54,003 nt of DNA from an uncultured Desulfobacterales bacterium (GTDB taxonomy: Bacteria > Desulfobacterota > DSM-4660 > Desulfatiglandales > HGW-15). Location of the stretch: assembly GCA_964454455.1 (NCBI GenBank), contig CAYVVQ010000004.1:1-54003 (forward strand), read 5' to 3'. Positions 1 to 54,003 of this stretch are shown here, piece by piece. The notes beneath the pieces are model-generated. The model did no database searches. It was not told where the DNA came from and worked only from the letters and a program-made list of their open reading frames with translations. The number at the start of each line of letters is the position of its first letter. The stretch's first letter is position 1. Position numbers and translations under genes: made by a program.

Positions 1-3000
1 GTCCGTCAAACACCGGTGAGATGGTCGCCTCTTCCGTATACAGGGAGCCGTCCTTCCTCCTGTTCACCAAACGACCCTGCCAGGTGTCCCCCGCAGTGAT
101 CGTCTCCCACAACTGTCGATAAAAAGCCTCGTCTTGTTTTCCGCTTTTCAGAATTCTCGGGTTCTGTCCTCTTGCCTCCTCGGCGGAGTAGCCGGTCGTT
201 TTTTCGAATGCGGGGTTTGCGTACTGAATCGTACCATCGGGGTTAGTGATGACGATAACCTCGCCTGCCTGTTCTATGGCGGAAAGGAGCCTTTCACGTT
301 CCCTTTCGAATTTGATCCGGTCATCGATATGGCGTCCAAACACCAAAACTCGCTCTTTATCGCCGATTTTAGCAAAATTCAAACTGTTTTCAAACCATAT
401 TGAGTTGCCATCTTTGCCTTTTCCATGCCATCGGAATTTTTGTGGTCCCTCAATCTTGGCCCTGTAAATCCATTTCAAGGCCTCATTTTGGGTATAAGGA
501 CTGTCATTTGAACTGATATCCCCGATTTCTAACTCCTTCAATTCATCTACGGAATAACCAAATATATTGCACGCGGTCTTGTTGACATCCACAATTCCGC
601 CAGTTTCAGCATGATGAACAAAAATGGCATCGTGGCTGTTTTCAAAAATATCCCGATAGTTCTTCTCGGATTCCAATAATGCGATTTCAGCCTGTTTATA
701 TTCAGTGATATCGTGATGAACTCCGACACTCAACACTGGCATGCCGTTTTCATCAAATGTGAACCTCGCCCCAGACCGGATCCACCTGATTCCGCCATCG
801 GGTCGCACAATACGGAATTCCATCGGCCAGGTCTTCTTCTGTTGAACCATATCCGATACATGCCTTTGGACGGACTCAACGTCTTCAGGATGAATGATAT
901 CGAGCATCGTGTCCTGCAGGTTCCCATAGGAACCGTCAGGATCGAGGCCGGCGATTTCGAACATATGCCTGGACCATTCCAGCGCGTCCGATCTCAGGTC
1001 CCAAACGAAGGAACCGATTTTTGCTATGGCCTGGGCTTCATGAAGTGTCGCTTCATTCCTGCGCAATGTGTCCTCTATTTGTTTGCGGTAAGTGATGTCC
1101 CGAGCAACACTGAGAATGCATGGGTTGCCCTCGTAATCGATAAGCTTTGAGCTGATTTCCACCGGAATAAGTGTTCCATCTTTCTTGAGATGCGCAGATT
1201 CAAACGTGAGCTTTCCTTCCCGTTCGATGTCTCGAAATCTTTGTTCAGTTAATCTGGCGAATTCCTGGACATCAATATCCATTGAGAATTTTTGTAGCAT
1301 CTCAGATTTTCTGAATCCTAGACGTTCACAACCGACCTGATTGACTTCCAGAAAGCGGCCTTGCATATCATGAATATAGATAGCATCATTTGCGCTATTA
1401 AAAATGTTTGCAAATTTTCTTTGACTCTCCTTCAGGGCTTCTTCTGCCTTTCTCTTTTCGGTAATATCCCGGCAGGTTCCCATATAACCAATGAACGCAC
1501 CTTCTGAGTTGATCAAAGGGGTTGCGTTAGTTTCAAATACTACTTCGGAGCCATGTTTTGCCAAAAGCGTATCTTCCAACCCGATGATTCTTGCATGGCT
1601 TTGCGCGGCCTTGGAAAATATGGGAGACACTCTCTCTACTTCGGACGGCAGCATGAAATCGAATGGGGTCTTGCCCAGGATTTCATCGCCGGGGTATCCC
1701 ATGAGGTTTTCTGCCTGAGGGCTAACGTAAGTATAGTAGCCGTTCTCATCCACCTGCCAAACCCAATCAACAAGATTCTCTACGAGCATGCGGAATTTTT
1801 CTTTTTCGCGTCGTAGCGCTTCCTCAGCCTGAAAGCGTTCAGTCACATCCTGAACCGTCCCGGTAATGCTGATGACGTTTCCTTCCTCGTTTTGAATGGG
1901 GGTCCCGATTGCGTGATATACTGCTTGCCTTCGACTGGGGAGGTTTACCCTCAGATCCAGAGCGTAGGGCTCAGCACTTGCAACGGCTTTCGAGATGTGC
2001 TTTTCCATCCGCTTCACATCGTCCGGCCAATGCAGCGCCATCATTTCTTCATGGGTGGGAGGGCCTAATGCGGGATTTCGCTCATAAAGCACGTACATCA
2101 TGTCGGACCAGAGAATATCCCTTGTATTCACATTGTAGTCGACATGCCCGATCCGAGCGGTCTGCTGGGATGTGCGAAGCCGCCGTTCACTGTCCCGGAG
2201 GGCCTCTTCCGCCTGTCGGCGCTCCGTAACATCGGTGAAAACGGTTGAAACCCTCCCTTTTGAAGGAGAATTCACATTGAAATCCAGGTATTTCCCTGCA
2301 GGCTCAAAATACGTCTCGAAACTTTCAGGGTCTCCAGTCTGAGCGACTCTGGAAAAAACGTCGAGATAGGGGGGGTCACCAGTACCGTAGACTTGAGATC
2401 CGAGGGCATTGATGGCCCCCGAGCGACTGATGCCCATGATCTTTTCATAGGAAGAATTCACGTTGAGTATCCGATAATCGACAGCCTTTCCATTTTCATC
2501 ATAAACAAGCTCATCAAGGCAAGAACCAGCCGACAGGCTTTCGAAAAGCGTCCTGAAGCGTTCTTCACTTTCCATCAATGCCTTTTCGGCCGTTTTCGTT
2601 TCAGTGATGTCAATGGACATGGTGATGATGAGAGGCTTTCCATCCGTTTCAATCGGCTCACAGGAGTAAAGGTGTAAACGTTCTGCCCCATCTGCATGAG
2701 TCACAGGGATTTCGATCTCTTTTACTCGTCCTTTGGATTCCAGTGTTTGAAGAATGCGCTCTCGATGCTCGGACGTGACGAAACCGATCTCCGTGGAAGT
2801 CGCCCCAAGAACGGCGTCGCGGGAGAATCCCGTCGATCGCAAAAAAGCATCATTGACAGCGATAAACCGTCCGCCCGGAACCGCGTTGATCGTCATCAGC
2901 CATGGCGCATTGTTGAAGGCTTTCAAAAATCGCTCTTCAGACCGGCGAAGTTCTTTTTCGGTACGCCTTTGATCCGTGATGTCTTGAAAGATGGTCAACA

Positions 3001-3394
3001 CCGCCGGCGATTCATTTTGATAGATAGGCGTGGAGTTGGAAAGAACAATGACTTCCTTCTGGTCCCTTCTGACAATGACCAGCTCAATGGGATCCAACAA
3101 TTTTCCTGTCTCAACAGCACGACAACGCCTGTGATAAGCCCGTTCAATATCGTCTGCGTGAATCCAGTCGCTTGGGCTGCTGCCCATAATCTCTGCTTCA
3201 TTCTGTGTTCCGAAAAGGGCTGCAGCCGCAGGATTGGCAAATACGATCTTTTCTTCTTGGGTCACCAGAAAAGGCAACGGCGAGACGTCAATCAGCTTCC
3301 GGTATCCTTCCTCACTCTTTCGGAACGAGCTCTGCTCTTCCTCCAAATCTCGGACTCGCTTTTCCAACTCTTCATATGTGGGCTTTTCAACCAT
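1..3394 (-). CDS. Multi-PAS sensor protein, N-terminal ~1131 aa; the C-terminal output part lies beyond the left window edge
   Basis: The minus-strand frame stays open from the ATG (complement of 3392-3394) to position 1, so it is absent from the complete-ORF track. Hand translation starts MVEKPTYEELEKRVRDLEEEQ. It gives about nine ~125-aa PAS/PAC-like modules joined by SE-x-x-F/L coiled linkers (e.g. FIAVNDAFLRSTGFSRDAVLGATSTEIGF; VITNPDGTIQYANPAFEKTTGYSAEEARGQNPRILKSG). I spot-checked several lines for in-frame stops and found none. Plus-strand ORFs here are short. Confidence 0.85.
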   Translation of the reverse strand, partial: MVEKPTYEELEKRVRDLEEEQSSFRKSEEGYRKLIDVSPLPFLVTQEEKIVFANPAAAALFGTQNEAEIMGSSPSDWIHADDIERAYHRRCRAVETGKLLDPIELVIVRRDQKEVIVLSNSTPIYQNESPAVLTIFQDITDQRRTEKELRRSEERFLKAFNNAPWLMTINAVPGGRFIAVNDAFLRSTGFSRDAVLGATSTEIGFVTSEHRERILQTLESKGRVKEIEIPVTHADGAERLHLYSCEPIETDGKPLIITMSIDITETKTAEKALMESEERFRTLFESLSAGSCLDELVYDENGKAVDYRILNVNSSYEKIMGISRSGAINALGSQVYGTGDPPYLDVFSRVAQTGDPESFETYFEPAGKYLDFNVNSPSKGRVSTVFTDVTERRQAEEALRDSERRLRTSQQTARIGHVDYNVNTRDILWSDMMYVLYERNPALGPPTHEEMMALHWPDDVKRMEKHISKAVASAEPYALDLRVNLPSRRQAVYHAIGTPIQNEEGNVISITGTVQDVTERFQAEEALRREKEKFRMLVENLVDWVWQVDENGYYTYVSPQAENLMGYPGDEILGKTPFDFMLPSEVERVSPIFSKAAQSHARIIGLEDTLLAKHGSEVVFETNATPLINSEGAFIGYMGTCRDITEKRKAEEALKESQRKFANIFNSANDAIYIHDMQGRFLEVNQVGCERLGFRKSEMLQKFSMDIDVQEFARLTEQRFRDIEREGKLTFESAHLKKDGTLIPVEISSKLIDYEGNPCILSVARDITYRKQIEDTLRRNEATLHEAQAIAKIGSFVWDLRSDALEWSRHMFEIAGLDPDGSYGNLQDTMLDIIHPEDVESVQRHVSDMVQQKKTWPMEFRIVRPDGGIRWIRSGARFTFDENGMPVLSVGVHHDITEYKQAEIALLESEKNYRDIFENSHDAIFVHHAETGGIVDVNKTACNIFGYSVDELKELEIGDISSNDSPYTQNEALKWIYRAKIEGPQKFRWHGKGKDGNSIWFENSLNFAKIGDKERVLVFGRHIDDRIKFERERERLLSAIEQAGEVIVITNPDGTIQYANPAFEKTTGYSAEEARGQNPRILKSGKQDEAFYRQLWETITAGDTWQGRLVNRRKDGSLYTEEATISPVFDG

Positions 3395-3659
3395 GATTTA
3401 TGCCTGTTTCATGTTGTGTGTCGGTTGATAGATTTAAGCAAGAAAAGGGAGGTGCCGGCCAAATACAATACACCACCCTCGGCGCTCATGTCCTTGTTAT
3501 ACAGGCAATCTCTATTGTGAATTGAGAACAGACCTAACCATACCACGGAAGCGGCGGAAAATGAACCATGTTCACGGCTCAGAGCCATAGGAGGCGAAGC
3601 CTGTCGCCTGCGGTGAAGCAACGAGCATAAGCAACCGCAGGCCACGGCGGGGTGGTAAA

Positions 3660-6600
3660 CTACGGACCAGGCACCTGAGCTCCCCTTCCTGCTCGACCTC
3701 CACCTTCAATGAGTTCGTAGACCAGCGGGATGAGGATCAGCGTCAGCACGGTGGCCATGGACAGGCCGAAGATAATGACGTTTCCCATGGGGCCCCAGAG
3801 GCTGCCTCCCCTGACGGCCAGCGGCAGGAGCCCTCCCACCGTCGAGATGGTGGTCAGCATGACCGGCCGGAAACGGAGCTTTCCGGCCTGGATCACCGCC
3901 TGCCTCACGTCACCGCCCTCTCTCCGTATCCCGTTGATGAAGTCGATTAGGACGATGGCGTCGTTCACCACGATGCCGGTGAGGCTCACCACCCCCAGGA
4001 AGGCCATGAACCCGAACGGATAGCCGGTGACCCAGAGCCCCAGGACGGCCCCCACGAGACCGAAGGGCAGGGACAGGGCGATGATCAAGGGCTGGCGGAA
4101 GGAGTTGAACTGGGCCACCAGCACGATGTAGACGAGCAGGAAGGCCGCCATCATGGCCCAGCCCAGGCTCATGAAAGACTCGGTCCGGTTTTTCGTCTCC
4201 CCTTCGACCTCCACCAGGCACCCGGCGGGGACGTGGAAGGAGGCCGTCCGCCGTTTCAGTTCATCGACAATGTCCTCGGCCAGGCGTTCTTCCACCTCGC
4301 ACCTGAGGGTCATGGTGCGGGTCAGGTTTTCCCTGCTGATGGTGGCGATGTCCGAGACCAGCCGGATCTCGGCGATCTGGGTGAAAGGCACCTTGGTCCC
4401 GAAAACAGTGGTGAGATAGAGGGATTGAAAGGTCGCGATCCGGTTCCTCGCCTGCTTGGCCAGCGAAACGACCACGTCCACTTCCTCGTCTTCCACCCGG
4501 AAGGTTGTGGCTGTGGTCCCGTAGAGGGCCGAGCGGAGCGTCCGGGCCAGGACGGCGTGGGTGATGCCGAGAATCCGTGCTTTTTCCGTGTCCACCCGGA
4601 TGCGGATCTGCTGCGTCTCATCCGAGGCGTCATCGGACACATCCACGGCGCCGGGGATGGTTTCCAGAACGGATCGGTATGCGGCCACCAGTCGCTTCAG
4701 GACGTCGAGATCGTCCCCTTTGAACGCGACGGCAACCGGGGCGCCCACCGGGGGGCCCTGTTCCAACTCCTTCAGCTCGATGCGGGCGCCGGGAAGCCCG
4801 GCAAGCTCCGGGCGAAGGGTCCGGATGACGGCGTCCGCGCGGATGCCCTTGGGAGTTCCCTTCAGGCGGACGAAGAACTGGGCCCGGTTCGGGGACGTCA
4901 CACGGAAAAAGTTGATGTTGTAATAGATCCTCGGTCCCGCTCCACCGAGATGGGCCATGACGCTTTCCACCTCCTGGCGGCCCATGAGGACCCGCTCGAT
5001 GTCCCCGGCCAGTGCCGACGTGGCGTCGAAGTTGCTTCCCGGGGGAAGCGTCACGTCGATGAGAAACCACCTCTTCTCGGCCTTGGGGAAAAACTGGAGG
5101 CCGAGTCTCGGAATGAAAAGGACGGACAGGACGAAGGCGGCCGCAGCGAGGATCAGGAAAAAAGTCTTGTGATCGAGAACCCGGCGGAGGAGGGCGGCAT
5201 AGACCCTGATGGTCCGGCCCTCCTTCCGTTCCGGCTCCCCGTCTTCCGCTTTCAGGAAACGGTGACTCAGGAGAGGGCTCACAAAGGTCGCCACGAGCAG
5301 GGAGCCCGCCAGGGCGGAGATCATGGTGAGGGGGATGCCCCGGATGAACTGGCCGGTCTCACCGGTCATGAAGAAGAGAGGCGTGAAGGCGAGGACCGTC
5401 GTCAGGGTGGAGGAGGTGATGGCGCCCAGGACCTCCCCGCTCCCATCCAGGGCCGCGGCGAGCCTCACTTTTCCCATGGCCAGGTGCCGCTGGATGTTTT
5501 CCACCACCACGATGCCGCTGTCCACCAGCATGCCGAGCACGATGACCATGGAGGCCAGGGTGATCTGGTTCAGGGTGTGGCCGAGGTGATAAAGCGTGAT
5601 CAGGGCAAAGCAGATGGAAAGGGGCAGGAGAAAGGCCACGATGAGCCCCATGCGCAGGTTCATCAGGACGGCGGTGCAAAGGAGCACCAGTCCCGCGCCC
5701 AGTGCCAGATTGTTTCCAAAGGTCCGGATCCTCTCCGACACGGAAACGGACTGGTCCGCGGCCACGGCGATCTCCAGCGATGGGGGGAGAGCCGTCGAGA
5801 GGGCCTCGAGCCTGTGACGGATGGTCCTTGAGACAGCCAGCATGTCGGATCGGGGTTTCTGGGTCACGAGGACATTGATGCCGGGGCGCCCGTTGAACCG
5901 TACCAGATACGCCGGCTCCTCGTACGTATCCGTGACCTCGGAAACGTCCTCGAGGAAAACAGGCCGCCCGGCATAGGCTCCGATGATGGTCTCGCCGATT
6001 TCCCCTGCCCCGGTGAACTCCTCATCCACCCGGACCAGGTAACGTCTCTTACCCACGTCCATGTGCCCGCCGGGCAGGCTCACGTTTTCCGCCCCGAGCA
6101 GGTCGATGATGTCCTGAAGGGAGATCCGGAACTGTGCGAGCCGGTTCTCGTCCACCTGGACACGGACCTCTCTCTCGGGGTATCCCTCGATCTCCAGGGT
6201 CATGATCTGGGGGACCTTCTCCAGACCCCGCTTGATCCGCCGGGCATACCGGTAGAGCTCCCAGTAGGAAAAGGGTCCGCTCAGGTTGATGATCATGGAG
6301 ACGGTTTCCGTCTTGTGACGGGTGATTTCCGGTGCCTGGGCCTCTTCAGGAAGATCCTTTTCCGCCTCGCGGACCTTTTCACGGACCTCCTGCATGTTCT
6401 GATCCATGTCCGTATCCGGATCGAATTCGAGAAGGATCAGGGCGGTCCCCTGGGACGAGGTGGAGGTGATCCTGTCCACCGACTCGATTTCGTTGATTCT
6501 TTCCTCGATGGGTCGAGAGACGAACCGCTCCACGTCCCTCGGGCCCGCGCCGGGATGGGGAACGAGAACCGTGGCGGCGGGGACCTGGATGAGCGGGTCC

Positions 6601-6707
6601 TCCATGCGGGGGATCCTGGCGTAGGCCAGGGCCCCCAGAATCAGGAGGAGCAGGAGGCCGAGGACGGTCAGGCGGTATCGATCAATGGCGGGAGCGACGA
6701 TGCTCAT
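3660..6707 (-). CDS. RND (AcrB/HAE1-type) efflux permease
   Basis: 1015-aa ORF with typical RND layout and motifs (GMLVDSGIVVVENI, IVVNDAIVLIDF). Its start overlaps the adaptor gene stop (ATGA at 6704-6707). Confidence 0.9.
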   Translation of the reverse strand: MSIVAPAIDRYRLTVLGLLLLLILGALAYARIPRMEDPLIQVPAATVLVPHPGAGPRDVERFVSRPIEERINEIESVDRITSTSSQGTALILLEFDPDTDMDQNMQEVREKVREAEKDLPEEAQAPEITRHKTETVSMIINLSGPFSYWELYRYARRIKRGLEKVPQIMTLEIEGYPEREVRVQVDENRLAQFRISLQDIIDLLGAENVSLPGGHMDVGKRRYLVRVDEEFTGAGEIGETIIGAYAGRPVFLEDVSEVTDTYEEPAYLVRFNGRPGINVLVTQKPRSDMLAVSRTIRHRLEALSTALPPSLEIAVAADQSVSVSERIRTFGNNLALGAGLVLLCTAVLMNLRMGLIVAFLLPLSICFALITLYHLGHTLNQITLASMVIVLGMLVDSGIVVVENIQRHLAMGKVRLAAALDGSGEVLGAITSSTLTTVLAFTPLFFMTGETGQFIRGIPLTMISALAGSLLVATFVSPLLSHRFLKAEDGEPERKEGRTIRVYAALLRRVLDHKTFFLILAAAAFVLSVLFIPRLGLQFFPKAEKRWFLIDVTLPPGSNFDATSALAGDIERVLMGRQEVESVMAHLGGAGPRIYYNINFFRVTSPNRAQFFVRLKGTPKGIRADAVIRTLRPELAGLPGARIELKELEQGPPVGAPVAVAFKGDDLDVLKRLVAAYRSVLETIPGAVDVSDDASDETQQIRIRVDTEKARILGITHAVLARTLRSALYGTTATTFRVEDEEVDVVVSLAKQARNRIATFQSLYLTTVFGTKVPFTQIAEIRLVSDIATISRENLTRTMTLRCEVEERLAEDIVDELKRRTASFHVPAGCLVEVEGETKNRTESFMSLGWAMMAAFLLVYIVLVAQFNSFRQPLIIALSLPFGLVGAVLGLWVTGYPFGFMAFLGVVSLTGIVVNDAIVLIDFINGIRREGGDVRQAVIQAGKLRFRPVMLTTISTVGGLLPLAVRGGSLWGPMGNVIIFGLSMATVLTLILIPLVYELIEGGGRAGRGAQVPGP

Positions 6708-7762
6708 GATGCCGGCAGGCCGTCCGCGGATGATCCGTTCGCCAACTGGACGGAGAGGCCGTGTGTCAGATATTCCTGACCGGATACCACGATCCGGTCC
6801 CCGGCCTTCACGCCTGTCAGGATTTCAATGTCCCCTTCCAGGATTCGGCCGACCCCCACGGGACGGCGATAGGCCGTATCCCCTTCCACGACATACACGT
6901 AGGGGGCTTCCCCGAAGCCGAGAAGGCAGTCCATGGGGAGAAAGACGGCCGGATCGAGATCCGTGTTTACCAGCGTCACCCGGGCGATTTGACCGGGTCG
7001 GAGTTTCTCGTCGGGGTTCGGGATGAGGACCTCCGCACTGAAGGCCCGGGAGAGGGGATCCGCGGAGGTGTCCACTCGGCGAACGGGCCCCTTGAAGACC
7101 TCCCGGGGATAGGTGTCCACACGGACGGACACCTCCAGACCCGGTGTCACCTTTGGAAGATCGTGATCCGCGATGGTGATGTTCACGACAATGGGGTCCA
7201 TGCGCGTGAGAACGGCTAAGGGCACCCCGGCACCCGCCACCTCTCCTGCCTCGGCCCGTTTTTCACGGATCCGGCCTGAAAAGGGCGCCCGAATCCGGGC
7301 ATGCTTCAGGCGGTCCTCCACCATTTTCAGTTCCGCCGATGCGAGAACGGCCGCGGATCGGGCGTCCTGGGAAGACGCGAGGGGGATGATCTCCCGGCTG
7401 TGAAGCTTTTCCATGCGGGCCAGATCCCGCTTCGCTTTCTGAAGATTTTCACCGGCCTTCTCCTTCCGGGCGAGGAGCTCGACGGTGTCCAGCTCCGCCA
7501 GGAGCGCCCCTTTTTCGACGCGGTCATGTTCGTCGAATCGAAGCGTGCGGATCTTTCCTCCGAAGGTGAAGCTGAGCTTCATTTCGAGATCCGCCTCCAC
7601 GGTCCCCAGAAACCGGAGGGTCTCGCTCCTTTGGGACCGTTTCGCCTCGAGGACGCGGACCGGCACCCGCCTCTCCGGTTCCCGGGCCGCTGTGTCGGAA
7701 TTCGTGCAGGCGGAAAGAGCCAGGATCCCCGGGATGAAGATCAGGAAAGAAAACCGTTTCAT
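6704..7762 (-). CDS. RND efflux periplasmic adaptor (MFP/HlyD family) lipoprotein
   Basis: 352 aa with a lipoprotein-type signal ending LALSAC and a coiled-coil hairpin (ELLARKEKAGENLQKAKRDLARMEKL). It is translationally coupled to the pump gene. Confidence 0.85.
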   Translation of the reverse strand: MKRFSFLIFIPGILALSACTNSDTAAREPERRVPVRVLEAKRSQRSETLRFLGTVEADLEMKLSFTFGGKIRTLRFDEHDRVEKGALLAELDTVELLARKEKAGENLQKAKRDLARMEKLHSREIIPLASSQDARSAAVLASAELKMVEDRLKHARIRAPFSGRIREKRAEAGEVAGAGVPLAVLTRMDPIVVNITIADHDLPKVTPGLEVSVRVDTYPREVFKGPVRRVDTSADPLSRAFSAEVLIPNPDEKLRPGQIARVTLVNTDLDPAVFLPMDCLLGFGEAPYVYVVEGDTAYRRPVGVGRILEGDIEILTGVKAGDRIVVSGQEYLTHGLSVQLANGSSADGLPAS

Positions 7763-7793
7763 CTTGTCACCCTCCGAACGGGTCCTGGATGGC

Positions 7794-8426
7794 TCATGCC
7801 TTCTTCTTGAACCCTGCGACCAGGGTGTCGATGCCTTTTTTCACCACGCTTTCCAGCGGCATGGGAATGAACTGGCGGTGCTCCTCCTCTTCATAGAGAA
7901 GAAGAATCCCGGTGATGGAACCCCAGGCGACCACCGCGGCCTCCATGGGGTCGCAGGGGGCCACGTCCCCCGATGCCATCCCTTCCTCCACGGCCCCCGA
8001 TAGATAAGAGAGCGCCTCCATGCCCTTGCGCGTGCATTCCTGGAACAGGTCCTGAGGGATTTTGGGAGACAGTTCGCCGTGATGGAGAAAGAAGAGAATC
8101 TGGAAGTAGTTTTTCTCCTCCCGATAATATCGGAAAAAGGCCTCCCCCACGGCCCTCAGCTTGGCCTCCCAGCCGGACGCCCTGTTCACCGCCTGCCGGA
8201 ATCGCCGGATCAGCTTGTCCAGCCCTTCGAGGAGGATGCTGACATACAGCTCTTCCTTGCAGGAGAAGTAGAGGTAGAGGGTGCCCTTGCTCAGCTCAGC
8301 GGCCCTGGCGACCTGATCCATGGTGGCGGACTGAAACCCTCTGGTGAAGAAGGCCGTCTTGGCCGCTTCCAGGATCCCGGCTCTTCTCTTTTCACGTTCC
8401 CGTTCCTTGCGTTCTCGCGTTCCCAT
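7794..8426 (-). CDS. TetR/AcrR-family transcriptional repressor
   Basis: 210 aa with an N-terminal TetR HTH (ILEAAKTAFFTRGFQSATMDQVARAAELSKGTLYLYF). It is the first gene of the efflux operon, 31 bp upstream of the MFP gene. Confidence 0.9.
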   Translation of the reverse strand: MGTRERKEREREKRRAGILEAAKTAFFTRGFQSATMDQVARAAELSKGTLYLYFSCKEELYVSILLEGLDKLIRRFRQAVNRASGWEAKLRAVGEAFFRYYREEKNYFQILFFLHHGELSPKIPQDLFQECTRKGMEALSYLSGAVEEGMASGDVAPCDPMEAAVVAWGSITGILLLYEEEEHRQFIPMPLESVVKKGIDTLVAGFKKKA

Positions 8427-8438
8427 GAGCCCCTTTCT

Positions 8439-8485
8439 GACTGGCGGTCATGTGGTGACCAATGGTCACATAATAACCGACAGTC
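8439..8485. promoter_or_regulatory. Candidate TetR operator (inverted repeat)
   Basis: Perfect palindrome GTGACCA-A-TGGTCAC at 8455-8469, nested in the imperfect inverted repeat GACTGGCGGT...ACCGACAGTC. It lies 13-60 bp upstream of the tetR start. Confidence 0.55.
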
Positions 8486-8582
8486 AGGTTTTGTCAAGGG
8501 TGAAGCGAACGGGTTCCCCTTTTGGGGGGGCGGTGGCACAGGTTTTCATCGGCGGGGGTGACCGCAGGCCGGTCATGGACGT

Positions 8583-8685
8583 TTGACGGGTTCGCAAAAA
8601 CCCGCTCACCAGCCGCTGGAAACGCCATAAGCTATTGATATTCCGGGGCAGATCTCAAGGCTTCGGGCTTTTTGCGACGCCATCA
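8583..8685 (-). repeat. MITE-like ~104-bp dispersed element, copy A
   Basis: TTGACGGGTTCGCAAAAACCCGCTCACC...CAGATCTCAAGGCTTCGGGCTTTTTGCGACGCCATCA. It aligns end to end with the copies at 22508, 37548, 49006 and 53863. The two ends are imperfect inverted repeats. Confidence 0.85.
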
Positions 8686-8693
8686 CGTTTGGA

Positions 8694-8732
8694 AAAGAAA
8701 AAGGCGGGTTCTGTGGCGAACGCCGCCTTTTT
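8694..8732 (-). terminator. Rho-independent terminator (bidirectional shape) downstream of the orphan gene pair
   Basis: Stem GGCGGGTTC/GAACGCCGCC (8703-8727) flanked by an A-run and a T-run. Read on the minus strand, the hairpin is followed by TTTTTCTTTT. Confidence 0.65.
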
Positions 8733-8788
8733 CCAGGGGACACCGGGTCTGTGGCGACCCGGGTGTCGGCCGCGATGGAGGCCGTACC

Positions 8789-9058
8789 TTAATCGCTCAT
8801 GGATGGGTTCCCCTCCGTTTCATCCGGTTCCCCGGAGACCGATGCACGGGCGAGCTCCATGAGCTGGAAATCTTCTCGGATGTCCCTCCATCCCAGCAGG
8901 TGGAGGCGGTTTGCCCATTCCCAGCATTCCACGCAAGGGTCGGCCTCGAGGATCCGGGAGATGTCCTTCAGCACCCTGGGAACGCAGTGGGCGTCGATGC
9001 CCATGTCCAACAGCCTGTCCACCATGGCGTCCCTGATGGTGTTTGCGCGTTCTTTCAT
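8789..9058 (-). CDS. Hypothetical small acidic protein (89 aa)
   Basis: In-frame ATG at 9058 preceded by GGGAGAA. Sequence MKERANTIRDAMVDRLLDMGIDAHCVPRVLKDISRILEADPCVECWEW... No family recognised. The 169-aa track version adds a Pro/Arg-rich N-extension that looks non-coding. Confidence 0.5.
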   Translation of the reverse strand: MKERANTIRDAMVDRLLDMGIDAHCVPRVLKDISRILEADPCVECWEWANRLHLLGWRDIREDFQLMELARASVSGEPDETEGNPSMSD

Positions 9059-9263
9059 GCTTCTCCCGTCCGATGCGGGCATGGAAACGGCGACCGTCTG
9101 TATCCGGATGATCCTGTGTGCCCGAAGGCGGTCTCGCTCGGGGGGCCTTCGGATCGGATCCGGTTTGCGCGCGAAGCTGACTACGAGAATCGGCAGGTCG
9201 GCGGGAAATCTTGAATGCGGGCTGGGTGGTCGGAATACGGGTGCACTGTGTGGCTGTCGAGCG

Positions 9264-10370
9264 TCAGTCCGCTTGGTTCCGATCTTCCCCGATGACATGG
9301 AGGTCCCCCAGGAACTTGAGGGTCAGGACGTCGAAGACGACCGATCCCGCGGTTTCCAGGGCCTTTCGAAAGGGGGTGTTGCGGACGTACTTCCAGCGGG
9401 GGTCGTCCGCGTTCCTCTCGGGCGTGTTCAGGTTGTGGAGCAGCGGCGCCTCGAGGTTTTCGAGGTCGGACGAGTGCACGCGGACCGAGGCCTCGCCCCC
9501 CGGGAGGACGTCGGTGAGGTAGTCGATCGCCACCTGGCCGTTGTCGAAGACGGCGGTGGTGGCCTTGCGGCCCGCCTCAAAGTGGCCGATGGTCGCGTCC
9601 GGCACGGTCTCGGCCAGGTTCCACCCGGCCAGGAGGAGGTCCTCTCCCATGCGGACCACGCTTCCCGTCGCCCCCTGGATCAGGTCGCCGAAGACCGCCT
9701 CCTTGAGCTTGGAGAAAAAGAAGCCCACCCGCTCGCCGAGCCCTTGGGGCGCGGCCTCTCCGTCCGGCCGCCAGGCCCCGAAGCTCAGGGCGCTTCCCAG
9801 GTCCAGAAAGAAGTCCTTGACCGAGCCCAAGAGACCCCGCTGCCGGGCCTCCTGAACCTGGCCGTTCTCGTCCCGGTAGTGGATCTTGGCACCGTAGAGG
9901 AGGTTGCCGAAGAAGTTCCTGATGTTGCCGACGGCGTCCTTGAGGTCCTTCCCCACCCGGCCCCAGAAGCTCTTTTGCCAGGCAGGGTCGGCCTCGTGGC
10001 GGTTTTTCTCCAGATCGTAGTGGTCTCCTCCGGGGTTGCTCAGCAGCTGCTCGTCCTTGTACTTGGCCGCGTCGCTCAGCGGGTCGGAAGGCGGCGCTGC
10101 GGGGGCCTGCTTCCCGTAAGCGCCGGCCACGGACTTGGCCGTCCGGGGGGCCTCCGGGGCCTGGGCGGCCGCCCGGGAGCCGAACGCGATCCGATCCAGG
10201 GGCGGAAGGGAGGGAACGGATTTCGCTTCGTTGGCGGGTGTGGCCCCGGTCCGGTCTGTCGCCCCCAGGAGCTGAGAGCGGAAGTTTGCTCTCCCGGCCG
10301 GTGGGGCCGGTTTCCCCGAGTTCGGGTCCTGCGTTCGGTTCGATGCGGATAAAACGTTCCGAATGTCCAT
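9264..10370 (-). CDS. Hypothetical protein (368 aa): Pro/Ala-rich, probably disordered N-terminus and a structured C-terminal half
   Basis: ATG at 10370 (MDIRNVLSASN...) with AAGGA 8 nt upstream. High-GC3 coding look. No family or signal peptide recognised. A sigma-54 promoter lies just upstream. Confidence 0.65.
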   Translation of the reverse strand: MDIRNVLSASNRTQDPNSGKPAPPAGRANFRSQLLGATDRTGATPANEAKSVPSLPPLDRIAFGSRAAAQAPEAPRTAKSVAGAYGKQAPAAPPSDPLSDAAKYKDEQLLSNPGGDHYDLEKNRHEADPAWQKSFWGRVGKDLKDAVGNIRNFFGNLLYGAKIHYRDENGQVQEARQRGLLGSVKDFFLDLGSALSFGAWRPDGEAAPQGLGERVGFFFSKLKEAVFGDLIQGATGSVVRMGEDLLLAGWNLAETVPDATIGHFEAGRKATTAVFDNGQVAIDYLTDVLPGGEASVRVHSSDLENLEAPLLHNLNTPERNADDPRWKYVRNTPFRKALETAGSVVFDVLTLKFLGDLHVIGEDRNQAD

Positions 10371-10414
10371 GAATCGATCCTTTGGTGCGGCGTGTCGGTG
10401 TCCCTTTCGAGGAA

Positions 10415-10430
10415 TGCAAGAGGCCTGCCA
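10415..10430 (-). promoter_or_regulatory. Sigma-54 (-24/-12) promoter
   Basis: The minus strand reads TGGCAG-GCCTC-TTGCA (consensus TGGCAC-N5-TTGCA) with exact GG-N10-GC spacing. It lies ~45 bp upstream of the ATG at 10370. Confidence 0.7.
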
Positions 10431-10677
10431 AATGGCAGAGGAGGAAAGGGTCAAAATCAGGGAGTGAAATCGGGGAGTCAGGCCGCTTTTTCGGGAAAGG
10501 CAGCGGGGATGGGAACAAATTGCCGCCCCGAAGCCGCGGATTTTTCCTCCCTGCAGCGCAGCGTTGAAAAACCGTTGAGTTCAGGGGCTGTCTTGTCTTA
10601 TCCTTTCCATCATTCTTTCAGTGCGCAGACGCTCTGAACGGGCGGCTGTGTGGAAACCGCATTCGAGGAGGGAGACC

Positions 10678-11244
10678 GTGCTCAGATATTGGATGTCCCT
10701 GATGATCGTTGTGCCGCTGCTGGCCTCGCCGGCCCCGGCCGTGGAGATCGGCGGTGCGAGCCTGCCCGACAGCCTGACCGTGGAGGACCGGGATCTGGTC
10801 CTGAACGGGGCGGGGCTCCGGAAGAAGTTCTTCGTCAAGGTCTACGCCATGGGGCTCTATCTGACCGAGAAGATGCAGGATCCCGAGCGGATCATCCAGG
10901 CGGACGAGCCCATGGCCGCCCGGATGCATTTCATCTACGACGGGGTCTCCTCGGAGGACCTGGTGGATGCCTGGCAGGAGGGGTTCGAGAACGCCGCCGG
11001 CGGCGGGGATCTGGGAGCCTTACGGGAGCGCGTGGAGACCTTCAATGGGTACTTCACCGGCGAGGCGGCGGAGGGCGACGTGTACGAGTTCATCTATCTC
11101 CCCGGGGAGGGCGTCCTGACCGTCCTCGATGGAGAGGTGGCCGGGACCCTCCCGGGCCTGGACTTCAAGCAGGCCCTGTTCCGCATCTGGCTGGGGGAGG
11201 AGCCGGCCGATGCCACCCTCAAGCAGGGCATGCTGGGCCGTTAG
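10678..11244 (+). CDS. Chalcone-isomerase-like family protein, secreted
   Basis: LVLNGAGLRKKFFVKVYAMGLYL is typical of the bacterial CHI-like family. Signal peptide LRYWMSLMIVVPLLASPAPA. GTG at 10678 has GGAGGGAG upstream; ATG at 10693 is an alternative start. Confidence 0.65.
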   Translation: MLRYWMSLMIVVPLLASPAPAVEIGGASLPDSLTVEDRDLVLNGAGLRKKFFVKVYAMGLYLTEKMQDPERIIQADEPMAARMHFIYDGVSSEDLVDAWQEGFENAAGGGDLGALRERVETFNGYFTGEAAEGDVYEFIYLPGEGVLTVLDGEVAGTLPGLDFKQALFRIWLGEEPADATLKQGMLGR

Positions 11245-11253
11245 CGGAGTGCG

Positions 11254-12018
11254 ATGAGCCGTTCGTGGGAAAAGGCGGAATGGAAAGCTTCGTGGCCGGC
11301 GGTCGTTCTCTGCCTGGGCCTGTTCGCGGTCCTCTGCGTTTCTGCTGAGGCCTCGGACCCGGAGGGGCGGTTCCAACGGCTCCGGCAGGAGATGGTGCAG
11401 GAGCAGATCGCGGAGCCGCCGGACTACCGGGACCCGGTGCGGGACCCGGAGGTGCTGGAGGCCATGCGCCGGGTCCGGCGACATCTGTTCTTGAAGCCCG
11501 CGGACCGGGACCGGGCCTATGGCGATCACCCCATCCCCATCGGCCACGGCCAGACCATCTCCCAGCCCTACATCGTGGCCCTGATGACGGAGATGCTCGA
11601 GGTGGAGCCGGGCCACCGGGTCCTGGAGGTGGGGACCGGCTCCGGGTACCAGGCGGCCGTGCTCGCCCACCTGGTGGACGAGGTCTACACGGTGGAGATC
11701 GTGCGAGCCCTGAGCGAGGCCGCGGCGGAGCGCCTCGACCGCCTGGGGTACGACAACGTCCACGTCGAGACGGCGGACGGCTACCACGGCTGGGCCGAGC
11801 ACGCCCCGTACGACCGGATCATCGTCACCGCGGCGGCGAGCCTGGTGCCTCCGCCCCTGATCCGACAGCTCAAGCCCGGCGGGCGCATGTGCATCCCCGT
11901 GGGAGGGCAGTACGCGGTCCAGCACCTCACGCTGGTGGAGAAGGCCGAGGACGGCCGCGTCACCATGCGGAAGGCGCTGCCGGTCCGCTTCGTCCCCCTG
12001 ACCCGCAAGCAGCAGTAG
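11254..12018 (+). CDS. pcm: Protein-L-isoaspartate O-methyltransferase
   Basis: GQTISQPYIVALMTE...VLEVGTGSGYQAAVLA...YDRIIVTAAA...LKPGGRMCIPVG. It has an N-terminal signal-like segment. Confidence 0.9.
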   Translation: MSRSWEKAEWKASWPAVVLCLGLFAVLCVSAEASDPEGRFQRLRQEMVQEQIAEPPDYRDPVRDPEVLEAMRRVRRHLFLKPADRDRAYGDHPIPIGHGQTISQPYIVALMTEMLEVEPGHRVLEVGTGSGYQAAVLAHLVDEVYTVEIVRALSEAAAERLDRLGYDNVHVETADGYHGWAEHAPYDRIIVTAAASLVPPPLIRQLKPGGRMCIPVGGQYAVQHLTLVEKAEDGRVTMRKALPVRFVPLTRKQQ

Positions 12019-12026
12019 ACGCCCCC

Positions 12027-14486
12027 ATGAACCAGGCCCCTCCCCCCGAGCCCGGGGCAAGACACGCCTTCCTGCTCTTCGCGACGTCGGCCTCGGTGCT
12101 CGCACACGAGATCCTCCTCATGCGCGTGCTCTCCTTCGCCCTCTGGCACCACTTCGCCTCCATGGTGATCAGCATGGCGCTCCTGGGGTTCGGGGCGGCG
12201 GGGTCGTTTCTCTTTCTGGCCCAGGAGCGCGTGAGGCGGGACCCGGACGGTTTCCTGGCCGCGCTCGCCGCCGGAGCGGCCCTGGCCTTTCCCGCGTCCC
12301 TGCTCCTGTTCCGGGCGTCGGGCCTGGACCCCCTGCAGCTGGTCTGGCGGCCGGGGGAGTGGCTGAGCATGACGTGGGCCTACCTGGCCCTCTCCCTGCC
12401 GTTCCTGCTCGCCGGGGGGATCACGGGAACCGTCCTCAGCCTGGCCGGCGAGCGGACGCCGCGCATGTACGCCGCGGACCTGGGAGGCGCCGGCGCCGGG
12501 GTCCTGGCTGCGGTGCCGGCCCTGTATCTGGCTCCTCCGTGGATCCTGCTGCCGCCGATCGGGGTGGTGCTGCTCCTGGCCGCTCTTCCGTGCGCGCGGG
12601 CCGCGAGGTTCCCCGCCCGGACGTTCGCCGGACTCGGTCTCGCCGCAGCACTCCTCTTCGCCGGGGTTGGAACGGTCTCCCTCGCCCCGAGGATCCACGA
12701 GAGCAAGGGGCTGGCCCAGGCGCTCACCTTCCCGGACGCCCGCGTGGAGGCCGAGCGCGTGGGCCCCCTGGGCCTGGTCCACGTGGTCGGAAGCCGCTAC
12801 TTCCACCACGTGCCCGGCCTCAGCCTCCGCTACGGGGCGGTCACCGAGGCCCCTCTCCCGGAGCAGAAGGGCCTGTTCCTGGACGGCTCCGGCCCCGGGA
12901 GCATCACCCGCTACACGGGGGAGCGGGGGGAGACCCTCCACCTGGACTACACCACCCGGGCGCTGCCCTTTCACGTGCGCCGGCCCGGCCGGGTCCTGGC
13001 GGTGGGCGCGGGCGGCGGGAGCGACGTGCTCCTGGCGCTTCATCACGGCGTGCCGGAGATCGACGCCCTGGAGGCCAACCCCCAGGTGGCCTCCGTGATG
13101 ACCGGGCCCATGTCGGCCTACGCCGGTCGGCCGTACGAGCGCCCCGACGTGCGGCTGATCGTGGAGGAGGCCCGGCGATACCTCCGGGCCTCATACGAAC
13201 GGTACGACCTGATCCAGCTCTCCCCGGCGGGCTCTTTCGGCGCGGCGTCCGGAGGGCTGCATGCGACGGCCGAGGCCTACCTCTTTACGGTCGAGGCCTT
13301 CGAGGCCGCTCTGAACCGGCTGCGGGAGGGCGGGATGCTCTCGGTCACCTGCTACCTCAAGGTCCCGCCCCGGGACTCCCTCCGTGTCCTCGCCACGGCC
13401 CTGGAGGCGCTCCGGCGCTCGGGCGCGGCCCGGCCCGGGCGCAACGTCCTCTTCATCCGGAGCTGGAACACAGCCACGGTGGTGGCCTCGAAGGTTCCTT
13501 TCACCCCCCTCGAGGCGGCCGCGGCCGCGGCCTTCTGCGACGAGCGGAGCTTCGACACCGTCCACTATCCGGGCATGCCGCCGGACCGGGCCAACCGCTA
13601 CGACATCCAGCCCCGTCCCTGGTTCCACGAGGGGGCTGCGGCCCTCGCCGGGCCGGAACCGGATACGTTCCTGGAGGCCTACCTCTACGACGTGGCTCCG
13701 CGGACCGACGACCGGCCCTACTTCTCCCGGTTCCTCCGGTGGGACCGGGCGGGGGAGCTGTTTGGCCACCTTCGCCGGGAGTGGCTGCCCCGGGTCGAGT
13801 CGGGCTACGTCTTTCTCCTGGCCACCCTGGTCCAGGCCGGCGTGGCCGGGGTCGCCTTGATCCTCCTGCCGCTTCTCTTCCTGGGGAGGCCCGGTACGCG
13901 GGAAAGGGGCGGGCCGCCCCGCGGTCCGGGCCGCTTCCGGGTCCTGGTCTACTTCGCGTTCCCGGGGTTGGGGTTCATGTTCTTCGAGATGGCGCTCATT
14001 CCCAAGTTCACGCTCCTCCTGGCCCACCCGGTGTACGCGGCGGCCGTGGTCCTGGGCACGGTCCTGGTGTTCGCCGGCCTGGGGAGCCTCTCGCTGCCCC
14101 GCCTGGGGAACCGGGGGAGCCGGATCCTCTGGATCGGAGTGGTGTGCCTGGGGCTCTGGCTGGGGTTCATGATGCTGGCCGGGGACCGGATGATCCAGAC
14201 GGCCCTCGCCTGGTCCGTCCCCGCGCGCCTGGCCGCCACCGTGGGATGCCTGGCCGTCCCGGCCTTTCTCCTGGGGTGGCCCTTCCCCCTGGGTCTCCGC
14301 GAGGTTGCCAGGTTTCGGCCGCGCCTCGCGCCTTGGGCCTGGGGCGTAAACGGGTGCGCGTCGGTGATGGGGGCGGTGCTGGGGAAAATCCTGGCCATGG
14401 ACCTGGGGTTTCAGGCGGTCATGGCTGCGGCCTGGGGGCTCTACCTCCTCGCCGCCGGGTCCTTTCCCGGAGCCAAGGAGGAATAA
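12027..14486 (+). CDS. Polytopic membrane protein with a spermidine-synthase-like (SpeE/class I MTase fold) domain
   Basis: ATG at 12027 (MNQAPPPEPGARHAFLLF...). Multiple TM helices lie on both sides of a soluble domain with RVLAVGAGGGSDVLLAL...YDLIQLS. Confidence 0.6.
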   Translation: MNQAPPPEPGARHAFLLFATSASVLAHEILLMRVLSFALWHHFASMVISMALLGFGAAGSFLFLAQERVRRDPDGFLAALAAGAALAFPASLLLFRASGLDPLQLVWRPGEWLSMTWAYLALSLPFLLAGGITGTVLSLAGERTPRMYAADLGGAGAGVLAAVPALYLAPPWILLPPIGVVLLLAALPCARAARFPARTFAGLGLAAALLFAGVGTVSLAPRIHESKGLAQALTFPDARVEAERVGPLGLVHVVGSRYFHHVPGLSLRYGAVTEAPLPEQKGLFLDGSGPGSITRYTGERGETLHLDYTTRALPFHVRRPGRVLAVGAGGGSDVLLALHHGVPEIDALEANPQVASVMTGPMSAYAGRPYERPDVRLIVEEARRYLRASYERYDLIQLSPAGSFGAASGGLHATAEAYLFTVEAFEAALNRLREGGMLSVTCYLKVPPRDSLRVLATALEALRRSGAARPGRNVLFIRSWNTATVVASKVPFTPLEAAAAAAFCDERSFDTVHYPGMPPDRANRYDIQPRPWFHEGAAALAGPEPDTFLEAYLYDVAPRTDDRPYFSRFLRWDRAGELFGHLRREWLPRVESGYVFLLATLVQAGVAGVALILLPLLFLGRPGTRERGGPPRGPGRFRVLVYFAFPGLGFMFFEMALIPKFTLLLAHPVYAAAVVLGTVLVFAGLGSLSLPRLGNRGSRILWIGVVCLGLWLGFMMLAGDRMIQTALAWSVPARLAATVGCLAVPAFLLGWPFPLGLREVARFRPRLAPWAWGVNGCASVMGAVLGKILAMDLGFQAVMAAAWGLYLLAAGSFPGAKEE

Positions 14487-14549
14487 GGCCCCGTATTTGA
14501 TTTTCTTTTGGGGATCGCTCTGGTATGTAGACGCTCGAGGTAGGGGAAC

Positions 14550-15260
14550 ATGAACGAAACCTGCGAGCCCACGAGGCCCCCGAGCTACTCCGGCCCGTTC
14601 ACCGTGCTGGTGGCCGTCTTTGTGGCCTGCCTGATCGCAGCCAACATCACGGCCGTGAAGCTCGTCTCCCTGGCCGGGTTGATCCTGCCGGCCGCCATCG
14701 TGGTCTTCCCCGTCAGCTACATCGTGGGGGACGTGCTGACCGAGGTCTACGGCTACGACCGGGCCCGGAAGGTGATCTGGCTGGGGTTCCTCTGCAACCT
14801 GCTGGTGGTCCTGGCGGTGTGGCTCGGACAGCTCCTTCCGGCGGCCCCCTTCTGGGACGGGCAGGCGGCCTACGAGCGTATCCTGGGGTACGCGCCTCGA
14901 ATCCTTCTCGCCTCCTTCCTGGCCTACCTGGTGGGGGAGTTCGCCAACGCCTACGTCCTGGCGCGGATGAAGATCGCCACGCGGGGACGGTGGCTCTGGA
15001 CGCGGACCATCGGCTCCACCCTGGTGGGGCAGGGTCTGGACTCCCTGGTGTTCATGACCGCGGCCTTTGCCGGCGTCATCCCGGTCCGGGCCCTGCTCGG
15101 GGCTGTGGTGGTCCAGTGGCTCGCCAAGTCGGCCTACGAGGCGGCGGCAACGCCCCTCACCTACCTGGTGGTGGGGCGCCTCAAGCGGCGGGAAGGCCTG
15201 GACGTCTACGACCACGGCACGCGGTTCAACCCGCTCCTGGTCTCCAGGCAGCGTTTCTGA
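14550..15260 (+). CDS. yhhQ: Queuosine-precursor transporter (YhhQ/DUF165 family)
   Basis: 236 aa polytopic protein with the VFPVSYIVGDVLTEVYGY motif characteristic of YhhQ. Confidence 0.8.
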   Translation: MNETCEPTRPPSYSGPFTVLVAVFVACLIAANITAVKLVSLAGLILPAAIVVFPVSYIVGDVLTEVYGYDRARKVIWLGFLCNLLVVLAVWLGQLLPAAPFWDGQAAYERILGYAPRILLASFLAYLVGEFANAYVLARMKIATRGRWLWTRTIGSTLVGQGLDSLVFMTAAFAGVIPVRALLGAVVVQWLAKSAYEAAATPLTYLVVGRLKRREGLDVYDHGTRFNPLLVSRQRF

Positions 15261-15297
15261 TCGGGCGGGCTCCTTGGGCGATCGGGGGACGGCTCCC

Positions 15298-16461
15298 ATG
15301 TTCGAAGACGAAGCGGTTCCGGCGCGATACGACGTCGCCGTGATCGGCGGAGGGCCCGCCGGTGCGGCGGCCGGCCTGCGCCTGGCGCAACAAGGCGTCC
15401 GGGTGGGCATCTTCGAGAAGGAGCCCCTGCCGAGATACAAGCCGTGCGGGGGCGGGGTGACCGCCCGGGCCATGGAGATCCTCCCCGCGGAGGCGGCGGG
15501 GACCATCGAGCGGACCTGCCGAATGGTCGCGCTGGACCTGGGACCGGAGCGGCTCCGGTTCGCGGTGCAGAGGCGCGAGGACCTGCTGGGCATGGTGATG
15601 CGCGACCGCTTCGACGCGGCGCTCCTCACGGCGGCCCGGGAGGCCGGCGCCCGTGTCCATCCGGCCTGCCGGGTGACCGGGCTTCGACCCGAAGGAGAGA
15701 GCGTCCATCTGGAGACGAGCCGCGGAGAGACCGCCTGCCGGTTCGTGGTGGCCGCCGATGGGGCCTTGGGCAGGACCGCCGGCCTGGCCGGGTGGCCCGA
15801 GACCCGCAGGCTCGCGCGGGCCGTGGAGCTGGAGCTGGCGGCGGACGAAGGAGACCGGAACGGTCCGGACGATGAAGCCCGGTTCGACTTCGGATTCGTC
15901 CCGGGCGGATACGCCTGGATCTTTCCCAAGCGGGACCACCTCTCCGTGGGCGTGGGCGTCTTTCGAAGAAACGGGGCCGCCCGGCTGGGGGGGCGCCTGC
16001 GGGAGTATTTGGTTCGCCGCGGGCTGGAAGGGCGGCGTGAGATCCGGCGCCAGGGGGGCACGATCCCGGTCTCCCCGCGGGGGGACGGGTTCGTGCGGAA
16101 TCGCGTCCTGCTGGCGGGAGATGCGGCCGGCCTGGCCGATCCCCTGACCGGGGAGGGGATCTACGGTGCGCTGACGAGCGGCCTCCTGGCGGCCGAGGCC
16201 CTGGCGGCGGGGGAGCTCAGAGAGTTGGCCGTACGGGAGACCTACGAGGCCGGCCTTCGGAAACGGATCCTGGGGGAGCTTTCCCTGGGCCGCGGGCTCG
16301 CCGGGTTTTTCTACGGCTGGCCCCGAGTGCGGAACGGGCTGTTCGCCCTCTGCGGGCAGTCCCTTGCAGAGGCCGTGGCGCTGGTGGTCCTGGGCCGGAA
16401 GGGGTACGGGGAGCTCCTGGGGGATCCGGAAAACTACCTTCGGCTCTTGAGAAGACGATAG
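15298..16461 (+). CDS. Geranylgeranyl-reductase-family FAD oxidoreductase
   Basis: ATG at 15298. YDVAVIGGGPAGAAAG FAD motif, KPCGGGV, LLAGDAAGLADPLTGEGI. Confidence 0.8.
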   Translation: MFEDEAVPARYDVAVIGGGPAGAAAGLRLAQQGVRVGIFEKEPLPRYKPCGGGVTARAMEILPAEAAGTIERTCRMVALDLGPERLRFAVQRREDLLGMVMRDRFDAALLTAAREAGARVHPACRVTGLRPEGESVHLETSRGETACRFVVAADGALGRTAGLAGWPETRRLARAVELELAADEGDRNGPDDEARFDFGFVPGGYAWIFPKRDHLSVGVGVFRRNGAARLGGRLREYLVRRGLEGRREIRRQGGTIPVSPRGDGFVRNRVLLAGDAAGLADPLTGEGIYGALTSGLLAAEALAAGELRELAVRETYEAGLRKRILGELSLGRGLAGFFYGWPRVRNGLFALCGQSLAEAVALVVLGRKGYGELLGDPENYLRLLRRR

Positions 16462-16534
16462 CCATCGGGCGGACGCCCATGACGTTGATTTGCGCCATCC
16501 GGTGACCGGGACCGGGACGCGCAGGGATCGTGGA

Positions 16535-16571
16535 GACAAAAAAGGCGAGGAAGGCCTCGGCCTCCCTCGCC
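16535..16571 (-). terminator. Rho-independent terminator after the mini-ORF
   Basis: Stem GGCGAGGAAGGCC/GGCCTCCCTCGCC (16544-16571). On the minus strand it is followed by TTTTTTGT. Confidence 0.6.
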
Positions 16572-16607
16572 GGATTCCCGTCTTCGATTTTCGGCGGGTT
16601 CCGTTCG

Positions 16608-16691
16608 TTACTTTTTCCCGCAGGCGTACCCGATCCCCACGAGAAAGCTGAGGGCGAACAGGAGCCCCAGACCCAGAGAGACGAATTCCAT
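16608..16691 (-). CDS. Candidate 27-aa hydrophobic membrane peptide
   Basis: MEFVSLGLGLLFALSFLVGIGYACGKK. AAAGGAGG lies ~9 nt upstream of the ATG and a terminator ~40 nt downstream. It is too short for the ORF track. Confidence 0.45.
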   Translation of the reverse strand: MEFVSLGLGLLFALSFLVGIGYACGKK

Positions 16692-17023
16692 TGGACCGTG
16701 TCCTCCTTTTGCCGGCAGATATTCCTCCATCGGCACAACCTAAGAAGGCCTTGAGAAAAATCAACCCAAAGACCGTTCCCGATCGCGGGCAGGGAACGGC
16801 GCACGTTGCACCACCCCGTCGTGCTTGTCAAGGAGTTATTCCGGCCAGGCAAAGGGCCCGGCTCCGCCCCCTCGTATCACAGGGCGTTGCGGACCGCCAG
16901 CGGGCGCTTCCGGATGTATTCTTTTCTTCCTCCGCGATTTCCGCTATAGTTTTCCCACCACCAACCGCAACGGCGGCGGCCGGGCCTCACCGGTCACCGG
17001 CACAACGGCGGGGTACGAGCGAC

Positions 17024-18571
17024 GTGACGGCAGAGCAGCCATGGCGGATCGTTCTCATCGATGACGAGGTGGACATCCGGGAGGTCCTGAGCTTCTCCCT
17101 TCGGGACGCCGGCTACGAGGTGGCCGCGGCCCCCGACGGGGAGGCGGGCCTGAGGCTCTGTGACGAGCTCGACCCGCAGATCCTGATCACGGACATCCGC
17201 ATGCCGGGCATGGACGGCCTCCAGGTCCTGGAGGCCGTCAAGAAGTCCCATCCGCAGATCGAGGTGATCGTGGCCACCGCCTACGGCGAGATGGACATCG
17301 CCATTCGCGCGCTCCAGCTCGACGCATCCGATTTCATCACCAAGCCCGTGGGCGACGAGGCCCTTCATCTGGCCCTCCGGCGGGCACGCGAGCGATACGC
17401 GGCGAGGCGTCAGCTCGCCGACTACACCCTGCTCCTCGAGCAGGAGAATGTGGAGACCACGCGGGAGCTGCTGGACAGCATCTCCTTTCAGCGAAGGCTC
17501 ATCGACAGCTCCATGGACGGCATCCTCGGGTGCGACCGGAGCGGAACCGTGATCACCTTCAACCGCGCCCTGGAGCAGATGCTCGGGGTGTCCCGCTACG
17601 AGGTCCTGGGCCGCCGGCGGGTCGGGGCCTTTTTCGCGGAGGAGGACCTGCGGACTCTCGAGACCGACCTGGCCGAGGACCGGTACGGGGGGCCCGGAAG
17701 GCTCTCTTTGTACGAGACGCAGATCCGGACCCTGGACGGTCAGGCCATCCCGGTTCAGGTCTCGGTCACGGAGATCCTGGAACGGGAGGTGCGGGACGGT
17801 CTGGTCTTTTTCTTGCGGGATCTCAGGGACATCCGCCGTTTGGAGCGGGAGATGGCGGACCAGGCGAAGATCCTTCACCAGGACAAGATGATGTCCCTCG
17901 GGCGGCTGGCCGCGAGCGTGGTGCACGAGATCAACAACCCCCTGTCGGGGATCCTCAACTACGCACGCCTCATGAAGCGGGTCCTGGCGAGAGGCCGGTT
18001 GACGGAGGACCAGCGGGAGAAGTTCCGGGGGTACCTGGACCTGGTGGAGAGCGAGACCGGACGGTGCAGCGGGATCGTGTCCAGTCTGCTGAGCTTTTCC
18101 CGCCGATCGAGGCCCGAGTTCACGACCGTCGACGTGAGTGAGCTGGTGGATCGCGCCGTCCTCCTGAGCCGGCACAAGCTGGAGCTTCAGGAGATCGACC
18201 TGGAGGTGGACGCGCCCGGGGACCTGCCCCCTGTTCAGGGCGACCCCAATCAGCTTCAGCAGTGTCTGATCAACCTGATCTTCAACGCCATCGACGCCAT
18301 GCCCGACGGGGGGCGGCTTGGGATCCGGGCCGCGCCGGACCCCGACAAAAAGGCCCTGATCCTCACCGTGGAGGACACGGGAGCCGGCATCGACACGGCA
18401 TCGGAGCCCCACATTTTCGAGCCGTTTTTTACCACGAAACAGGAAGGATACGGGGTGGGGCTCGGTCTCTCCACGGTGTACGGCATCGTCGAGCGCCACC
18501 ACGGCTCCGTGGAGGTGGAGAGCCGTCCCGACGGGGGGAGGACCCTCTTCACCATCCGGCTCCCGGTCTGA
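17024..18571 (+). CDS. Hybrid sensor histidine kinase (REC-PAS-HisKA-HATPase)
   Basis: REC (RIVLIDDEVD...ILITDIRMPGMDG...FITKP), a PAS domain, an H-box (LAASVVHEINNPLSGI) and N/G boxes. No in-frame ATG precedes the REC domain, so the GTG at 17024 is inferred as the start. Confidence 0.8.
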   Translation: MTAEQPWRIVLIDDEVDIREVLSFSLRDAGYEVAAAPDGEAGLRLCDELDPQILITDIRMPGMDGLQVLEAVKKSHPQIEVIVATAYGEMDIAIRALQLDASDFITKPVGDEALHLALRRARERYAARRQLADYTLLLEQENVETTRELLDSISFQRRLIDSSMDGILGCDRSGTVITFNRALEQMLGVSRYEVLGRRRVGAFFAEEDLRTLETDLAEDRYGGPGRLSLYETQIRTLDGQAIPVQVSVTEILEREVRDGLVFFLRDLRDIRRLEREMADQAKILHQDKMMSLGRLAASVVHEINNPLSGILNYARLMKRVLARGRLTEDQREKFRGYLDLVESETGRCSGIVSSLLSFSRRSRPEFTTVDVSELVDRAVLLSRHKLELQEIDLEVDAPGDLPPVQGDPNQLQQCLINLIFNAIDAMPDGGRLGIRAAPDPDKKALILTVEDTGAGIDTASEPHIFEPFFTTKQEGYGVGLGLSTVYGIVERHHGSVEVESRPDGGRTLFTIRLPV

Positions 18572-18784
18572 TCGCTGAAAGGGGTGACAACGCCGCCGGA
18601 TCCGTGTACTATTGAAGGTCGCGTTCCCCCGACCGAGTGGCCGGGGGGCGTTTCATCGGCAATCCAGGACGCCCGAAGACCGCGAATCCCTCCTCCTCCT
18701 CCTCCTGCCCCGGATCCGGCGCTGTATTTGCGGACTCTGGAACCCTTTCGAGGCGTACAGGTAACCGGGAGAGGATGCTCCACC

Positions 18785-20530
18785 ATGCTGCCCGATCCGA
18801 AAAGCCTGCCCTCATCCAGGACGATCCTCTCCGATCAATGGCTCGGCCTCCTGGATCTCCTCAAGATCGGGGCGTTCATCATCGACCGGTGTCGGAGGAT
18901 CCGGGCCTGCAACCAGTGTGCCCAGGCCCTCTTCGGGCTGGACGAGGAGAAGATCGTGGGCCGGGACTGCCGACAGGTGTTCCGGGGCGCCCCCTGCGCC
19001 ACCTGCTGCCCCTACCGCGAGGAGAGCACCGAGCCGCAGGAGCTGGAGGTGGAGCTCCTGGACGCGGAGGACCACGCCCATCTCGTCACCCGGCTCACGG
19101 CGCCCATCTACGACGAGACCGAGGATCTCGTGGGGCACCTCATCCTCATCCAGGACCGGCCCTCCCTGGCCGATCTCCTCAAGCAGGTCCGCTACGGGGA
19201 GCGGAGCCTCAAGATCATCCTGGACCACCTGGAGCTCGCCATTTTCACCGTGAACCGGGGAGGGCACGTCACCTTCTTCAACGACGCCTCCGAGTCCATC
19301 ACCGGCTACAGCCGCGAGCAGGTCCTGGGAAAGGCCGGCAGCATGGTCCTGGGCGCCGGCGAGAACGGGGCCTGGCGGAAGATCGAGTCCTGCCTCGCGG
19401 CGGGGCGCTCCGGGAGCACCGGTCCCACCAAAATGGTCACGGCCCAGGGGGACATCGTGGATGTCAAGGCGGACTTCATGCCCCTCACGAACGACAGGGA
19501 GGAGCTCGTGGGCGGCCTGGTGACCCTTCACGACCTGACCCTGGCCCGCCGCCTCGACGAGGTTCAGTCGGAACAGGTCTCCTTCCGCTCCATGGTCGGC
19601 CGCGACCCGGCCATGCAGAAGATCTTCGAGATGATCGAGCAGGTGGCCCCGAGCGACGCCACCGTGCTCATCGAGGGGGCCACCGGGACGGGCAAGGACC
19701 ACTTGGCCAAGGTGATTCACTCCGCCAGCAACCGCCGGGACGGATCCTTCGTGAAGGTGAACTGCGCGGCCCTGCCGCACGACCTGCTGGAGTCCGAGAT
19801 GTTCGGCTACGCCAAGGGCGCCTTCACGGGAGCGGTGGGGGACAAGCCGGGACGATTTCAGGAGGCGGACGGCGGCACCATCCTCCTGGACGAGATCGGG
19901 GACCTGTCGCTGTCCCTCCAGGCCAAGCTGCTGAGGGTCCTGGAGGACCGGGAGTTCTATCCCCTGGGGGGGCGGCACACCGTGAAGGTGGACGTCCGGA
20001 TCATCGCGGCCACGAACCGGAACCTGGAGGAGCTCCTGGATCAGCGTCAGTTCCGGGAGGATCTGTTCTACCGGTTGAACGTCTGCCGCGTGGAGCTCCC
20101 CCCGCTCAAGGATCGTCGCGGGGATCTGCCGCCCATGGTCCGGCACGTGCTTCGACGCCTCGCGGCCGCGAGGCAGGGGCGTCCCCCGGAGATCTCGGCG
20201 GAGGCCATGGAGGTGCTCCTCCGCTACCACTACCCCGGAAACGTGCGCGAGCTGGAGAACATCCTGGAGTACGCGCTGCTCACCTGCCGGGGCGGGGAGA
20301 TTCGACCGGAGCACATCCAGAGCTACGTGCACAGCCGAACGGACTGGATCGAGCAGTGCCCGCCGCCCCGGTCGGCCCCCGAGGAGAGGGGCTCTGATCA
20401 CGGAGAACGTGCGCGCATCCTGAAGGCGCTGGAGCGAAACCAGTGGCGGAAGAAGGAGACCGCGCAGGCCCTGGGGATCGAGCGGACCACGCTGTGGCGA
20501 AAGATGAAGAAGTACGGGCTGAGCTCCTGA
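18785..20530 (+). CDS. Sigma-54-dependent transcriptional activator (PAS-PAS-AAA+-Fis HTH), no receiver domain
   Basis: ATG at 18785. Walker A GATGTGKD, GAFTGA loop (GYAKGAFTGA), ESELFGH-like segment, C-terminal HTH (ETAQALGIERTTLWRKMKKYGL). Confidence 0.9.
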   Translation: MLPDPKSLPSSRTILSDQWLGLLDLLKIGAFIIDRCRRIRACNQCAQALFGLDEEKIVGRDCRQVFRGAPCATCCPYREESTEPQELEVELLDAEDHAHLVTRLTAPIYDETEDLVGHLILIQDRPSLADLLKQVRYGERSLKIILDHLELAIFTVNRGGHVTFFNDASESITGYSREQVLGKAGSMVLGAGENGAWRKIESCLAAGRSGSTGPTKMVTAQGDIVDVKADFMPLTNDREELVGGLVTLHDLTLARRLDEVQSEQVSFRSMVGRDPAMQKIFEMIEQVAPSDATVLIEGATGTGKDHLAKVIHSASNRRDGSFVKVNCAALPHDLLESEMFGYAKGAFTGAVGDKPGRFQEADGGTILLDEIGDLSLSLQAKLLRVLEDREFYPLGGRHTVKVDVRIIAATNRNLEELLDQRQFREDLFYRLNVCRVELPPLKDRRGDLPPMVRHVLRRLAAARQGRPPEISAEAMEVLLRYHYPGNVRELENILEYALLTCRGGEIRPEHIQSYVHSRTDWIEQCPPPRSAPEERGSDHGERARILKALERNQWRKKETAQALGIERTTLWRKMKKYGLSS

Positions 20531-20539
20531 GCGGCCGAC

Positions 20540-21112
20540 TCAGAAGCAGCTCGGCGCGAACCGGCGTCGCCTGGCCTCCCGGGCGTCCGAGATGACGGGA
20601 TCGTATTTTCGCTTTCTCCGGATGCGCTCCGCGAGAATCCGTTCGCCGGCCCAGACGAGCCTCACCTCGTGGTGCGGGGTCGCGAGCGGCGGTTGATGGA
20701 TGGGGAGGCGGTGGGCGAAGAACCGGAGCATCCTGGATCGAGACCACCTCGCCGGGCAGTAGGCGAGGGGATCGCACTCGAACCGTCCCCGTTCCAGGAA
20801 TTCCTCCACGACCACGTGCCGCGGGGGGGAGGCCAGCGCCTTTCCGAGCCGGTGCTCGATGATGCGGGCCGTCACGGGGTCGACGGCCTCGAGGGCCACG
20901 TGGGTGGGGAAGAGGCGCCCGGAAGGGGATTCTCCGAAGTTGCGCCGCACGGCGACCAGGTCCTTGAGGATCCGCCGGGCATCCCAGAAATCCAGGTCCG
21001 TGTAGATGTGGTACCCGAAGCCCCCTCGTCTCGGGTGGCCGTAGACGATGCGTGCCACGATGATCCCTCCCGTTCCGCCGTCGGGTCCGCCGCCGTTGAT
21101 GCGTCCGGTCAT
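20540..21112 (-). CDS. Hypothetical protein (190 aa)
   Basis: The ATG at 21112 overlaps the stop of the CNNM gene (ATGA). Protein-like sequence (IVARIVYGHPRRGGFGYHIYTDLDFWDARRILKDL...). No family recognised. Confidence 0.5.
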   Translation of the reverse strand: MTGRINGGGPDGGTGGIIVARIVYGHPRRGGFGYHIYTDLDFWDARRILKDLVAVRRNFGESPSGRLFPTHVALEAVDPVTARIIEHRLGKALASPPRHVVVEEFLERGRFECDPLAYCPARWSRSRMLRFFAHRLPIHQPPLATPHHEVRLVWAGERILAERIRRKRKYDPVISDAREARRRRFAPSCF

Positions 21113-22149
21113 GAAGGGTTCGGACCCGGTGCGGCCTGCCTGCGGCGCTTCCGGGCCAGTTCGCGCTTGTTCGCCACCTGATCGGACTCGTCGACGATCT
21201 CCCGCCCGATGAGCTCCTCCAGGATATCCTCCAGCGTGACGACCCCGGCAAGCCCCCCGTACTCGTCCAGCACGACGAACAGGTGCTCTCTCCGGTCCAG
21301 GAACTCCCTGAGCATTCGGTCCAGCCCGGAGGTTTCGGCGACGAAGTGTACGGGCTGCATCAACTCCGAAAGGCGGGTCTCCTGCCGTCCCCGGGAAAGG
21401 GCCACGAACATCTCTTTGACCAGCACCAGACCCACGACGTCCTCGGGGTTGTCGTCGTACACGGGATACCGGCTGTGCTCCCATTTGTCGTATACCCGGG
21501 TGACCTCACCCAGGCTCGAATGCTCGCTGAAGGAAACCACCACGGTCCGCGGGGTCATCACGTCCTTCACGCGCTTCTTCTTGAGGCTCAGGATGGCCTC
21601 GATGGCCTGCCTCTGATCGTTCCCGATCTCCCCCTCGTGAAAGCAGAGCCGGGCCAGGTGACCCAGCTCCGCCGAGGTGATGGGGCTTTCCCTCCTCCCG
21701 GAGGCGATGAGCCGGGTGATGGCGGCGCTCATCCACACCAGCGGGGCCATCACCCAAACCAGCGCCCGAAGCGGAAAGGCGACGAAGGAGATCATGGGGC
21801 CGGCATGGACGACGCCCACCGTCTTGGGAACGATTTCCGACAGCACGAGAATGGCTGCGGTGAAGACGGCGGAGAAGTGGGGAAGCCAGTGGTGCCCGAA
21901 AACCCCGGCCGCTGCAGAGCCTGCAAAGGCCGCACCGACCGTGTGGGCGATGGTGTTGAGGGTCAAAATCGCGGCGATGGGCCGATCCACGTCGGTTCGA
22001 AGCTTCTTGAAGATCCGTCCGGCGGGGTGGCCCTCGCTGGCCATGGCCTCGATCTGCCCCGGGGTTGCGGAGTAGAGCACGGCTTCGAACAGGGAGCAGA
22101 CGGCTGAGATGCCGACCGCGAAGGCGACCGCAAGCAGCAGCTCACTCAT
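21109..22149 (-). CDS. CNNM/DUF21 transmembrane domain + CBS-pair protein (hemolysin-C/CorC-like transporter)
   Basis: ATG at 22149 with AGGAGGT upstream. N-terminal 4-TM DUF21 ([13 protein letters not shown]...SEIVPKT), then a CBS pair (VKDVMTPR...[26 protein letters not shown]-like). Confidence 0.85.
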   Translation of the reverse strand: [346 protein letters not shown]

Positions 22150-22262
22150 GGTCCGGGCGTACCTCCTGCATGTGGATTCACGCCCTCGAAACGCCCCGGG
22201 CCTGCGGGGGAGGGCGGGCAAAGAATACCAGATCGGGACCCAAACTCAAAGGGGGTTCAGGT

Positions 22263-22294
22263 GTTGCAATTTGTTGCATCTAATGTTGCGCAAC
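22263..22294. promoter_or_regulatory. GTTGC-repeat cluster; candidate enhancer (UAS) or divergent-promoter element
   Basis: GTTGCA at 22263-22268, GTTGCA at 22273-22278, and the perfect palindrome GTTGCGCAAC at 22285-22294, in an AT-rich divergent intergenic region. Confidence 0.3.
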
Positions 22295-22460
22295 CTTGAA
22301 ACGGGAAAACATGTCAGTAAATACATATAGTTCATTTTGAAAATCAACGAAATGTTGAACCTGTCTGCAACGTCCACCCCATGGACGGATCGGAGGGTGG
22401 GAAAAGCCGGTCAGGGTCAACCCCTTGATTTTCAGCCCAGATTCTCTGTCCCGGGATCCA

Positions 22461-22476
22461 TGGCACGCTTTCTGCT
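22461..22476 (+). promoter_or_regulatory. Sigma-54 (-24/-12) promoter of the hdr-type locus
   Basis: TGGCACG-CTTT-CTGCT versus consensus TGGCACG-N4-TTGCW, with correct GG-N10-GC spacing. It lies ~200 bp upstream of the first gene; a repeat element occupies the leader. Confidence 0.7.
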
Positions 22477-22507
22477 GTTCATGAACCAGGATGAACGGCC
22501 TGAAGCA

Positions 22508-22611
22508 TGATGGAGTCGCAAGAAGCCCCCTATCTTGAGATCTGCCCTGGAGATATCCATAGGTTATGGCGTTTCCAGCGGCGGGTGAGCGGTTTTTTGC
22601 GAACCCGTCAA
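22508..22611 (+). repeat. MITE-like element, copy B (in the 5' leader of the hdr locus)
   Basis: TGATGGAGTCGCAAGAAGCC...TTGAGATCTGCCC...GGTTATGGCGTTTCCAGCGGCGGGTGAGCGGTTTTTTGCGAACCCGTCAA. Confidence 0.85.
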
Positions 22612-22672
22612 ACGCGCGTTTCGGTGGGCAACCCCGGGAGGGGGCCCATGGCCGAACCGGAGAACGAGGACC

Positions 22673-23110
22673 ATGCGCCCTTCCGCCCCTGGAAAGAAGG
22701 TCCTGGTGGTCGACGACGAGCCGGATGAGAGGATTTTCCTCTGCAGGCTCCTGGAGCTGGGCGGCTATGAGTCGATGCTGGCCTCCGACGCCACCGAAGG
22801 GCTCGACATGGCGGTGCGGGAGCGGCCGGACTTGATTTTGCTGGCCGTCATGTTCGACCACCACGGCAATCTCCTGTTGTTCGACGATCTCAAGCTGGAT
22901 ACCACCCTCAAGCAGATCCCCGTGGTCCTTCTCTCCTCCATCGACAAGAAGACCCTGTTTCAGCTCAGGGCCCTCCCCGGTGCACCCAGAGGGGGCTTTC
23001 TCCTGAGACCCGAGGGCTTCCTGGGCAAGCCACCGGAAGCGGACGAGCTCCTGGGTCTTCTGAATACGCTGACCCAATCCAGGCCCCCGGATTTCCCGGC
23101 CGGCCCTTGA
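22673..23110 (+). CDS. Receiver-like (CheY-fold) protein lacking the phospho-acceptor Asp
   Basis: KKVLVVDDEPDE...DLILLAVMF...VVLLSS...FLGKP. The DD pair, Ser/Thr and Lys-Pro are kept, but the acceptor position is Ala (codon 22844-22846). Confidence 0.75.
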   Translation: MRPSAPGKKVLVVDDEPDERIFLCRLLELGGYESMLASDATEGLDMAVRERPDLILLAVMFDHHGNLLLFDDLKLDTTLKQIPVVLLSSIDKKTLFQLRALPGAPRGGFLLRPEGFLGKPPEADELLGLLNTLTQSRPPDFPAGP

Positions 23111-23120
23111 GGCGGAAGCC

Positions 23121-26100
23121 ATGGAGACGAGAATCGGGTTTTACATCTGCCACTGCGGCATCAACATCGCCGGCAAGGTGGACGTGGAGGCCGTGGCGGC
23201 CTACATTCGAACCCTTCCCGGCGTGACGGTCTCCCGGGACTACAAGTTCATGTGCTCGGACCCCGGCCAGGAGATGATCGTCGACGACATCCGAGAGCAC
23301 GGACTGAACCGGGTGGTGGTGGCTTCCTGCTCTCCCCGGCTTCACGGCAAGACCTTCATGGGCGCCTGCCAGCGCGCCGGCCTCAATCCGTACTACTTCC
23401 AGATGGCCTCGGTCCGGGAGCAGGTCTCCTGGGTGACCGAGGATCCGGAGCGCGCCACGGACAAGGCCAAGAGCCTGGCCCGGGCGGCGGTGAACCGGGT
23501 CCGGCTCCACGAAAGCCTCTTCGCGCGTCACGCCCGGGTCCACCCCGACGTGATGGTCGTGGGGGGCGGCATCGCGGGGATCCAGGCCGCCCTGGACATC
23601 GGGTCGGCGGGAAGAAAGGTGTACCTCGTGGAGCGGGATCCGACCATCGGCGGGCACATGCTCCAGTTCGACAAGACTTTTCCCACGCTCGACTGCGCCG
23701 CCTGCATCGGCACCCCCAAGATGGTGGAGGTCGCGCAGAACCCCCACGTGGAGCTCCTCTCCTACAGCGAGGTCAAGGAGGTCAACGGCTACATCGGCAA
23801 CTACACGGTCACGGTCCGGAAAAAGCCCCGCTACGTCGTCGAAGGGGTGTGCACGGGTTGCGGCGAGTGCGCCAAGGTCTGTCCGGTGACCGTCCCCAGC
23901 GAGTGGGACGAGGGGCTCGCGGAGCGGGCGGCCGTGTACCGTTCGTTCCCCCAGGCCGTCCCCATCACCTACGTCATCGACAAGCGGGATCGCGCGCCCT
24001 GCAACACGGCCTGTCCGGCCGGCATCAACGTGCAGGGCTACGTGCAGCTGGTCAGGCAGGGGAAGCACGACGAGGCCGTGCGCCTGATCCGGGAACGCCT
24101 GCCGCTTCCGGGCGTCCTGGGAAGGGTCTGCCCGGCCTTCTGCGAGGATCGGTGCCGGCGGGCGGAGCTGGACGCATCCGTGGCCATCCGACAGCTCAAA
24201 CGCGTCGCCGCGGATCTGGCCGGCCCCGCGGCTTGGGGAGCGCCGCCGATCGAGGAACGGGAGGAGCGGGTGGCCGTCATCGGATCCGGGCCGGCCGGGC
24301 TCAGCGCGGCCTATTTCCTCCGATTGGACGGCTTCCAGGTGACCCTGTTCGAGGCCCTGGAGAAGCTGGGCGGCATGCTCCGTGCGGGCATTCCGGACTT
24401 TCGCCTGCCGCCGGAGATCCTGGACCGGGAGATCGGGCAGATCCTGGCGCTGGGGGTGGAGGTGCGAACCGGTGCGGTCTTGGGCAGGGACTTCCGGCTG
24501 GACTCCCTGAAGGAGCAGGGGTTCGGAGCCGTCTTCCTGGGGATCGGAGCCCACAAGGACCTGTCCCTCGGCGTGGAGGGGGAGGAGAGCGACGGCGTGC
24601 TCCGGGCCGTGGAGTTCCTGCGGCGGGCCAACCTCGGGGAGAGGGTGGACGTGGGCCGGCGGGTGGCCGTGGTGGGGGGCGGCAACGTGGCCGTGGACGC
24701 GGCGCGTGTCGCTCGGCGGCTGGGCGCGGAGGAGGTCTCCATCGTGTACCGCCGGTCCGAGGCGGAGATGCCCGCCTATCCCGAGGAGATCCAGGGGGCC
24801 GGGGAGGAGGGAATCCGGATCGCCTACCTGAAGGCCCCGGTGCGGGTGGTGCTGGAGAGCGGCCGCGCCTCGGGGCTGGAGTGCATCGACACCCGGCTCG
24901 GACCGCCCGACAAGGGTGGTCGGAGCCGGCCCGAGCCGGTGGAAGGATCCGAGCACGTGCTCCCCGTGGACACGGTCATCACGGCCATCGGACAGCGGGT
25001 GGACGATACCTGGTCCCGTGAGGCGGGGCTTTCGTGGAGCCGGCAGGGGACCGTCGAGGCGCATCCCCGCACCTTGCAGACTTCCCTCCCCCACGTGTTC
25101 GCGGCCGGGGACGCGGTGAGCGGACCGGCCAGCGTGGTGGAGGCCGTGGGGGCGGGCCGGAGGGCCGCCCGGGGCATCCGCCGCTTTCTCGACGGAGAGG
25201 ACCTGGCGCACGAGCCCGTGGAGGCCGAGAAGACCGCCTGGGGCAAGGACTGGAACCCGGTCCCCGATGACCTGGAACGGCTGGGGCGGGCCGAAGCGTC
25301 CCATCGCGACGCGCAGGATCGGGTTCGGGGCTTCGCGGAGGTGGAGGACGCCCTCGACGGAGAGCAGGCGCAGGCCGAGGCGGCGCGCTGCCTCAACTGT
25401 GGGGTCTGCTCCGAGTGCATGGAGTGCGTAAAGGTGTGCGAGGCGCACGCCATCGATCACGGCATGCAGGCCGAGGAGGTCGAGCTTCAGGTGGGCAGCA
25501 TCATCCTGGCGACGGGCTACGATCTCCTGGACCCCACGCCCATGAAACCCTTCGGGTACGGGAAGTATCCCAACGTCTTCACCAGTCTCGAGTTCGAGCG
25601 CATGAACAACGCCACCGGACCCACCGGCGGGCGGATCCTCATGCGGGACGAGGACGGCGGGTTTTCGAGCCCGCCGGAAAGCGTGGCCATCGTCCACTGC
25701 GTGGGAAGCCGGGACGACCGCTATCACAGCTACTGCTCGCGCGTCTGCTGCATGTACGCCCTCAAGTACGGGCACCTGGTGCACGACAAGGTGGGGCCCG
25801 GGACCGCGATCTATGACTTCTACATCGACATGCGCTGCTTCGGAAAGGGGTACGAGGAGTTCTATCGCCGGTGCCAGGAGGAGGGCATCCAGTTCATCCG
25901 GGGCAAGCCCGCCGAGATCCTGGAGGAGGGCGGGAAGCTGGTCCTGGTCGGGGAGGATACCCTGATCGGACGCCGCTACCGCGTGCCCGTGGACATGGTG
26001 GTGCTCTGCGCCGCGATGCAGGCGAGATCCGATGCGGGTGAGATGGGCCGGATCTTCGGGATCAGCCAGGGACAGGACGGGTTCTACCTGGAGGAGCATC

Positions 26101-26504
26101 CCAAGCTGGCGCCTCTTTCCACGGCCTCGGACGGGATCTTCCTGGCCGGGACCTGCCAGGCGCCCCGGGACGTGCCGGACACCGTGGCCCAGGCCTCGGG
26201 TGCGGCCGCCAAGTCCCTGGCCCTGGCCTCCCTGGGGGAGGTCGAGATCGAGCCCACCACGAGCTGGATCGATCCGGATATCTGCGCCGGATGCCAGGTC
26301 TGCATCGATCTCTGCCCTTACGGGGCCATCGAGTTCGACCCCCAGCGGCATGTCTCCGTGGTCAACGAGGCCCTGTGCAAGGGCTGCGGGAGCTGCGCGG
26401 GGTTCTGCCCGAGCGGAGCGGCCCGATGCGCCTCCTTCAAGAGCCGGCAGCTGTTCGCGGAGCTGGACGGCATCTTCGACGCCATTCATCAGGTGGGGAG
26501 GTAA
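23121..26504 (+). CDS. hdrA: HdrA-like FAD/Fe-S flavoprotein with a nested NfnB/GltD-like NAD(P)H-binding module (1127 aa)
   Basis: HdrA N-domain (IGFYICHCGINIAG...VVVASCSPR), FAD motif (VMVVGGGIAGIQAALD), CVGSRD...YCSRVCC, and a C-terminal 2x[4Fe-4S] ferredoxin. Between the two Cys motifs of the inserted ferredoxin domain sits a GltD/NfnB-type unit (CNTACPAGINVQGY, VAVIGSGPAGLSAAYFL, VAVVGGGNVAVDAAR, FAAGDAV). Confidence 0.85.
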   Translation: METRIGFYICHCGINIAGKVDVEAVAAYIRTLPGVTVSRDYKFMCSDPGQEMIVDDIREHGLNRVVVASCSPRLHGKTFMGACQRAGLNPYYFQMASVREQVSWVTEDPERATDKAKSLARAAVNRVRLHESLFARHARVHPDVMVVGGGIAGIQAALDIGSAGRKVYLVERDPTIGGHMLQFDKTFPTLDCAACIGTPKMVEVAQNPHVELLSYSEVKEVNGYIGNYTVTVRKKPRYVVEGVCTGCGECAKVCPVTVPSEWDEGLAERAAVYRSFPQAVPITYVIDKRDRAPCNTACPAGINVQGYVQLVRQGKHDEAVRLIRERLPLPGVLGRVCPAFCEDRCRRAELDASVAIRQLKRVAADLAGPAAWGAPPIEEREERVAVIGSGPAGLSAAYFLRLDGFQVTLFEALEKLGGMLRAGIPDFRLPPEILDREIGQILALGVEVRTGAVLGRDFRLDSLKEQGFGAVFLGIGAHKDLSLGVEGEESDGVLRAVEFLRRANLGERVDVGRRVAVVGGGNVAVDAARVARRLGAEEVSIVYRRSEAEMPAYPEEIQGAGEEGIRIAYLKAPVRVVLESGRASGLECIDTRLGPPDKGGRSRPEPVEGSEHVLPVDTVITAIGQRVDDTWSREAGLSWSRQGTVEAHPRTLQTSLPHVFAAGDAVSGPASVVEAVGAGRRAARGIRRFLDGEDLAHEPVEAEKTAWGKDWNPVPDDLERLGRAEASHRDAQDRVRGFAEVEDALDGEQAQAEAARCLNCGVCSECMECVKVCEAHAIDHGMQAEEVELQVGSIILATGYDLLDPTPMKPFGYGKYPNVFTSLEFERMNNATGPTGGRILMRDEDGGFSSPPESVAIVHCVGSRDDRYHSYCSRVCCMYALKYGHLVHDKVGPGTAIYDFYIDMRCFGKGYEEFYRRCQEEGIQFIRGKPAEILEEGGKLVLVGEDTLIGRRYRVPVDMVVLCAAMQARSDAGEMGRIFGISQGQDGFYLEEHPKLAPLSTASDGIFLAGTCQAPRDVPDTVAQASGAAAKSLALASLGEVEIEPTTSWIDPDICAGCQVCIDLCPYGAIEFDPQRHVSVVNEALCKGCGSCAGFCPSGAARCASFKSRQLFAELDGIFDAIHQVGR
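23988..25220 (+). other. NfnB/GltD-like insertion within hdrA (domain coordinates, approximate)
   Basis: About aa 290-700 of the 23121..26504 ORF, bounded by CTGCGECAKVCP upstream and CLNCGVCSECMECVKVCE downstream. Confidence 0.65.
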
Positions 26505-26596
26505 TGCAGCCCTTAACCTTGAGATCTGCCCAGGGAATATCAATAGGTTATGGCGTTTCCAGCGGCGGGTGAGCAGGTTTTTGCGAATCCGTCAAA
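26505..26596 (+). repeat. MITE-like element, copy C (left end truncated), in the hdrA-mvhD spacer
   Basis: It starts right after the TAA at 26502-26504: ...CCTTGAGATCTGCCCAGGGAATATCAATAGGTTATGGCGTTTCCAGCGGCGGGTGAGCAGGTTTTTGCGAATCCGTCAA. The left terminal repeat is missing. Confidence 0.8.
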
Positions 26597-26616
26597 CACG
26601 AGGAACGGGGAGAGCC

Positions 26617-27045
26617 ATGAGCAACGACGATTTCGAGCCCACCATCATCGCGTTCGTCTGCAACTGGTGCACGTACACGGCTGCGGACCTGGCCGGCACC
26701 TCCAGGCTGATCTACCCGATCAACGTGCGCCTGGTCCGGGTCATGTGCACGGGCATGGTGGATCCCAAGTACGTGATCAAGGCGTTCCTGGAAGGCGCGG
26801 ACGCCGTGCTCATCAGCGGGTGCCACCCGGGCGACTGCCACTACATCAACGGGAACTTCAAGGCCCGGCGGCGGGTCAAGCTGCTCAAGGAGATCCTGCC
26901 GCAGTTCGGCATCGAGCCGGAGCGTCTCAAGCTCACCTGGATCGGGGCGAGCGACGGCCTGGAGTTCGCCCACACGGTGGACGGCCTGGTCGCTTCGATC
27001 AGGGAGATCGGCCCGACCGAGGTCCGGCAAACCATGGTCCTCTAA
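26617..27045 (+). CDS. mvhD: MvhD/FlpD-like [2Fe-2S] protein
   Basis: 142 aa: IIAFVCNWCTY...RVMCTGMVDP...ISGCHPGDCHY, the hallmark of the methyl-viologen-reducing hydrogenase delta-subunit family. Only the last 142 codons of track ORF 26032..27045 are used. Confidence 0.9.
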   Translation: MSNDDFEPTIIAFVCNWCTYTAADLAGTSRLIYPINVRLVRVMCTGMVDPKYVIKAFLEGADAVLISGCHPGDCHYINGNFKARRRVKLLKEILPQFGIEPERLKLTWIGASDGLEFAHTVDGLVASIREIGPTEVRQTMVL

Positions 27046-27059
27046 ACCGAGAGGTCAGC

Positions 27060-28199
27060 ATGTCCCAGGGATTCAAGATCGAGGTCAAGGAAGGCGATGC
27101 CGGAGGCGCACTGCGGGATTTTCTGGGAGCGATTCTCGAGCGGGAGGAGATCCGCGCCGTCCTGACGCCCTTGCGGCTGCCGTACAAGGCAAACGTGATG
27201 CCCACGCTGGTGGCCGACGGGGAGCGGCTCAGCGAGGCGGACCCTCTTTCCCCCGCCTACCCCCTGAGCGGGGCCCGGCTCCTGAGCCGACTGACCCGCG
27301 AGGAGGCGGGCGGCCGGATCGCCGCGGTTCTCCGCCCGTGCGAGATTCGGGCCTTCATAGAGCTCGTCAAGCTCAAGCAGGCCTCCCGTGAGGGCCTGGT
27401 TCTCATCGGTCTGGACTGTGCCGGGGCCTTCTCGAACGACGTGTTCGCCCGGGCCGCGGCCGAAGACGAATCGGGGGACCTGACCCGGCGTTTTCTTCGA
27501 GCCGCCTTTGCCGGGGAAGAGAACCCGGCGGGGTACGAGCTCGCCGGGGCATGCCGCGCCTGCGAGCACCCCACGCCGGACGGCGCCGATGTGGCGGTCG
27601 GGCTCCACGGCGGGGACCCGGAGCGGGAGATCCGGGTCGAGGCCCGGACCGACGCCGGAAAGGCCTTGCTGGCCGACCTGGGGCTTCCGGAGTCCGCGGA
27701 ACCGGAAGGTCGATCCAGGGCCGTGAAGGAGAGGGTCGAGAGGGCGGTCCAGCGGCGGGAGGAGATGTTCGACCGGACCCGGCAGGCCACCGACAGCGTG
27801 AAAAAGCTCACGTCCTACCTCGCCTCCTGCGTAAACTGCTTCAACTGCCGCGTGGCCTGCCCGGTCTGCTACTGCCGGGAGTGCGTCTTCGGGACGGACG
27901 TCTTTGAGCACGAACCCCGGCAGTACTTGAACTGGGCCGACCGGAAGGGGGCCGTGAAAATGCCTACGGACACGGTGTTCTACCATCTCACGCGCATGGC
28001 CCACATGGCGGCCTCCTGCGTGGGCTGCGGCCAGTGCTCGAACGCCTGCCCGAACGACATCCCGGTCATGGAGCTGTTTCGCACCGTGGCCCACCGGGTG
28101 CAGCAGGGCTTCGACTACGAGCCCGGCCGCAGTGTGGAGGAACCCCTTCCCCTTGCGGTGTTCCGCGAGAACGAGTTGGCCGAGGTGGTGGGACGATGA
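27060..28199 (+). CDS. Fe-S protein with 2x[4Fe-4S] motifs (AsrA/HydB/FlxB-C-like or FrhB-like electron-transfer subunit)
   Basis: ATG at 27060. RPCEIRAFIEL, then CVNCFNCRVACPVCYCRECVF and CVGCGQCSNACPNDIP. The exact family is not resolved by eye. Confidence 0.6.
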   Translation: MSQGFKIEVKEGDAGGALRDFLGAILEREEIRAVLTPLRLPYKANVMPTLVADGERLSEADPLSPAYPLSGARLLSRLTREEAGGRIAAVLRPCEIRAFIELVKLKQASREGLVLIGLDCAGAFSNDVFARAAAEDESGDLTRRFLRAAFAGEENPAGYELAGACRACEHPTPDGADVAVGLHGGDPEREIRVEARTDAGKALLADLGLPESAEPEGRSRAVKERVERAVQRREEMFDRTRQATDSVKKLTSYLASCVNCFNCRVACPVCYCRECVFGTDVFEHEPRQYLNWADRKGAVKMPTDTVFYHLTRMAHMAASCVGCGQCSNACPNDIPVMELFRTVAHRVQQGFDYEPGRSVEEPLPLAVFRENELAEVVGR

Positions 28200-31100
28200 G
28201 ACGAAAGATCGGCAAGGCGCTCGTGGTGGGCGCGGGGATCGCCGGCATTCGATCCGCCCTGGATCTGGCCGAAACCGGTTACGGCGTGACACTGATCGAC
28301 CGCGCGCCCCACATCGGCGGCATCCTGTCGCAGCTCGACCGCCAGTTCCCGACGGACGCCTGCGGCATGTGCCGGATGCTTCCCATGGTGGAGCGGGACG
28401 CCGGCGGCCAGTACTGCCTGCGCAAGGGCCTGTTTCACGAAAACATCGACCTGAGGCTGGGAACCGAGCTGAAGGGCCTGGAGGGGGAGCCCGGAAGGTT
28501 CGAGGCCGTGCTGAGCACGCGCAGGGCCCGAATCGATCCGGACCGATGCCAGGGCTGCGGCGCGTGCGCCGAGGCCTGCCCCGTGGAGCTGCCCGATCCT
28601 TTCAACGAGGGCCTATCCAGGAGGAAGGCCGTCTATCTTCCCGTGCCCCACGCGGTGCCGAACCCGTTCGTCATCGATGCGGAGGCCTGCACCCTCTGCG
28701 GCGCCTGCGAGCAGGTCTGCCCCACCAACGCGATCACCCTCGGGGATCCCGGCCGGAAGGAGTTCCGCGTCCTCGTCGTGGACGACGAGCGGATCGTCCG
28801 GGACTCTCTCAAGGACTGGCTCGAGGACGTGGGGTTCGGGGTGGACACGGCGGGCTCGGGTCAAGAGGCCCTGGACCGGCTGGAGCAGGATTCCTTCGAC
28901 CTCCTGCTGGTGGACATCAAGATGCCCGGCATGGACGGTGTGGAGGTCCTGCGCCGCGCGCTCGAGAGCCGTGCCGATCTCACCGTGATCATGATCACGG
29001 CTTACGCCACGGTGGACACCGCGGTGGAGGCCATGAAGATCGGCGCCCTGGACTACCTGACCAAGCCGTTCGACCCGGAAAAGCTGGTCCCCATGGTGGA
29101 AAGCGTGTACCAGGACCGCCGCGGCCCCGGCAGGGAAACCCTGGAGGTGGGGGCGGTGGTGCTCGCCTGCGGCATGTCCACCCTGGACCTGACCGAAGGG
29201 TTCGGCTGGACCGGCTACCGGGAGATGGCCGACGTGGTGACCGGCCTCGAGCTCGAAAGGATCCTGAGCGGCACCGGTCCCACTGGAGGGTGCCTGACAA
29301 GGCCCTCCGACGGAGGGCCCGTAAAGCGGATCGCCTGGCTCCAGTGCGTGGGATCCCGAGACCGCCAAGCCGATGCCGGTTTCTGCTCCTCCATCTGCTG
29401 CATGATCTCCCTCAAGGAGGCGCGCCTGGTCCAGAAGCGCACCGGCGGCGAGGTGGAGACCCACATCTTCTACATGGACCTTCGCACTCCGGGGAAACGA
29501 TTCCAGCGTTACGGTGAGGAGGCGGAAGCCGAGGGCGTGCAGCTGCATCGGGTACGCGTCCACTCGGTGGTGCCGGAGGAGAAGACCGGGCGCCCGAAGA
29601 TCCAGTACGTCTCGGAGGAGGGTGCCCTGCGGGAGGAGACCTTCGACCTGGTGGTGCTTGCGGTGGGAGCCCGGCCCCCGGTCGGCACGGCCGAGCTGGC
29701 AGGCATGCTCGAGCTGGATCGCAATCCGTGGGGGTTCGTAAAGCCCAAGGGGTTTCACCCGGCCTTGTCCAGCCGCGAGGGCGTGCTCCTGAGCGGCGCC
29801 TTTGCGTCCCCTTGCGACATCGCCGACTCGGTCCTGCTGGCCGGCGGGGCCGCCCTGGAGGCCTCCCGCATCCTTCACGCCGCGGGGGGAGGCCTGGCGC
29901 CGGAAGATTCGGAGGAGAGCCCCTACCGGGATGTTTCGCGGGAGCGGTCCAGGACCCTGATCGCACTCTGCCGATGCGCCAGGGAGACCGTTCCCGACCT
30001 CGACCTCGAAGGTTTGGCCCGCGACCTGGAGGCCGATCCCGGCGTCGAGCAAGTGGAGATCGTCGAGAACCTGTGCACGGCCGCCGGCTGGGACGCCCTG
30101 GTGGAATCGGCCCGGAAGATACGACCCAACCGCGTCCTCCTGGGGGCGTGCCTTCCCTATGTGTACAACCGAAGGCTCGGCGAGCTGGGCGGGCGGATCG
30201 GTCTGGCCCCGGCCTACATGGACGTGGTGGATCTCCGGACCCCCTTCTTCTCCGTAAGGGAGCCCGAGGCGGCACGCCGCCTGGCGGGCTCGGAGATCCG
30301 CATGGCGCTGGCCCGGATCCGGCGGCCCGGTCCGCCGGCCCGGGCGGCCCGGCCCGTGGAGCGCAGGGCCCTCGTGGTGGGGGCTGGAATCGCGGGTCTC
30401 TATGCGGCGCTGGCCATCGCCGACCACGGTTACCCCGTGGAGATCGTGGAGCGCGAAACCGCACCGGGCGGAAACCTGACCTGGCTGCCCCGCACGCTCG
30501 AAGGCCGGGAGCCGGCCGGGCTCCTCGAGGGCATCCTGGCCGACGTGGAGAAGCACCCTCGGATTCAACTCCACACCTCGACGGAGGTGGTGGACTCCTC
30601 CGGGCGCGCGGGGCGGTTCCGGACCGTCCTTCGGAACGCCGAGGGGGTTCGCCGGACCGTGGACCACGGCGTGACCATCCTGGCCACGGGAGGGCGGGAA
30701 GCGGAGCCCGAGGGGTTCGGCCGGGGGGAGGACGAGAAGGTCCTCACCCAGAGGGAGCTGGAGAAGGCCCTGGCCGGGGGAGACCTGGACCCGGCCGGAC
30801 TGGAGTCCGTGGTAATGATCCAGTGCGCGGGAACCCGGAGCGGTTCCCGGAACTACTGCAGCCGGGTCTGCTGCCCCGCGGCCGTCCGGCAGGCGCTTCT
30901 CCTCAAGGAGAGGAACCCGGAGGTTTCGGTCTGGATTCTTTACCGCGACATGATGACGCCCGGGTTCCTGGAGGCCGACTACGAACGGGCCAGGGAGGCC
31001 GGGGTGCACTTCATCCAGTACACGACCGAGAGGAGACCGGTGGTGGAGCCGGGGGAGAAAAAGGCGGCGGTCACGGCTCGGGAGCCGGTGCTCGGCCGGG

Positions 31101-31657
31101 ATGTTCGGATCCCGGCCGATCTCGTGGTCCTGGCGGGCGGCGTGACGCCCGACCTGCCTGCAGAGCTCGCGGGCGCCTTCGGTGCCGGACTGGACGAGGA
31201 CGGATTTTTCCAGGAGGCCGACGGAAAGTGGCGCCCGGTGGATGCCATGCGCGAGGGGGTGTTCGCCTGCGGCCTGGCCGGTTCCCCCCGGACCGTGGCC
31301 GAGTCCCTGGCGTCGGCCGGGGCCGCCGCGGAGCGGGCCCTCCGAATTCTCACGAGGGAAGCCGTTCCCGTAGACCTCCGGGTGGCCCGCATTCGCCACG
31401 CTCTCTGCTCGCGCTGCGAGCAGTGCCTGGACGCCTGCCCTTACGGGGCTCGGTACGTGGACCCCGAAAAGGGCCTCGTGGTCGTGGACGAGACGGCGTG
31501 CCAGGGCTGCGGCAGCTGTGCGGCCGTCTGTCCGAACAGCGCCACCGTTCTCGAGGGGCTGGACGACCCCCGTATGCTCGAGTCCATCGACGCGGCCCTG
31601 GAGACGGGGTGGAGGGAACCGAGGCTTTCGGAGGAACGGCTGGACAGCGGACGCTGA
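28196..31657 (+). CDS. hdrA: Tandem HdrA-like flavoprotein (two HdrA modules) with an embedded CheY-type receiver domain (1153 aa)
   Basis: ATG at 28196 overlaps the upstream stop (ATGA). Module 1: VVGAGIAGIRSALDLAETG, CQGCGACAEACP, CTLCGACEQVCP, REC insert, CVGSRD...CSSICC. Module 2: degenerate HdrA N-domain (LCRCARE...LLGACLP), VVGAGIAGLYAALAIADHG, QCAGTR...YCSRVCC, and C-terminal CSRCEQCLDACP/CQGCGSCAAVCP. Confidence 0.85.
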   Translation: MRRKIGKALVVGAGIAGIRSALDLAETGYGVTLIDRAPHIGGILSQLDRQFPTDACGMCRMLPMVERDAGGQYCLRKGLFHENIDLRLGTELKGLEGEPGRFEAVLSTRRARIDPDRCQGCGACAEACPVELPDPFNEGLSRRKAVYLPVPHAVPNPFVIDAEACTLCGACEQVCPTNAITLGDPGRKEFRVLVVDDERIVRDSLKDWLEDVGFGVDTAGSGQEALDRLEQDSFDLLLVDIKMPGMDGVEVLRRALESRADLTVIMITAYATVDTAVEAMKIGALDYLTKPFDPEKLVPMVESVYQDRRGPGRETLEVGAVVLACGMSTLDLTEGFGWTGYREMADVVTGLELERILSGTGPTGGCLTRPSDGGPVKRIAWLQCVGSRDRQADAGFCSSICCMISLKEARLVQKRTGGEVETHIFYMDLRTPGKRFQRYGEEAEAEGVQLHRVRVHSVVPEEKTGRPKIQYVSEEGALREETFDLVVLAVGARPPVGTAELAGMLELDRNPWGFVKPKGFHPALSSREGVLLSGAFASPCDIADSVLLAGGAALEASRILHAAGGGLAPEDSEESPYRDVSRERSRTLIALCRCARETVPDLDLEGLARDLEADPGVEQVEIVENLCTAAGWDALVESARKIRPNRVLLGACLPYVYNRRLGELGGRIGLAPAYMDVVDLRTPFFSVREPEAARRLAGSEIRMALARIRRPGPPARAARPVERRALVVGAGIAGLYAALAIADHGYPVEIVERETAPGGNLTWLPRTLEGREPAGLLEGILADVEKHPRIQLHTSTEVVDSSGRAGRFRTVLRNAEGVRRTVDHGVTILATGGREAEPEGFGRGEDEKVLTQRELEKALAGGDLDPAGLESVVMIQCAGTRSGSRNYCSRVCCPAAVRQALLLKERNPEVSVWILYRDMMTPGFLEADYERAREAGVHFIQYTTERRPVVEPGEKKAAVTAREPVLGRDVRIPADLVVLAGGVTPDLPAELAGAFGAGLDEDGFFQEADGKWRPVDAMREGVFACGLAGSPRTVAESLASAGAAAERALRILTREAVPVDLRVARIRHALCSRCEQCLDACPYGARYVDPEKGLVVVDETACQGCGSCAAVCPNSATVLEGLDDPRMLESIDAALETGWREPRLSEERLDSGR
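28760..29113 (+). other. Receiver (REC) domain embedded in the tandem HdrA (domain coordinates)
   Basis: EFRVLVVDDERIVRDSL...FDLLLVDIKMPGMDGVEVL...LTVIMITAYATVDTAVEAMKIGALDYLTKPFDPEKL. The acceptor Asp codon is at 28913-28915. Confidence 0.85.
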
Positions 31658-31677
31658 TCATGCCGTGAGGAGGCGTC

Positions 31678-32256
31678 ATGAAGGAGATCCAGAGGAAGGA
31701 CCCACCCGCTTCGAGCGATGCGGAGCAGGCGGACATCCTGGCCGCGGTGAGGAAACTGATTCAGCCCTGCATCCAGTGCGGGACGTGCACGGGCTCGTGT
31801 CCCAACGCGTTCGCCATGGACCTCACGCCCCGCGTGCTTTGGCGGCTGGTGCTGCGGGGGGAGGTGGACGAGATCTTCCACAGCCGGACCTTCACCCTGT
31901 GCTCCTCCTGCTACGCCTGCACGTTGCGGTGTCCGCGTCAGCTCCAGGTGACCGAAGCCATGGCCGGGCTCAAGCAGGAGGCCGCGAGGCGCCGGCCCGA
32001 GCTGCATCGCCCCAGCACGGCGTTCAGCAGGACCTTCATGGACAGCGTCCGCCGGCACGGCCGGGTCAACGAGATGGAGTTCATGTTTTTCTACTTCGCC
32101 GCCCGGAAGAACCCGCTCCTTCCCTTTCGATTCTCCCCCATGGGCATGAGGCTGATGCGAAGGGGCAAGGTGAAGATGTCCCTGCCCGGCTCGGGCGGAA
32201 ACGACGTTCTGGATTCCCTGTTTCGAACCGTGGAGCGACTGGAGAGCACCCCATGA
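31678..32256 (+). CDS. hdrC: HdrC-like 2x[4Fe-4S] subunit
   Basis: CIQCGTCTGSCP and CSSCYACTLRCP motifs. 192 aa, GAGGAGG RBS, overlaps hdrB (ATGA). Confidence 0.8.
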   Translation: MKEIQRKDPPASSDAEQADILAAVRKLIQPCIQCGTCTGSCPNAFAMDLTPRVLWRLVLRGEVDEIFHSRTFTLCSSCYACTLRCPRQLQVTEAMAGLKQEAARRRPELHRPSTAFSRTFMDSVRRHGRVNEMEFMFFYFAARKNPLLPFRFSPMGMRLMRRGKVKMSLPGSGGNDVLDSLFRTVERLESTP

Positions 32257-33119
32257 GGTACTTCTACTACCCGGGATGCTCCCTGGAGGGAACCGCCAGG
32301 GAGTACGACCTGAGCACCCGTGCGTTTCTCCGCGCGGCCGGGGTGGACCTGGTGGATCTGCCCGACTGGACCTGCTGCGGGGCCACCGCGGCCCAGGGGA
32401 TGAGCCGGCTGCTCGCGCTGGCGCTCCCGGCCCGGAATCTGGCCCTGGCCGAGAGGACCGGCGAGAACCTGGACATCCTGGTCCCCTGCAGCGCCTGCTA
32501 CCTGAACCTGAGAAGGGCCGAGGAGAGGATCCGCTCGGGCGGGGAGGCGAAGCGCGAGATCAACGCGGCCCTGTCCGAGACCGGGCTCCAGTGCAGCGGG
32601 GAGGTCCGCGTGCGCCACCTCCTCGACGTCCTCTCCCGGGACCTGGATGCGGCATCGCTGGCCGAGCGCGTGACGCGTCCCCTCGAGGGGATGCGCATCG
32701 CCCCCTACTACGGCTGCCAGTGCCTGCGGCCGTATGCGGATTTCGACGACCCGGAGGAGCCCCGAACCATGGAACCGCTCATCCGGGCCGCCGGGGCTGA
32801 GGTGTTCCCCTGGACCGCCGGGGCCCGCTGCTGCGGGGCTTCCCACATGACCACCAAGCCGGAGATCGGGATCGAGCTCGTGGCGGGTCTCCTCGACGCG
32901 GCGCGGGGGGCGGATGCGATCGTGACCGTGTGCCCCATGTGCCAGATGAACCTCGAGGCCTATCAGCGCAAGGCCTCGCGCGCCCGGGGGGCCGACCTGA
33001 GTGCGACCGTTCTCTATCTTCCCCAGCTCCTCGGCCTGGCGCTGGGCCTTTCGAGAGACGAGGTCCGCCTCGATCTCAACCTCGCCGTCGGAGAAGCGTT
33101 CAAGAAGACGGCCGCCTGA
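32253..33119 (+). CDS. hdrB: HdrB-like subunit with two CCG domains
   Basis: ATG at 32253. YYPGCSL...DWTCCGA...VPCSACY and YYGCQC...ARCCGAS...VCPMCQ. Confidence 0.85.
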   Translation: MRYFYYPGCSLEGTAREYDLSTRAFLRAAGVDLVDLPDWTCCGATAAQGMSRLLALALPARNLALAERTGENLDILVPCSACYLNLRRAEERIRSGGEAKREINAALSETGLQCSGEVRVRHLLDVLSRDLDAASLAERVTRPLEGMRIAPYYGCQCLRPYADFDDPEEPRTMEPLIRAAGAEVFPWTAGARCCGASHMTTKPEIGIELVAGLLDAARGADAIVTVCPMCQMNLEAYQRKASRARGADLSATVLYLPQLLGLALGLSRDEVRLDLNLAVGEAFKKTAA

Positions 33120-33144
33120 CTCTTTCACCTGGAAAGGACCGCCG

Positions 33145-35448
33145 GTGTTCTCCTGGATCAAGAGCCTTCGGCAGAGGCTGGTGACCAAGCTGATCCTGAC
33201 CGTGGGGTTGACCCTGCTGGTCAGCATCTCGGCGTGGTCGTACGCCATCATCCGATACCAGGAGGACCAGACCATGAAGAACCTCTCCCTGGAGGCGGAC
33301 CGGCTGAGCACCACCATCAAGCTGGGGACCCACTACGCCATGATGCTGAACTCCAGGGAGGACATCGCCGAGACCATCAAGAACATCAGCCGACAGCCGG
33401 AGATCAAGGCGATCCGGATCTACAACAAGTCGGGCCAGATCACTTACTCGGACGATCCGGAAGAGATCGGCCGGATCACGAACATCAAGGACGAGGCCTG
33501 CTACGTGTGCCATCGCAGCGACCCGCCGCTGGTCAAGCTGGACCTGTCCGAAAGGACCAGGATCTACAGGGACGAGAACGACACCCGCCTCCTCGGCATC
33601 CTGAGCGCCATCTACAACGAGCCCGGGTGCTCCACGGAGTGCCACGTCCACCCCGAGGGGAAGGAGGTGCTGGGGGCTCTGGACGTGGTGCTCACACTGG
33701 CCCCCGCGGAGAAGAAGATCACCGCCTACAAGCAGTGGGCTACGGCCATGACCGTGCTTGTCCTTCTGGTTACGGCCGTGGCGGTGCTCCTGTTCATCAT
33801 GCACTTCGTCAATCTTCCCGTGAGCCGCATGATTGCGGCCACCCGGCGGATCGCGAGGGGGGAGAGCGATGTGGGCGTGGAGCTCCGCCAGGAGGACGAG
33901 ATGGGGCAGCTGGCGGATGCCATCACCTACATGGGAGGTGAGATCGAGCGGAAACAGGCGGCCCTGACCAAGCAGCGCAAGGAGTATCAGCGGTTGTTCG
34001 AGCTCGTCCCCTGCATCATCACGGTGCAGGACAGAAACTACAGGCTCATCAACTACAACCGGGAGTTCGCCGAGAAGTTCGCCCCGACCCCCATGGACAC
34101 CTGCTACCACGCCTACAAGGGCCGAACGACCAAGTGCGAGCCTTGCCCCGTGGAGAGGACCTTCGAGGACGGCGAGGTGCACCAGAGCGAGGAGTCCGGA
34201 CGGAATTGGGACGGCACCATGAGCCACTGGATCGTGATCGCTTCCCCGGTCTGGAACGAGAAGGGCGAGATCCAGTCGGCCATGGAGATCAGTCTGGACA
34301 TCACGGAACGGAGGCTTCTGGAGCAGGAGCTGATAAAGTCCGAGCAGAAGTATCACGCCATCTTCAACAACATTCCCAACGCCGTCTTCGTCCTGGATCC
34401 GGACACCCTGGACGTCCTGGACTGCAACGACAGCGTGACCCATGTGTACGGCTACGAGAAAGGCGAGATCCTGAACCGGTCATTCCTGGAGCTTCACGAG
34501 GGGGAGGAGCATGAGCAGTTCGAAAGGATGCTCGGGGCTTACAATGTCCTCAACCGGGTGAGGCACAAGCACAAGGCGGGACGGAGGATCTACGTGAACA
34601 TCCGCGTCTCCCCCTCCGAGTACAACGGTCAGAATGTGCTCCTGGTCACCACGAGCGACATCACCAAGAGGCTGGAGACCGAGGAGCAGCTGGCCCAGGC
34701 GAGCAAGCTGGCCACCCTGGGAGAGATGGCCACGGGCGTGGCCCACGAGCTCAACCAGCCGCTTTCCGTGATCAAGACCGTATCGAGCTTCTTCATGAAA
34801 AAGCTCCATGCAGGACAGGAAATACCGGCCGAGACCCTCTACCCGATGCTCGGCAAGGTGGACACCAACGTGGACCGGGCCACCAAGATCATCACCCACA
34901 TGCGCCTTTTCGCCCGCAAGTCCGAGGTGCAGCTGGTCCGTGTGCGTGTCGAGGAGGTGCTGGATCGGGCCTTCGACATTTTCACCCAGCAGCTCAGGGC
35001 ACGGGGGATCGAGGTGGTCCGGGAGTTCAGTGGGAGACTTCCCCCCATCATGGCGGATCCGGACCGTCTCGAGCAGGTCTTCATCAATCTCCTGATCAAC
35101 GCGCGGGACGCCATTGAAGAGCGGTGGGAGGGCGCCGAGTGCGAGCCCGGGGACAAGCGGATCACCGTGAGGACGAGGGCCGAGGCCGACGCCGTGGTCG
35201 TGGAGATTCAGGACACGGGATCGGGGATCGATGAGGCCCACAAGGAAAAGATATTCGACCCTTTCTTTACCACCAAGGAGGTGGGCAAAGGGACCGGGCT
35301 GGGGCTGTCCATCAGCTACGGGATCGTCAAGGACTGCGAGGGAGAGATCTGCGTGGTCCAGACCGAGGGTCCGGGCGCGTGCTTCACCGTCCGGTTCCCC
35401 GTGAAGGATGAGGAGAATGAATCAACAGACCGTCCTCCTGGTGGATGA
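33145..35448 (+). CDS. Sensor histidine kinase (TM - extracytoplasmic CXXCH domain - TM - HAMP - PAS - PAS - HisKA - HATPase)
   Basis: GTG at 33145 with GGAAAGGA upstream. TM helices at about aa 14-36 and 200-222, CYVCH and CSTECH between them, H-box [17 protein letters not shown]-box [11 protein letters not shown]. Confidence 0.85.
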
Positions 35449-36997
35449 CGAGGAAGACATCCGCCTCGTGCTGGGAATCGCCCTCGCCGACATGGGATAC
35501 AACGTCATCTCGGCCGAAAACGGCAAGGAGGGGCTTCGCCTGTTTCGCGAGAAGCACCCGCCCATCGTGATCACCGACATCAAGATGCCCGACATCGACG
35601 GGGTGGACCTGCTCAGGATGATCAAGGGGGAGGATCCCGACACGGAGGTCGTCATGATCACCGGGCACGGGGACATGGACGTGGCCATTCAGAGCTTTCA
35701 GCAGGAGGCCACGGACTTCATCACCAAGCCCATCAACGTGGAGAACCTGGAGAGCTCGCTTCACCGGGTGCAGGAGCGGATCCTCGCCCGGGAGAAGCTG
35801 CGGGAGTACACCCACTCGCTGGAGAGCATGGTTCACCGGAAGTCGGAGGAGCTGGCCAGCCTGGAAAAGGCCCACCAGGGAGGGGACGGTGGGTTTCCGG
35901 CGGGGGACGTCGTCCGGCGTTTCCAACGGCTCTTCGACGACCTTCCCTGCCACGTGGTGGTGATGGACGAGGAGCTGGCGCTCACCACCGTCAATCGAAA
36001 GTTCCGCCGGGACTTCGGTGACCGCGAGGGAGAGTTGTGCTATGATGTGCTGAAAAACGCAACATCCCCTTGCACGGACTGCGTGGTTCAGGCGACCTTC
36101 ACCACGGGAGAGAGCCAGGAGGGAGAGGAGGAGATCACCACGCCGGACGGGGTGGCGCACCAGGTCCTGGTGTGGACGTCGCCGGTGCGCACGGCCGGGG
36201 ATGCCCCGACCCACGTGCTCACGCTCTACACCGACATGGCCCAGCTCCAGAAGGTCCAGGACCACCTGAGCTCGCTGGGGCTCATGGTGGGATCCATCTC
36301 CCACAGCATCAAGGGGATGCTCACAGGCCTGGACGGGGGCATGTACATGCTCGATTCGGGTCTGCGGAAGCAAGACGACGCCCAGGTCCACGAAGGTCTT
36401 TCCGTGGTCAAGGAGATGGTGGGGCGAATCCGGAACATGGTGCTGGACGTCCTGCTCTTCTCCAAGGAGCGGGACCTCAAGAAGGAAGAGTCGGAGGTGG
36501 TAGCGTTCGCTGCGGAGGCGGCCAAGGGGATTCGTCCCCTGGTGGAGGAGCATGGCATTGCCTTCAGCCTGGAGTGCCCCGAGGATGCGGGCGTGTTCGA
36601 GGTGGACGCGGGGCTTCTCCGCACGGCTTTCGTGAACGTGCTCGAGAACGCGGTGGACGCGTGTCTCGAGGACAAGGGGAAGGAGGACCACCGGGTTGCG
36701 TTTCGTGTTCGCGGGGAGGAGGACGAAGTCGTCTTCGAGGTGGAGGACGACGGCGTGGGCATGGACGAAGAGACCCGAAAGAAGGTGGCCACCCTGTTCT
36801 TCTCTTCGAAGGACCGCAAGGGAACCGGTCTGGGGCTCTACATCACGGAGCGGACCGTGAGGCAGCACGGCGGCGACATCGCCGTGGACTCCGAACCGGG
36901 CCGGGGGACGGTGTTCACCATTCGGATTCCACGGAAGGCCGATACGGGCAGTCAGGTCTCTCCCGGCGCCGTCGGCGGTCGGGGGGAGGAACCCTGA
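35408..36997 (+). CDS. Hybrid sensor kinase (REC-PAS-DHp-HATPase)
   Basis: [12 protein letters not shown]...IVITDIKMPDIDG...FITKP, then a PAS-like domain with a Cys triad, SLGLMVGSISHSIKG (H-box-like) and GTGLGLYI. It overlaps the upstream kinase gene by 41 nt; ATG at 35417 is an alternative start. Confidence 0.8.
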   Translation: MRRMNQQTVLLVDDEEDIRLVLGIALADMGYNVISAENGKEGLRLFREKHPPIVITDIKMPDIDGVDLLRMIKGEDPDTEVVMITGHGDMDVAIQSFQQEATDFITKPINVENLESSLHRVQERILAREKLREYTHSLESMVHRKSEELASLEKAHQGGDGGFPAGDVVRRFQRLFDDLPCHVVVMDEELALTTVNRKFRRDFGDREGELCYDVLKNATSPCTDCVVQATFTTGESQEGEEEITTPDGVAHQVLVWTSPVRTAGDAPTHVLTLYTDMAQLQKVQDHLSSLGLMVGSISHSIKGMLTGLDGGMYMLDSGLRKQDDAQVHEGLSVVKEMVGRIRNMVLDVLLFSKERDLKKEESEVVAFAAEAAKGIRPLVEEHGIAFSLECPEDAGVFEVDAGLLRTAFVNVLENAVDACLEDKGKEDHRVAFRVRGEEDEVVFEVEDDGVGMDEETRKKVATLFFSSKDRKGTGLGLYITERTVRQHGGDIAVDSEPGRGTVFTIRIPRKADTGSQVSPGAVGGRGEEP

Positions 36998-37021
36998 ACC
37001 GGAGCAAAAAGGAGGTGCGCT

Positions 37022-37378
37022 ATGGCCAAGAGGATCCTGGTCGTCGATGACGAGCAGGCGGTCGTGCGGTACATGACCACCCTGTTCGAGGATCACGGCT
37101 ACGAGGTGATCGCGGCGACGGACGGGGCGGAGGCCCTCAAGGTCCTGGACGATAACGTGCCGGATCTCATCACGTTGGACCTCCAGATGGACAAGGTCTG
37201 GGGACCGCAGTTCTACCGCAAGATGAGCAAGAACCCGGCCCTCGAGGATGTCCCCGTCATTGTCGTGAGCGGTCTCGCCCGGCCCGAGCTGGCCATCAAG
37301 AAGGCTGCGGCCGTGGTCGGGAAACCCTTCGACCCGGACGAGCTCGTCCGGATCGTTCGAGAACAGATCGGCGAGTAA
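37022..37378 (+). CDS. Single-domain CheY-like response regulator
   Basis: 118 aa: RILVVDDEQ...DLITLDLQMD...VIVVSG...VGKPF. AGGAGG RBS. Confidence 0.9.
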   Translation: MAKRILVVDDEQAVVRYMTTLFEDHGYEVIAATDGAEALKVLDDNVPDLITLDLQMDKVWGPQFYRKMSKNPALEDVPVIVVSGLARPELAIKKAAAVVGKPFDPDELVRIVREQIGE

Positions 37379-37547
37379 GCACGGCCGCGTCAGGTGCCCC
37401 GGAACCCCCGATCATCCATGAGATCGCTTCCGGGCCGCAAGGCCGTGTTCCCGCTCCGAAGCCCACCCTCCGTCCGTCGCCGCCTCTTTCCGGGCCGGGA
37501 CGTCGCCCCTGCCCGCCCGGCCGCCGTTCGAACGATCCGCGGAGGCA

Positions 37548-37651
37548 TTGACGGGTTCGCAAAAACCCGCTCACCCGCCGCTGGACACGCTATAACCTCT
37601 TGAAATCCCAAGGGCAGATCTCGAGGCTTCGGGCTTTTTGCGACGCCATCA
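37548..37651 (-). repeat. MITE-like element, copy D
   Basis: TTGACGGGTTCGCAAAAACCCGCTCACCCGCCGCTGGACACGCTATAACC...CAGATCTCGAGGCTTCGGGCTTTTTGCGACGCCATCA. Confidence 0.85.
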
Positions 37652-37677
37652 GGTATTCCTTCTCGGCGCGAATCTTT

Positions 37678-37706
37678 TTGACACTCCCGTGGTTTTCACA
37701 TATAAA
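37678..37706 (+). promoter_or_regulatory. Sigma-70-type promoter
   Basis: TTGACA-N17-TATAAA, 100 bp upstream of the ATG at 37806. Confidence 0.55.
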
Positions 37707-37805
37707 AATCTTCTACCTTCAAGGGCTTTCGGCCTTTCACCGGAACCCGACACCGTGGAGCGCGCCGGTGGAACCCTCGAAGCCCGACAGTCGGGAGGTG
37801 CCGTC

Positions 37806-38507
37806 ATGTATCACGTGGCTTCCGAGGAAACGTACGAGGACGGAACGCTGATCTTCCGGGAGGATGCGCCGGGTGACTGGGTCTACGTCATCCTCTCGGG
37901 CTCGGTGGAGGTCTTCAAGAAGATCGAGGGAAAGGAGATCGTGATCGAGATCCTCCAGGAGGGGGAGATCTTCGGGGAGCTGGGTTTCCTGGGGCGCATC
38001 AAGCGGACGGCCGGTGCGCGGGCCGTCGGCCGCACCACCCTCGGGATCATCGACCGTTCCTTCCTGGACTCGGAGTTCAACAAGCTCTCCTCGGAGTTCC
38101 GTTCCATCCTGGTGGCGGTGGTCAAGCGGTTCAAGAAGATGCTGGAGCGGGCAAGGGATTTCGAAGGCCGCAGGGAACCCCGCACGCAGAAGACGCTCAG
38201 CCTGGCCTTCAGGGACCGAAACGCCTTTGTCAAGGCCTACAGCTCGAACATCGGCCCGGGAGGGCTGTTCGTTCGGACCCGCAACCCGCTTCCCAACGGC
38301 GATCGGTTCCTGCTCAAGCTCCAGCTGCCTGAGGTCCCGGATCCCCTCGAGATTCAGTGCGAGGTGGCATGGAGCAGAGCCGGCGGAGGGGAGGCGGGCG
38401 CGGGATCCGCAGGGATGGGGTTGAAGTTCCTGGGAATGACGCCGGAAGAACGGCAGACATTGAAGGCCTATTTGGGCGATACCTTGAGAACATCGCAGGG
38501 GACATGA
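37806..38507 (+). CDS. Cyclic-nucleotide-binding domain + PilZ domain protein
   Basis: ATG at 37806 with GGGAGGT upstream. cNMP-binding beta-roll (GEIFGELGFLG...RTAGARA). C-terminal PilZ with RREPR (RxxxR) and NIGPGGLFV (D/NxSxxG-like). Confidence 0.75.
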   Translation: MYHVASEETYEDGTLIFREDAPGDWVYVILSGSVEVFKKIEGKEIVIEILQEGEIFGELGFLGRIKRTAGARAVGRTTLGIIDRSFLDSEFNKLSSEFRSILVAVVKRFKKMLERARDFEGRREPRTQKTLSLAFRDRNAFVKAYSSNIGPGGLFVRTRNPLPNGDRFLLKLQLPEVPDPLEIQCEVAWSRAGGGEAGAGSAGMGLKFLGMTPEERQTLKAYLGDTLRTSQGT

Positions 38508-38517
38508 GGAGGATCGC

Positions 38518-39432
38518 ATGCTGGAAGAGCGGGTCGTCTATCTGAACGGGACGTTTGTTCCCTGGAGCGAGGCAAGGACCCACCTGATGTGCCACAGCTT
38601 CGGGAGGGGCTCGGCCATATTCGAGGTGCTGAGCGTACACGAGGTGGCCGGGCGGGCCTCCCTGTTCCGCTTGGACCGGCACGTGGCGAGGCTTTTTCGG
38701 ACCGCCGAGCTCCTGGGCATGAACCTCCGCCAGGGGCCGGAGGAGATCCACGAGGCGTGCCTGGAGGCCGTTCGTCGAAACGGCGTGACCCGGGGGTTCG
38801 TCAAGGTGATCTGCTACCACTCGGAGATCGCCTTCGAGATCCTTCCGCCGGATGGCCCCCTGGACGTCTCCGTCTTCGTGGTGGACCCGGCCGCGGACCT
38901 GGGCGGCCTCAAGTTTCCGTTCGACCAGGGCGCCTCGGCCTGCTTCTCCCGGTGGCACAAGCTGGACCCCCGGTGCGTACCGGTCGAGGCCAAGGCGGCG
39001 GCCAACTACCTGAACGGCATGATGGCCCGGGCCGAGGCCCGCGCCCGGGGGTATGACAACGTCATCATGCTGGACACCCAGGGGTTCGTGGCCGAAGGCG
39101 GAACCGAATCGGTCTTCATGGTCGAAAACGGCGTGCTCATGACCCCCTGCGCGGGCACGGTGCTGCTGAGCATCACGCGCCGATCGCTCCTCGAGGCGGC
39201 CGATGTGATCGGGCTCCCGGCCCGCGAGGTGCGCATTCACCCCGATCGGCTCATGGAGGCGGACGAGCTTCTCTTCTCGGGGACGCCCAACAAGGTGCTT
39301 CCGGTGAGACGGATCGAGGACCGGGACATCGCAGGGACGCCCGGCCCGGTGACCCGAAAGCTGTTCGATCTCATGAACGAGATCACGTCCGGAAGGGACG
39401 AGCGGTTCCGGGAATGGCTTTTCCCGGTCTGA
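38518..39432 (+). CDS. ilvE: Class IV (branched-chain/D-amino-acid) aminotransferase
   Basis: 304 aa: FGRGSAIFEV..., VEAKAAANYLNGMMARAEARARGYDNVIMLD (catalytic Lys context), GITRRSLL-like (SITRRSLLEAA). Confidence 0.75.
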   Translation: MLEERVVYLNGTFVPWSEARTHLMCHSFGRGSAIFEVLSVHEVAGRASLFRLDRHVARLFRTAELLGMNLRQGPEEIHEACLEAVRRNGVTRGFVKVICYHSEIAFEILPPDGPLDVSVFVVDPAADLGGLKFPFDQGASACFSRWHKLDPRCVPVEAKAAANYLNGMMARAEARARGYDNVIMLDTQGFVAEGGTESVFMVENGVLMTPCAGTVLLSITRRSLLEAADVIGLPAREVRIHPDRLMEADELLFSGTPNKVLPVRRIEDRDIAGTPGPVTRKLFDLMNEITSGRDERFREWLFPV

Positions 39433-39463
39433 GAACCCGCATTTTGCCGGGCGCATCGAGCCC

Positions 39464-39562
39464 GACGCAGAACCCGCCGACCCGCCGCTGGAAACACGGT
39501 CATCCATTGGAGTTCCGGGGGGCGACCCCCGAGACCTCGGGCTTTTTTTGAGCCCCGTCAGG
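39464..39562 (-). repeat. Degenerate copy of the MITE-like element
   Basis: GACGCAGAACCCGCCGACCCGCCGCTGGAAACACGG...CCTCGGGCTTTTTTTGAGCCCCGTCAGG. It keeps the CCCGCCGCTGGAAAC core and both end-like segments but has diverged elsewhere. Confidence 0.55.
39517..39549 (+). terminator. Possible terminator after the ilvE-like gene (inside the degenerate repeat)
   Basis: GGGGG-GCGA-CCCCC and CCCGA-GACC-TCGGG are alternative short hairpins, followed by CTTTTTTT. Confidence 0.4.
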
Positions 39563-39573
39563 AGTCAAGCTGT

Positions 39574-40362
39574 ATGGGCGAGCCCCACGTGCTCTACGAC
39601 ATTCGGGACCAGGTGGCCGTGATCACCTTGAACCGGCCGGAGGCGGGCAACGCCTTCAGTGAGGCGATGATCTCTCTTTGGAACCGGCGCCTGAGAGAGG
39701 CCCGAACGGACGACGAGGTTCGTGTCGTGGTGGTCACGGGCAAGGGAGACACCTTCTGCTCGGGCGGCGACATCCGGGACATGGCCGAGGGGAAGCTGCG
39801 GTCGTGGGACATGAAACGGTTCGTGTGGGAGGGCGTTCACAGGATCGCCCTCACCCTGGAGGACCTGGACAAGCCCGTCATCGCGGCCGTCAACGGCGCC
39901 GCCATGGGGGCGGGCCTGGACATGGCTCTCATGTGCGATCTCCGGGTCTGCTCCGACCGCGCCCGGCTGGCCGAGTCCTACATCAACCTGGGGGTGGTGC
40001 CCGGGGACGGCGGCGCCTACTTCCTTCCCCGCCTCGTGGGTTGCGCCAAGGCCCTGGAGCTCTTGCTGACGGGAGAGATCCTCACCGCGGAGCAGGCCCT
40101 GGCACTGGGGATCGCAAACCGGGTGGCGCCCCATGATCGCCTCATGGAGGAGGCCTTCGCACTGGCCCGCAAGATCGCCTCCAAGCCCCCGCTGGCGGTC
40201 CGGATGACCAAACGGGCGGTGTACCAGGGGCTCAGTCAATCGCTCCGGGCCCACCTGGACTCGATCTCCAGCCAGCTGGCCCTCTTGAGCGAGACCGAGG
40301 ACCATCTCGAGGCGGCCCGTGCGTTCCTGGAAAAGCGAAAGCCGGTGTTCCGGGGGCGATAG
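39574..40362 (+). CDS. Enoyl-CoA hydratase/isomerase (crotonase) family protein
   Basis: 262 aa: VAVITLNRPEAGNAF..., VVVVTGKGDTFCSGGDI, IAAVNGAAMGAGLDMALMCD. Confidence 0.85.
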   Translation: MGEPHVLYDIRDQVAVITLNRPEAGNAFSEAMISLWNRRLREARTDDEVRVVVVTGKGDTFCSGGDIRDMAEGKLRSWDMKRFVWEGVHRIALTLEDLDKPVIAAVNGAAMGAGLDMALMCDLRVCSDRARLAESYINLGVVPGDGGAYFLPRLVGCAKALELLLTGEILTAEQALALGIANRVAPHDRLMEEAFALARKIASKPPLAVRMTKRAVYQGLSQSLRAHLDSISSQLALLSETEDHLEAARAFLEKRKPVFRGR

Positions 40363-40388
40363 CCTGGACCCGCCCCGAACGCGACGAA

Positions 40389-40604
40389 TCAACCGCCGGC
40401 TTGCCCGGCCGGGCTGACGTGCGGGTTTCCCTGCCTGCGGTTTTCCTTGGACAGCTCGTGGATGACGCACTGCGGGCGGAACTTGCAGTAGTTGGAGGGG
40501 TCCGCGCACTCGACGCCGTTGTCCAGACAGTCCTGGCAGTAGCCGACGAGCATCTTCTGGCAGACGACGCGGGCCTCGCGATCGGGGTGGTACCGGCAGT
40601 TCAC
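40389..40604 (-). CDS. Small Cys-rich (B-box/zinc-ribbon-like) protein, 71 aa
   Basis: NCRYHPDREARVVCQKMLVGYCQDCLDNGVECADPSNYCKFRPQC (7 Cys, 2 His). GTG start with AAGGAG 5 nt upstream, overlapping the upstream stop (GTGA). Confidence 0.6.
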   Translation of the reverse strand: MNCRYHPDREARVVCQKMLVGYCQDCLDNGVECADPSNYCKFRPQCVIHELSKENRRQGNPHVSPAGQAGG

Positions 40605-41098
40605 GGGGCTCCTTTCTCAATGGCCGGGTGAGGCCGTTCCCGCACCCAGCGCCGCTTCCTCAGGGCGAACACCAGCGCGGCCGCCAGGAAGAGCATCATG
40701 AGACCGAGATGCGCAATGTCCACGAACATGGTGGTGGCGGGGGAAAAGGTCACGTCGGGCAGGTTCTTGAGCACCCGGACCACCCCGGTCCCGGCGATCC
40801 CGCCCAGAAGCAGAACCCGGACCCACCCCGCGGCGGTGAGTGCGTATCGTTTTCGAATGGACAACACGTACTCCGCGGCCATGTACCCGAAGAGCGCCAG
40901 GATGAGGACGGCGCCCAGGTAGTGGAGGAAGTGGGTGAAGAAGAAATCGGCCGACCAGGCCAGCCCTGGAATGTCGGCGATGTAGTAGCGCTTGAAGATG
41001 GGCATCTGGCCGAAGCCCGTGAAGGCCATGCCGGCGAACAGGATCCCGAAAGACCAACGCATCCACCTTGCTGGAAGGACGTCTTCTTTGACGTTCAT
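40601..41098 (-). CDS. 4-TM membrane protein, cytochrome-b (PhsC/FdnI)-like
   Basis: 165 aa: RWMRWSFGILFAGMAFTGFGQMP, FFTHFLHYLG, DIAHLG (three conserved-looking His residues in TM helices). Overlaps both neighbours by 4 nt. Confidence 0.45.
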   Translation of the reverse strand: MNVKEDVLPARWMRWSFGILFAGMAFTGFGQMPIFKRYYIADIPGLAWSADFFFTHFLHYLGAVLILALFGYMAAEYVLSIRKRYALTAAGWVRVLLLGGIAGTGVVRVLKNLPDVTFSPATTMFVDIAHLGLMMLFLAAALVFALRKRRWVRERPHPAIEKGAP

Positions 41099-42081
41099 GA
41101 CCGGTCCTCCTTTCCTTCGTTGCCCGAGTCCCGGCTGGAGGCCTTGAAGAATCGGGCCGCGGCCGCCGCGATCCCCGCCACCGGAGCGATCACCATGGCC
41201 GTGGCCAGGTTGTCCGCGTGGGCCATGGCGTCCTCCACCGGCTCGAGGTGGGGACGTCCCGGCCCCTTTTGAACGGCCCGGTCGAGCTCCTCGAACGGGA
41301 CCGGAGAGACGTAGATGGTGTTGGTCCCGCCGTTCTCGTGCTCACCGTAAATGTACCCGCCGATCTCGCCGGCGATGGCATGGGCCTCTTTCAGGACGGC
41401 GTCCCTCGGACCGATCTTCTGGACCTCCTCGGGACAGCTCTCGATGCAGGCGGGAAGCTCGCCCTGCGCCACCCGGTCGAAGCAGCGGTCGCACTTGTAC
41501 ATGACCCCGTTTCCGGCGAAGCTGGGGAGAAGATCCAGATAGAGCCCCGTCCCGGTCTGCCGCTGGGGAATGTGCCAGGGACAGACGTCTTTGCATTTGC
41601 TTCCGCCCAGGCAGATGTCCGGGTGAATCCGCGTGATGCCGTTCTCGAGCTTCCGTGCGGCGCCCCACGGGCAGAGGTCCGCGCAGGGCGGGTTCTGGCA
41701 GTGCATGCAGCGCCGGGGAATGGTGAGCGTCTTCTCCTCGCCGTTCACCGTGACCCCGGCCTCCTGGATGAACAACCAGTTGTATGGGGTCAACCGGTCC
41801 GTCACGTGCCGCCGCTCGCTCCAGTCCGAGACCTTCACCCTCGACGGGTACATTTTGGGGAACGGCTTTTCCGGTTCGGGAAATTTGGCCTCGTTGCTCC
41901 AGCTGCAGGCCTCCACGCAGGCCTCGCACCCGATGCACTTCCGGATGTCGATGAGCGTGGCCAGCTCCTTCGATGAAGCGCCCCGGACGGCGGCGGGCAG
42001 GGGAAGGCGCGAGGCGGTCAGGGCGCCGGCCGCGGCGATGCCGGCTTTGAGGAAATGTCGTCGTGATATGTCTCGAGGCAT
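41095..42081 (-). CDS. Tat-exported 4Fe-4S multi-cluster ferredoxin (DmsB/HybA-like) with a C-terminal TM anchor
   Basis: ATG at 42081 with GGAGGGA upstream. Twin-arginine signal SRRHFLKAGIAAAGA. CIGCEACVEAC, CMHCQNPPCADLCP, CKDVCP, CDRCFDRV...CIESCP. Hydrophobic C-terminus MVIAPVAGIAAAAA. Confidence 0.8.
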   Translation of the reverse strand: MPRDISRRHFLKAGIAAAGALTASRLPLPAAVRGASSKELATLIDIRKCIGCEACVEACSWSNEAKFPEPEKPFPKMYPSRVKVSDWSERRHVTDRLTPYNWLFIQEAGVTVNGEEKTLTIPRRCMHCQNPPCADLCPWGAARKLENGITRIHPDICLGGSKCKDVCPWHIPQRQTGTGLYLDLLPSFAGNGVMYKCDRCFDRVAQGELPACIESCPEEVQKIGPRDAVLKEAHAIAGEIGGYIYGEHENGGTNTIYVSPVPFEELDRAVQKGPGRPHLEPVEDAMAHADNLATAMVIAPVAGIAAAAARFFKASSRDSGNEGKEDRS

Positions 42082-42182
42082 GATTCCCTCCGCAATTCGT
42101 GGGGTCGTTGACAAATCAGAGCCGCCCCGGCGCAAAAGGTTTCAGACGGCGGCGGGCGGGCGGAGAGGATCGGTTCCGCTGT

Positions 42183-42437
42183 TCACGGGCGGGAGGAAGC
42201 CCCTTGGGCCACGCACTCGCGGAGGGCGGCCCTCAGGCGAAGCTTCACGTCGCGGGGGACGGATTCCCGCGGACATCGCCTCATCACGTCCACGGTCTTC
42301 TTCAGCGACTCCACGCACGCGCGACACTCCGGGCAGTCCTTGAGGTGTGCGCGGATCTCCTCGCAGGTCGCCTCGTCGAGCTCCCCGTCCAGGAACTCCG
42401 AGATGTGCTCTACGTGCTTCATGCAGTCTTCATGCAT
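42183..42437 (-). CDS. Zinc-binding anti-sigma factor (ZAS, zf-HC2), soluble RsrA-like
   Basis: 84 aa: HISEFLDGELD...HLKDCPECRAC (H-x3-C-x2-C). No TM segment. Overlaps the sigma gene by 8 nt. Confidence 0.8.
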   Translation of the reverse strand: MHEDCMKHVEHISEFLDGELDEATCEEIRAHLKDCPECRACVESLKKTVDVMRRCPRESVPRDVKLRLRAALRECVAQGASSRP

Positions 42438-43041
42438 GGGGAACGTCCTTTCGATAGCGTTCCGTGATTTTCTCCCTCAGGTAAAGGCGGGCACGGTGAA
42501 GCCTCGTCTTGACCGCCTGGGGGGTGATGTCCATGATGTCGGCCGTCTCCTCCGTGCTGAAACCCTCCATGTCCCTGAGGTTGAACACCATCCGGTATAT
42601 GGGCGGAAGCTCATGCACCGCCTCCTCGATCACCTCCTTCAGCTCGCTCCGGAGGAGATTCGCCGAGGGATCGTCGCTCCAGTCCGGGATGTCGTAGCGC
42701 CCGGCCGCCCCTTCCCCCGGAACCAGGTTCTCCAGGCTGAGCTCGTAGTCGGGCTCGCACTTCTTCTTCCTTCGCTTCCGGAAGCAGGCGTTCGCCGCGA
42801 TCTTGTAAAGCCAGTTCTTGAGCCGGGTCTCTTCCCGGAAGTCCTTGAGGTAACGGAAGGCGCTCAGGAGCGTGTCCTGGATGATGTCCTCGGCGTCCTC
42901 CCGCTGGCCGCACATGCGGAGACCGAAGTTGTAAAGCCCTTCTTCGTAGAGGCCCACGATCTCCTCCATGGCGTCGGGGGAACCCTGCTTGAAACGCTCG
43001 ATGAGCCGGTGTTCGTCGTCTGTGGTCGCACGCTGTTTCAT
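42430..43041 (-). CDS. ECF-type sigma-70 family factor
   Basis: Region 2 (LYNFGLRMCGQREDAEDIIQDTLLSAF, NWLYKIAANAC) and region 4 (FSTEETADIMDITPQAVKTRLHRAR). ATG at 43041; the track ORF starts at TTG 43044. Confidence 0.9.
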   Translation of the reverse strand: MKQRATTDDEHRLIERFKQGSPDAMEEIVGLYEEGLYNFGLRMCGQREDAEDIIQDTLLSAFRYLKDFREETRLKNWLYKIAANACFRKRRKKKCEPDYELSLENLVPGEGAAGRYDIPDWSDDPSANLLRSELKEVIEEAVHELPPIYRMVFNLRDMEGFSTEETADIMDITPQAVKTRLHRARLYLREKITERYRKDVPHA

Positions 43042-43078
43042 CAATATAGATCCGGTTTTCGTCGTTCAGGTTACAGAA

Positions 43079-43101
43079 ATTGACGCGTTCGCAAAACCCG
43101 C
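43079..43101 (-). repeat. Solo terminal segment of the MITE-like element
   Basis: TTGACGCGTTCGCAAAACCCGCC matches the TTGACGGGTTCGCAAAAACCCGC end. The rest of the element is absent. Confidence 0.5.
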
Positions 43102-43315
43102 CGGTTTCGGCCGGAAACCCTCGGTGCTGGGTTCCACGGCGGTGGGATCAGCTCACACACCCGGTCGAGCGCGTCGGCGGGGACGGGACCCGATCTACCA
43201 CACATGGGCGCTCGATGCAACGCGCCGGGCCGCCGTTCCCCGGCGGCGGGACGGCGTATGGGCGTCTCCCCGCGTATCGGGACACAAAGGCCCCCCTTTT
43301 CGACCCCTCTTCCCG

Positions 43316-45193
43316 TCAGCCGACGTGCACGTCCGCCGGCTTGGGCTCGAACGGGATGGAGAACTCGTAGACCCCCGAGTCCATGACCGCCTTGACGGGG
43401 TACGGGGATCTCTCCAGGACCTTGAGCATGGATTTGTTCGAGGCCAGCACGTCGGCCGTGAACCCGGAGATTCCCCGCTCTTTCGCGATTCGAATGAGGT
43501 ATAGGAAGAGGAAGGTGGCGATGCCCTTGCCCTTGTAAGCCTCGTCCACCACGAAGGCGATGTCGGCGAACGGGGTGTCGCCGGGCAGCACGTACCGTCC
43601 CTCGGCCACGAGCCTTCCCTCTCCGGGCTCTCCCACAAGGCCCACGATGGACATGGCGTTCCGGTAGTCCACGTTCACGTACTCCTGCATCTTCCTGTGC
43701 GGCATGGTCTTCACCGGCGAGAAGTAGCGGTAGTAGACCGATTCGTCCGAGAACCGGTAGAAGAGGCGCCGCATCTCCTCCACGTCCGAGGGCCGGATGG
43801 GGCGGAATCGGACCTCCAGACCGCCCTTGAAGGTCTCGGTGCAGGAGAGCTCCTCGGGATAGTGGCGGCTCTGCTCCGCGTGGTACACCTGGTCCGGATA
43901 GAGGATGTTCTCTTCCTTGGCCAGCCGGACCAGCTCGGTCCGGTCGTCGGGGTGGGCGATGTCGATCAGGGCGAGGGCCCGCTCCCGGATGGTCCGTCCG
44001 GTCAGGGAGGCGATCCCGTACTCGGTCACCACCAGGTCCAGGGACTCCCGGGCCGAGAACTGGTTGGGAAAATCCTTGACGGACAGCAGGATGTTGGTCT
44101 CGCCCCGGGCGTTCCGGCTGGGAAGGCCCAAAATGGTCCGGCCGCCGGGTGAGAGGGCGGCGCCCTTGAAGAGCTCCTGGGCCTCTCCGGGGCCGGTTCC
44201 CACGTTTCCCTTGCCGTGCGGGAGAGCCACCCCCCCGGTGAGGTCGATCTTGCGCGCGGGGAGCACCACCATGAAGCGCTCGTTTTTTCCCATGCGCATC
44301 GGATCGCCCACCACGTCGATGCCCTGAAACTCCAGCAGGGGGTTCCCGTCCAGCCATCCCATGAGCTCCTCGGTGCCGAGGGCGTATGAGGCCACGGATT
44401 TCCCCTTGAAGTTGTGCTTTTTTCGGTTGGTGACCGCACCGCTTCGCACGAGCTCCATGAGCGGATCGGTGAAGAAGGGGGAGTGGATGCCCAAGTCCGT
44501 CCTCCGGGAAAGGTGCCGGGCCAGGGCGTCGAAGATGGGCCCCACCGAGAAAGCGATGCAGCTCCCGTCCTGGATCAGGGAGGCCACGTTGCGGCCGATC
44601 TTGTCGTGGACCTCGTTCACGGGCCAGCGGTCGAAGGTGATGAGTGGCTCCGAGCTCTCGACCAGCAGGTCGAACTCGCTTTCCCTCACAAAGGTGTCCC
44701 CCATGGTGCGGGGGATCGTGGGGTTTATCTCCCCCACCACGAGCGAGGCCTGGCTCATGGCCTGGCGGGCCACATCCACGGCCGGGCCCAGGCTCGCGTA
44801 CCCGGACTCGTCGAACGGCGTGATCTGGACAAAGGCCGCGTCGATGTGAATGGTGCCCGACTCGATGAGCAGCGGGACGCGGCTGAAGGGGCAGGGGATG
44901 AGATCCACCCTGCCCTCCCGAATGGCCTCGCTGGCGATCCAACCGGAAAAGAAGGTCTTCAGGCGGTACTTCTCGGCCGTCTGATGGTCGATGGAGACGG
45001 TTTCGCCCAGGCTCACGAGCTGGATGAGCTCCAGGTCCCTCAGGTTGGGTGAGCTGGAGGTGGTGAAGGCCTTGATCAGGCTCCGCGGCTCGGCCACGCC
45101 GGTCCCCAGAAAGATGCTCATGCCCGGACGGATCCCGGACAGGGCATGGTTGTGGGTCGTCATCCTGGCCTTCCATGCGGGATCCGGGGGCAT
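43316..45193 (-). CDS. Acetyl-CoA hydrolase/transferase-family domain fused to a C-terminal Pat-type GNAT acetyltransferase
   Basis: 625 aa; ATG at 45193 with AAAGGAG 8 nt upstream. N-terminal ~450 aa are CoA-transferase-like (SIFLGTGVAEP..., VVTEYGIA). C-terminal: RFRPIRPSDVEEMRRLFYRFSDESVYYRYF...EAYKGKGIAT. Confidence 0.75.
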   Translation of the reverse strand: MPPDPAWKARMTTHNHALSGIRPGMSIFLGTGVAEPRSLIKAFTTSSSPNLRDLELIQLVSLGETVSIDHQTAEKYRLKTFFSGWIASEAIREGRVDLIPCPFSRVPLLIESGTIHIDAAFVQITPFDESGYASLGPAVDVARQAMSQASLVVGEINPTIPRTMGDTFVRESEFDLLVESSEPLITFDRWPVNEVHDKIGRNVASLIQDGSCIAFSVGPIFDALARHLSRRTDLGIHSPFFTDPLMELVRSGAVTNRKKHNFKGKSVASYALGTEELMGWLDGNPLLEFQGIDVVGDPMRMGKNERFMVVLPARKIDLTGGVALPHGKGNVGTGPGEAQELFKGAALSPGGRTILGLPSRNARGETNILLSVKDFPNQFSARESLDLVVTEYGIASLTGRTIRERALALIDIAHPDDRTELVRLAKEENILYPDQVYHAEQSRHYPEELSCTETFKGGLEVRFRPIRPSDVEEMRRLFYRFSDESVYYRYFSPVKTMPHRKMQEYVNVDYRNAMSIVGLVGEPGEGRLVAEGRYVLPGDTPFADIAFVVDEAYKGKGIATFLFLYLIRIAKERGISGFTADVLASNKSMLKVLERSPYPVKAVMDSGVYEFSIPFEPKPADVHVG

Positions 45194-45235
45194 GGTTGAG
45201 CTCCTTTTGAAGGAATCGGGTGGTGGCGAGCCGGT

Positions 45236-46036
45236 TCAGGCCGGGCGGTGGCCGTCCGGAACCGGGACCCCGTCCACGTAAACGCGGTTCTTCTCGTCCA
45301 GGGCGAACCGGCCCCGGGCGAGCATCTCCACGGTGAGAGGAAAGATCTTCCAGTCGCCGGCCTCCTTGAGGCGCTCCTGGTGCTCATCCGCCACCTGCGC
45401 AAGGCGTGCCGGATCGGACTTGAGGGCGTCGAGGTCGTCCGGCAGGTGCACCGGGACGGGATCGGAGACCACGAGCAGCGGTCCGGTGTCCACCCCCTGG
45501 TCGGTCCAGAGGGTCGATGAGCGCAGCTCGGTCTCCCCGGCGGCGATGGCGTCGCGTACGGCGTGATCGCCGACATATCTGCGGGTCCCGTCGGGGTTCT
45601 TGATGGAGAGATCCGCGGGGTGGACGTTGACGCAGCCCTGGAGGGTGGTGTAACTCATGTATCCGCCCAGGGCGATGACGTCGATCTCGAAGGCCTCGGT
45701 CAGGCGGGCGGAAACCTGGTCGAAGGCCTTGCGGGCGGCCAGCCCCTCCGCGGTGGCCGCCGTCCGCCGGAGATTCCGGAGTCGATGAAAGGCCCGGATG
45801 TCGTAGCTGGCGTAAAACAGCCCGTGCTCCAGGGCGATGGTCTCTCCCCGGGAGGTCCCGTCCGAGCGGTCCGAGAAGATGAAGACCACCTCGAACGGGG
45901 GCGTGCCCTCCTTCTCCCGGAGGGCCCTTTCCAGCTCGAGGAGCCTGACGATGTTGGTGCCTGATCCGGACATGAAGGCGGCCACGCGCATGGGGCGGCC
46001 GGCCTTGTCCGGATCGAAAAGGGGCATGGGATCCAT
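45236..46036 (-). CDS. Formyltransferase-family protein (PurN-like)
   Basis: RVAAFMSGSGTNIVRL..., VIALGGYM...CVNVHPADL. ATG at 46036 with GGGAG upstream. The track ORF extends to 46159. Confidence 0.55.
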   Translation of the reverse strand: MDPMPLFDPDKAGRPMRVAAFMSGSGTNIVRLLELERALREKEGTPPFEVVFIFSDRSDGTSRGETIALEHGLFYASYDIRAFHRLRNLRRTAATAEGLAARKAFDQVSARLTEAFEIDVIALGGYMSYTTLQGCVNVHPADLSIKNPDGTRRYVGDHAVRDAIAAGETELRSSTLWTDQGVDTGPLLVVSDPVPVHLPDDLDALKSDPARLAQVADEHQERLKEAGDWKIFPLTVEMLARGRFALDEKNRVYVDGVPVPDGHRPA

Positions 46037-46212
46037 GAGGCTCAACTCCCGGTGTGTCGGCCGTGAGGCCTGGGTGCGGATGAGGCGGCCGGCTTCCATG
46101 GAGACGGACACGCGGGTGGACGCGGGCCGAGCCCTCGAAGCGAAGCCGCGGTGCCCCAACGATACCCCAAAACCCGCAAAAGTTCAAAGCCGCCTGCGAT
46201 CCCCCGCTTTTC

Positions 46213-46241
46213 TTGACAAAGTCCCGGCCCCTTTCTATACA
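46213..46241 (+). promoter_or_regulatory. Sigma-70-type promoter
   Basis: TTGACA-N17-TATACA, 34 bp upstream of the ATG at 46275. Confidence 0.55.
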
Positions 46242-46274
46242 GGATGGTGGCGCATTCAGGGGGAAAGGGGGCTC

Positions 46275-47534
46275 ATGAAGCTCGAGCCGCAGTGCAAAGA
46301 CAAGCTGATTCGACTGGTGGAGAAGGGGGTGGAGATCCCGAACCCCCTCACCATCGACCTGGGCGACGAGGTGGACCCGGAGCGCATCTCGGGCGACGGG
46401 GTCCGGATCGAGGCCGGCTGCCGCATCTTCGGCGCGGAGACGGCGATCGGGCCGGGTGTCCGGCTCGGGGCCGAAGGGCCGGTCACCCTGGACAACTGCC
46501 AGCTAGGGCCGGGCGTGGCGATCAAAGGCGGGTATGCCGCGGAGGCGACCTTTCTCGCAGGCGCCTCCATGGGGCTCGGCGCCCAGGTCCGCGAGGGGTG
46601 CCTGCTGGAGGAGCAGGCGAGCGGGGCGCACTGCGTGGGGCTCAAGCAGACCATCCTGTTCCCCTTCGTCACCCTGGGCAGCCTCGTCAACTTCTGCGAC
46701 TGCCTCATGGCCGGCGGCACGAGCCGAAGCGACCACAGCGAGGTGGGGAGCTCCTACGTCCACTTCAACTTCACCCCGGACGGAGAGAAGACCACGCCGT
46801 CCCTCATCGGAGACGTGCCCCGGGGGGTGATGCTCAACCAGCGGCCGATCTTCCTGGGCGGCCAGGGGGGCATGGTGGGGCCCCTGCGCATCGAGTACGG
46901 CAGCGTGATCGCGGCGGGGACCATCCTGAGGCGGGATGTCCTGGAGCAGGACAAGCTCGTGGTGGGGGCGCCTCCCCGGGGGGGGGTGATCAACTTCGTT
47001 CCACGGCGATACACCGGGATCGGGCGGATCCTCGAGAAGAACGTCCGCTACCTGGCCAACCTCGCCGCGCTGGAGCAGTGGTACGAGCACGTGCGTCGGC
47101 CCTTTTTCAGGGATCAGGCGTTCGGCGACCTCGTTTACGGGGGGGCCCGGAAGCGGCTCCGGGCGGCCATCGCCGAGCGGGTGAAGCGGGTGCGTACCAT
47201 GATCGACCACATGGAAGCGGAGAGCGGGAAGGGCGACGGCCGTGAAGGCGGCGCCGCCCGCGGCAAACAGGAGCTGGTGGACCGGTTCGACGAGATCGCA
47301 GGTCTCTTCGAGGACGCCCCGCCCCCGGCGGGACCGGACAGGGAGCGGGACGGGTTTCTCGCGCTCCTGACCGGGCCGGAGGGAGGGACTTCCTGCGTGG
47401 AGGCCGTCCAATCGCTCCCCCGGAAAGCGTCCGAGTCGGGCACGAGATGGCTCCAGGGCATCGTGGAGAAGCTGTGCGGGCAGGCCGCGTCCCTGGTGCC
47501 GGGCCTCGGCCTGTTCTCCCGTTCGGGTGCCTGA
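46275..47534 (+). CDS. Left-handed beta-helix (hexapeptide-repeat, GlmU-C-terminal-like) protein with a helical C-terminal extension
   Basis: ATG at 46275. Repeated [LIV]-G-x-x-x-x hexapeptides (IGPGVRLGAEGPVTLDNCQLGPGVAIKGG...). Directly upstream of glmM. Confidence 0.5.
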   Translation: MKLEPQCKDKLIRLVEKGVEIPNPLTIDLGDEVDPERISGDGVRIEAGCRIFGAETAIGPGVRLGAEGPVTLDNCQLGPGVAIKGGYAAEATFLAGASMGLGAQVREGCLLEEQASGAHCVGLKQTILFPFVTLGSLVNFCDCLMAGGTSRSDHSEVGSSYVHFNFTPDGEKTTPSLIGDVPRGVMLNQRPIFLGGQGGMVGPLRIEYGSVIAAGTILRRDVLEQDKLVVGAPPRGGVINFVPRRYTGIGRILEKNVRYLANLAALEQWYEHVRRPFFRDQAFGDLVYGGARKRLRAAIAERVKRVRTMIDHMEAESGKGDGREGGAARGKQELVDRFDEIAGLFEDAPPPAGPDRERDGFLALLTGPEGGTSCVEAVQSLPRKASESGTRWLQGIVEKLCGQAASLVPGLGLFSRSGA

Positions 47535-47551
47535 TTCTGGCCGGAGGCAAC

Positions 47552-48901
47552 GTGGGTCGACTGTTCGGAACAGACGGAATTCGCGGAGAGGCCAACCGGT
47601 CCCCCATGGACGGGTTGACCGGGTTCGCCCTGGGCCGGGCGCTGGTGGAGGTCCGGGGACGGAGGGACGGCCGTACCCGGGTGGTGATCGGGAAGGACAG
47701 CCGGCTCTCCGGCGACATGCTGGAGAGCGCCGTGGCCTCGGGCGCAGCGTCGGCCGGGGGCGATGTCTTGCGGGCCGGCGTGCTGCCGACCCCCGGTGTG
47801 GCGTTTCTCACCCGGGATGCGGGGGCGGAGGCCGGCGTCATGATCAGCGCGTCTCACAACCCCTTCCAGGACAACGGCTTCAAGATCTTCTCCTCTCTGG
47901 GCACGAAGCTGTCGGAGGAGGACGAGAAAACCCTGGAGTCCGCCATCCTGGACGATTCGAGGCGGGATCCACGGGGCGGGCCGGGGGATCCGGGGCGGAT
48001 CCTCGACCTGGACGACGCGCGGGAGCGGTACCGGTCCTTCCTCGTGAAGACCTTTCCATCGGGGCTGACGCTGGAAGGCGTTCGAATCGTCCTGGACACG
48101 GCCAACGGGGCCGCGTCCGAGACGGCCCCTTGGGTCTTCCGGGAGCTCGGAGCCGATGTGGAGGTGATCCACGACCGACCGGACGGTACGAACATCAACG
48201 CGCGGTGCGGTTCCGAGCACACGGAGGATCTGGAGAGGCGGGTGCGGGAGAGCGGCGCCCAGGCAGGCCTGGCCTTTGACGGGGACGGGGACCGCCTCAT
48301 CGCGGTGGACGAAAAAGGCCGGAGGCTCACCGGCGATCAGGTGCTGATGATTCTGGCGCGCGATCTCCAGGTGCGGGGGGGATTGACCGGTGGACTGCTG
48401 GTGACCACGGTCATGAGCAACCTCGGCCTGGCGGAGGCCTGCCGTTCCCTGGGAATCCGCCACCACGCCTCCAAGGTGGGGGACCGGTTCGTCCTCGAGG
48501 ACATGCAGCGTCTGGGCGCCGCGCTCGGGGGCGAGGACTCCGGGCACATGATCTTTTTGGACCACCACACCACGGGCGACGGTATTCTGAGCGGGCTTCA
48601 GCTCCTGGCGTGCATGGTCCGGGGAAGGTCGCCGGTCTCCGAGTTGTCCTCCGTCATGGCGGTTTTTCCGCAGGCGCTCGTCAACGTGGAGGTGTCCCGC
48701 AAGCCGGACCTGTCCGGGGTGCCCGAGGTGTCGGAGGTCATCCGGGAGGTGGAGACCGAGCTGGGGGATCGGGGCCGGGTCCTGGTGCGTTACTCGGGAA
48801 CCCAGAACGTCTGCCGGGTCATGGTGGAAGGCCCCGGCCCCGAGGACACCCGGGAGGCATGCGATCGGATCGCCCGTGCCGTGCGGGACGCTGTGGGCTG
48901 A
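47552..48901 (+). CDS. glmM: Phosphoglucosamine mutase
   Basis: GTG at 47552 with GGAGG upstream. LFGTDGIRG, active-site GVMISASHNP, GGEDSGH. Confidence 0.9.
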   Translation: MGRLFGTDGIRGEANRSPMDGLTGFALGRALVEVRGRRDGRTRVVIGKDSRLSGDMLESAVASGAASAGGDVLRAGVLPTPGVAFLTRDAGAEAGVMISASHNPFQDNGFKIFSSLGTKLSEEDEKTLESAILDDSRRDPRGGPGDPGRILDLDDARERYRSFLVKTFPSGLTLEGVRIVLDTANGAASETAPWVFRELGADVEVIHDRPDGTNINARCGSEHTEDLERRVRESGAQAGLAFDGDGDRLIAVDEKGRRLTGDQVLMILARDLQVRGGLTGGLLVTTVMSNLGLAEACRSLGIRHHASKVGDRFVLEDMQRLGAALGGEDSGHMIFLDHHTTGDGILSGLQLLACMVRGRSPVSELSSVMAVFPQALVNVEVSRKPDLSGVPEVSEVIREVETELGDRGRVLVRYSGTQNVCRVMVEGPGPEDTREACDRIARAVRDAVG

Positions 48902-48945
48902 GCCGAAAACGGCCCGCCGGCCACGGCGATCCGCCCCCTTTTACC

Positions 48946-48974
48946 TTGACCGCCCACCCGTCTTTCCCTATAGT
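48946..48974 (+). promoter_or_regulatory. Sigma-70-type promoter
   Basis: TTGACC-N17-TATAGT, upstream of repeat copy E and the thiolase gene. Confidence 0.5.
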
Positions 48975-49005
48975 GACGGCTCGATTCAATCGAACCCGTC
49001 AATCA

Positions 49006-49108
49006 TGATGGCGTCGTAAGAAGCCCTGAACCTTGAGATCTGCCTCGAAATATCTATAGGTTATGGCGTATCCAGCGGCGGGTGAGCGGATTTTTGCGAA
49101 CCCGGCAA
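49006..49108 (+). repeat. MITE-like element, copy E
   Basis: TGATGGCGTCGTAAGAAGCCCTGAACCTTGAGATCTGCC...GGTTATGGCGTATCCAGCGGCGGGTGAGCGGATTTTTGCGAACCCGGCAA. It is preceded at 48990-49002 by a solo CGAACCCGTCAA end fragment. Confidence 0.85.
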
Positions 49109-49277
49109 TCATGTTGCGGGAAAGGGCCCTCACCGCCCCTCCCCGGCAGGGGATGGGAAGGCGGCGGACGTTCTTTCGAGCGGACCGGGGGCGATCGGTA
49201 CCGGCAGCCAATGCCGGCGGCGGGAGGTTGGGCTTTCAGGGTCTCTCTGCCCGCCGCCGCGAAATGGGAGGTTTTCT

Positions 49278-50444
49278 ATGGGAAAAGTAGGGATCATCGG
49301 TGTGGGACAAAGCGCCTTCGTCCGGGGTTACCCCGGCTCCGTCCGGGAGCTGGCCTTCGAGGGCTTCAAGGACGCGATGAAGGACGCAGGGGCCAAGGCC
49401 GAGGACATCGGCGCGTCCGTGGTCTGCTCGGCGCCCGAGTATGACAAACAGCGTTCGCCCGCGGGCGTGTTCGCCGAGTACATGGGGCTCACGCCGCAGC
49501 CCACCTTCTACGTGGAGACGCTCTGCTCCTCGAGCAGCACGGGGTTGAAGCTGGCCTACAGCCTCATCGAGTCGGGGCTCCACGACTCGGTGGCGGTCAT
49601 CGGTTTCCAGAAGATGAGCGAGATCAGCTCGGCCGAGAGCCAGGAGCGCATGGGTCGGGGCGCCGACATCCAGTGGGAAAGCCCCTTCGGGACCATGATG
49701 CCCGCGTACTACGCGATGTATGCGCGGAACCACATGGCCACCTATGGGACAACTCCCGAGGACCTCGCGCTGATCCGCGTGAAATCCTCCACCTACGGGC
49801 AGATCAACGACAGGGCCGTGTATCGAAAAGCCGTGACTGAGGAGATGTTCGGCGATCCGGAGAGCCCCATGTCCGGACCGGTGGCGAGCCCGCTTCGCGT
49901 GGGCGACTGCTGCGCCAACGCGGACGGCAGCTCCTGCATTATCGTGGCCAACGAGGAGAAGGCCAGGGCCCTGAGCGCCAAACCGGTCTGGATCCTCGGC
50001 CTGGGCGCCGCTTCGACCGCTGTGAACCTGGCCGGGAGGGACCTGTTCAACGGCCTGACGGTGGGGATCGAGGCCGGCCGGCAGGCCTACGAGATGGCGG
50101 GGGTCACCCCGAAGGACATCGACGTGGCCGAGGTGCACGACTGTTTCACCATCGCGGAGATGATGGCCTATGAGAACCTGGGTTTTGCCAAGCCCGGGGA
50201 GGGCAGGGACCTGATTCGAGGCAAGGAGACCTACAAGGAGGGTAGCATCCCGGTCAACGTGGACGGCGGACTCCTCAGCAAGGGGCACCCCATCGGGGCC
50301 ACGGGCGGTTCCCAGATTCGCACGATCGTGCTTCAGCTCCGAGTTGAGGCCGGCGAGATGCAGGTAAAGGACCCGGAGATCGGCCTGGTGCACAACATCG
50401 GCGGCGTGGGCCTGTACGGAAACGTGACCATTCTCGGGAGGTAA
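49278..50444 (+). CDS. Thiolase-family protein (SCP-x/archaeal-type acetyl-CoA C-acyltransferase)
   Basis: 388 aa: VETLCSSSSTGLKLAY (active-site Cys region), NVDGGLLSKGHPIGATG, NIGGVG. Confidence 0.85.
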   Translation: MGKVGIIGVGQSAFVRGYPGSVRELAFEGFKDAMKDAGAKAEDIGASVVCSAPEYDKQRSPAGVFAEYMGLTPQPTFYVETLCSSSSTGLKLAYSLIESGLHDSVAVIGFQKMSEISSAESQERMGRGADIQWESPFGTMMPAYYAMYARNHMATYGTTPEDLALIRVKSSTYGQINDRAVYRKAVTEEMFGDPESPMSGPVASPLRVGDCCANADGSSCIIVANEEKARALSAKPVWILGLGAASTAVNLAGRDLFNGLTVGIEAGRQAYEMAGVTPKDIDVAEVHDCFTIAEMMAYENLGFAKPGEGRDLIRGKETYKEGSIPVNVDGGLLSKGHPIGATGGSQIRTIVLQLRVEAGEMQVKDPEIGLVHNIGGVGLYGNVTILGR

Positions 50445-50447
50445 CCC

Positions 50448-50885
50448 ATGGGTAAGAAGAAAGAGATCGACATTCGATTCAACAAGTTCGGAACGGTGCC
50501 TTTCACCGCCACGTCCAAGGTCAACGACTTCATCGATTACCTGGAGAACGGCAAGGTGATGGGGACCCGGTGCAAGGACTGCGGCCTGATGTTCTTTCCG
50601 CCCCGGGCGGACTGTTACAACTGCCTCGCCGGCAATATGGACTGGTTCCAGGTGAGCGGCAGGGGCAAGCTCGTCAGCTACAGCAAGCTCGAGTACGCGC
50701 CGCAGGGCTTTGGCGAGGATTTGCCTTACGCCATCGCGCTGCTCGACTACGGGGACTACAAGGTCTTCGGACGCATCGCGGACGGCGTTCCGGAGGACGA
50801 GATCGAGGTGGGCATGGAGCTCGAGACCGTGGCGAACGAGCTGCCCAACGGCCAGCTCAATTATGTCTTCCAGAAACCCGCGTGA
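50448..50885 (+). CDS. DUF35 Zn-ribbon/OB-fold protein (thiolase partner)
   Basis: 145 aa: CKDCGLMFFPPRADCYNC zinc ribbon followed by an OB-fold segment. Starts 3 nt after the thiolase stop. Confidence 0.8.
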   Translation: MGKKKEIDIRFNKFGTVPFTATSKVNDFIDYLENGKVMGTRCKDCGLMFFPPRADCYNCLAGNMDWFQVSGRGKLVSYSKLEYAPQGFGEDLPYAIALLDYGDYKVFGRIADGVPEDEIEVGMELETVANELPNGQLNYVFQKPA

Positions 50886-50893
50886 CGGTTCGG

Positions 50894-50931
50894 GCCGCCC
50901 TCCCGGCGAGCAACCCGGAGGGCGGCTTTTT
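50894..50931 (+). terminator. Rho-independent terminator
   Basis: GCCGCCCTCCCGG-cgagcaa-CCCGGAGGGCGGC followed by TTTTT, 9 nt after the DUF35 stop. Confidence 0.75.
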
Positions 50932-50972
50932 CCTCCTGCCGCTCGAGACGAGCGGCCTCATCCCACAGGGCC

Positions 50973-51893
50973 ATGGAGCCTTCCCCCCGCCATCGTCCGG
51001 ACTGGATCGAGATTTCCATCCAGTCGGATTCCTGCACCCACGAGGCCGTGAGCCACTTCCTCATGGAGACACTCGGATGTGAGGGCGTGGTGACGGACGT
51101 GTTTTCCGAGCGCATCGTCCGGGCCTACCTTCCTGCAGGGTCGCCTTCGGAAAGTCTCGATCTCCGCATCGATGCCTTTCTGACGGGCCTCGTGGACTGG
51201 TTTCCGGACATCGACACGCCCACCTTCGAGCTGGACCGGATTCGGGATCCCGACTGGCGAACGGCCTGGCGGGAGCATTTCCGGGTCGAGCAGGTCACGC
51301 CGGGCCTCCTGGTGGCGCCGGCCTGGGAGCCCGTCCCTCGAGCCGTTTCGGGGCGGGTGCTCCGGATGGACCCGGGGCCCGCCTTCGGCACCGGTCGCCA
51401 TGCCACCACCCGCATGTGCCTTCAGGCCATGGAAGACCTGGCCCCGGAGGGACCGTGGAGCCTCCTGGACGTTGGGACCGGAAGCGGAATCCTGGCGGCC
51501 TACGGCGTGCTTCTGGGCGCCTCGCCGGTGGAAGGTGTGGACGTGGACGAGGAGGCGCTTCGCTGGGCCGAGTGGAACCTGGAGCTGAACGGCCTGTCGG
51601 GGGCCGTTCGGCTCTCGTCCGACCCGCTGGATACCTGGAAGACCTCCTTTTCCATGGTCACGGCCAACCTGACCCTGGACGCGATTCAACGCCTCCTGAC
51701 GCAGCTGGTCCGGCGGGTCGCCCCCGGGGGCAGCCTGGTGCTCTCCGGTCTCTTGAGGGAGCAGGTTTCCCCGGTGACGCTTCCACTGGCCCGGGAAGGG
51801 TTCCAACCGGTTCGAGAGCTCCGGGGAGAGGAGTGGGTCTGCCTGGTGTTCGAAAGCCCCGGCTCGGATTCGACGGGAAAGAGACGGCCGTGA
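50973..51893 (+). CDS. prmA: Ribosomal protein L11 methyltransferase
   Basis: PGPAFGTGRHATTRMCL...LLDVGTGSGILA...GVDVDEEAL...ANL. Confidence 0.85.
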   Translation: MEPSPRHRPDWIEISIQSDSCTHEAVSHFLMETLGCEGVVTDVFSERIVRAYLPAGSPSESLDLRIDAFLTGLVDWFPDIDTPTFELDRIRDPDWRTAWREHFRVEQVTPGLLVAPAWEPVPRAVSGRVLRMDPGPAFGTGRHATTRMCLQAMEDLAPEGPWSLLDVGTGSGILAAYGVLLGASPVEGVDVDEEALRWAEWNLELNGLSGAVRLSSDPLDTWKTSFSMVTANLTLDAIQRLLTQLVRRVAPGGSLVLSGLLREQVSPVTLPLAREGFQPVRELRGEEWVCLVFESPGSDSTGKRRP

Positions 51894-52651
51894 GACGGTT
51901 TTTCGTGGAGCGGATTCAGGTGGAGGACGGCCTGGTCCGGGTGACCGGGTCGGAGGCGAGGCACATGCTCCGTGTCCTGCGCATGGGGCCGGGAGACCGA
52001 CTGGTGCTCATGGACGGATCCGGGGCGCGCCACCAGGCGGTGATCCGGACGGTGGGGCGGGACCGGGCGGACCTTCTCCTGGAGCGTCCCCTTCCGGTCC
52101 CCCCACCGTCTCCGCTGGAGATCACGGTCTGTCCCTCGCTTCTCAAATCCCGTCCCATGGATCTCCTGATCCAGAAGGCATCGGAGCTGGGCGTGGCCGC
52201 CGTTCAACCCTTCACGTCGAGCCGGTCGGCGGTTCACCTGGAGGGCAGGCGCCTCGAGAGTCGCCTGCGTCACTGGGGGGAGATCGCCAGAAACGCAGCC
52301 AAGCAGGCCGATCGGGCGGTTCCCGCCCGCGTGGATCGCCCGGTGTCCTTCGACGCGCTCCTCGACCGGTGGCGGGACCGGCAGGCGTCCAGGGTGATCC
52401 TTTGGGAATCCGAGGAGGCCTGGGATCTGAAGGGGTTTCTGAGGCGGGAGGGCCGGGCCGGGACCGTTGCAGCCGTGGTGGGTCCGGAAGGGGGCTTCCA
52501 CCCCCACGAGGTGCGCTCCGCCGAGGAGGCGGGGTTTTCCCCGGTCTCCCTGGGAAGGCGCATCCTTCGGGCGGAGACCGCCGTCCTCGCCGTGGCGGCC
52601 CTGCTCCAGTACGAGTGGGGGGACCTGAGCCTCGAGCAGCCCGGGGGATGA
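51890..52651 (+). CDS. rsmE: 16S rRNA (uracil1498-N3)-methyltransferase
   Basis: GTG at 51890 overlaps the prmA stop (GTGA). RRFFVE...RHMLRVLRMGPGD..., LLKSRPMDLLIQKASELGV, VGPEGGF...LGRRILRAETA. Confidence 0.8.
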   Translation: MRRFFVERIQVEDGLVRVTGSEARHMLRVLRMGPGDRLVLMDGSGARHQAVIRTVGRDRADLLLERPLPVPPPSPLEITVCPSLLKSRPMDLLIQKASELGVAAVQPFTSSRSAVHLEGRRLESRLRHWGEIARNAAKQADRAVPARVDRPVSFDALLDRWRDRQASRVILWESEEAWDLKGFLRREGRAGTVAAVVGPEGGFHPHEVRSAEEAGFSPVSLGRRILRAETAVLAVAALLQYEWGDLSLEQPGG

Positions 52652-52674
52652 CGTCCGAACAACCGCCCGGAGGA

Positions 52675-52705
52675 CGAAAACGGCCCCGCCTGGAAAGGCG
52701 AGGCC
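52675..52705 (-). terminator. Possible terminator of the HdrD-like gene
   Basis: GGCCCCGCCT-GGAA-AGGCGAGGCC hairpin. On the minus strand it is followed by GTTTTCGT. Confidence 0.4.
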
Positions 52706-52712
52706 GCCCGGG

Positions 52713-53813
52713 TTACAGCGCCTCCACCAGGATCTCGGAGAGCTCTTTCACTGGAAGGTTTTTTTCCGTGGCCGGGTCCTCCAGGGTCATGACACAGAAC
52801 GGACAGCTCGTGGTGAGCACCTCCGCACCCTTGTCGACGGCCTCCTGGACCCGCTTTTCGCTGCTCCTCGGGTAGGCGATCTCGGCCTCGAAGAACATCC
52901 GGCCGCCCCCCCCTTCGCAGCAGAGGGAGTTTTCCCGGGCATAGGCGAACTCGACGAGATCGACACCCTCCACCGCCTCCAGCAAGGCGCGAGGGGCGTC
53001 GTAGACCTTGTTCTGCTTTCCGAGGAAGCAGGGGTCGTGGTAGATCACCTTCTTGTTGTAAGGGGTCTTGAAGGCGAGGTCTCCCTTCTCCGCCATCTCC
53101 GCCAGCAGCTCGGTGTAGTGTCTCACCTGGATCCCGAGGTCGCCGTACTCGTTCTTCAAGGCGTTCATGCAGTGGGGCGAGAGCGCGATGATCTCCTTCA
53201 CGCCGTGCTTCTGGAAGGTGGCCGCGTTTTCCTCCTGGAGCTCCTCGAAGAGCCCCTCCTCGCCCATTCTTCGAATCTCGTTTCCACAGCAGGCCTCCTC
53301 GGGACCGAGGATCCCGAACTCCACGCCCGCCCGGTCGAGCAGCTTGGCCACGTTGATGGGGATGACCATGCAACGCGGGTCGGAGGTCTGGATGCAGCAG
53401 GAGAACAGGAGCCGTTTGGACTCCGTCTCCTTGACGTGCGGAATCTCGACGTCCTGCCCTTCCTCCTTGACCCAGTCCGCCCGCTTGGGTCGCGGACGCC
53501 CCCAAGGGTTCTTCTGGACGAAGGCGTTTTCGAGGGCCTTTTGAATCGACAGGGGGATCTGCCCCTCCTCGACAAGCTCGCCCCTCAGCGCGATGATCAT
53601 CTCGGACGGCTTGACGTCTCTCGGGCAGCGAAGCGTGCACTCTCCGCAGGAGGTGCAGTACCAGGGAAGGGCCTTTTCGATGGCGTGCTCGAGGTGTCTC
53701 TTGCGCACCAGCTTGCGGATGTTGAAGGGGGTGATCCCGGATTCCGGGCAGCTCCCCGAGCACATTCCGCACTGCATGCACATGTTGACTTGGCTCTGGG
53801 TCTGGCTATCCAT
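52713..53813 (-). CDS. HdrD/GlpC/DsrK-like Fe-S protein (2x[4Fe-4S] + two CCG domains)
   Basis: CMQCGMCSGSCP, CTSCGECTLRCP, then FSCCIQT...EACCGNE and YHDPCFLG...LCCEGGGG...SCPFC. AAGGAG RBS. Confidence 0.75.
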   Translation of the reverse strand: MDSQTQSQVNMCMQCGMCSGSCPESGITPFNIRKLVRKRHLEHAIEKALPWYCTSCGECTLRCPRDVKPSEMIIALRGELVEEGQIPLSIQKALENAFVQKNPWGRPRPKRADWVKEEGQDVEIPHVKETESKRLLFSCCIQTSDPRCMVIPINVAKLLDRAGVEFGILGPEEACCGNEIRRMGEEGLFEELQEENAATFQKHGVKEIIALSPHCMNALKNEYGDLGIQVRHYTELLAEMAEKGDLAFKTPYNKKVIYHDPCFLGKQNKVYDAPRALLEAVEGVDLVEFAYARENSLCCEGGGGRMFFEAEIAYPRSSEKRVQEAVDKGAEVLTTSCPFCVMTLEDPATEKNLPVKELSEILVEAL

Positions 53814-53862
53814 GAGATTGACTCCTTATACGGGCTGTAACGGCGCGGTCGTATCCGAAACA

Positions 53863-53966
53863 TGATAAAGTCGTAAAAAGCCTGGAACCTTGAGATCTGC
53901 CCTAGACATTTCAAAGGGTTATAGAGTGCCCAGCGGCGGGTGAGCGGATTTTTGCGAACCCGTCAA
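53863..53966 (+). repeat. MITE-like element, copy F
   Basis: TGATAAAGTCGTAAAAAGCCTGGAACCTTGAGATCTGCCC...GGTTATAGAGTGCCCAGCGGCGGGTGAGCGGATTTTTGCGAACCCGTCAA. Confidence 0.85.
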
Positions 53967-54003
53967 GCATCCGGCTCGTCGGCAAAGCCATCGCTCGCGC
54001 ATT

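Follow-up and report, generated by a model that had tools for sequence, protein, structure and literature searches.

A locus of about 15 kb in an uncultured Desulfobacterales bacterium, at positions 22461–37378 of a stretch of 54,003 nucleotides (GCA_964454455.1 CAYVVQ010000004.1:1-54003, hereafter the window), places genes for Hdr- and Mvh-like redox proteins among genes for kinases and receivers, and raises the question of which enzyme is encoded and how it is controlled. The original prediction was of an undescribed, NAD(P)H-linked bifurcating or confurcating HdrABC-type complex, with redox-sensing two-component control of its expression and possibly of its activity, an interpretation that our analysis partly supports. 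We propose, with a probability of about 0.62, that the locus encodes an HdrABC/HdrL-type bifurcating/confurcating complex, transcribed by sigma-54 through a linked enhancer-binding protein (EBP) and tuned by phosphorylation of a receiver (REC) domain, its substrate being most plausibly DsrC.

Organisation of the locus

The overall arrangement was confirmed: positions 22461–37378 hold a sigma-54 promoter followed by ten genes on the same (+) strand, as established from Pfam matches and start calls. The eleven genes initially listed correspond to these ten plus the promoter, each item being found at its position and, according to Pfam, with the right domains. The description of short gaps and 4-nt overlaps holds for gaps of 10–25 nt and for two ATGA overlaps (FeS/HdrA and HdrC/HdrB), but not for the hdrL–mvhD spacer of 112 nt, nor for the kinase genes HK1 and HK2, which overlap by 32–41 nt. 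The predicted absence of a hydrogenase, formate dehydrogenase, MetF or Flx module is borne out across every ORF of the window with a Pfam match, and neither dsrC nor dsrAB is present in the 54-kb window. Downstream, the window also carries genes for enoyl-CoA hydratase, thiolase and CoA-transferase.

The 5' leader contains a dispersed, hairpin-forming, MITE/REP-like repeat of 107 nt (22503–22609, + strand), which folds at -50.8 kcal/mol (z = -4.2) and has no match in Rfam; a partial copy (26518–26600, +) occupies the hdrL–mvhD spacer. Six copies are found in the window and none in the relatives, and comparison with the empty site of L058, a 90%-identical relative, reveals a precise insertion of the 107-nt repeat. 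The leader repeat is not a native part of the system, and the insertions in the leader and the spacer could perturb co-transcription in this genome.

The redox core

HdrL (23121–26504, +), in which Pfam detects HdrA halves flanking a Fer4_20 and Pyr_redox_2 insert, is a complete HdrA with an NfnB/GltD-like module for FAD, NAD(P)H and two [4Fe-4S] clusters (residues 291–770) nested in the inserted-ferredoxin domain. In phmmer searches of the PDB, it aligns with HdrA 8rvu_a in two stretches (727 bits), and its insert with NfnA 9n5u (417 bits) and NfnB 4ylf_B (301 bits). All its Fe-S cysteines are kept in 47 orthologues, as are the dinucleotide-binding glycine motifs GGGIAG, GSGPAG and GGGNVA, plus YRR; the latter, located after the second Rossmann fold, presumably fits a preference for NADP(H), as in GltD/NfnB.

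The MvhD-type [2Fe-2S] electron-transfer subunit (26617–27045, +; Pfam FlpD, 175 bits) retains five cysteines in 97–100% of 70 orthologues. It is followed by an FdhB/FrhB-like Fe-S protein, possibly a flavoprotein (27060–28199, +), which matches over its full length the FdhB chains of Hdr super-complexes (8rvu_E at 1.4e-33, 9t1s_M and 7bkb_E) and harbours fifteen cysteines invariant in 74 orthologues. This protein is a homologue of the formate dehydrogenase beta subunit despite the absence of formate dehydrogenase, no FdhA partner being found among the ORFs of the window with a Pfam match. In methanogen Fdh-Hdr complexes, FdhB is the subunit feeding MvhD/HdrA.

The HdrC-like subunit with two [4Fe-4S] clusters (31678–32256, +) is recognised by Pfam and by NCBIfam CoB_CoM_SS_C, below the family cut-off, and its eight cysteines are invariant in 57 orthologues. 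The HdrB-like catalytic subunit (32253–33119, +) carries two Pfam CCG domains, whose ten cysteines are invariant in 51 orthologues, and matches solved HdrB chains at 1e-42 to 3e-33. Together with the cysteines and motifs of HdrL, this conservation upholds the NAD(P)H-linked, Hdr-type reading. The NCBIfam scores of HdrA, HdrB and HdrC all lie far under the equivalog cut-offs; on these grounds we rejected the identity of a CoM-S-S-CoB reductase, CoM-S-S-CoB not being the substrate since the host is bacterial.

A receiver domain embedded in a tandem HdrA

The remaining core gene (28196–31657, +) codes for a tandem HdrA containing a REC domain (Pfam Response_reg at residues 192–301, 111 bits). [quoted passage not shown] Since module 1 lacks the N-terminal domain and module 2 the inserted ferredoxin domain, the electron path may differ from that of the methanogen enzyme. 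The AlphaFold2 model is confident (pLDDT 86, pTM 0.86) and predicts that the protein has the HdrA fold, with target TM-scores of 0.75–0.90 against HdrA in Foldseek.

The REC residues D196, D197, D240, T268, Y287 and K290 show no exception in 120 homologues that share only 52–88% overall identity, an invariance that is hard to explain without phospho-chemistry and argues for a functional embedded REC, as predicted. At its insertion site, sister proteins have no insert (P0139), a GltD-like module (P0175) or extra ferredoxins (P0211), and the tandem-HdrA scaffold is part of a much larger REC-less family of proteins of about 1000 aa. Both the intact REC within HdrA and this insertion site, variable among sister proteins, appear undiscussed in the searchable literature.

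The first gene of the operon codes for pREC (22673–23110, +; Pfam Response_reg, 34 bits), a single-domain receiver-like protein whose acceptor position reads LLAVMF, with Ala instead of Asp. In an alignment of 36 orthologues, L058 shares this Ala, most sequences have Asp, and some carry Asn or Glu; the receiver is thus acceptor-less in this lineage, as had been noted, whereas most orthologues retain the Asp. The loss or replacement of the acceptor indicates that a phosphorylation-independent REC function exists in this system.

Conservation across genomes

Relatives of the tandem HdrA occur in at least 560 species-level genomes, and the block is widespread in Desulfobacterota. Synteny was counted in the 80 best loci of these at least 560 relatives, and all 80 retrieved loci come from Desulfobacterales, Syntrophobacterales or Desulfatiglandales-type genomes. 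Dozens of species-level genomes share this gene order, with proteins about 50–60% identical, so that the arrangement is not due to chance; conservation of the block in related genomes, which had been put forward as a check, was thereby obtained. Of the 80 best loci, 90–97% retain the core (FeS protein 66/69, MvhD 60/62, HdrL 44/49) and about 75% hdrCB (HdrC 55/71, HdrB 50/67). A membrane Fer4-TM-Fer4-CCG protein takes the place of hdrCB in 12 loci, and the CCG site is therefore retained in these variants. pREC comes first in the operon in 28 of 41 loci.

The membership of the tandem-HdrA scaffold in a larger REC-less family, together with the CoA-related genes downstream, might indicate that the complex feeds low-potential electrons not to DsrC but to another reductase, for instance of the CoA-ester/aromatic-ring, class II benzoyl-CoA reductase (Bam) kind. 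This seems to us very improbable, as only the closest relatives (L004, L005 and L058) share these downstream genes, which are missing from the other loci, an aldehyde-oxidoreductase-type (BamB-like) or other reductase gene was not found in the window, and a CCG-type disulfide site persists in the loci examined.

Sigma-54 control region

The -24/-12 element TGGCACGCTTTCTGCT (22461–22476, +) has one mismatch to TGGCACG-N4-TTGCW and is the sole match on the + strand of the 54-kb window; 22 of 35 loci have a comparable element ahead of their pREC orthologue. About 180–200 nt further upstream, a putative upstream activating sequence (UAS; 22258–22295, +) includes the palindrome TGTTGCGCAACC and holds three of the eight TGTTGC(A/G) 7-mers of the window. 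The 250 nt preceding the -24/-12 element contain the 8-mer ATGCAACA, or its reverse complement, in 16 of 22 upstream regions, that of the window included. The promoter and the upstream TGTTGCA repeats are conserved across genera, and this seems to be undiscussed in the searchable literature.

The linked EBP (18785–20530, +; Pfam Sigma54_activat and HTH_8) is composed of a Cys-rich PAS, a second PAS, an AAA+ domain with GAFTGA and HTH_8, and is matched by NifA/NtrC-type NCBIfam models at 318–355 bits. Its PAS cysteines C62, C71 and C75 are invariant in 21 orthologues, and 22 of 41 loci have an EBP gene ahead of the operon, on one strand or the other. Pfam detects no REC domain in this protein, which leaves the two-component genes without an obvious route to transcription. 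Of the redox two-component control of expression initially envisaged, the sigma-54 part thus stands, with a conserved promoter, repeats and a linked EBP, but the two-component part does not fit an EBP devoid of REC. Control of transcription would seem to be one layer and phospho-control another, separate one.

Sensor kinases and receivers around the enzyme

HK1 (33145–35448, +), identified by Pfam as a membrane histidine kinase, is organised as a TM helix (residues 12–36), a periplasmic domain with CXXCH and CX3-4CH motifs, a second TM helix (residues 197–220), HAMP, a 4-Cys PAS, a PAS, HisKA and HATPase. The haem motif CYVCH is at residue 119, 42 orthologues show no variation in either haem motif or in the four PAS cysteines, and the periplasmic domain matches no Pfam family, PAS included. 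HK1 is predicted to be a periplasmic dihaem histidine kinase, and the accompaniment of such an operon by its own haem sensor kinase seems undiscussed in the literature. Next come HK2, a REC-PAS(Cys)-histidine kinase hybrid (35408 or 35417–36997, +; Pfam REC, PAS, HATPase), and a CheY-like single-domain response regulator (37022–37378, +; Pfam Response_reg, 82 bits), in which the acceptor Asp is present. Upstream of the EBP, another REC-PAS-histidine kinase hybrid of 515 aa (17024–18571, +; Pfam Response_reg, PAS, HisKA, HATPase_c) has a + strand orthologue upstream in 14 of the 41 loci with a full upstream flank. Among the 80 best loci, the haem kinase is kept in 65–77% (HK1 within 5 kb in 39/60), and a REC-kinase hybrid recurs in 33.

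Given that REC domains commonly dimerise, and that the small REC protein has no acceptor here and Asn or Glu in others, the enzyme reading could be right with the embedded REC as a structural or assembly module, for example through REC–REC contact with pREC, the kinases serving other targets such as CheY. The absence of HK1 from the vicinity in about 25–35% of loci would agree with such a role. We nevertheless regard it as unlikely in view of the invariant REC residues and of the position of the haem kinase gene, which lies 9–149 nt behind hdrB or hdrA in 25 of 42 loci, and directly behind hdrA where hdrCB is missing.

It could also be imagined that the Hdr-like proteins are mainly a redox sensor, informing the phosphorelay of the state of NAD(P)H, ferredoxin or thiols via the embedded REC instead of carrying bulk catabolic electron flow. 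The REC inside a redox protein and the density of signalling parts (four REC plus the pseudo-REC, three kinases, and Cys-rich PAS domains in HK1, HK2 and the EBP) speak for it, but conservation is strict at the full catalytic CCG sites as well as at the NAD(P)H site, and during sulfate reduction the Syntrophobacter fumaroxidans homologues ranked with the most abundant of the putatively confurcating proteins (PMC5947623), a finding more in keeping with an enzyme than with a sensor. A predominantly sensory role is accordingly very unlikely in our opinion, and we retain an enzyme complex under probable phospho-control as the preferred reading.

Proposed mechanism

Judging by homology, the products would form a soluble multi-flavin, multi-Fe-S complex of the HdrABC/HdrL type known from sulfate-reducing and syntrophic Desulfobacterota, capable of bifurcation. 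Hydride would enter or leave at the NfnB/GltD-like NAD(P)H site of HdrL, and MvhD and the FdhB-like protein would wire HdrL to the tandem HdrA, whose flavin may split or merge electron pairs between two partners. The low-potential one, probably ferredoxin, would be served at the ferredoxin domains, and the high-potential one, a substrate of the disulfide type, would be reached through HdrC and acted upon at the two non-cubane clusters of HdrB. Following the literature, we infer that this substrate is most plausibly oxidised DsrC, which would make the complex a functional analogue of FlxABCD-HdrABC. With regard to control, the linked PAS-AAA+ EBP would bind the TGTTGCA repeats and activate the sigma-54 promoter, and HK1, the REC-kinase hybrid, CheY and the small REC protein surrounding the enzyme genes would constitute a second, post-translational layer. 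The likely kinase target is the REC built into HdrA, beside the mobile ferredoxin arm, where phosphorylation of D240 may change the flux or direction of the complex.

Comparison with known systems

The redox core cannot be considered undescribed, as initially claimed, since it matches published hdrL-mvhD-FeS-hdrABC clusters in gene content and order (PMC2702500, PMC5947623). Such a cluster was drawn in 2009 for Desulfobacterium autotrophicum, and the legend to the figure of the hdr loci already includes genes for a response regulator, a histidine kinase and CheY-like proteins (PMC2702500). HdrL, described as HdrA with NADH-binding, glutamate-synthase-like domains (PMC2702500, PMC5947623), was proposed as an NADH entry point (PMC2702500). 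In S. fumaroxidans, the cluster was named HdrABC/HdrL in 2018 and its proteins were detected by proteomics, reaching high abundance only in the presence of sulfate; a connection with DsrC was suggested (PMC5947623). The receiver inside HdrA, the haem kinase, the sigma-54 promoter and the UAS are unmentioned in both papers (PMC5947623, PMC2702500). By gene content and order, the present locus is likened to Sfum_0819-0824 of S. fumaroxidans and to locus VIII of D. autotrophicum HRM2, which both belong to its host group and agree with it in the gene set and order hdrL, mvhD, FdhB-like, hdrA, hdrC, hdrB; unlike these, it has a pseudo-receiver (Asp to Ala) and repeat-element insertions. To our knowledge, no member of the HdrABC/HdrL cluster family has been purified.

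FlxABCD-HdrABC of Desulfovibrio, an NADH:ferredoxin/DsrC system, has in common with this locus a soluble HdrABC, an MvhD-type connector and an NAD(P)H-oxidising module, and each has been put forward as a link between pyridine nucleotides, ferredoxin and DsrC in sulfate reducers. However, FlxA, FlxB and FlxC are absent here, the NAD(P)H site belongs to an NfnB/GltD-like module inside a second HdrA, and an FdhB-like subunit and a tandem HdrA with REC are added. The HdrA fold, HdrB CCG sites, HdrC, MvhD and FdhB are homologous to those of the methanogen MvhAGD-HdrABC, FdhAB-MvhD-HdrABC and Elp-Hdr complexes (PDB 5ODC, 7BKB, 8RVU), whereas this locus, in a bacterial host and with scores under the equivalog cut-offs, has no hydrogenase or FdhA, its HdrA being tandem-duplicated with REC and its second HdrA bearing the NAD(P)H module. 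With NfnAB/NfnABC transhydrogenases (PDB 4YLF, 5JCA, 9N5U), the HdrL insert can be aligned along the entire NfnB-type module, but it lacks an NfnA/NfnS partner and is internal to an HdrA.

CheB, PleD/WspR and RpfG carry an N-terminal REC on signalling enzymes, where phosphorylation tunes activity rather than DNA binding. The tandem HdrA likewise fuses REC to a catalytic protein, but in mid-protein and in a flavin/Fe-S subunit of energy metabolism. As for HK1, the Geobacter chemoreceptors GSU0582 and GSU0935 possess periplasmic c-type haem sensor domains, with related ones reported in Anaeromyxobacter (PMC3460858, PMC3831638). Like HK1, they are transmembrane signalling proteins of deltaproteobacterial-type anaerobes and bear a CXXCH in the periplasmic loop. 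HK1 differs from them in its two motifs (CXXCH and CX3-4CH), in a domain without Pfam or PAS match, and in its output, that of a histidine kinase whose gene is linked to those of a cytoplasmic redox enzyme.

Organisation of the locus and its surroundings

The locus consists of ten plus-strand genes, the first of which codes for pREC, a small receiver-like protein of 145 residues (22673-23110). It is followed by hdrL (23121-26504), mvhD (26617-27045), a gene for a FdhB-like Fe-S protein of 379 residues (27060-28199), a tandem hdrA encoding an HdrA-REC-HdrA protein of 1153 residues (28196-31657), hdrC (31678-32256), hdrB (32253-33119), and the genes for HK1, a membrane histidine kinase of 767 residues (33145-35448), HK2, a REC-PAS-kinase hybrid (35408-36997), and a CheY protein (37022-37378). 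All items of the original prediction are therefore present as listed, but the genes number ten and not eleven. Spacers are generally of 10 to 25 nt and two junctions are ATGA overlaps, the exceptions being the 112-nt hdrL-mvhD spacer and the 32-41-nt overlap of the HK1 and HK2 genes. Within the locus, counts of intrinsic terminators and sigma-70 promoters are at or below shuffled expectation, and thus neither support nor oppose sub-operons. Two minus-strand genes separate the operon from a pair of genes on its own strand, coding for a REC-PAS kinase (17024-18571, +) and for EBP (18785-20530, +), a sigma-54 enhancer-binding protein with PAS-PAS-AAA+-HTH architecture and a GAFTGA motif, and without REC domain, according to Pfam and NCBIfam. 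Both belong functionally to the system.

The window has a GC content of about 66%, and proteins identical to those that it encodes are also found on microbial-mat metagenome contigs. Its remainder carries an RND efflux system, CoA-ester enzymes, an ECF sigma factor, an HdrD-like gene and some ORFs lacking Pfam matches. As had been predicted, Pfam analysis of the window ORFs found no hydrogenase, formate dehydrogenase catalytic subunit, MetF or Flx protein. With regard to base composition, positions 1-4000 stand out by a GC content of 0.48-0.53 versus about 0.65 elsewhere and are possibly of foreign or mobile origin; Pfam gave no match for the ORF at 2696-3520. Two long ORFs at 11889-14486 (+) and 9264-10454 (-) show gene-like GC3 values of 0.85-0.89 and likewise match no Pfam family, the former lying where the GC content of the window peaks (0.70-0.73). 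A cNMP-binding and PilZ protein (37806-38507, +) is encoded directly 3' of the CheY gene, and its conservation is limited to the closest relatives, L005 and L058. The HdrD-like protein of 366 residues (52713-53813, -), at the right end of the window, harbours two [4Fe-4S] motifs and two CCG domains.

Redox subunits

HdrL is a fusion of HdrA with an NAD(P)H domain that resembles glutamate synthase and NfnB. In phmmer searches of the PDB, its residues 2-289 and 762-1118 span the whole HdrA chain 8rvu_a in two pieces (727 bits), and residues 291-770 match NfnA/NfnB/GltD-type modules (9n5u, 417 bits; 4ylf_B, 301 bits), so that the NAD(P)H module lies inside the inserted ferredoxin domain of HdrA, between its two cluster motifs. 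All Fe-S cysteines, together with the GGGIAG, GSGPAG, GGGNVA and YRR motifs, are conserved in 47 HdrL orthologues. The Fe-S protein is a full-length homologue of FdhB (8rvu_E, 1.4e-33; also 9t1s_M and 7bkb_E), the beta subunit through which formate dehydrogenase is linked to MvhD/HdrA in the super-complexes of methanogens, and its 15 cysteines are invariant. HdrB contains two Pfam CCG domains and matches solved HdrB chains at 1e-42; the ten CCG cysteines, corresponding to two non-cubane [4Fe-4S] clusters, are all invariant in 51 orthologues. The same holds for the eight cysteines of the two CX2CX2CX3C motifs of HdrC in 57 orthologues, and MvhD has five conserved cysteines.

The tandem HdrA and its embedded receiver

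The tandem HdrA, like HdrL, possesses the thioredoxin-reductase-like FAD domain and the Fe-S Cys motifs of HdrA, with invariant cysteines, and it aligns with 8rvu_a at 331 bits (phmmer against the PDB). Module 1 (residues 1 to about 560) is composed of a FAD domain and an inserted ferredoxin domain, with the receiver (residues 191-304) inserted at the precise point at which the polypeptide re-enters the FAD domain. Module 2 (residues 583-1136) begins with an N-terminal-type four-Cys domain, followed by an sHdrA-like FAD domain (6tjr_A) devoid of an inserted ferredoxin domain, and then by a C-terminal ferredoxin domain. An AlphaFold2 model built with 120 homologues reached a pLDDT of 86 and a pTM of 0.86, and retrieved HdrA chains in Foldseek with target TM-scores of 0.75-0.90. 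In public records, the protein is labelled either 'response regulator' or 'heterodisulfide reductase subunit A'.

The residues of a phospho-receiver, namely, D196 and D197 of the acidic pocket, the acceptor D240, T268, the switch Tyr Y287 and K290, are invariant in 120 full-length homologues sharing 52-88% identity. A whole-library HMMER search placed the REC-bearing form in a few 50%-identity clusters (about six of them full-length) within a far larger family of tandem HdrA-HdrA proteins, mostly of about 1000 residues. Sister proteins differ at the very junction where the receiver is found: P0139 (about 1000 residues) has no insert, P0175 (about 1500 residues) carries a GltD/NfnB-like NAD(P)H module, and P0211 harbours extra ferredoxin domains. 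This variation indicates that the site beside the ferredoxin arm is a plug-in position for electron-input modules, which in this clade is filled by a predicted phospho-receiver. It is mainly because the receiver sits at this position that we propose that phosphorylation acts on the enzyme. The searchable literature, including a preprint on HdrA domain architecture, contains no mention of a receiver inside HdrA.

Signalling proteins

HK1 has two transmembrane helices (residues 12-36 and 197-220), and the periplasmic loop between them carries a CXXCH motif at C119/C122 and a CX3-4CH motif at C162/C166, both invariant in 42 orthologues. The haem sensors of the GSU0582/GSU0935 type likewise harbour CXXCH in a periplasmic loop between two transmembrane helices. 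They have a PAS-like haem fold. No significant Pfam match was found for the periplasmic domain of HK1, the best score being that of CHASE8 (17 bits, below the cut-off). The first cytoplasmic PAS domain of HK1 contains four invariant cysteines (C290, C320, C331 and C334) in a C-x29-C-x10-C-x2-C pattern, and related patterns occur in the PAS domain of HK2 (C208, C219 and C222, within residues 178-222) and in the first PAS domain of EBP (C62, C71 and C75, within residues 62-75). These shared cysteines hint at a common metal or Fe-S redox-sensing subtype; beyond PAS_4 and PAS_9, no specific family was found for these domains. A haem kinase of an Hdr operon is not mentioned in the searchable literature.

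HK1, HK2 and the upstream kinase all possess an H-box (HisKA or a HisKA-like region, visible in the sequence) and a HATPase_c domain according to Pfam, and the acceptor Asp is kept in the receivers of HK2, CheY and the upstream kinase. The description of pREC as acceptor-less is correct for the window and for the 90%-identical relative L058, both of which have Ala in place of the acceptor, but most orthologues keep Asp (some have Asn or Glu), and the loss is thus a feature of the lineage and not of the family. Conserved adjacency is what supports a putative transfer of phosphate from these kinases to these receivers.

Sigma-54 control region and a dispersed repeat

The sequence TGGCACGCTTTCTGCT at 22461-22476 corresponds to a -24/-12 sigma-54 element with one mismatch and is the sole plus-strand match in the 54 kb. 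Such an element precedes the pREC orthologue in 22 of 35 loci. Repeats of TGTTGCA/TGCAACA, often arranged as TGTTGCGCAACA, recur within 250 nt 5' of the element; the top 8-mer is found in 16 of the 22 upstream regions analysed, the window's own included, and three of the eight such 7-mers in the 54 kb of the window cluster at 22262-22290. Promoter spacing, upstream repeats and an AAA+ EBP with GAFTGA and HTH together make up the layout expected of an EBP-activated sigma-54 operon, in which the repeats are putative EBP sites. Conservation of this layout across genera is stronger evidence than the lone motif noticed originally. No mention of a sigma-54 architecture for this operon type was found in the searchable literature.

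An intergenic repeat of about 107 nt, forming a long imperfect hairpin (-50.8 kcal/mol, z = -4.2), is present in six copies, at 8580-8685 (-), 22500-22625 (+), 26518-26600 (+), 37548-37651 (-), 49001-49108 (+) and 53857-53966 (+); the HdrD-like gene adjoins one of them. Its position 5' of both pREC and mvhD could have been that of a leader RNA or riboswitch. This was ruled out by the lack of an Rfam match, by the six copies in both orientations, and by comparison with L058, where the site 5' of pREC is empty and the window shows a precise 107-nt insertion. The element is absent from this 90%-identical relative, which points to a recently active MITE/REP-like element. It is not part of the redox system. 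In a JGI metagenome scan, the repeat core was found on only four contigs from one sample.

Conservation and variants of the block

Relatives of the tandem HdrA are encoded by at least 560 genomes in a scan of one genome per species. The best 80 loci all come from Desulfobacterales, Syntrophobacterales or Desulfatiglandales-type genomes, and include Desulfatirhabdium, Desulfobacterium sp. N47, Desulfonema, Syntrophobacter and Olavius Delta symbionts. The cultured Desulfonema magnum possesses a full-length REC-bearing homologue, and in two loci of uncultured Syntrophobacter (L072 and L079) the block is present at 49-50% identity. Among those of the best 80 loci with enough flanking sequence, tblastn detected the FdhB-like protein in 66 of 69, MvhD in 60 of 62, HdrL in 44 of 49, HdrC in 55 of 71, HdrB in 50 of 67, HK1 within 5 kb downstream in 39 of 60, pREC in 28 of 41, and an upstream EBP on either strand in 22 of 41. 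The HK1 gene starts 9-149 nt 3' of hdrB or hdrA in 25 of 42 cases, and the REC-kinase hybrid recurs in 33 loci. The block is thus syntenic in relatives, as the original prediction required, and chance clustering of its genes is ruled out. A CoA-ester/aromatic reductase context was also discarded, since the downstream acyl-CoA genes are not co-conserved.

In 12 loci without hdrCB (for example, at 1075-3372 of locus L057), a 765-residue membrane protein of the Fer4-TM-Fer4-CCG type, HdrF-like and with multiple transmembrane helices, is encoded between pREC and hdrL. The CCG disulfide site is therefore retained in these loci, sometimes membrane-anchored, which suggests that this form of the system is linked to menaquinone. 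An extra CCG protein was noticed in another 17 loci, and an extra HdrC-like protein in 17.

Proposed function

The original interpretation is partly supported: on the basis of its sequence, the locus is assigned to a sigma-54-controlled complex of the Hdr type that is linked to NAD(P)H, and a phospho-regulatory layer on this complex is credible. DsrC as the substrate, bifurcation itself and phospho-control of the complex are inferred. We can tentatively propose, with a probability of roughly one in four, that phosphorylation of the HdrA receiver acts as a valve on an electron-bifurcating enzyme. The dihaem periplasmic kinase, acting via the REC-kinase relay, would set the phosphorylation state of D240. 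Since the receiver lies where the mobile ferredoxin arm hinges, its state would control the splitting of NAD(P)H electrons between ferredoxin and DsrC, either by permitting or blocking it or by setting its direction. If true, this would be the first bifurcase under two-component control and would directly link energy conservation in the cytoplasm to the redox state of the periplasm.

Energy conservation in anaerobes depends centrally on bifurcating complexes of the Hdr type, but their many bacterial versions, HdrL especially, are hypothetical. The present cluster occurs in hundreds of species of Desulfobacterota, a group dominant in marine sulfate reduction. A strictly conserved phospho-receiver embedded in a catalytic flavoprotein makes post-translational control of bifurcation or confurcation directly testable in cultured organisms, such as D. 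magnum with its REC-bearing homologue and Syntrophobacter fumaroxidans with its described HdrABC/HdrL cluster. The dedicated haem sensor kinase and the sigma-54 control region are likewise testable handles on regulation, and the conserved TGTTGCA motif offers a means of mapping the regulon.

Comparison with known systems

The locus differs from several characterised relatives. The FlxABCD-HdrABC system carries flxA, flxB and flxC beside hdrABC, none of which is present in the locus or the window. NfnAB is composed of NfnB and a separate NfnA/NfnS subunit, whereas the window has only an NfnB-like module, built into HdrL as one of its domains. The NCBIfam scores of HdrA (488-630 versus 1100-1400), HdrB (162 versus 345) and HdrC (70 versus 160) are well below the equivalog cut-offs of the CoM-S-S-CoB reductases. 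These proteins do not belong to that class, as is to be expected in a bacterium.

The closest likeness is to two described loci. HdrL was defined in locus VIII of Desulfobacterium autotrophicum HRM2 as a fusion of Hdr and glutamate synthase with an NADH site, and the figure legend for the hdr loci of this strain already lists a response regulator, a histidine kinase and a CheY-like regulator (PMC2702500). In S. fumaroxidans, the HdrABC/HdrL proteins (Sfum_0819-0824) were abundant only with sulfate available, and both a confurcation of electrons and a role in serving DsrC were proposed for the cluster (PMC5947623); as of 2025, HdrL was still treated as hypothetical (PMC12142623). Compared by published description of gene content and order, the six-gene core of both loci (hdrL, mvhD, the FdhB-like gene and hdrABC) matches that of the window. 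The suggestion of an undescribed system is therefore withdrawn as far as the redox core is concerned, which belongs to a known but uncharacterised cluster family (PMC2702500, PMC5947623).

Follow-up and report, generated by a model that had tools for sequence, protein, structure and literature searches.

Does a CheY-like receiver lodged within an HdrA-type flavoprotein place the enzyme itself under two-component control? The question is raised by a stretch of DNA of 54,003 nt (the window) from an uncultured Desulfobacterales bacterium. For anaerobes that live close to the thermodynamic limit, such as methanogens, sulfate reducers and syntrophs, the energy economy is determined by HdrA-type bifurcating complexes, and to our knowledge essentially nothing is known about how such complexes are regulated after their synthesis.

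The receiver is encoded within an open reading frame of 1153 aa, the ATG of which overlaps the stop of the upstream gene as ATGA (28196-28199); the homologues have the same start Met, with the consensus MxRKIGKALVVGAG. A sequence-only reading of the locus had described an HdrA FAD module with two ferredoxin motifs, then a receiver, then the resumption of the HdrA fold and a second HdrA-like module. The place of the receiver was borne out by Pfam, by PDB HdrA alignments and by the AF2 model, and the second module was found at aa ~583-1140 by Pfam, NCBIfam and PDB alignments. All the motifs quoted in that reading are present in the translation: VVGAGIAGIRSALDLAETG (aa 10-28), CQGCGACAEACP (aa 118-129) and CTLCGACEQVCP (aa 165-176), the receiver motifs VLVVDDERIV, DLLLVDIKMPGMDG, VIMITAY and LTKPF, and CVGSRD...CSSICC (aa 384-402). 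The gene is divided as follows.

28196..31657, + strand: fused (tandem) HdrA-like flavoprotein with internal receiver (Pfam Pyr_redox_2, Fer4, Response_reg)
28196..28519, + strand: module A FAD domain, part 1, thioredoxin-reductase-like, aa 1-108 (aligned to 8rvu and 5odc HdrA)
28520..28738, + strand: module A inserted ferredoxin domain, aa 109-181 (Fer4/Fer4_7 at 117-181)
28760..29113, + strand: receiver (REC, CheY-like), aa 189-306 (PF00072, full model length)
28781..28786, + strand: acidic pair D196-D197 (CheY D12/D13; CheY alignment; invariant in 45 homologues)
28913..28915, + strand: predicted phospho-acceptor D240 (CheY D57; CheY alignment; invariant in 45 homologues)
28997..28999, + strand: switch Thr T268 (CheY T87; CheY alignment; invariant in 45 homologues)
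29054..29065, + strand: switch Tyr Y287 (CheY Y106) to K290 (CheY K109), YLTK (CheY alignment)
29126..29905, + strand: module A FAD domain, part 2, aa 311-570 (aligned to HdrA chain 322-508)
29942..30334, + strand: module B HdrA N-terminal-type FeS domain, aa 583-713 (collinear with HdrA residues 10-142, weak alignment)
30341..31360, + strand: module B FAD domain, aa 716-1055 (Pfam Pyr_redox_2; aligned to sHdrA 6tjr residues 4-339)
31361..31615, + strand: module B C-terminal ferredoxin domain, aa 1056-1140 (Fer4_10/Fer4_21 at 1064-1114)

The signatures of the HdrA-type FAD domain (GxGxxG and CxGSRD...CSxxCC) are present and invariant in both modules. In part 1 of module A the GxGxxG lies at aa 12-17, and G12, G14, G17, C56 and C59 do not vary among 45 homologues. 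C59 corresponds to Cys197 of the methanogen HdrA, because query residue 7 aligns to residue 145 of 5odc. The inserted ferredoxin domain of module A, with two CxxCxxCxxxCP motifs whose eight Cys are all invariant in the 45 homologues, aligns to the inserted-ferredoxin region of HdrA up to residue 317 of 8rvu, and part 2 of the FAD domain holds the invariant cluster ligands C384, C397, C401 and C402. In module B the invariant positions are C592, C594, C627 and C652 of the N-terminal-type domain, and GxGxxG (729-734), C877, C888, C892 and C893 of the FAD domain, which in the alignment has neither an inserted ferredoxin domain nor an equivalent of Cys197. The C-terminal ferredoxin domain aligns to the HdrA C-terminus. 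The four-domain HdrA layout is not contained in one module; the domains are divided over modules A and B, which together make up one complete HdrA set. C59 occurs only in module A and the N-terminal-type domain only in module B, the arrangement of a self-heterodimer, with only one ferredoxin arm formed by the inserted ferredoxin and the N-terminal cluster.

PDB matches to HdrA reached E values down to 1.5e-97, and the best Foldseek matches of the AF2 model (pLDDT 80.9, pTM 0.81) were HdrA chains, with TM reaching 0.91 over the HdrA core. The model differed from 8rvy by an rmsd of 5.3 A and from 8rvu by 8.6 A, and these differing values against alternative deposited states are consistent with mobile domains in the HdrA enzyme class. 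The NCBIfam equivalog cut-offs for HdrA/HdrA2 were not reached (630, 488 and 482 bits vs 1100, 1400 and 1300). As judged from its sequence, the protein is a homologue of HdrA and no orthologue of the CoM-S-S-CoB enzyme; by homology, its complex may carry out electron bifurcation.

The receiver matched Pfam Response_reg at aa 192-301 with E=4.6e-32 and 110.9 bits, where the cut-off is 30.2, and the match covers model positions 1-110 of 111; it lies far outside chance expectation and confirms the span 28760-29113 first proposed for the domain. It is a clean insert of ~128 aa between HdrA residues 317 and 322 (8rvu numbering), exactly where the inserted-ferredoxin domain returns to the FAD domain. 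The (beta-alpha)5 fold is predicted by the AF2 model, with five strands alternating with five helices over 191-309, from the strand 191-195 to the helix 294-309, and with pLDDT mostly 78-89 in this block; the linkers are very short, and alpha5 passes into a beta-strand of the FAD domain after ~3 residues. Alignment to E. coli CheY gave the complete catalytic quintet D196/D197/D240/T268/K290, in which the codon earlier taken for the acceptor Asp is that of D240. The best receiver matches in NCBIfam and PDB were FixJ (5xso, E 7e-24), NtrC1 (1zy2) and DctD (1qkk), and the nearest relatives outside HdrA in genomes were the receivers of REC-sigma54 activators (47-55% identity). The domain is a genuine NtrC/FixJ-like receiver and is predicted to be phosphorylatable. 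The alpha4-beta5 motif TAVEAMKxGAxDYLxKPF is common to it and to the NtrC1/DctD/AtoC/FixJ-type receivers; unlike the proteins of that type, the present one has no AAA+ or HTH output. Members of the family bear the product name 'response regulator' in databases, which speaks for a conventional regulator with a transcriptional or other classical output. The name arises from automatic domain-based naming, and such a regulator is very improbable here: neither a DNA-binding nor an AAA+, GGDEF/EAL or other classical output domain is present, the other ~1030 residues are HdrA-type FAD and FeS domains, and the receiver lies within the chain, at aa 189-306 of 1153, rather than at its N-terminus.

A receiver within HdrA could also be produced by an assembly chimera or by a frameshift fusing a response-regulator gene with hdrA fragments. 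The survey of homologues that the sequence-only reading had suggested makes the chance of such an artefact negligible. All of at least 120 closest protein clusters, formed at 90% identity from independent NCBI, JGI, ENA and Logan assemblies, carry PF00072 at the identical insertion point (52-88% identity, ~1130-1163 aa), and the reading frame, the HdrA alignment and the codon bias (GC3 0.85) are continuous on both sides of the receiver. The same architecture was found in the 8.0-Mb complete chromosome of Desulfonema magnum, on a 4.8-Mb contig and in 12 species-representative genomes. The REC-bearing double HdrA is a conserved, unstudied protein family of sulfate-reducer-type bacteria, and its architecture is widespread in databases.

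Within this family D196, D197, D240, T268, Y287, K290 and P291 are invariant in 45/45 aligned members, at identities down to 52%, as are L288 and F292. Pairwise identity is 0.71 in the receiver vs 0.58-0.59 in the FAD domains, and column identity in the receiver amounts to 0.86 in alpha1, 0.98 in the beta3-alpha3 loop, 0.94 in alpha4 and 0.92 in beta5; the conserved faces are those of kinase docking and output. Strong conservation of alpha4-beta5 is in part a general hallmark of NtrC-type receivers, and for that reason is no proof of a specific contact with HdrA.

The majority form of this bacterial tandem HdrA has no receiver (~1000-1030 aa). The tree indicates that the receiver was gained once, was lost cleanly at least once and in one case decayed to a pseudo-receiver: a nested lineage (P0124; 89% bootstrap for the nesting) has the domain cleanly excised, and P0123 and L017 keep a pseudo-receiver of equal size without the acidic pair, the Thr and the Lys. 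The receiver is, on the evidence of these variants, dispensable for the enzyme core. Tandem relatives with an NfnB-type insertion also exist (P0160 and others). Intact, pseudo- and excised receivers and the NfnB module at the same site form a ready comparative set of natural variants.

The same variants bear on the possibility that the receiver fold is used for constitutive dimerisation or docking, phosphorylation having been abandoned, and for example holds two complexes together or binds the HdrL/MvhD/FrhB-like module. The retention of the domain in P0123 and L017 implies that the fold has value without the phosphorylation chemistry; the Desulfonema magnum form has no kinase within 10 kb; and a small receiver upstream in the window has Ala at the acceptor position in this genome, and Asp in its orthologues, so that the system does include Asp-independent receivers. 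Against this, no change is seen at the five catalytic positions or at the aromatic switch residue in 45 sequences with identities as low as 52%, and the Mg/phosphate loop (beta3-alpha3) reaches a column identity of 0.98. Conservation of this degree would not be expected for unused chemistry, and pseudo-receivers such as P0123 lose their catalytic residues quickly. A purely structural role is considered unlikely.

The receiver-bearing hdrA belongs to an operon that also encodes HdrB, HdrC and MvhD, an arrangement conserved in related loci, and that is surrounded by signalling genes.

16691..18571, + strand: REC-PAS-HisKA-HATPase hybrid kinase, upstream of the operon (translation; ORF bounds)
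18584..20530, + strand: PAS-containing sigma-54 activator, AAA+ and HTH, no receiver (translation)
22461..22476, + strand: sigma-54-type -24/-12 element, TGGCAC-N5-CTGCT (one mismatch; intergenic)
22673..23110, + strand: small single-domain receiver, first operon gene (Response_reg E=3e-8)
23121..26504, + strand: HdrL-type protein (Fer4_20 and Pyr_redox_2 at 291-679 inside the HdrA frame)
26623..27045, + strand: MvhD (FlpD) electron-transfer subunit (PF02662 E=8e-52)
27057..28199, + strand: FrhB/FdhB-like FeS flavoprotein subunit (FrhB_FdhB_C, Fer4_8)
31678..32256, + strand: HdrC-like subunit (Fer4_8/9/17; syntenic in homologous loci)
32262..33119, + strand: HdrB-like subunit, two CCG domains (PF02754 E=1e-22, 2 stretches)
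33145..35448, + strand: membrane sensor histidine kinase (Pfam; TM scan)
33499-33513, + strand: haem-c motif CYVCH in the outside domain of this kinase
33628-33645, + strand: haem-c motif CSTECH in the same outside domain
35408..36997, + strand: REC-PAS-HATPase hybrid kinase (Pfam; synteny)
37022..37378, + strand: single-domain receiver, 118 aa (Pfam E=6e-23)

The sigma-54-type element precedes the first operon gene by ~200 nt, and L002 and L012 have similar elements in the corresponding position. It constitutes positional evidence only, because the window-wide count of such elements is not above chance. The HdrL-type protein is an HdrA with its inserted-ferredoxin domain split by an NfnB/GltD-like NAD(P)H module. 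The two downstream kinases, named from the first as possible phosphate donors, proved to be real. The former is built in the order TM, ~130-aa outside domain, TM, HAMP, PAS, PAS, HisKA, HATPase, and in its outside domain CxxCH is invariant and Cx3-4CH conserved among 11 orthologues; the haem motifs suggest a redox sensor. The gene of the latter, the REC-PAS-HATPase kinase, overlaps that of the former by 41 nt. The true start of the upstream hybrid kinase probably lies near 17030, and its orthologues are syntenic in L002, L003, L005 and L006; those of the sigma-54 activator in L002 and L003 are annotated as PAS, Sigma54_activat and HTH_8. The orthologue of the 118-aa receiver is a free-standing gene in the REC-less operons L090 and L091.

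The sequence-only reading had also suggested a survey of the co-occurrence of the insertion with kinases. Some orthologous kinase was found at 16 of the 18 loci with an intact receiver, and the HAMP-PAS kinase orthologue adjoins 14 of these 18, often directly after hdrB or hdrA. Kinases are also present in REC-less operons, of which the orthologous L089 carries the kinase pair, and L090 and L091 the HAMP-PAS kinase with the free single-domain receiver. The linkage to kinases therefore predates the insertion, and their presence alone is no proof that they phosphorylate HdrA.

These neighbours leave room for signalling in the opposite direction, in which the receiver is phosphorylatable and mainly serves the signalling network, either by draining phosphate or as a sensor input. 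Uptake or loss of phosphate by the receiver would then depend on the redox or conformational state of HdrA, which would tune the phosphate flow from the kinases to the REC-kinase and the 118-aa receiver, and hence operon expression; the enzyme would report to the pathway instead of being controlled by it. The cluster is unusually well supplied with signalling genes: three kinases and five REC domains are encoded in the region from 16.7 to 37.4 kb. The HAMP-PAS kinase, the REC-kinase, the single receiver and the PAS-sigma54 activator also accompany REC-less operons, so that the signalling module must have outputs other than HdrA, and neither an HPt domain nor a DNA-binding response regulator is encoded in the cluster, which makes competition among the receivers plausible. 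An insertion at the hinge with two very short linkers reads, however, more naturally as a coupling to enzyme mechanics, and a conserved alpha4-beta5 output face would be needless for a mere sink; reverse or side-branch signalling is given a rather small chance.

The interpretation that we favour, with confidence slightly above even, is that the one ferredoxin arm of a self-heterodimeric HdrA carries a phospho-switch set by a co-encoded kinase. The protein would assemble with HdrB, HdrC, MvhD, the FrhB-like subunit and the NfnB-containing HdrL into one cytoplasmic complex of the type known for flavin-based electron bifurcation, in which NAD(P)H and ferredoxin would be connected with a disulfide acceptor. 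The receiver sits at the hinge at which the ferredoxin arm rejoins the FAD domain. Candidate phosphate donors are encoded at 33145-35448, 35408-36997 and 16691-18571. One of these co-encoded histidine kinases, the nearest candidates being the haem-motif HAMP-PAS kinase and the REC-kinase directly downstream, would phosphorylate D240; the T268/Y287 switch would flip and the alpha4-beta5-alpha5 face be remodelled, altering either the packing of the receiver on the ferredoxin arm or receiver-receiver dimerisation. The outcome would be the opening or closing of the low-potential (ferredoxin) branch, or a change in complex assembly, and phospho-control would thus add a fast post-translational layer over the sigma-54-dependent transcription of the operon. 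We infer the phosphorylation of D240, the kinase responsible and the effect on electron flow; direct phospho-gating of activity or assembly, as the sequence-only reading had proposed, is consistent with the invariant residues, the conserved alpha1 and alpha4-beta5 faces and the co-encoded kinases.

One might speculate further, with more doubt than confidence, that this is the first recognised two-component switch wired directly into a bifurcating flavoenzyme. The periplasmic haem-c kinase would read the external or periplasmic redox state and phosphorylation of the receiver Asp would turn the low-potential branch on or off in a matter of seconds, bifurcation, confurcation and idling being switched without new protein synthesis. 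If this holds, the outputs of response regulators, signalling enzymes and transcription, would be joined by core redox catalysis, and a putative periplasmic haem sensor would be tied to the routing of electrons in the cytoplasm of bacteria that are abundant in marine sediments. A switch on the enzyme itself would be a canonical and tractable handle, for which D-to-A and D-to-E exchanges, BeF3-, acetyl phosphate and Phos-tag are standard, and would bear on the gating of electron flow through the ferredoxin arm and on the domain motions relevant to bifurcation.

Receivers that control an attached catalytic or adaptor domain, and not transcription, are known from CheB, PleD/WspR, RpfG and RssB-type proteins, in which the receiver is N-terminal. 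The outputs there are enzymes of signalling or turnover, whereas the present receiver is internal and lies in a multi-cluster energy-metabolism flavoprotein of a multi-subunit complex.

The nearest precedents come from the HdrA family itself. Fused HdrA proteins acting as their 'own heterodimeric partner' were described for ANME (HdrA3/HdrA4) and for the MetFV-HdrABC-MvhD complex of Moorella thermoacetica (Chadwick et al. 2022, PMC9012536); the ferredoxin branch in that model passes through the inserted ferredoxin domain and the N-terminal cluster. Like these, the present protein has two HdrA modules in one polypeptide, the Cys197 module lacking the N-terminal domain and the other module vice versa, and it is encoded beside MvhD, HdrBC and FrhB/FdhB-like genes. 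The module order is reversed compared to ANME HdrA3/4, the Cys197-bearing module coming first, and no receiver is mentioned for the fused HdrA in PMC9012536. NfnB-inserted HdrA, the type encoded upstream in the same operon (23121-26504), is known as HdrL1-3 of Desulfobacterium autotrophicum (PMC2702500) and HdrA9-11 of ANME-1 (PMC9012536). HdrL and the present protein both carry a foreign module in or at the inserted-ferredoxin domain. In HdrL it is a redox module of ~470-500 aa (Fer4_20 and an NAD(P)H/FAD domain) that separates the two cluster motifs and adds a substrate site, whereas the receiver (128 aa, signalling, no cofactor) follows the second motif; the present protein has neither Fer4_20 nor a second nucleotide-binding insert in Pfam and is itself no HdrL. 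The 'locus VIII' of D. autotrophicum HRM2, hdrL-mvhD-fdhB-hdrA4-hdrCB with response regulator, histidine kinase and CheY-like genes (Strittmatter et al. 2009, PMC2702500), shows a gene order identical to that of the window and the same kind of signalling neighbours; no internal receiver is mentioned there for HdrA4, which was compared by its published description. The sequence-only reading knew of no characterised example of this architecture, and a receiver insertion in HdrA was found undescribed in the searchable literature, but the tandem scaffold and the insertion hot-spot had been published (PMC9012536, PMC2702500).

The ORF at 28196-31657 on the forward strand (1153 aa), which the sequence-only reading had described as a receiver spliced into a tandem HdrA, is open, and all the motifs quoted for it are present in the translation. 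Its start codon and the stop codon of the gene upstream overlap (ATGA) and, since homologues begin at the same methionine, 28196 is the right start rather than the GTG upstream at 28034. The interval 28760-29113 corresponds to aa 189-306 and the acceptor D240 to codon 28913-28915, as that reading had claimed. The Pfam search which it had proposed returned Response_reg over about the whole model (aa 192-301, E=4.6e-32, 110.9 bits against a cut-off of 30.2), together with FAD/NAD Rossmann matches at aa ~8 and ~725 and four Fer4 motifs. The top NCBIfam matches were HdrA2/HdrA with 482-630 bits, the equivalog cut-offs of 1100-1400 not being reached, and the next best were the receiver domains of FixJ, AtoC and NtrC. 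That the protein is a classical regulator is hardly credible. Its gene shares an operon with those of HdrBC, MvhD, an FrhB-like subunit and HdrL, an HdrA with an NAD(P)H module.

A search against the sequences of solved structures aligned residues 6-181 with HdrA 152-317 of 8rvu and residues 311-498 with 322-508, and thus ~128 residues take the place of ~4 residues of the methanogen HdrA. The insert starts directly after the second cluster motif of the inserted-ferredoxin domain, at a point which we take, in terms of 5ODC, to be the boundary where this domain returns to the thioredoxin-reductase-like domain. Residues 583-713 gave a weak, collinear match to the HdrA N-terminal FeS domain, residues 725-1051 matched the sHdrA core (6tjr), and residues 929-1136 matched the HdrA C-terminus with its ferredoxin domain. 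C59 corresponds to Cys197 of methanogen HdrA (5odc offsets), and module B has no Cys at this place. The layout is therefore FAD, Cys197, inserted ferredoxin and REC in module A, followed by N-terminal FeS, FAD and C-terminal ferredoxin in module B, and the two modules jointly form one full HdrA domain set. In an AlphaFold2 model built from a 45-sequence alignment (pLDDT 80.9, pTM 0.81) the receiver at 191-309 consists of five strands and five helices, joined by ~8 residues to the ferredoxin domain and by ~3 between alpha5 and the next strand of the FAD domain. HdrA chains ranked first in a Foldseek search with this model (TM up to 0.9 on the core).

In the survey of homologues the 120 clusters nearest to the query (formed at 90% identity; 52-88% identical to it; 1129-1163 aa) all had PF00072 together with HdrA domains. 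Their source assemblies came from NCBI, JGI, ENA and Logan and included a 4.8-Mb contig. The complete 8.0-Mb chromosome of Desulfonema magnum also encodes a REC-bearing HdrA. The recurrence of the same architecture in all these clusters and in complete genomes rules out an assembly chimera or a frameshift, and the chance that the focal ORF is a chimeric artefact is practically nil. Full-length members were found in at least 12 species by a scan of one genome per species, which was partly swamped by generic response regulators since one of its two search patterns lay within REC; among the matches listed they belonged to Syntrophobacterales, Desulfosarcinaceae, Desulfococcaceae, Desulfobacteraceae and unclassified Thermodesulfobacteriota.

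In the 45-member alignment D196, D197, D240, T268, Y287, K290 and P291 are invariant, and they align with D12, D13, D57, T87, Y106, K109 and P110 of CheY. Only one other segment of the protein is more conserved than REC, whose mean pairwise identity is 0.71; the two FAD domains have 0.59 and 0.58, and the inter-module region 0.44. Column identity approaches saturation in the beta3-alpha3 loop (0.98), alpha4 (0.94), beta5 (0.92) and alpha1 (0.86). The receiver is canonical: all the residues of its chemistry are preserved, and it is more strongly constrained than the catalytic domains.

The focal gene lies in an operon flanked by signalling genes:

Features of the operon region in the window
16691-18571, forward strand, REC-PAS kinase, upstream of the operon
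18584-20530, forward strand, PAS-sigma54 activator without receiver, upstream of the operon
22461-22476, sigma-54-type -24/-12 element TGGCACGCTTTCTGCT, ~200 nt upstream of the operon
22673-23110, forward strand, small receiver, first gene of the operon
23121-26504, forward strand, HdrL, 1127 aa
26623-27045, forward strand, MvhD
27057-28199, forward strand, FrhB/FdhB-like protein
28196-31657, forward strand, focal fused HdrA with REC
31678-32256, forward strand, HdrC
32262-33119, forward strand, HdrB
33145-35448, forward strand, HAMP-PAS-PAS kinase
35408-36997, forward strand, REC-PAS kinase, overlapping the HAMP-PAS-PAS kinase gene by 41 nt
37022-37378, forward strand, 118-aa receiver

This 12-gene arrangement is conserved in related loci with 54-63% protein identity. 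HdrL is an HdrA including the N-terminal domain, the inserted ferredoxin domain of which is split by an NfnB/GltD-like module (Fer4_20 plus NAD(P)H/FAD); one operon thus encodes two distinct HdrA proteins with different insertions in or at the same domain. Two related loci, L002 (4457) and L012 (2359), have similar -24/-12 elements at the corresponding place. In the window three TGTTGCA/TGTTGCG repeats (22262-22295), which are possible activator sites, lie ~170-200 nt upstream of the element. The small receiver at 22673-23110 has Ala at the phospho-acceptor position (DLILLAVMF) and six orthologues have Asp (…LDVMM…); phosphorylatability has thus been lost in this lineage specifically. The signalling genes are followed directly by one for a cyclic-nucleotide-binding and PilZ protein (37638-38507), which may point to a second-messenger link; in the syntenic loci examined this gene is not conserved.

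The window has six copies (82-93% identity) of an intergenic repeat of ~80-93 nt, some on each strand; one copy lies in the operon leader and another between hdrL and mvhD:

Copies of the intergenic repeat
22524-22616, forward copy
26508-26600, forward copy
49022-49111, forward copy
53886-53969, forward copy
8580-8669, reverse copy
37548-37635, reverse copy

It gave no Rfam match and no significant predicted fold and is absent from related loci; this, together with its dispersal, rules out an operon-specific regulatory RNA, and the repeat looks like a genome-specific, dispersed, REP/MITE-like element.

The history of the insert was followed in neighbour-joining trees only, calculated from 994 shared columns with the receiver taken out. 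The REC-bearing representatives group together, and P0124, a REC-less homologue of 1021 aa, nests in the core group with 89% bootstrap; the clade of REC forms, P0124 and a second REC-less protein, P0132, was found with 62%. The presence of P0124 inside the group means that strict monophyly of the REC-bearing proteins was not recovered (0/100 bootstraps). Its junction is a clean excision (…AISISGEGPVEQEI/LLETGTVIL…) and its gene lies in the same HdrL-MvhD-FrhB-like-HdrA-HdrC operon type. The operon type is likewise unchanged for P0123 (aa ~189-302) and locus L017 (10541-10930), in which an insert of the same length is undetected by Pfam: the acidic pair is replaced by AA/PD, Thr by Ile/Gly and Lys by Thr/His, and the Asp at the acceptor position is kept. 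This insert has decayed to a pseudo-receiver. In the simplest history REC was gained once, lost cleanly at least once and reduced to a pseudo-receiver once. The pseudo-receiver lineage is the best argument for a structural, phosphorylation-independent role of REC; the best counter-argument is the invariant catalytic set, and such a role is considered unlikely.

Outside HdrA, the insert is most closely related to the receivers of REC-sigma54 activators (47-55% identity). A USP-REC-USP protein at L009, from a Deltaproteobacteria MAG, carries a receiver 69% identical to the HdrA insert; the stretch in question (~15649-16002, reverse strand) belongs to a 444-aa ORF, the protein is encoded ~0.6 kb downstream of hdrB, and the likeness extends to flanking residues (RRDFRILVVDDE…VYQDFE). 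Judged from this protein, the insert has evidently moved between proteins. At L032 (~10400-12886), from a nanopore-derived MAG, a REC-less orthologue is frameshifted after ~330 codons of the ferredoxin-FAD-junction ORF, probably by an assembly indel rather than as a pseudogene.

An orthologous HAMP-PAS kinase is adjacent in 14 of the 18 loci with an intact REC, and some orthologous kinase is present in 16. P0124 and P0123, with little sequence downstream, were left out of the kinase scoring. No kinase lies within 10 kb of the REC-bearing HdrA of D. magnum. Kinases are also missing at the REC-less L032 and at L017, where no HAMP-PAS kinase occurs within 10 kb downstream. The idea drawn from these two loci, that the kinases track the receiver, is ruled out by the same kinases beside REC-less genes: a kinase pair lies directly upstream of P0132 (L089), and at P0127 (L090/L091) hdrB is followed by a free 129-aa receiver, the HAMP-PAS kinase and a PAS-sigma54 activator. 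The kinase association is consequently older than the insertion and carries no specific weight as evidence. The free receiver is 41-44% identical to the 118-aa receiver of the window as against 26-30% to the HdrA insert, so the insert is not a fused copy of it; a Rosetta-stone relationship, with the free protein as the separate-gene counterpart of the insert, is excluded, the protein being an orthologue of the 118-aa receiver. The signalling module is an older property of the operon family, and the insertion connected the enzyme to a pre-existing system.

The co-encoded kinases are the obvious candidate phosphodonors for the HdrA receiver, although synteny by itself is no proof that HdrA is their target. 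It is rather improbable that REC has a signalling role, as a phosphate sink or with the enzyme as the sensor. In the HAMP-PAS kinase two hydrophobic segments surround a ~130-aa domain with CYVCH (33499-33513) and CSTECH (33628-33645); in 11 orthologues CxxCH is invariant and Cx3-4CH conserved. Both spacings are known from cytochrome c3. The domain had no good Pfam match, CHASE8 being only sub-threshold (E=0.011), and its motifs suggest a putative periplasmic c-type haem redox sensor. The first PAS domain of this kinase has a conserved C-x11-12-C-x2-C motif. Cys-rich PAS motifs (e.g. CRQVFRGAPCATCC) occur in the HAMP-PAS kinase (34102-34146), the REC-PAS kinase at 35408-36997 and the sigma-54 activator at 18584-20530, are conserved among the kinase orthologues, and may form a metal or FeS redox-sensing site.

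The inserted ferredoxin domain of HdrA carries low-potential electrons to ferredoxin via the cluster of the N-terminal domain and Cys197 (PMC9012536). In the focal protein two short linkers attach REC to the base of the sole inserted-ferredoxin arm of a self-heterodimeric HdrA. The N- and C-termini of a receiver are close to each other, on the face opposite the site of phosphorylation, and therefore the active site is exposed in an inserted receiver. Phosphorylation is relayed by the Thr/Tyr switch to the alpha4-beta5-alpha5 face; in NtrC1/DctD-type receivers this face controls dimerisation. The inferred mechanism is that phosphorylation of D240 would reposition or release the ferredoxin arm, or alter REC-REC pairing between complexes, by which the ferredoxin branch or the assembly of the complex would be gated, in addition to sigma-54-dependent transcription. 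Solved HdrA complexes in alternative states fit the model unequally, which makes it plausible that control acts through domain motion. Control of the enzyme by phosphorylation is, by a modest balance of the evidence, the favoured reading; the specific version in which the arm is gated is doubtful. The REC-HdrA protein is a well-supported lead on the post-translational control of a bifurcation-type enzyme, directly testable with standard receiver tools.

An exhaustive HMMER search of 50%-identity representatives found the fused double HdrA to be common. The majority of the best 150 representatives have ~950-1050 aa and no insert and align in two stretches, query ~315 meeting target ~190; REC was detected with our own receiver HMM in 15 of them, all among the closest matches. 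Others (~1320-1350 or ~1475-1530 aa) have a Fer4_20/NAD(P)H-type, NfnB/GltD-like module at the site of REC (Pfam). Complete or partial modules were seen there in P0160, P0169, P0176 and P0179 (~1500 aa), in P0163, P0188 and P0230 (~1275-1345 aa), and at loci L020, L021, L038 and L044. Genes of this kind often adjoin classical pairs of a kinase and a REC-sigma54 activator, and the receivers of these neighbouring activators are the closest non-HdrA relatives of the HdrA insert.

Public records name the focal family 'response regulator', 'FAD-dependent oxidoreductase' or 'heterodisulfide reductase subunit A', and the D. magnum protein 'Two component system response regulator domain-containing protein, FAD/NAD(P)-binding...'. 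Literature searches on receivers or response regulators in HdrA, and on phosphorylation in electron bifurcation, found the architecture undescribed in searchable full text, outside which most subscription journals lie, and PMC9012536 and PMC2702500 do not mention a receiver inside HdrA. Annotators have thus registered the combination, an analysis of which was never found in the literature. The architecture is common in databases and its scaffold published, which makes the finding less singular than the sequence-only reading had taken it to be. The REC-HdrA combination appears to be undescribed and is widespread in Desulfobacterales-type bacteria. Its elements are known singly: receivers that control an attached enzyme, HdrA fusions, and insertions into HdrA at the same site. 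The HdrA of the Moorella MetFV-HdrABC-MvhD complex has already been described as an HdrA fusion, as has a 500-aa NfnB insertion in the HdrA ferredoxin domain (Chadwick et al. 2022, PMC9012536). Locus VIII of D. autotrophicum comprises hdrL-mvhD-fdhB-hdrA4-hdrCB with response regulator, kinase and CheY-like genes (Strittmatter et al. 2009, PMC2702500), in the same gene order as in the window.
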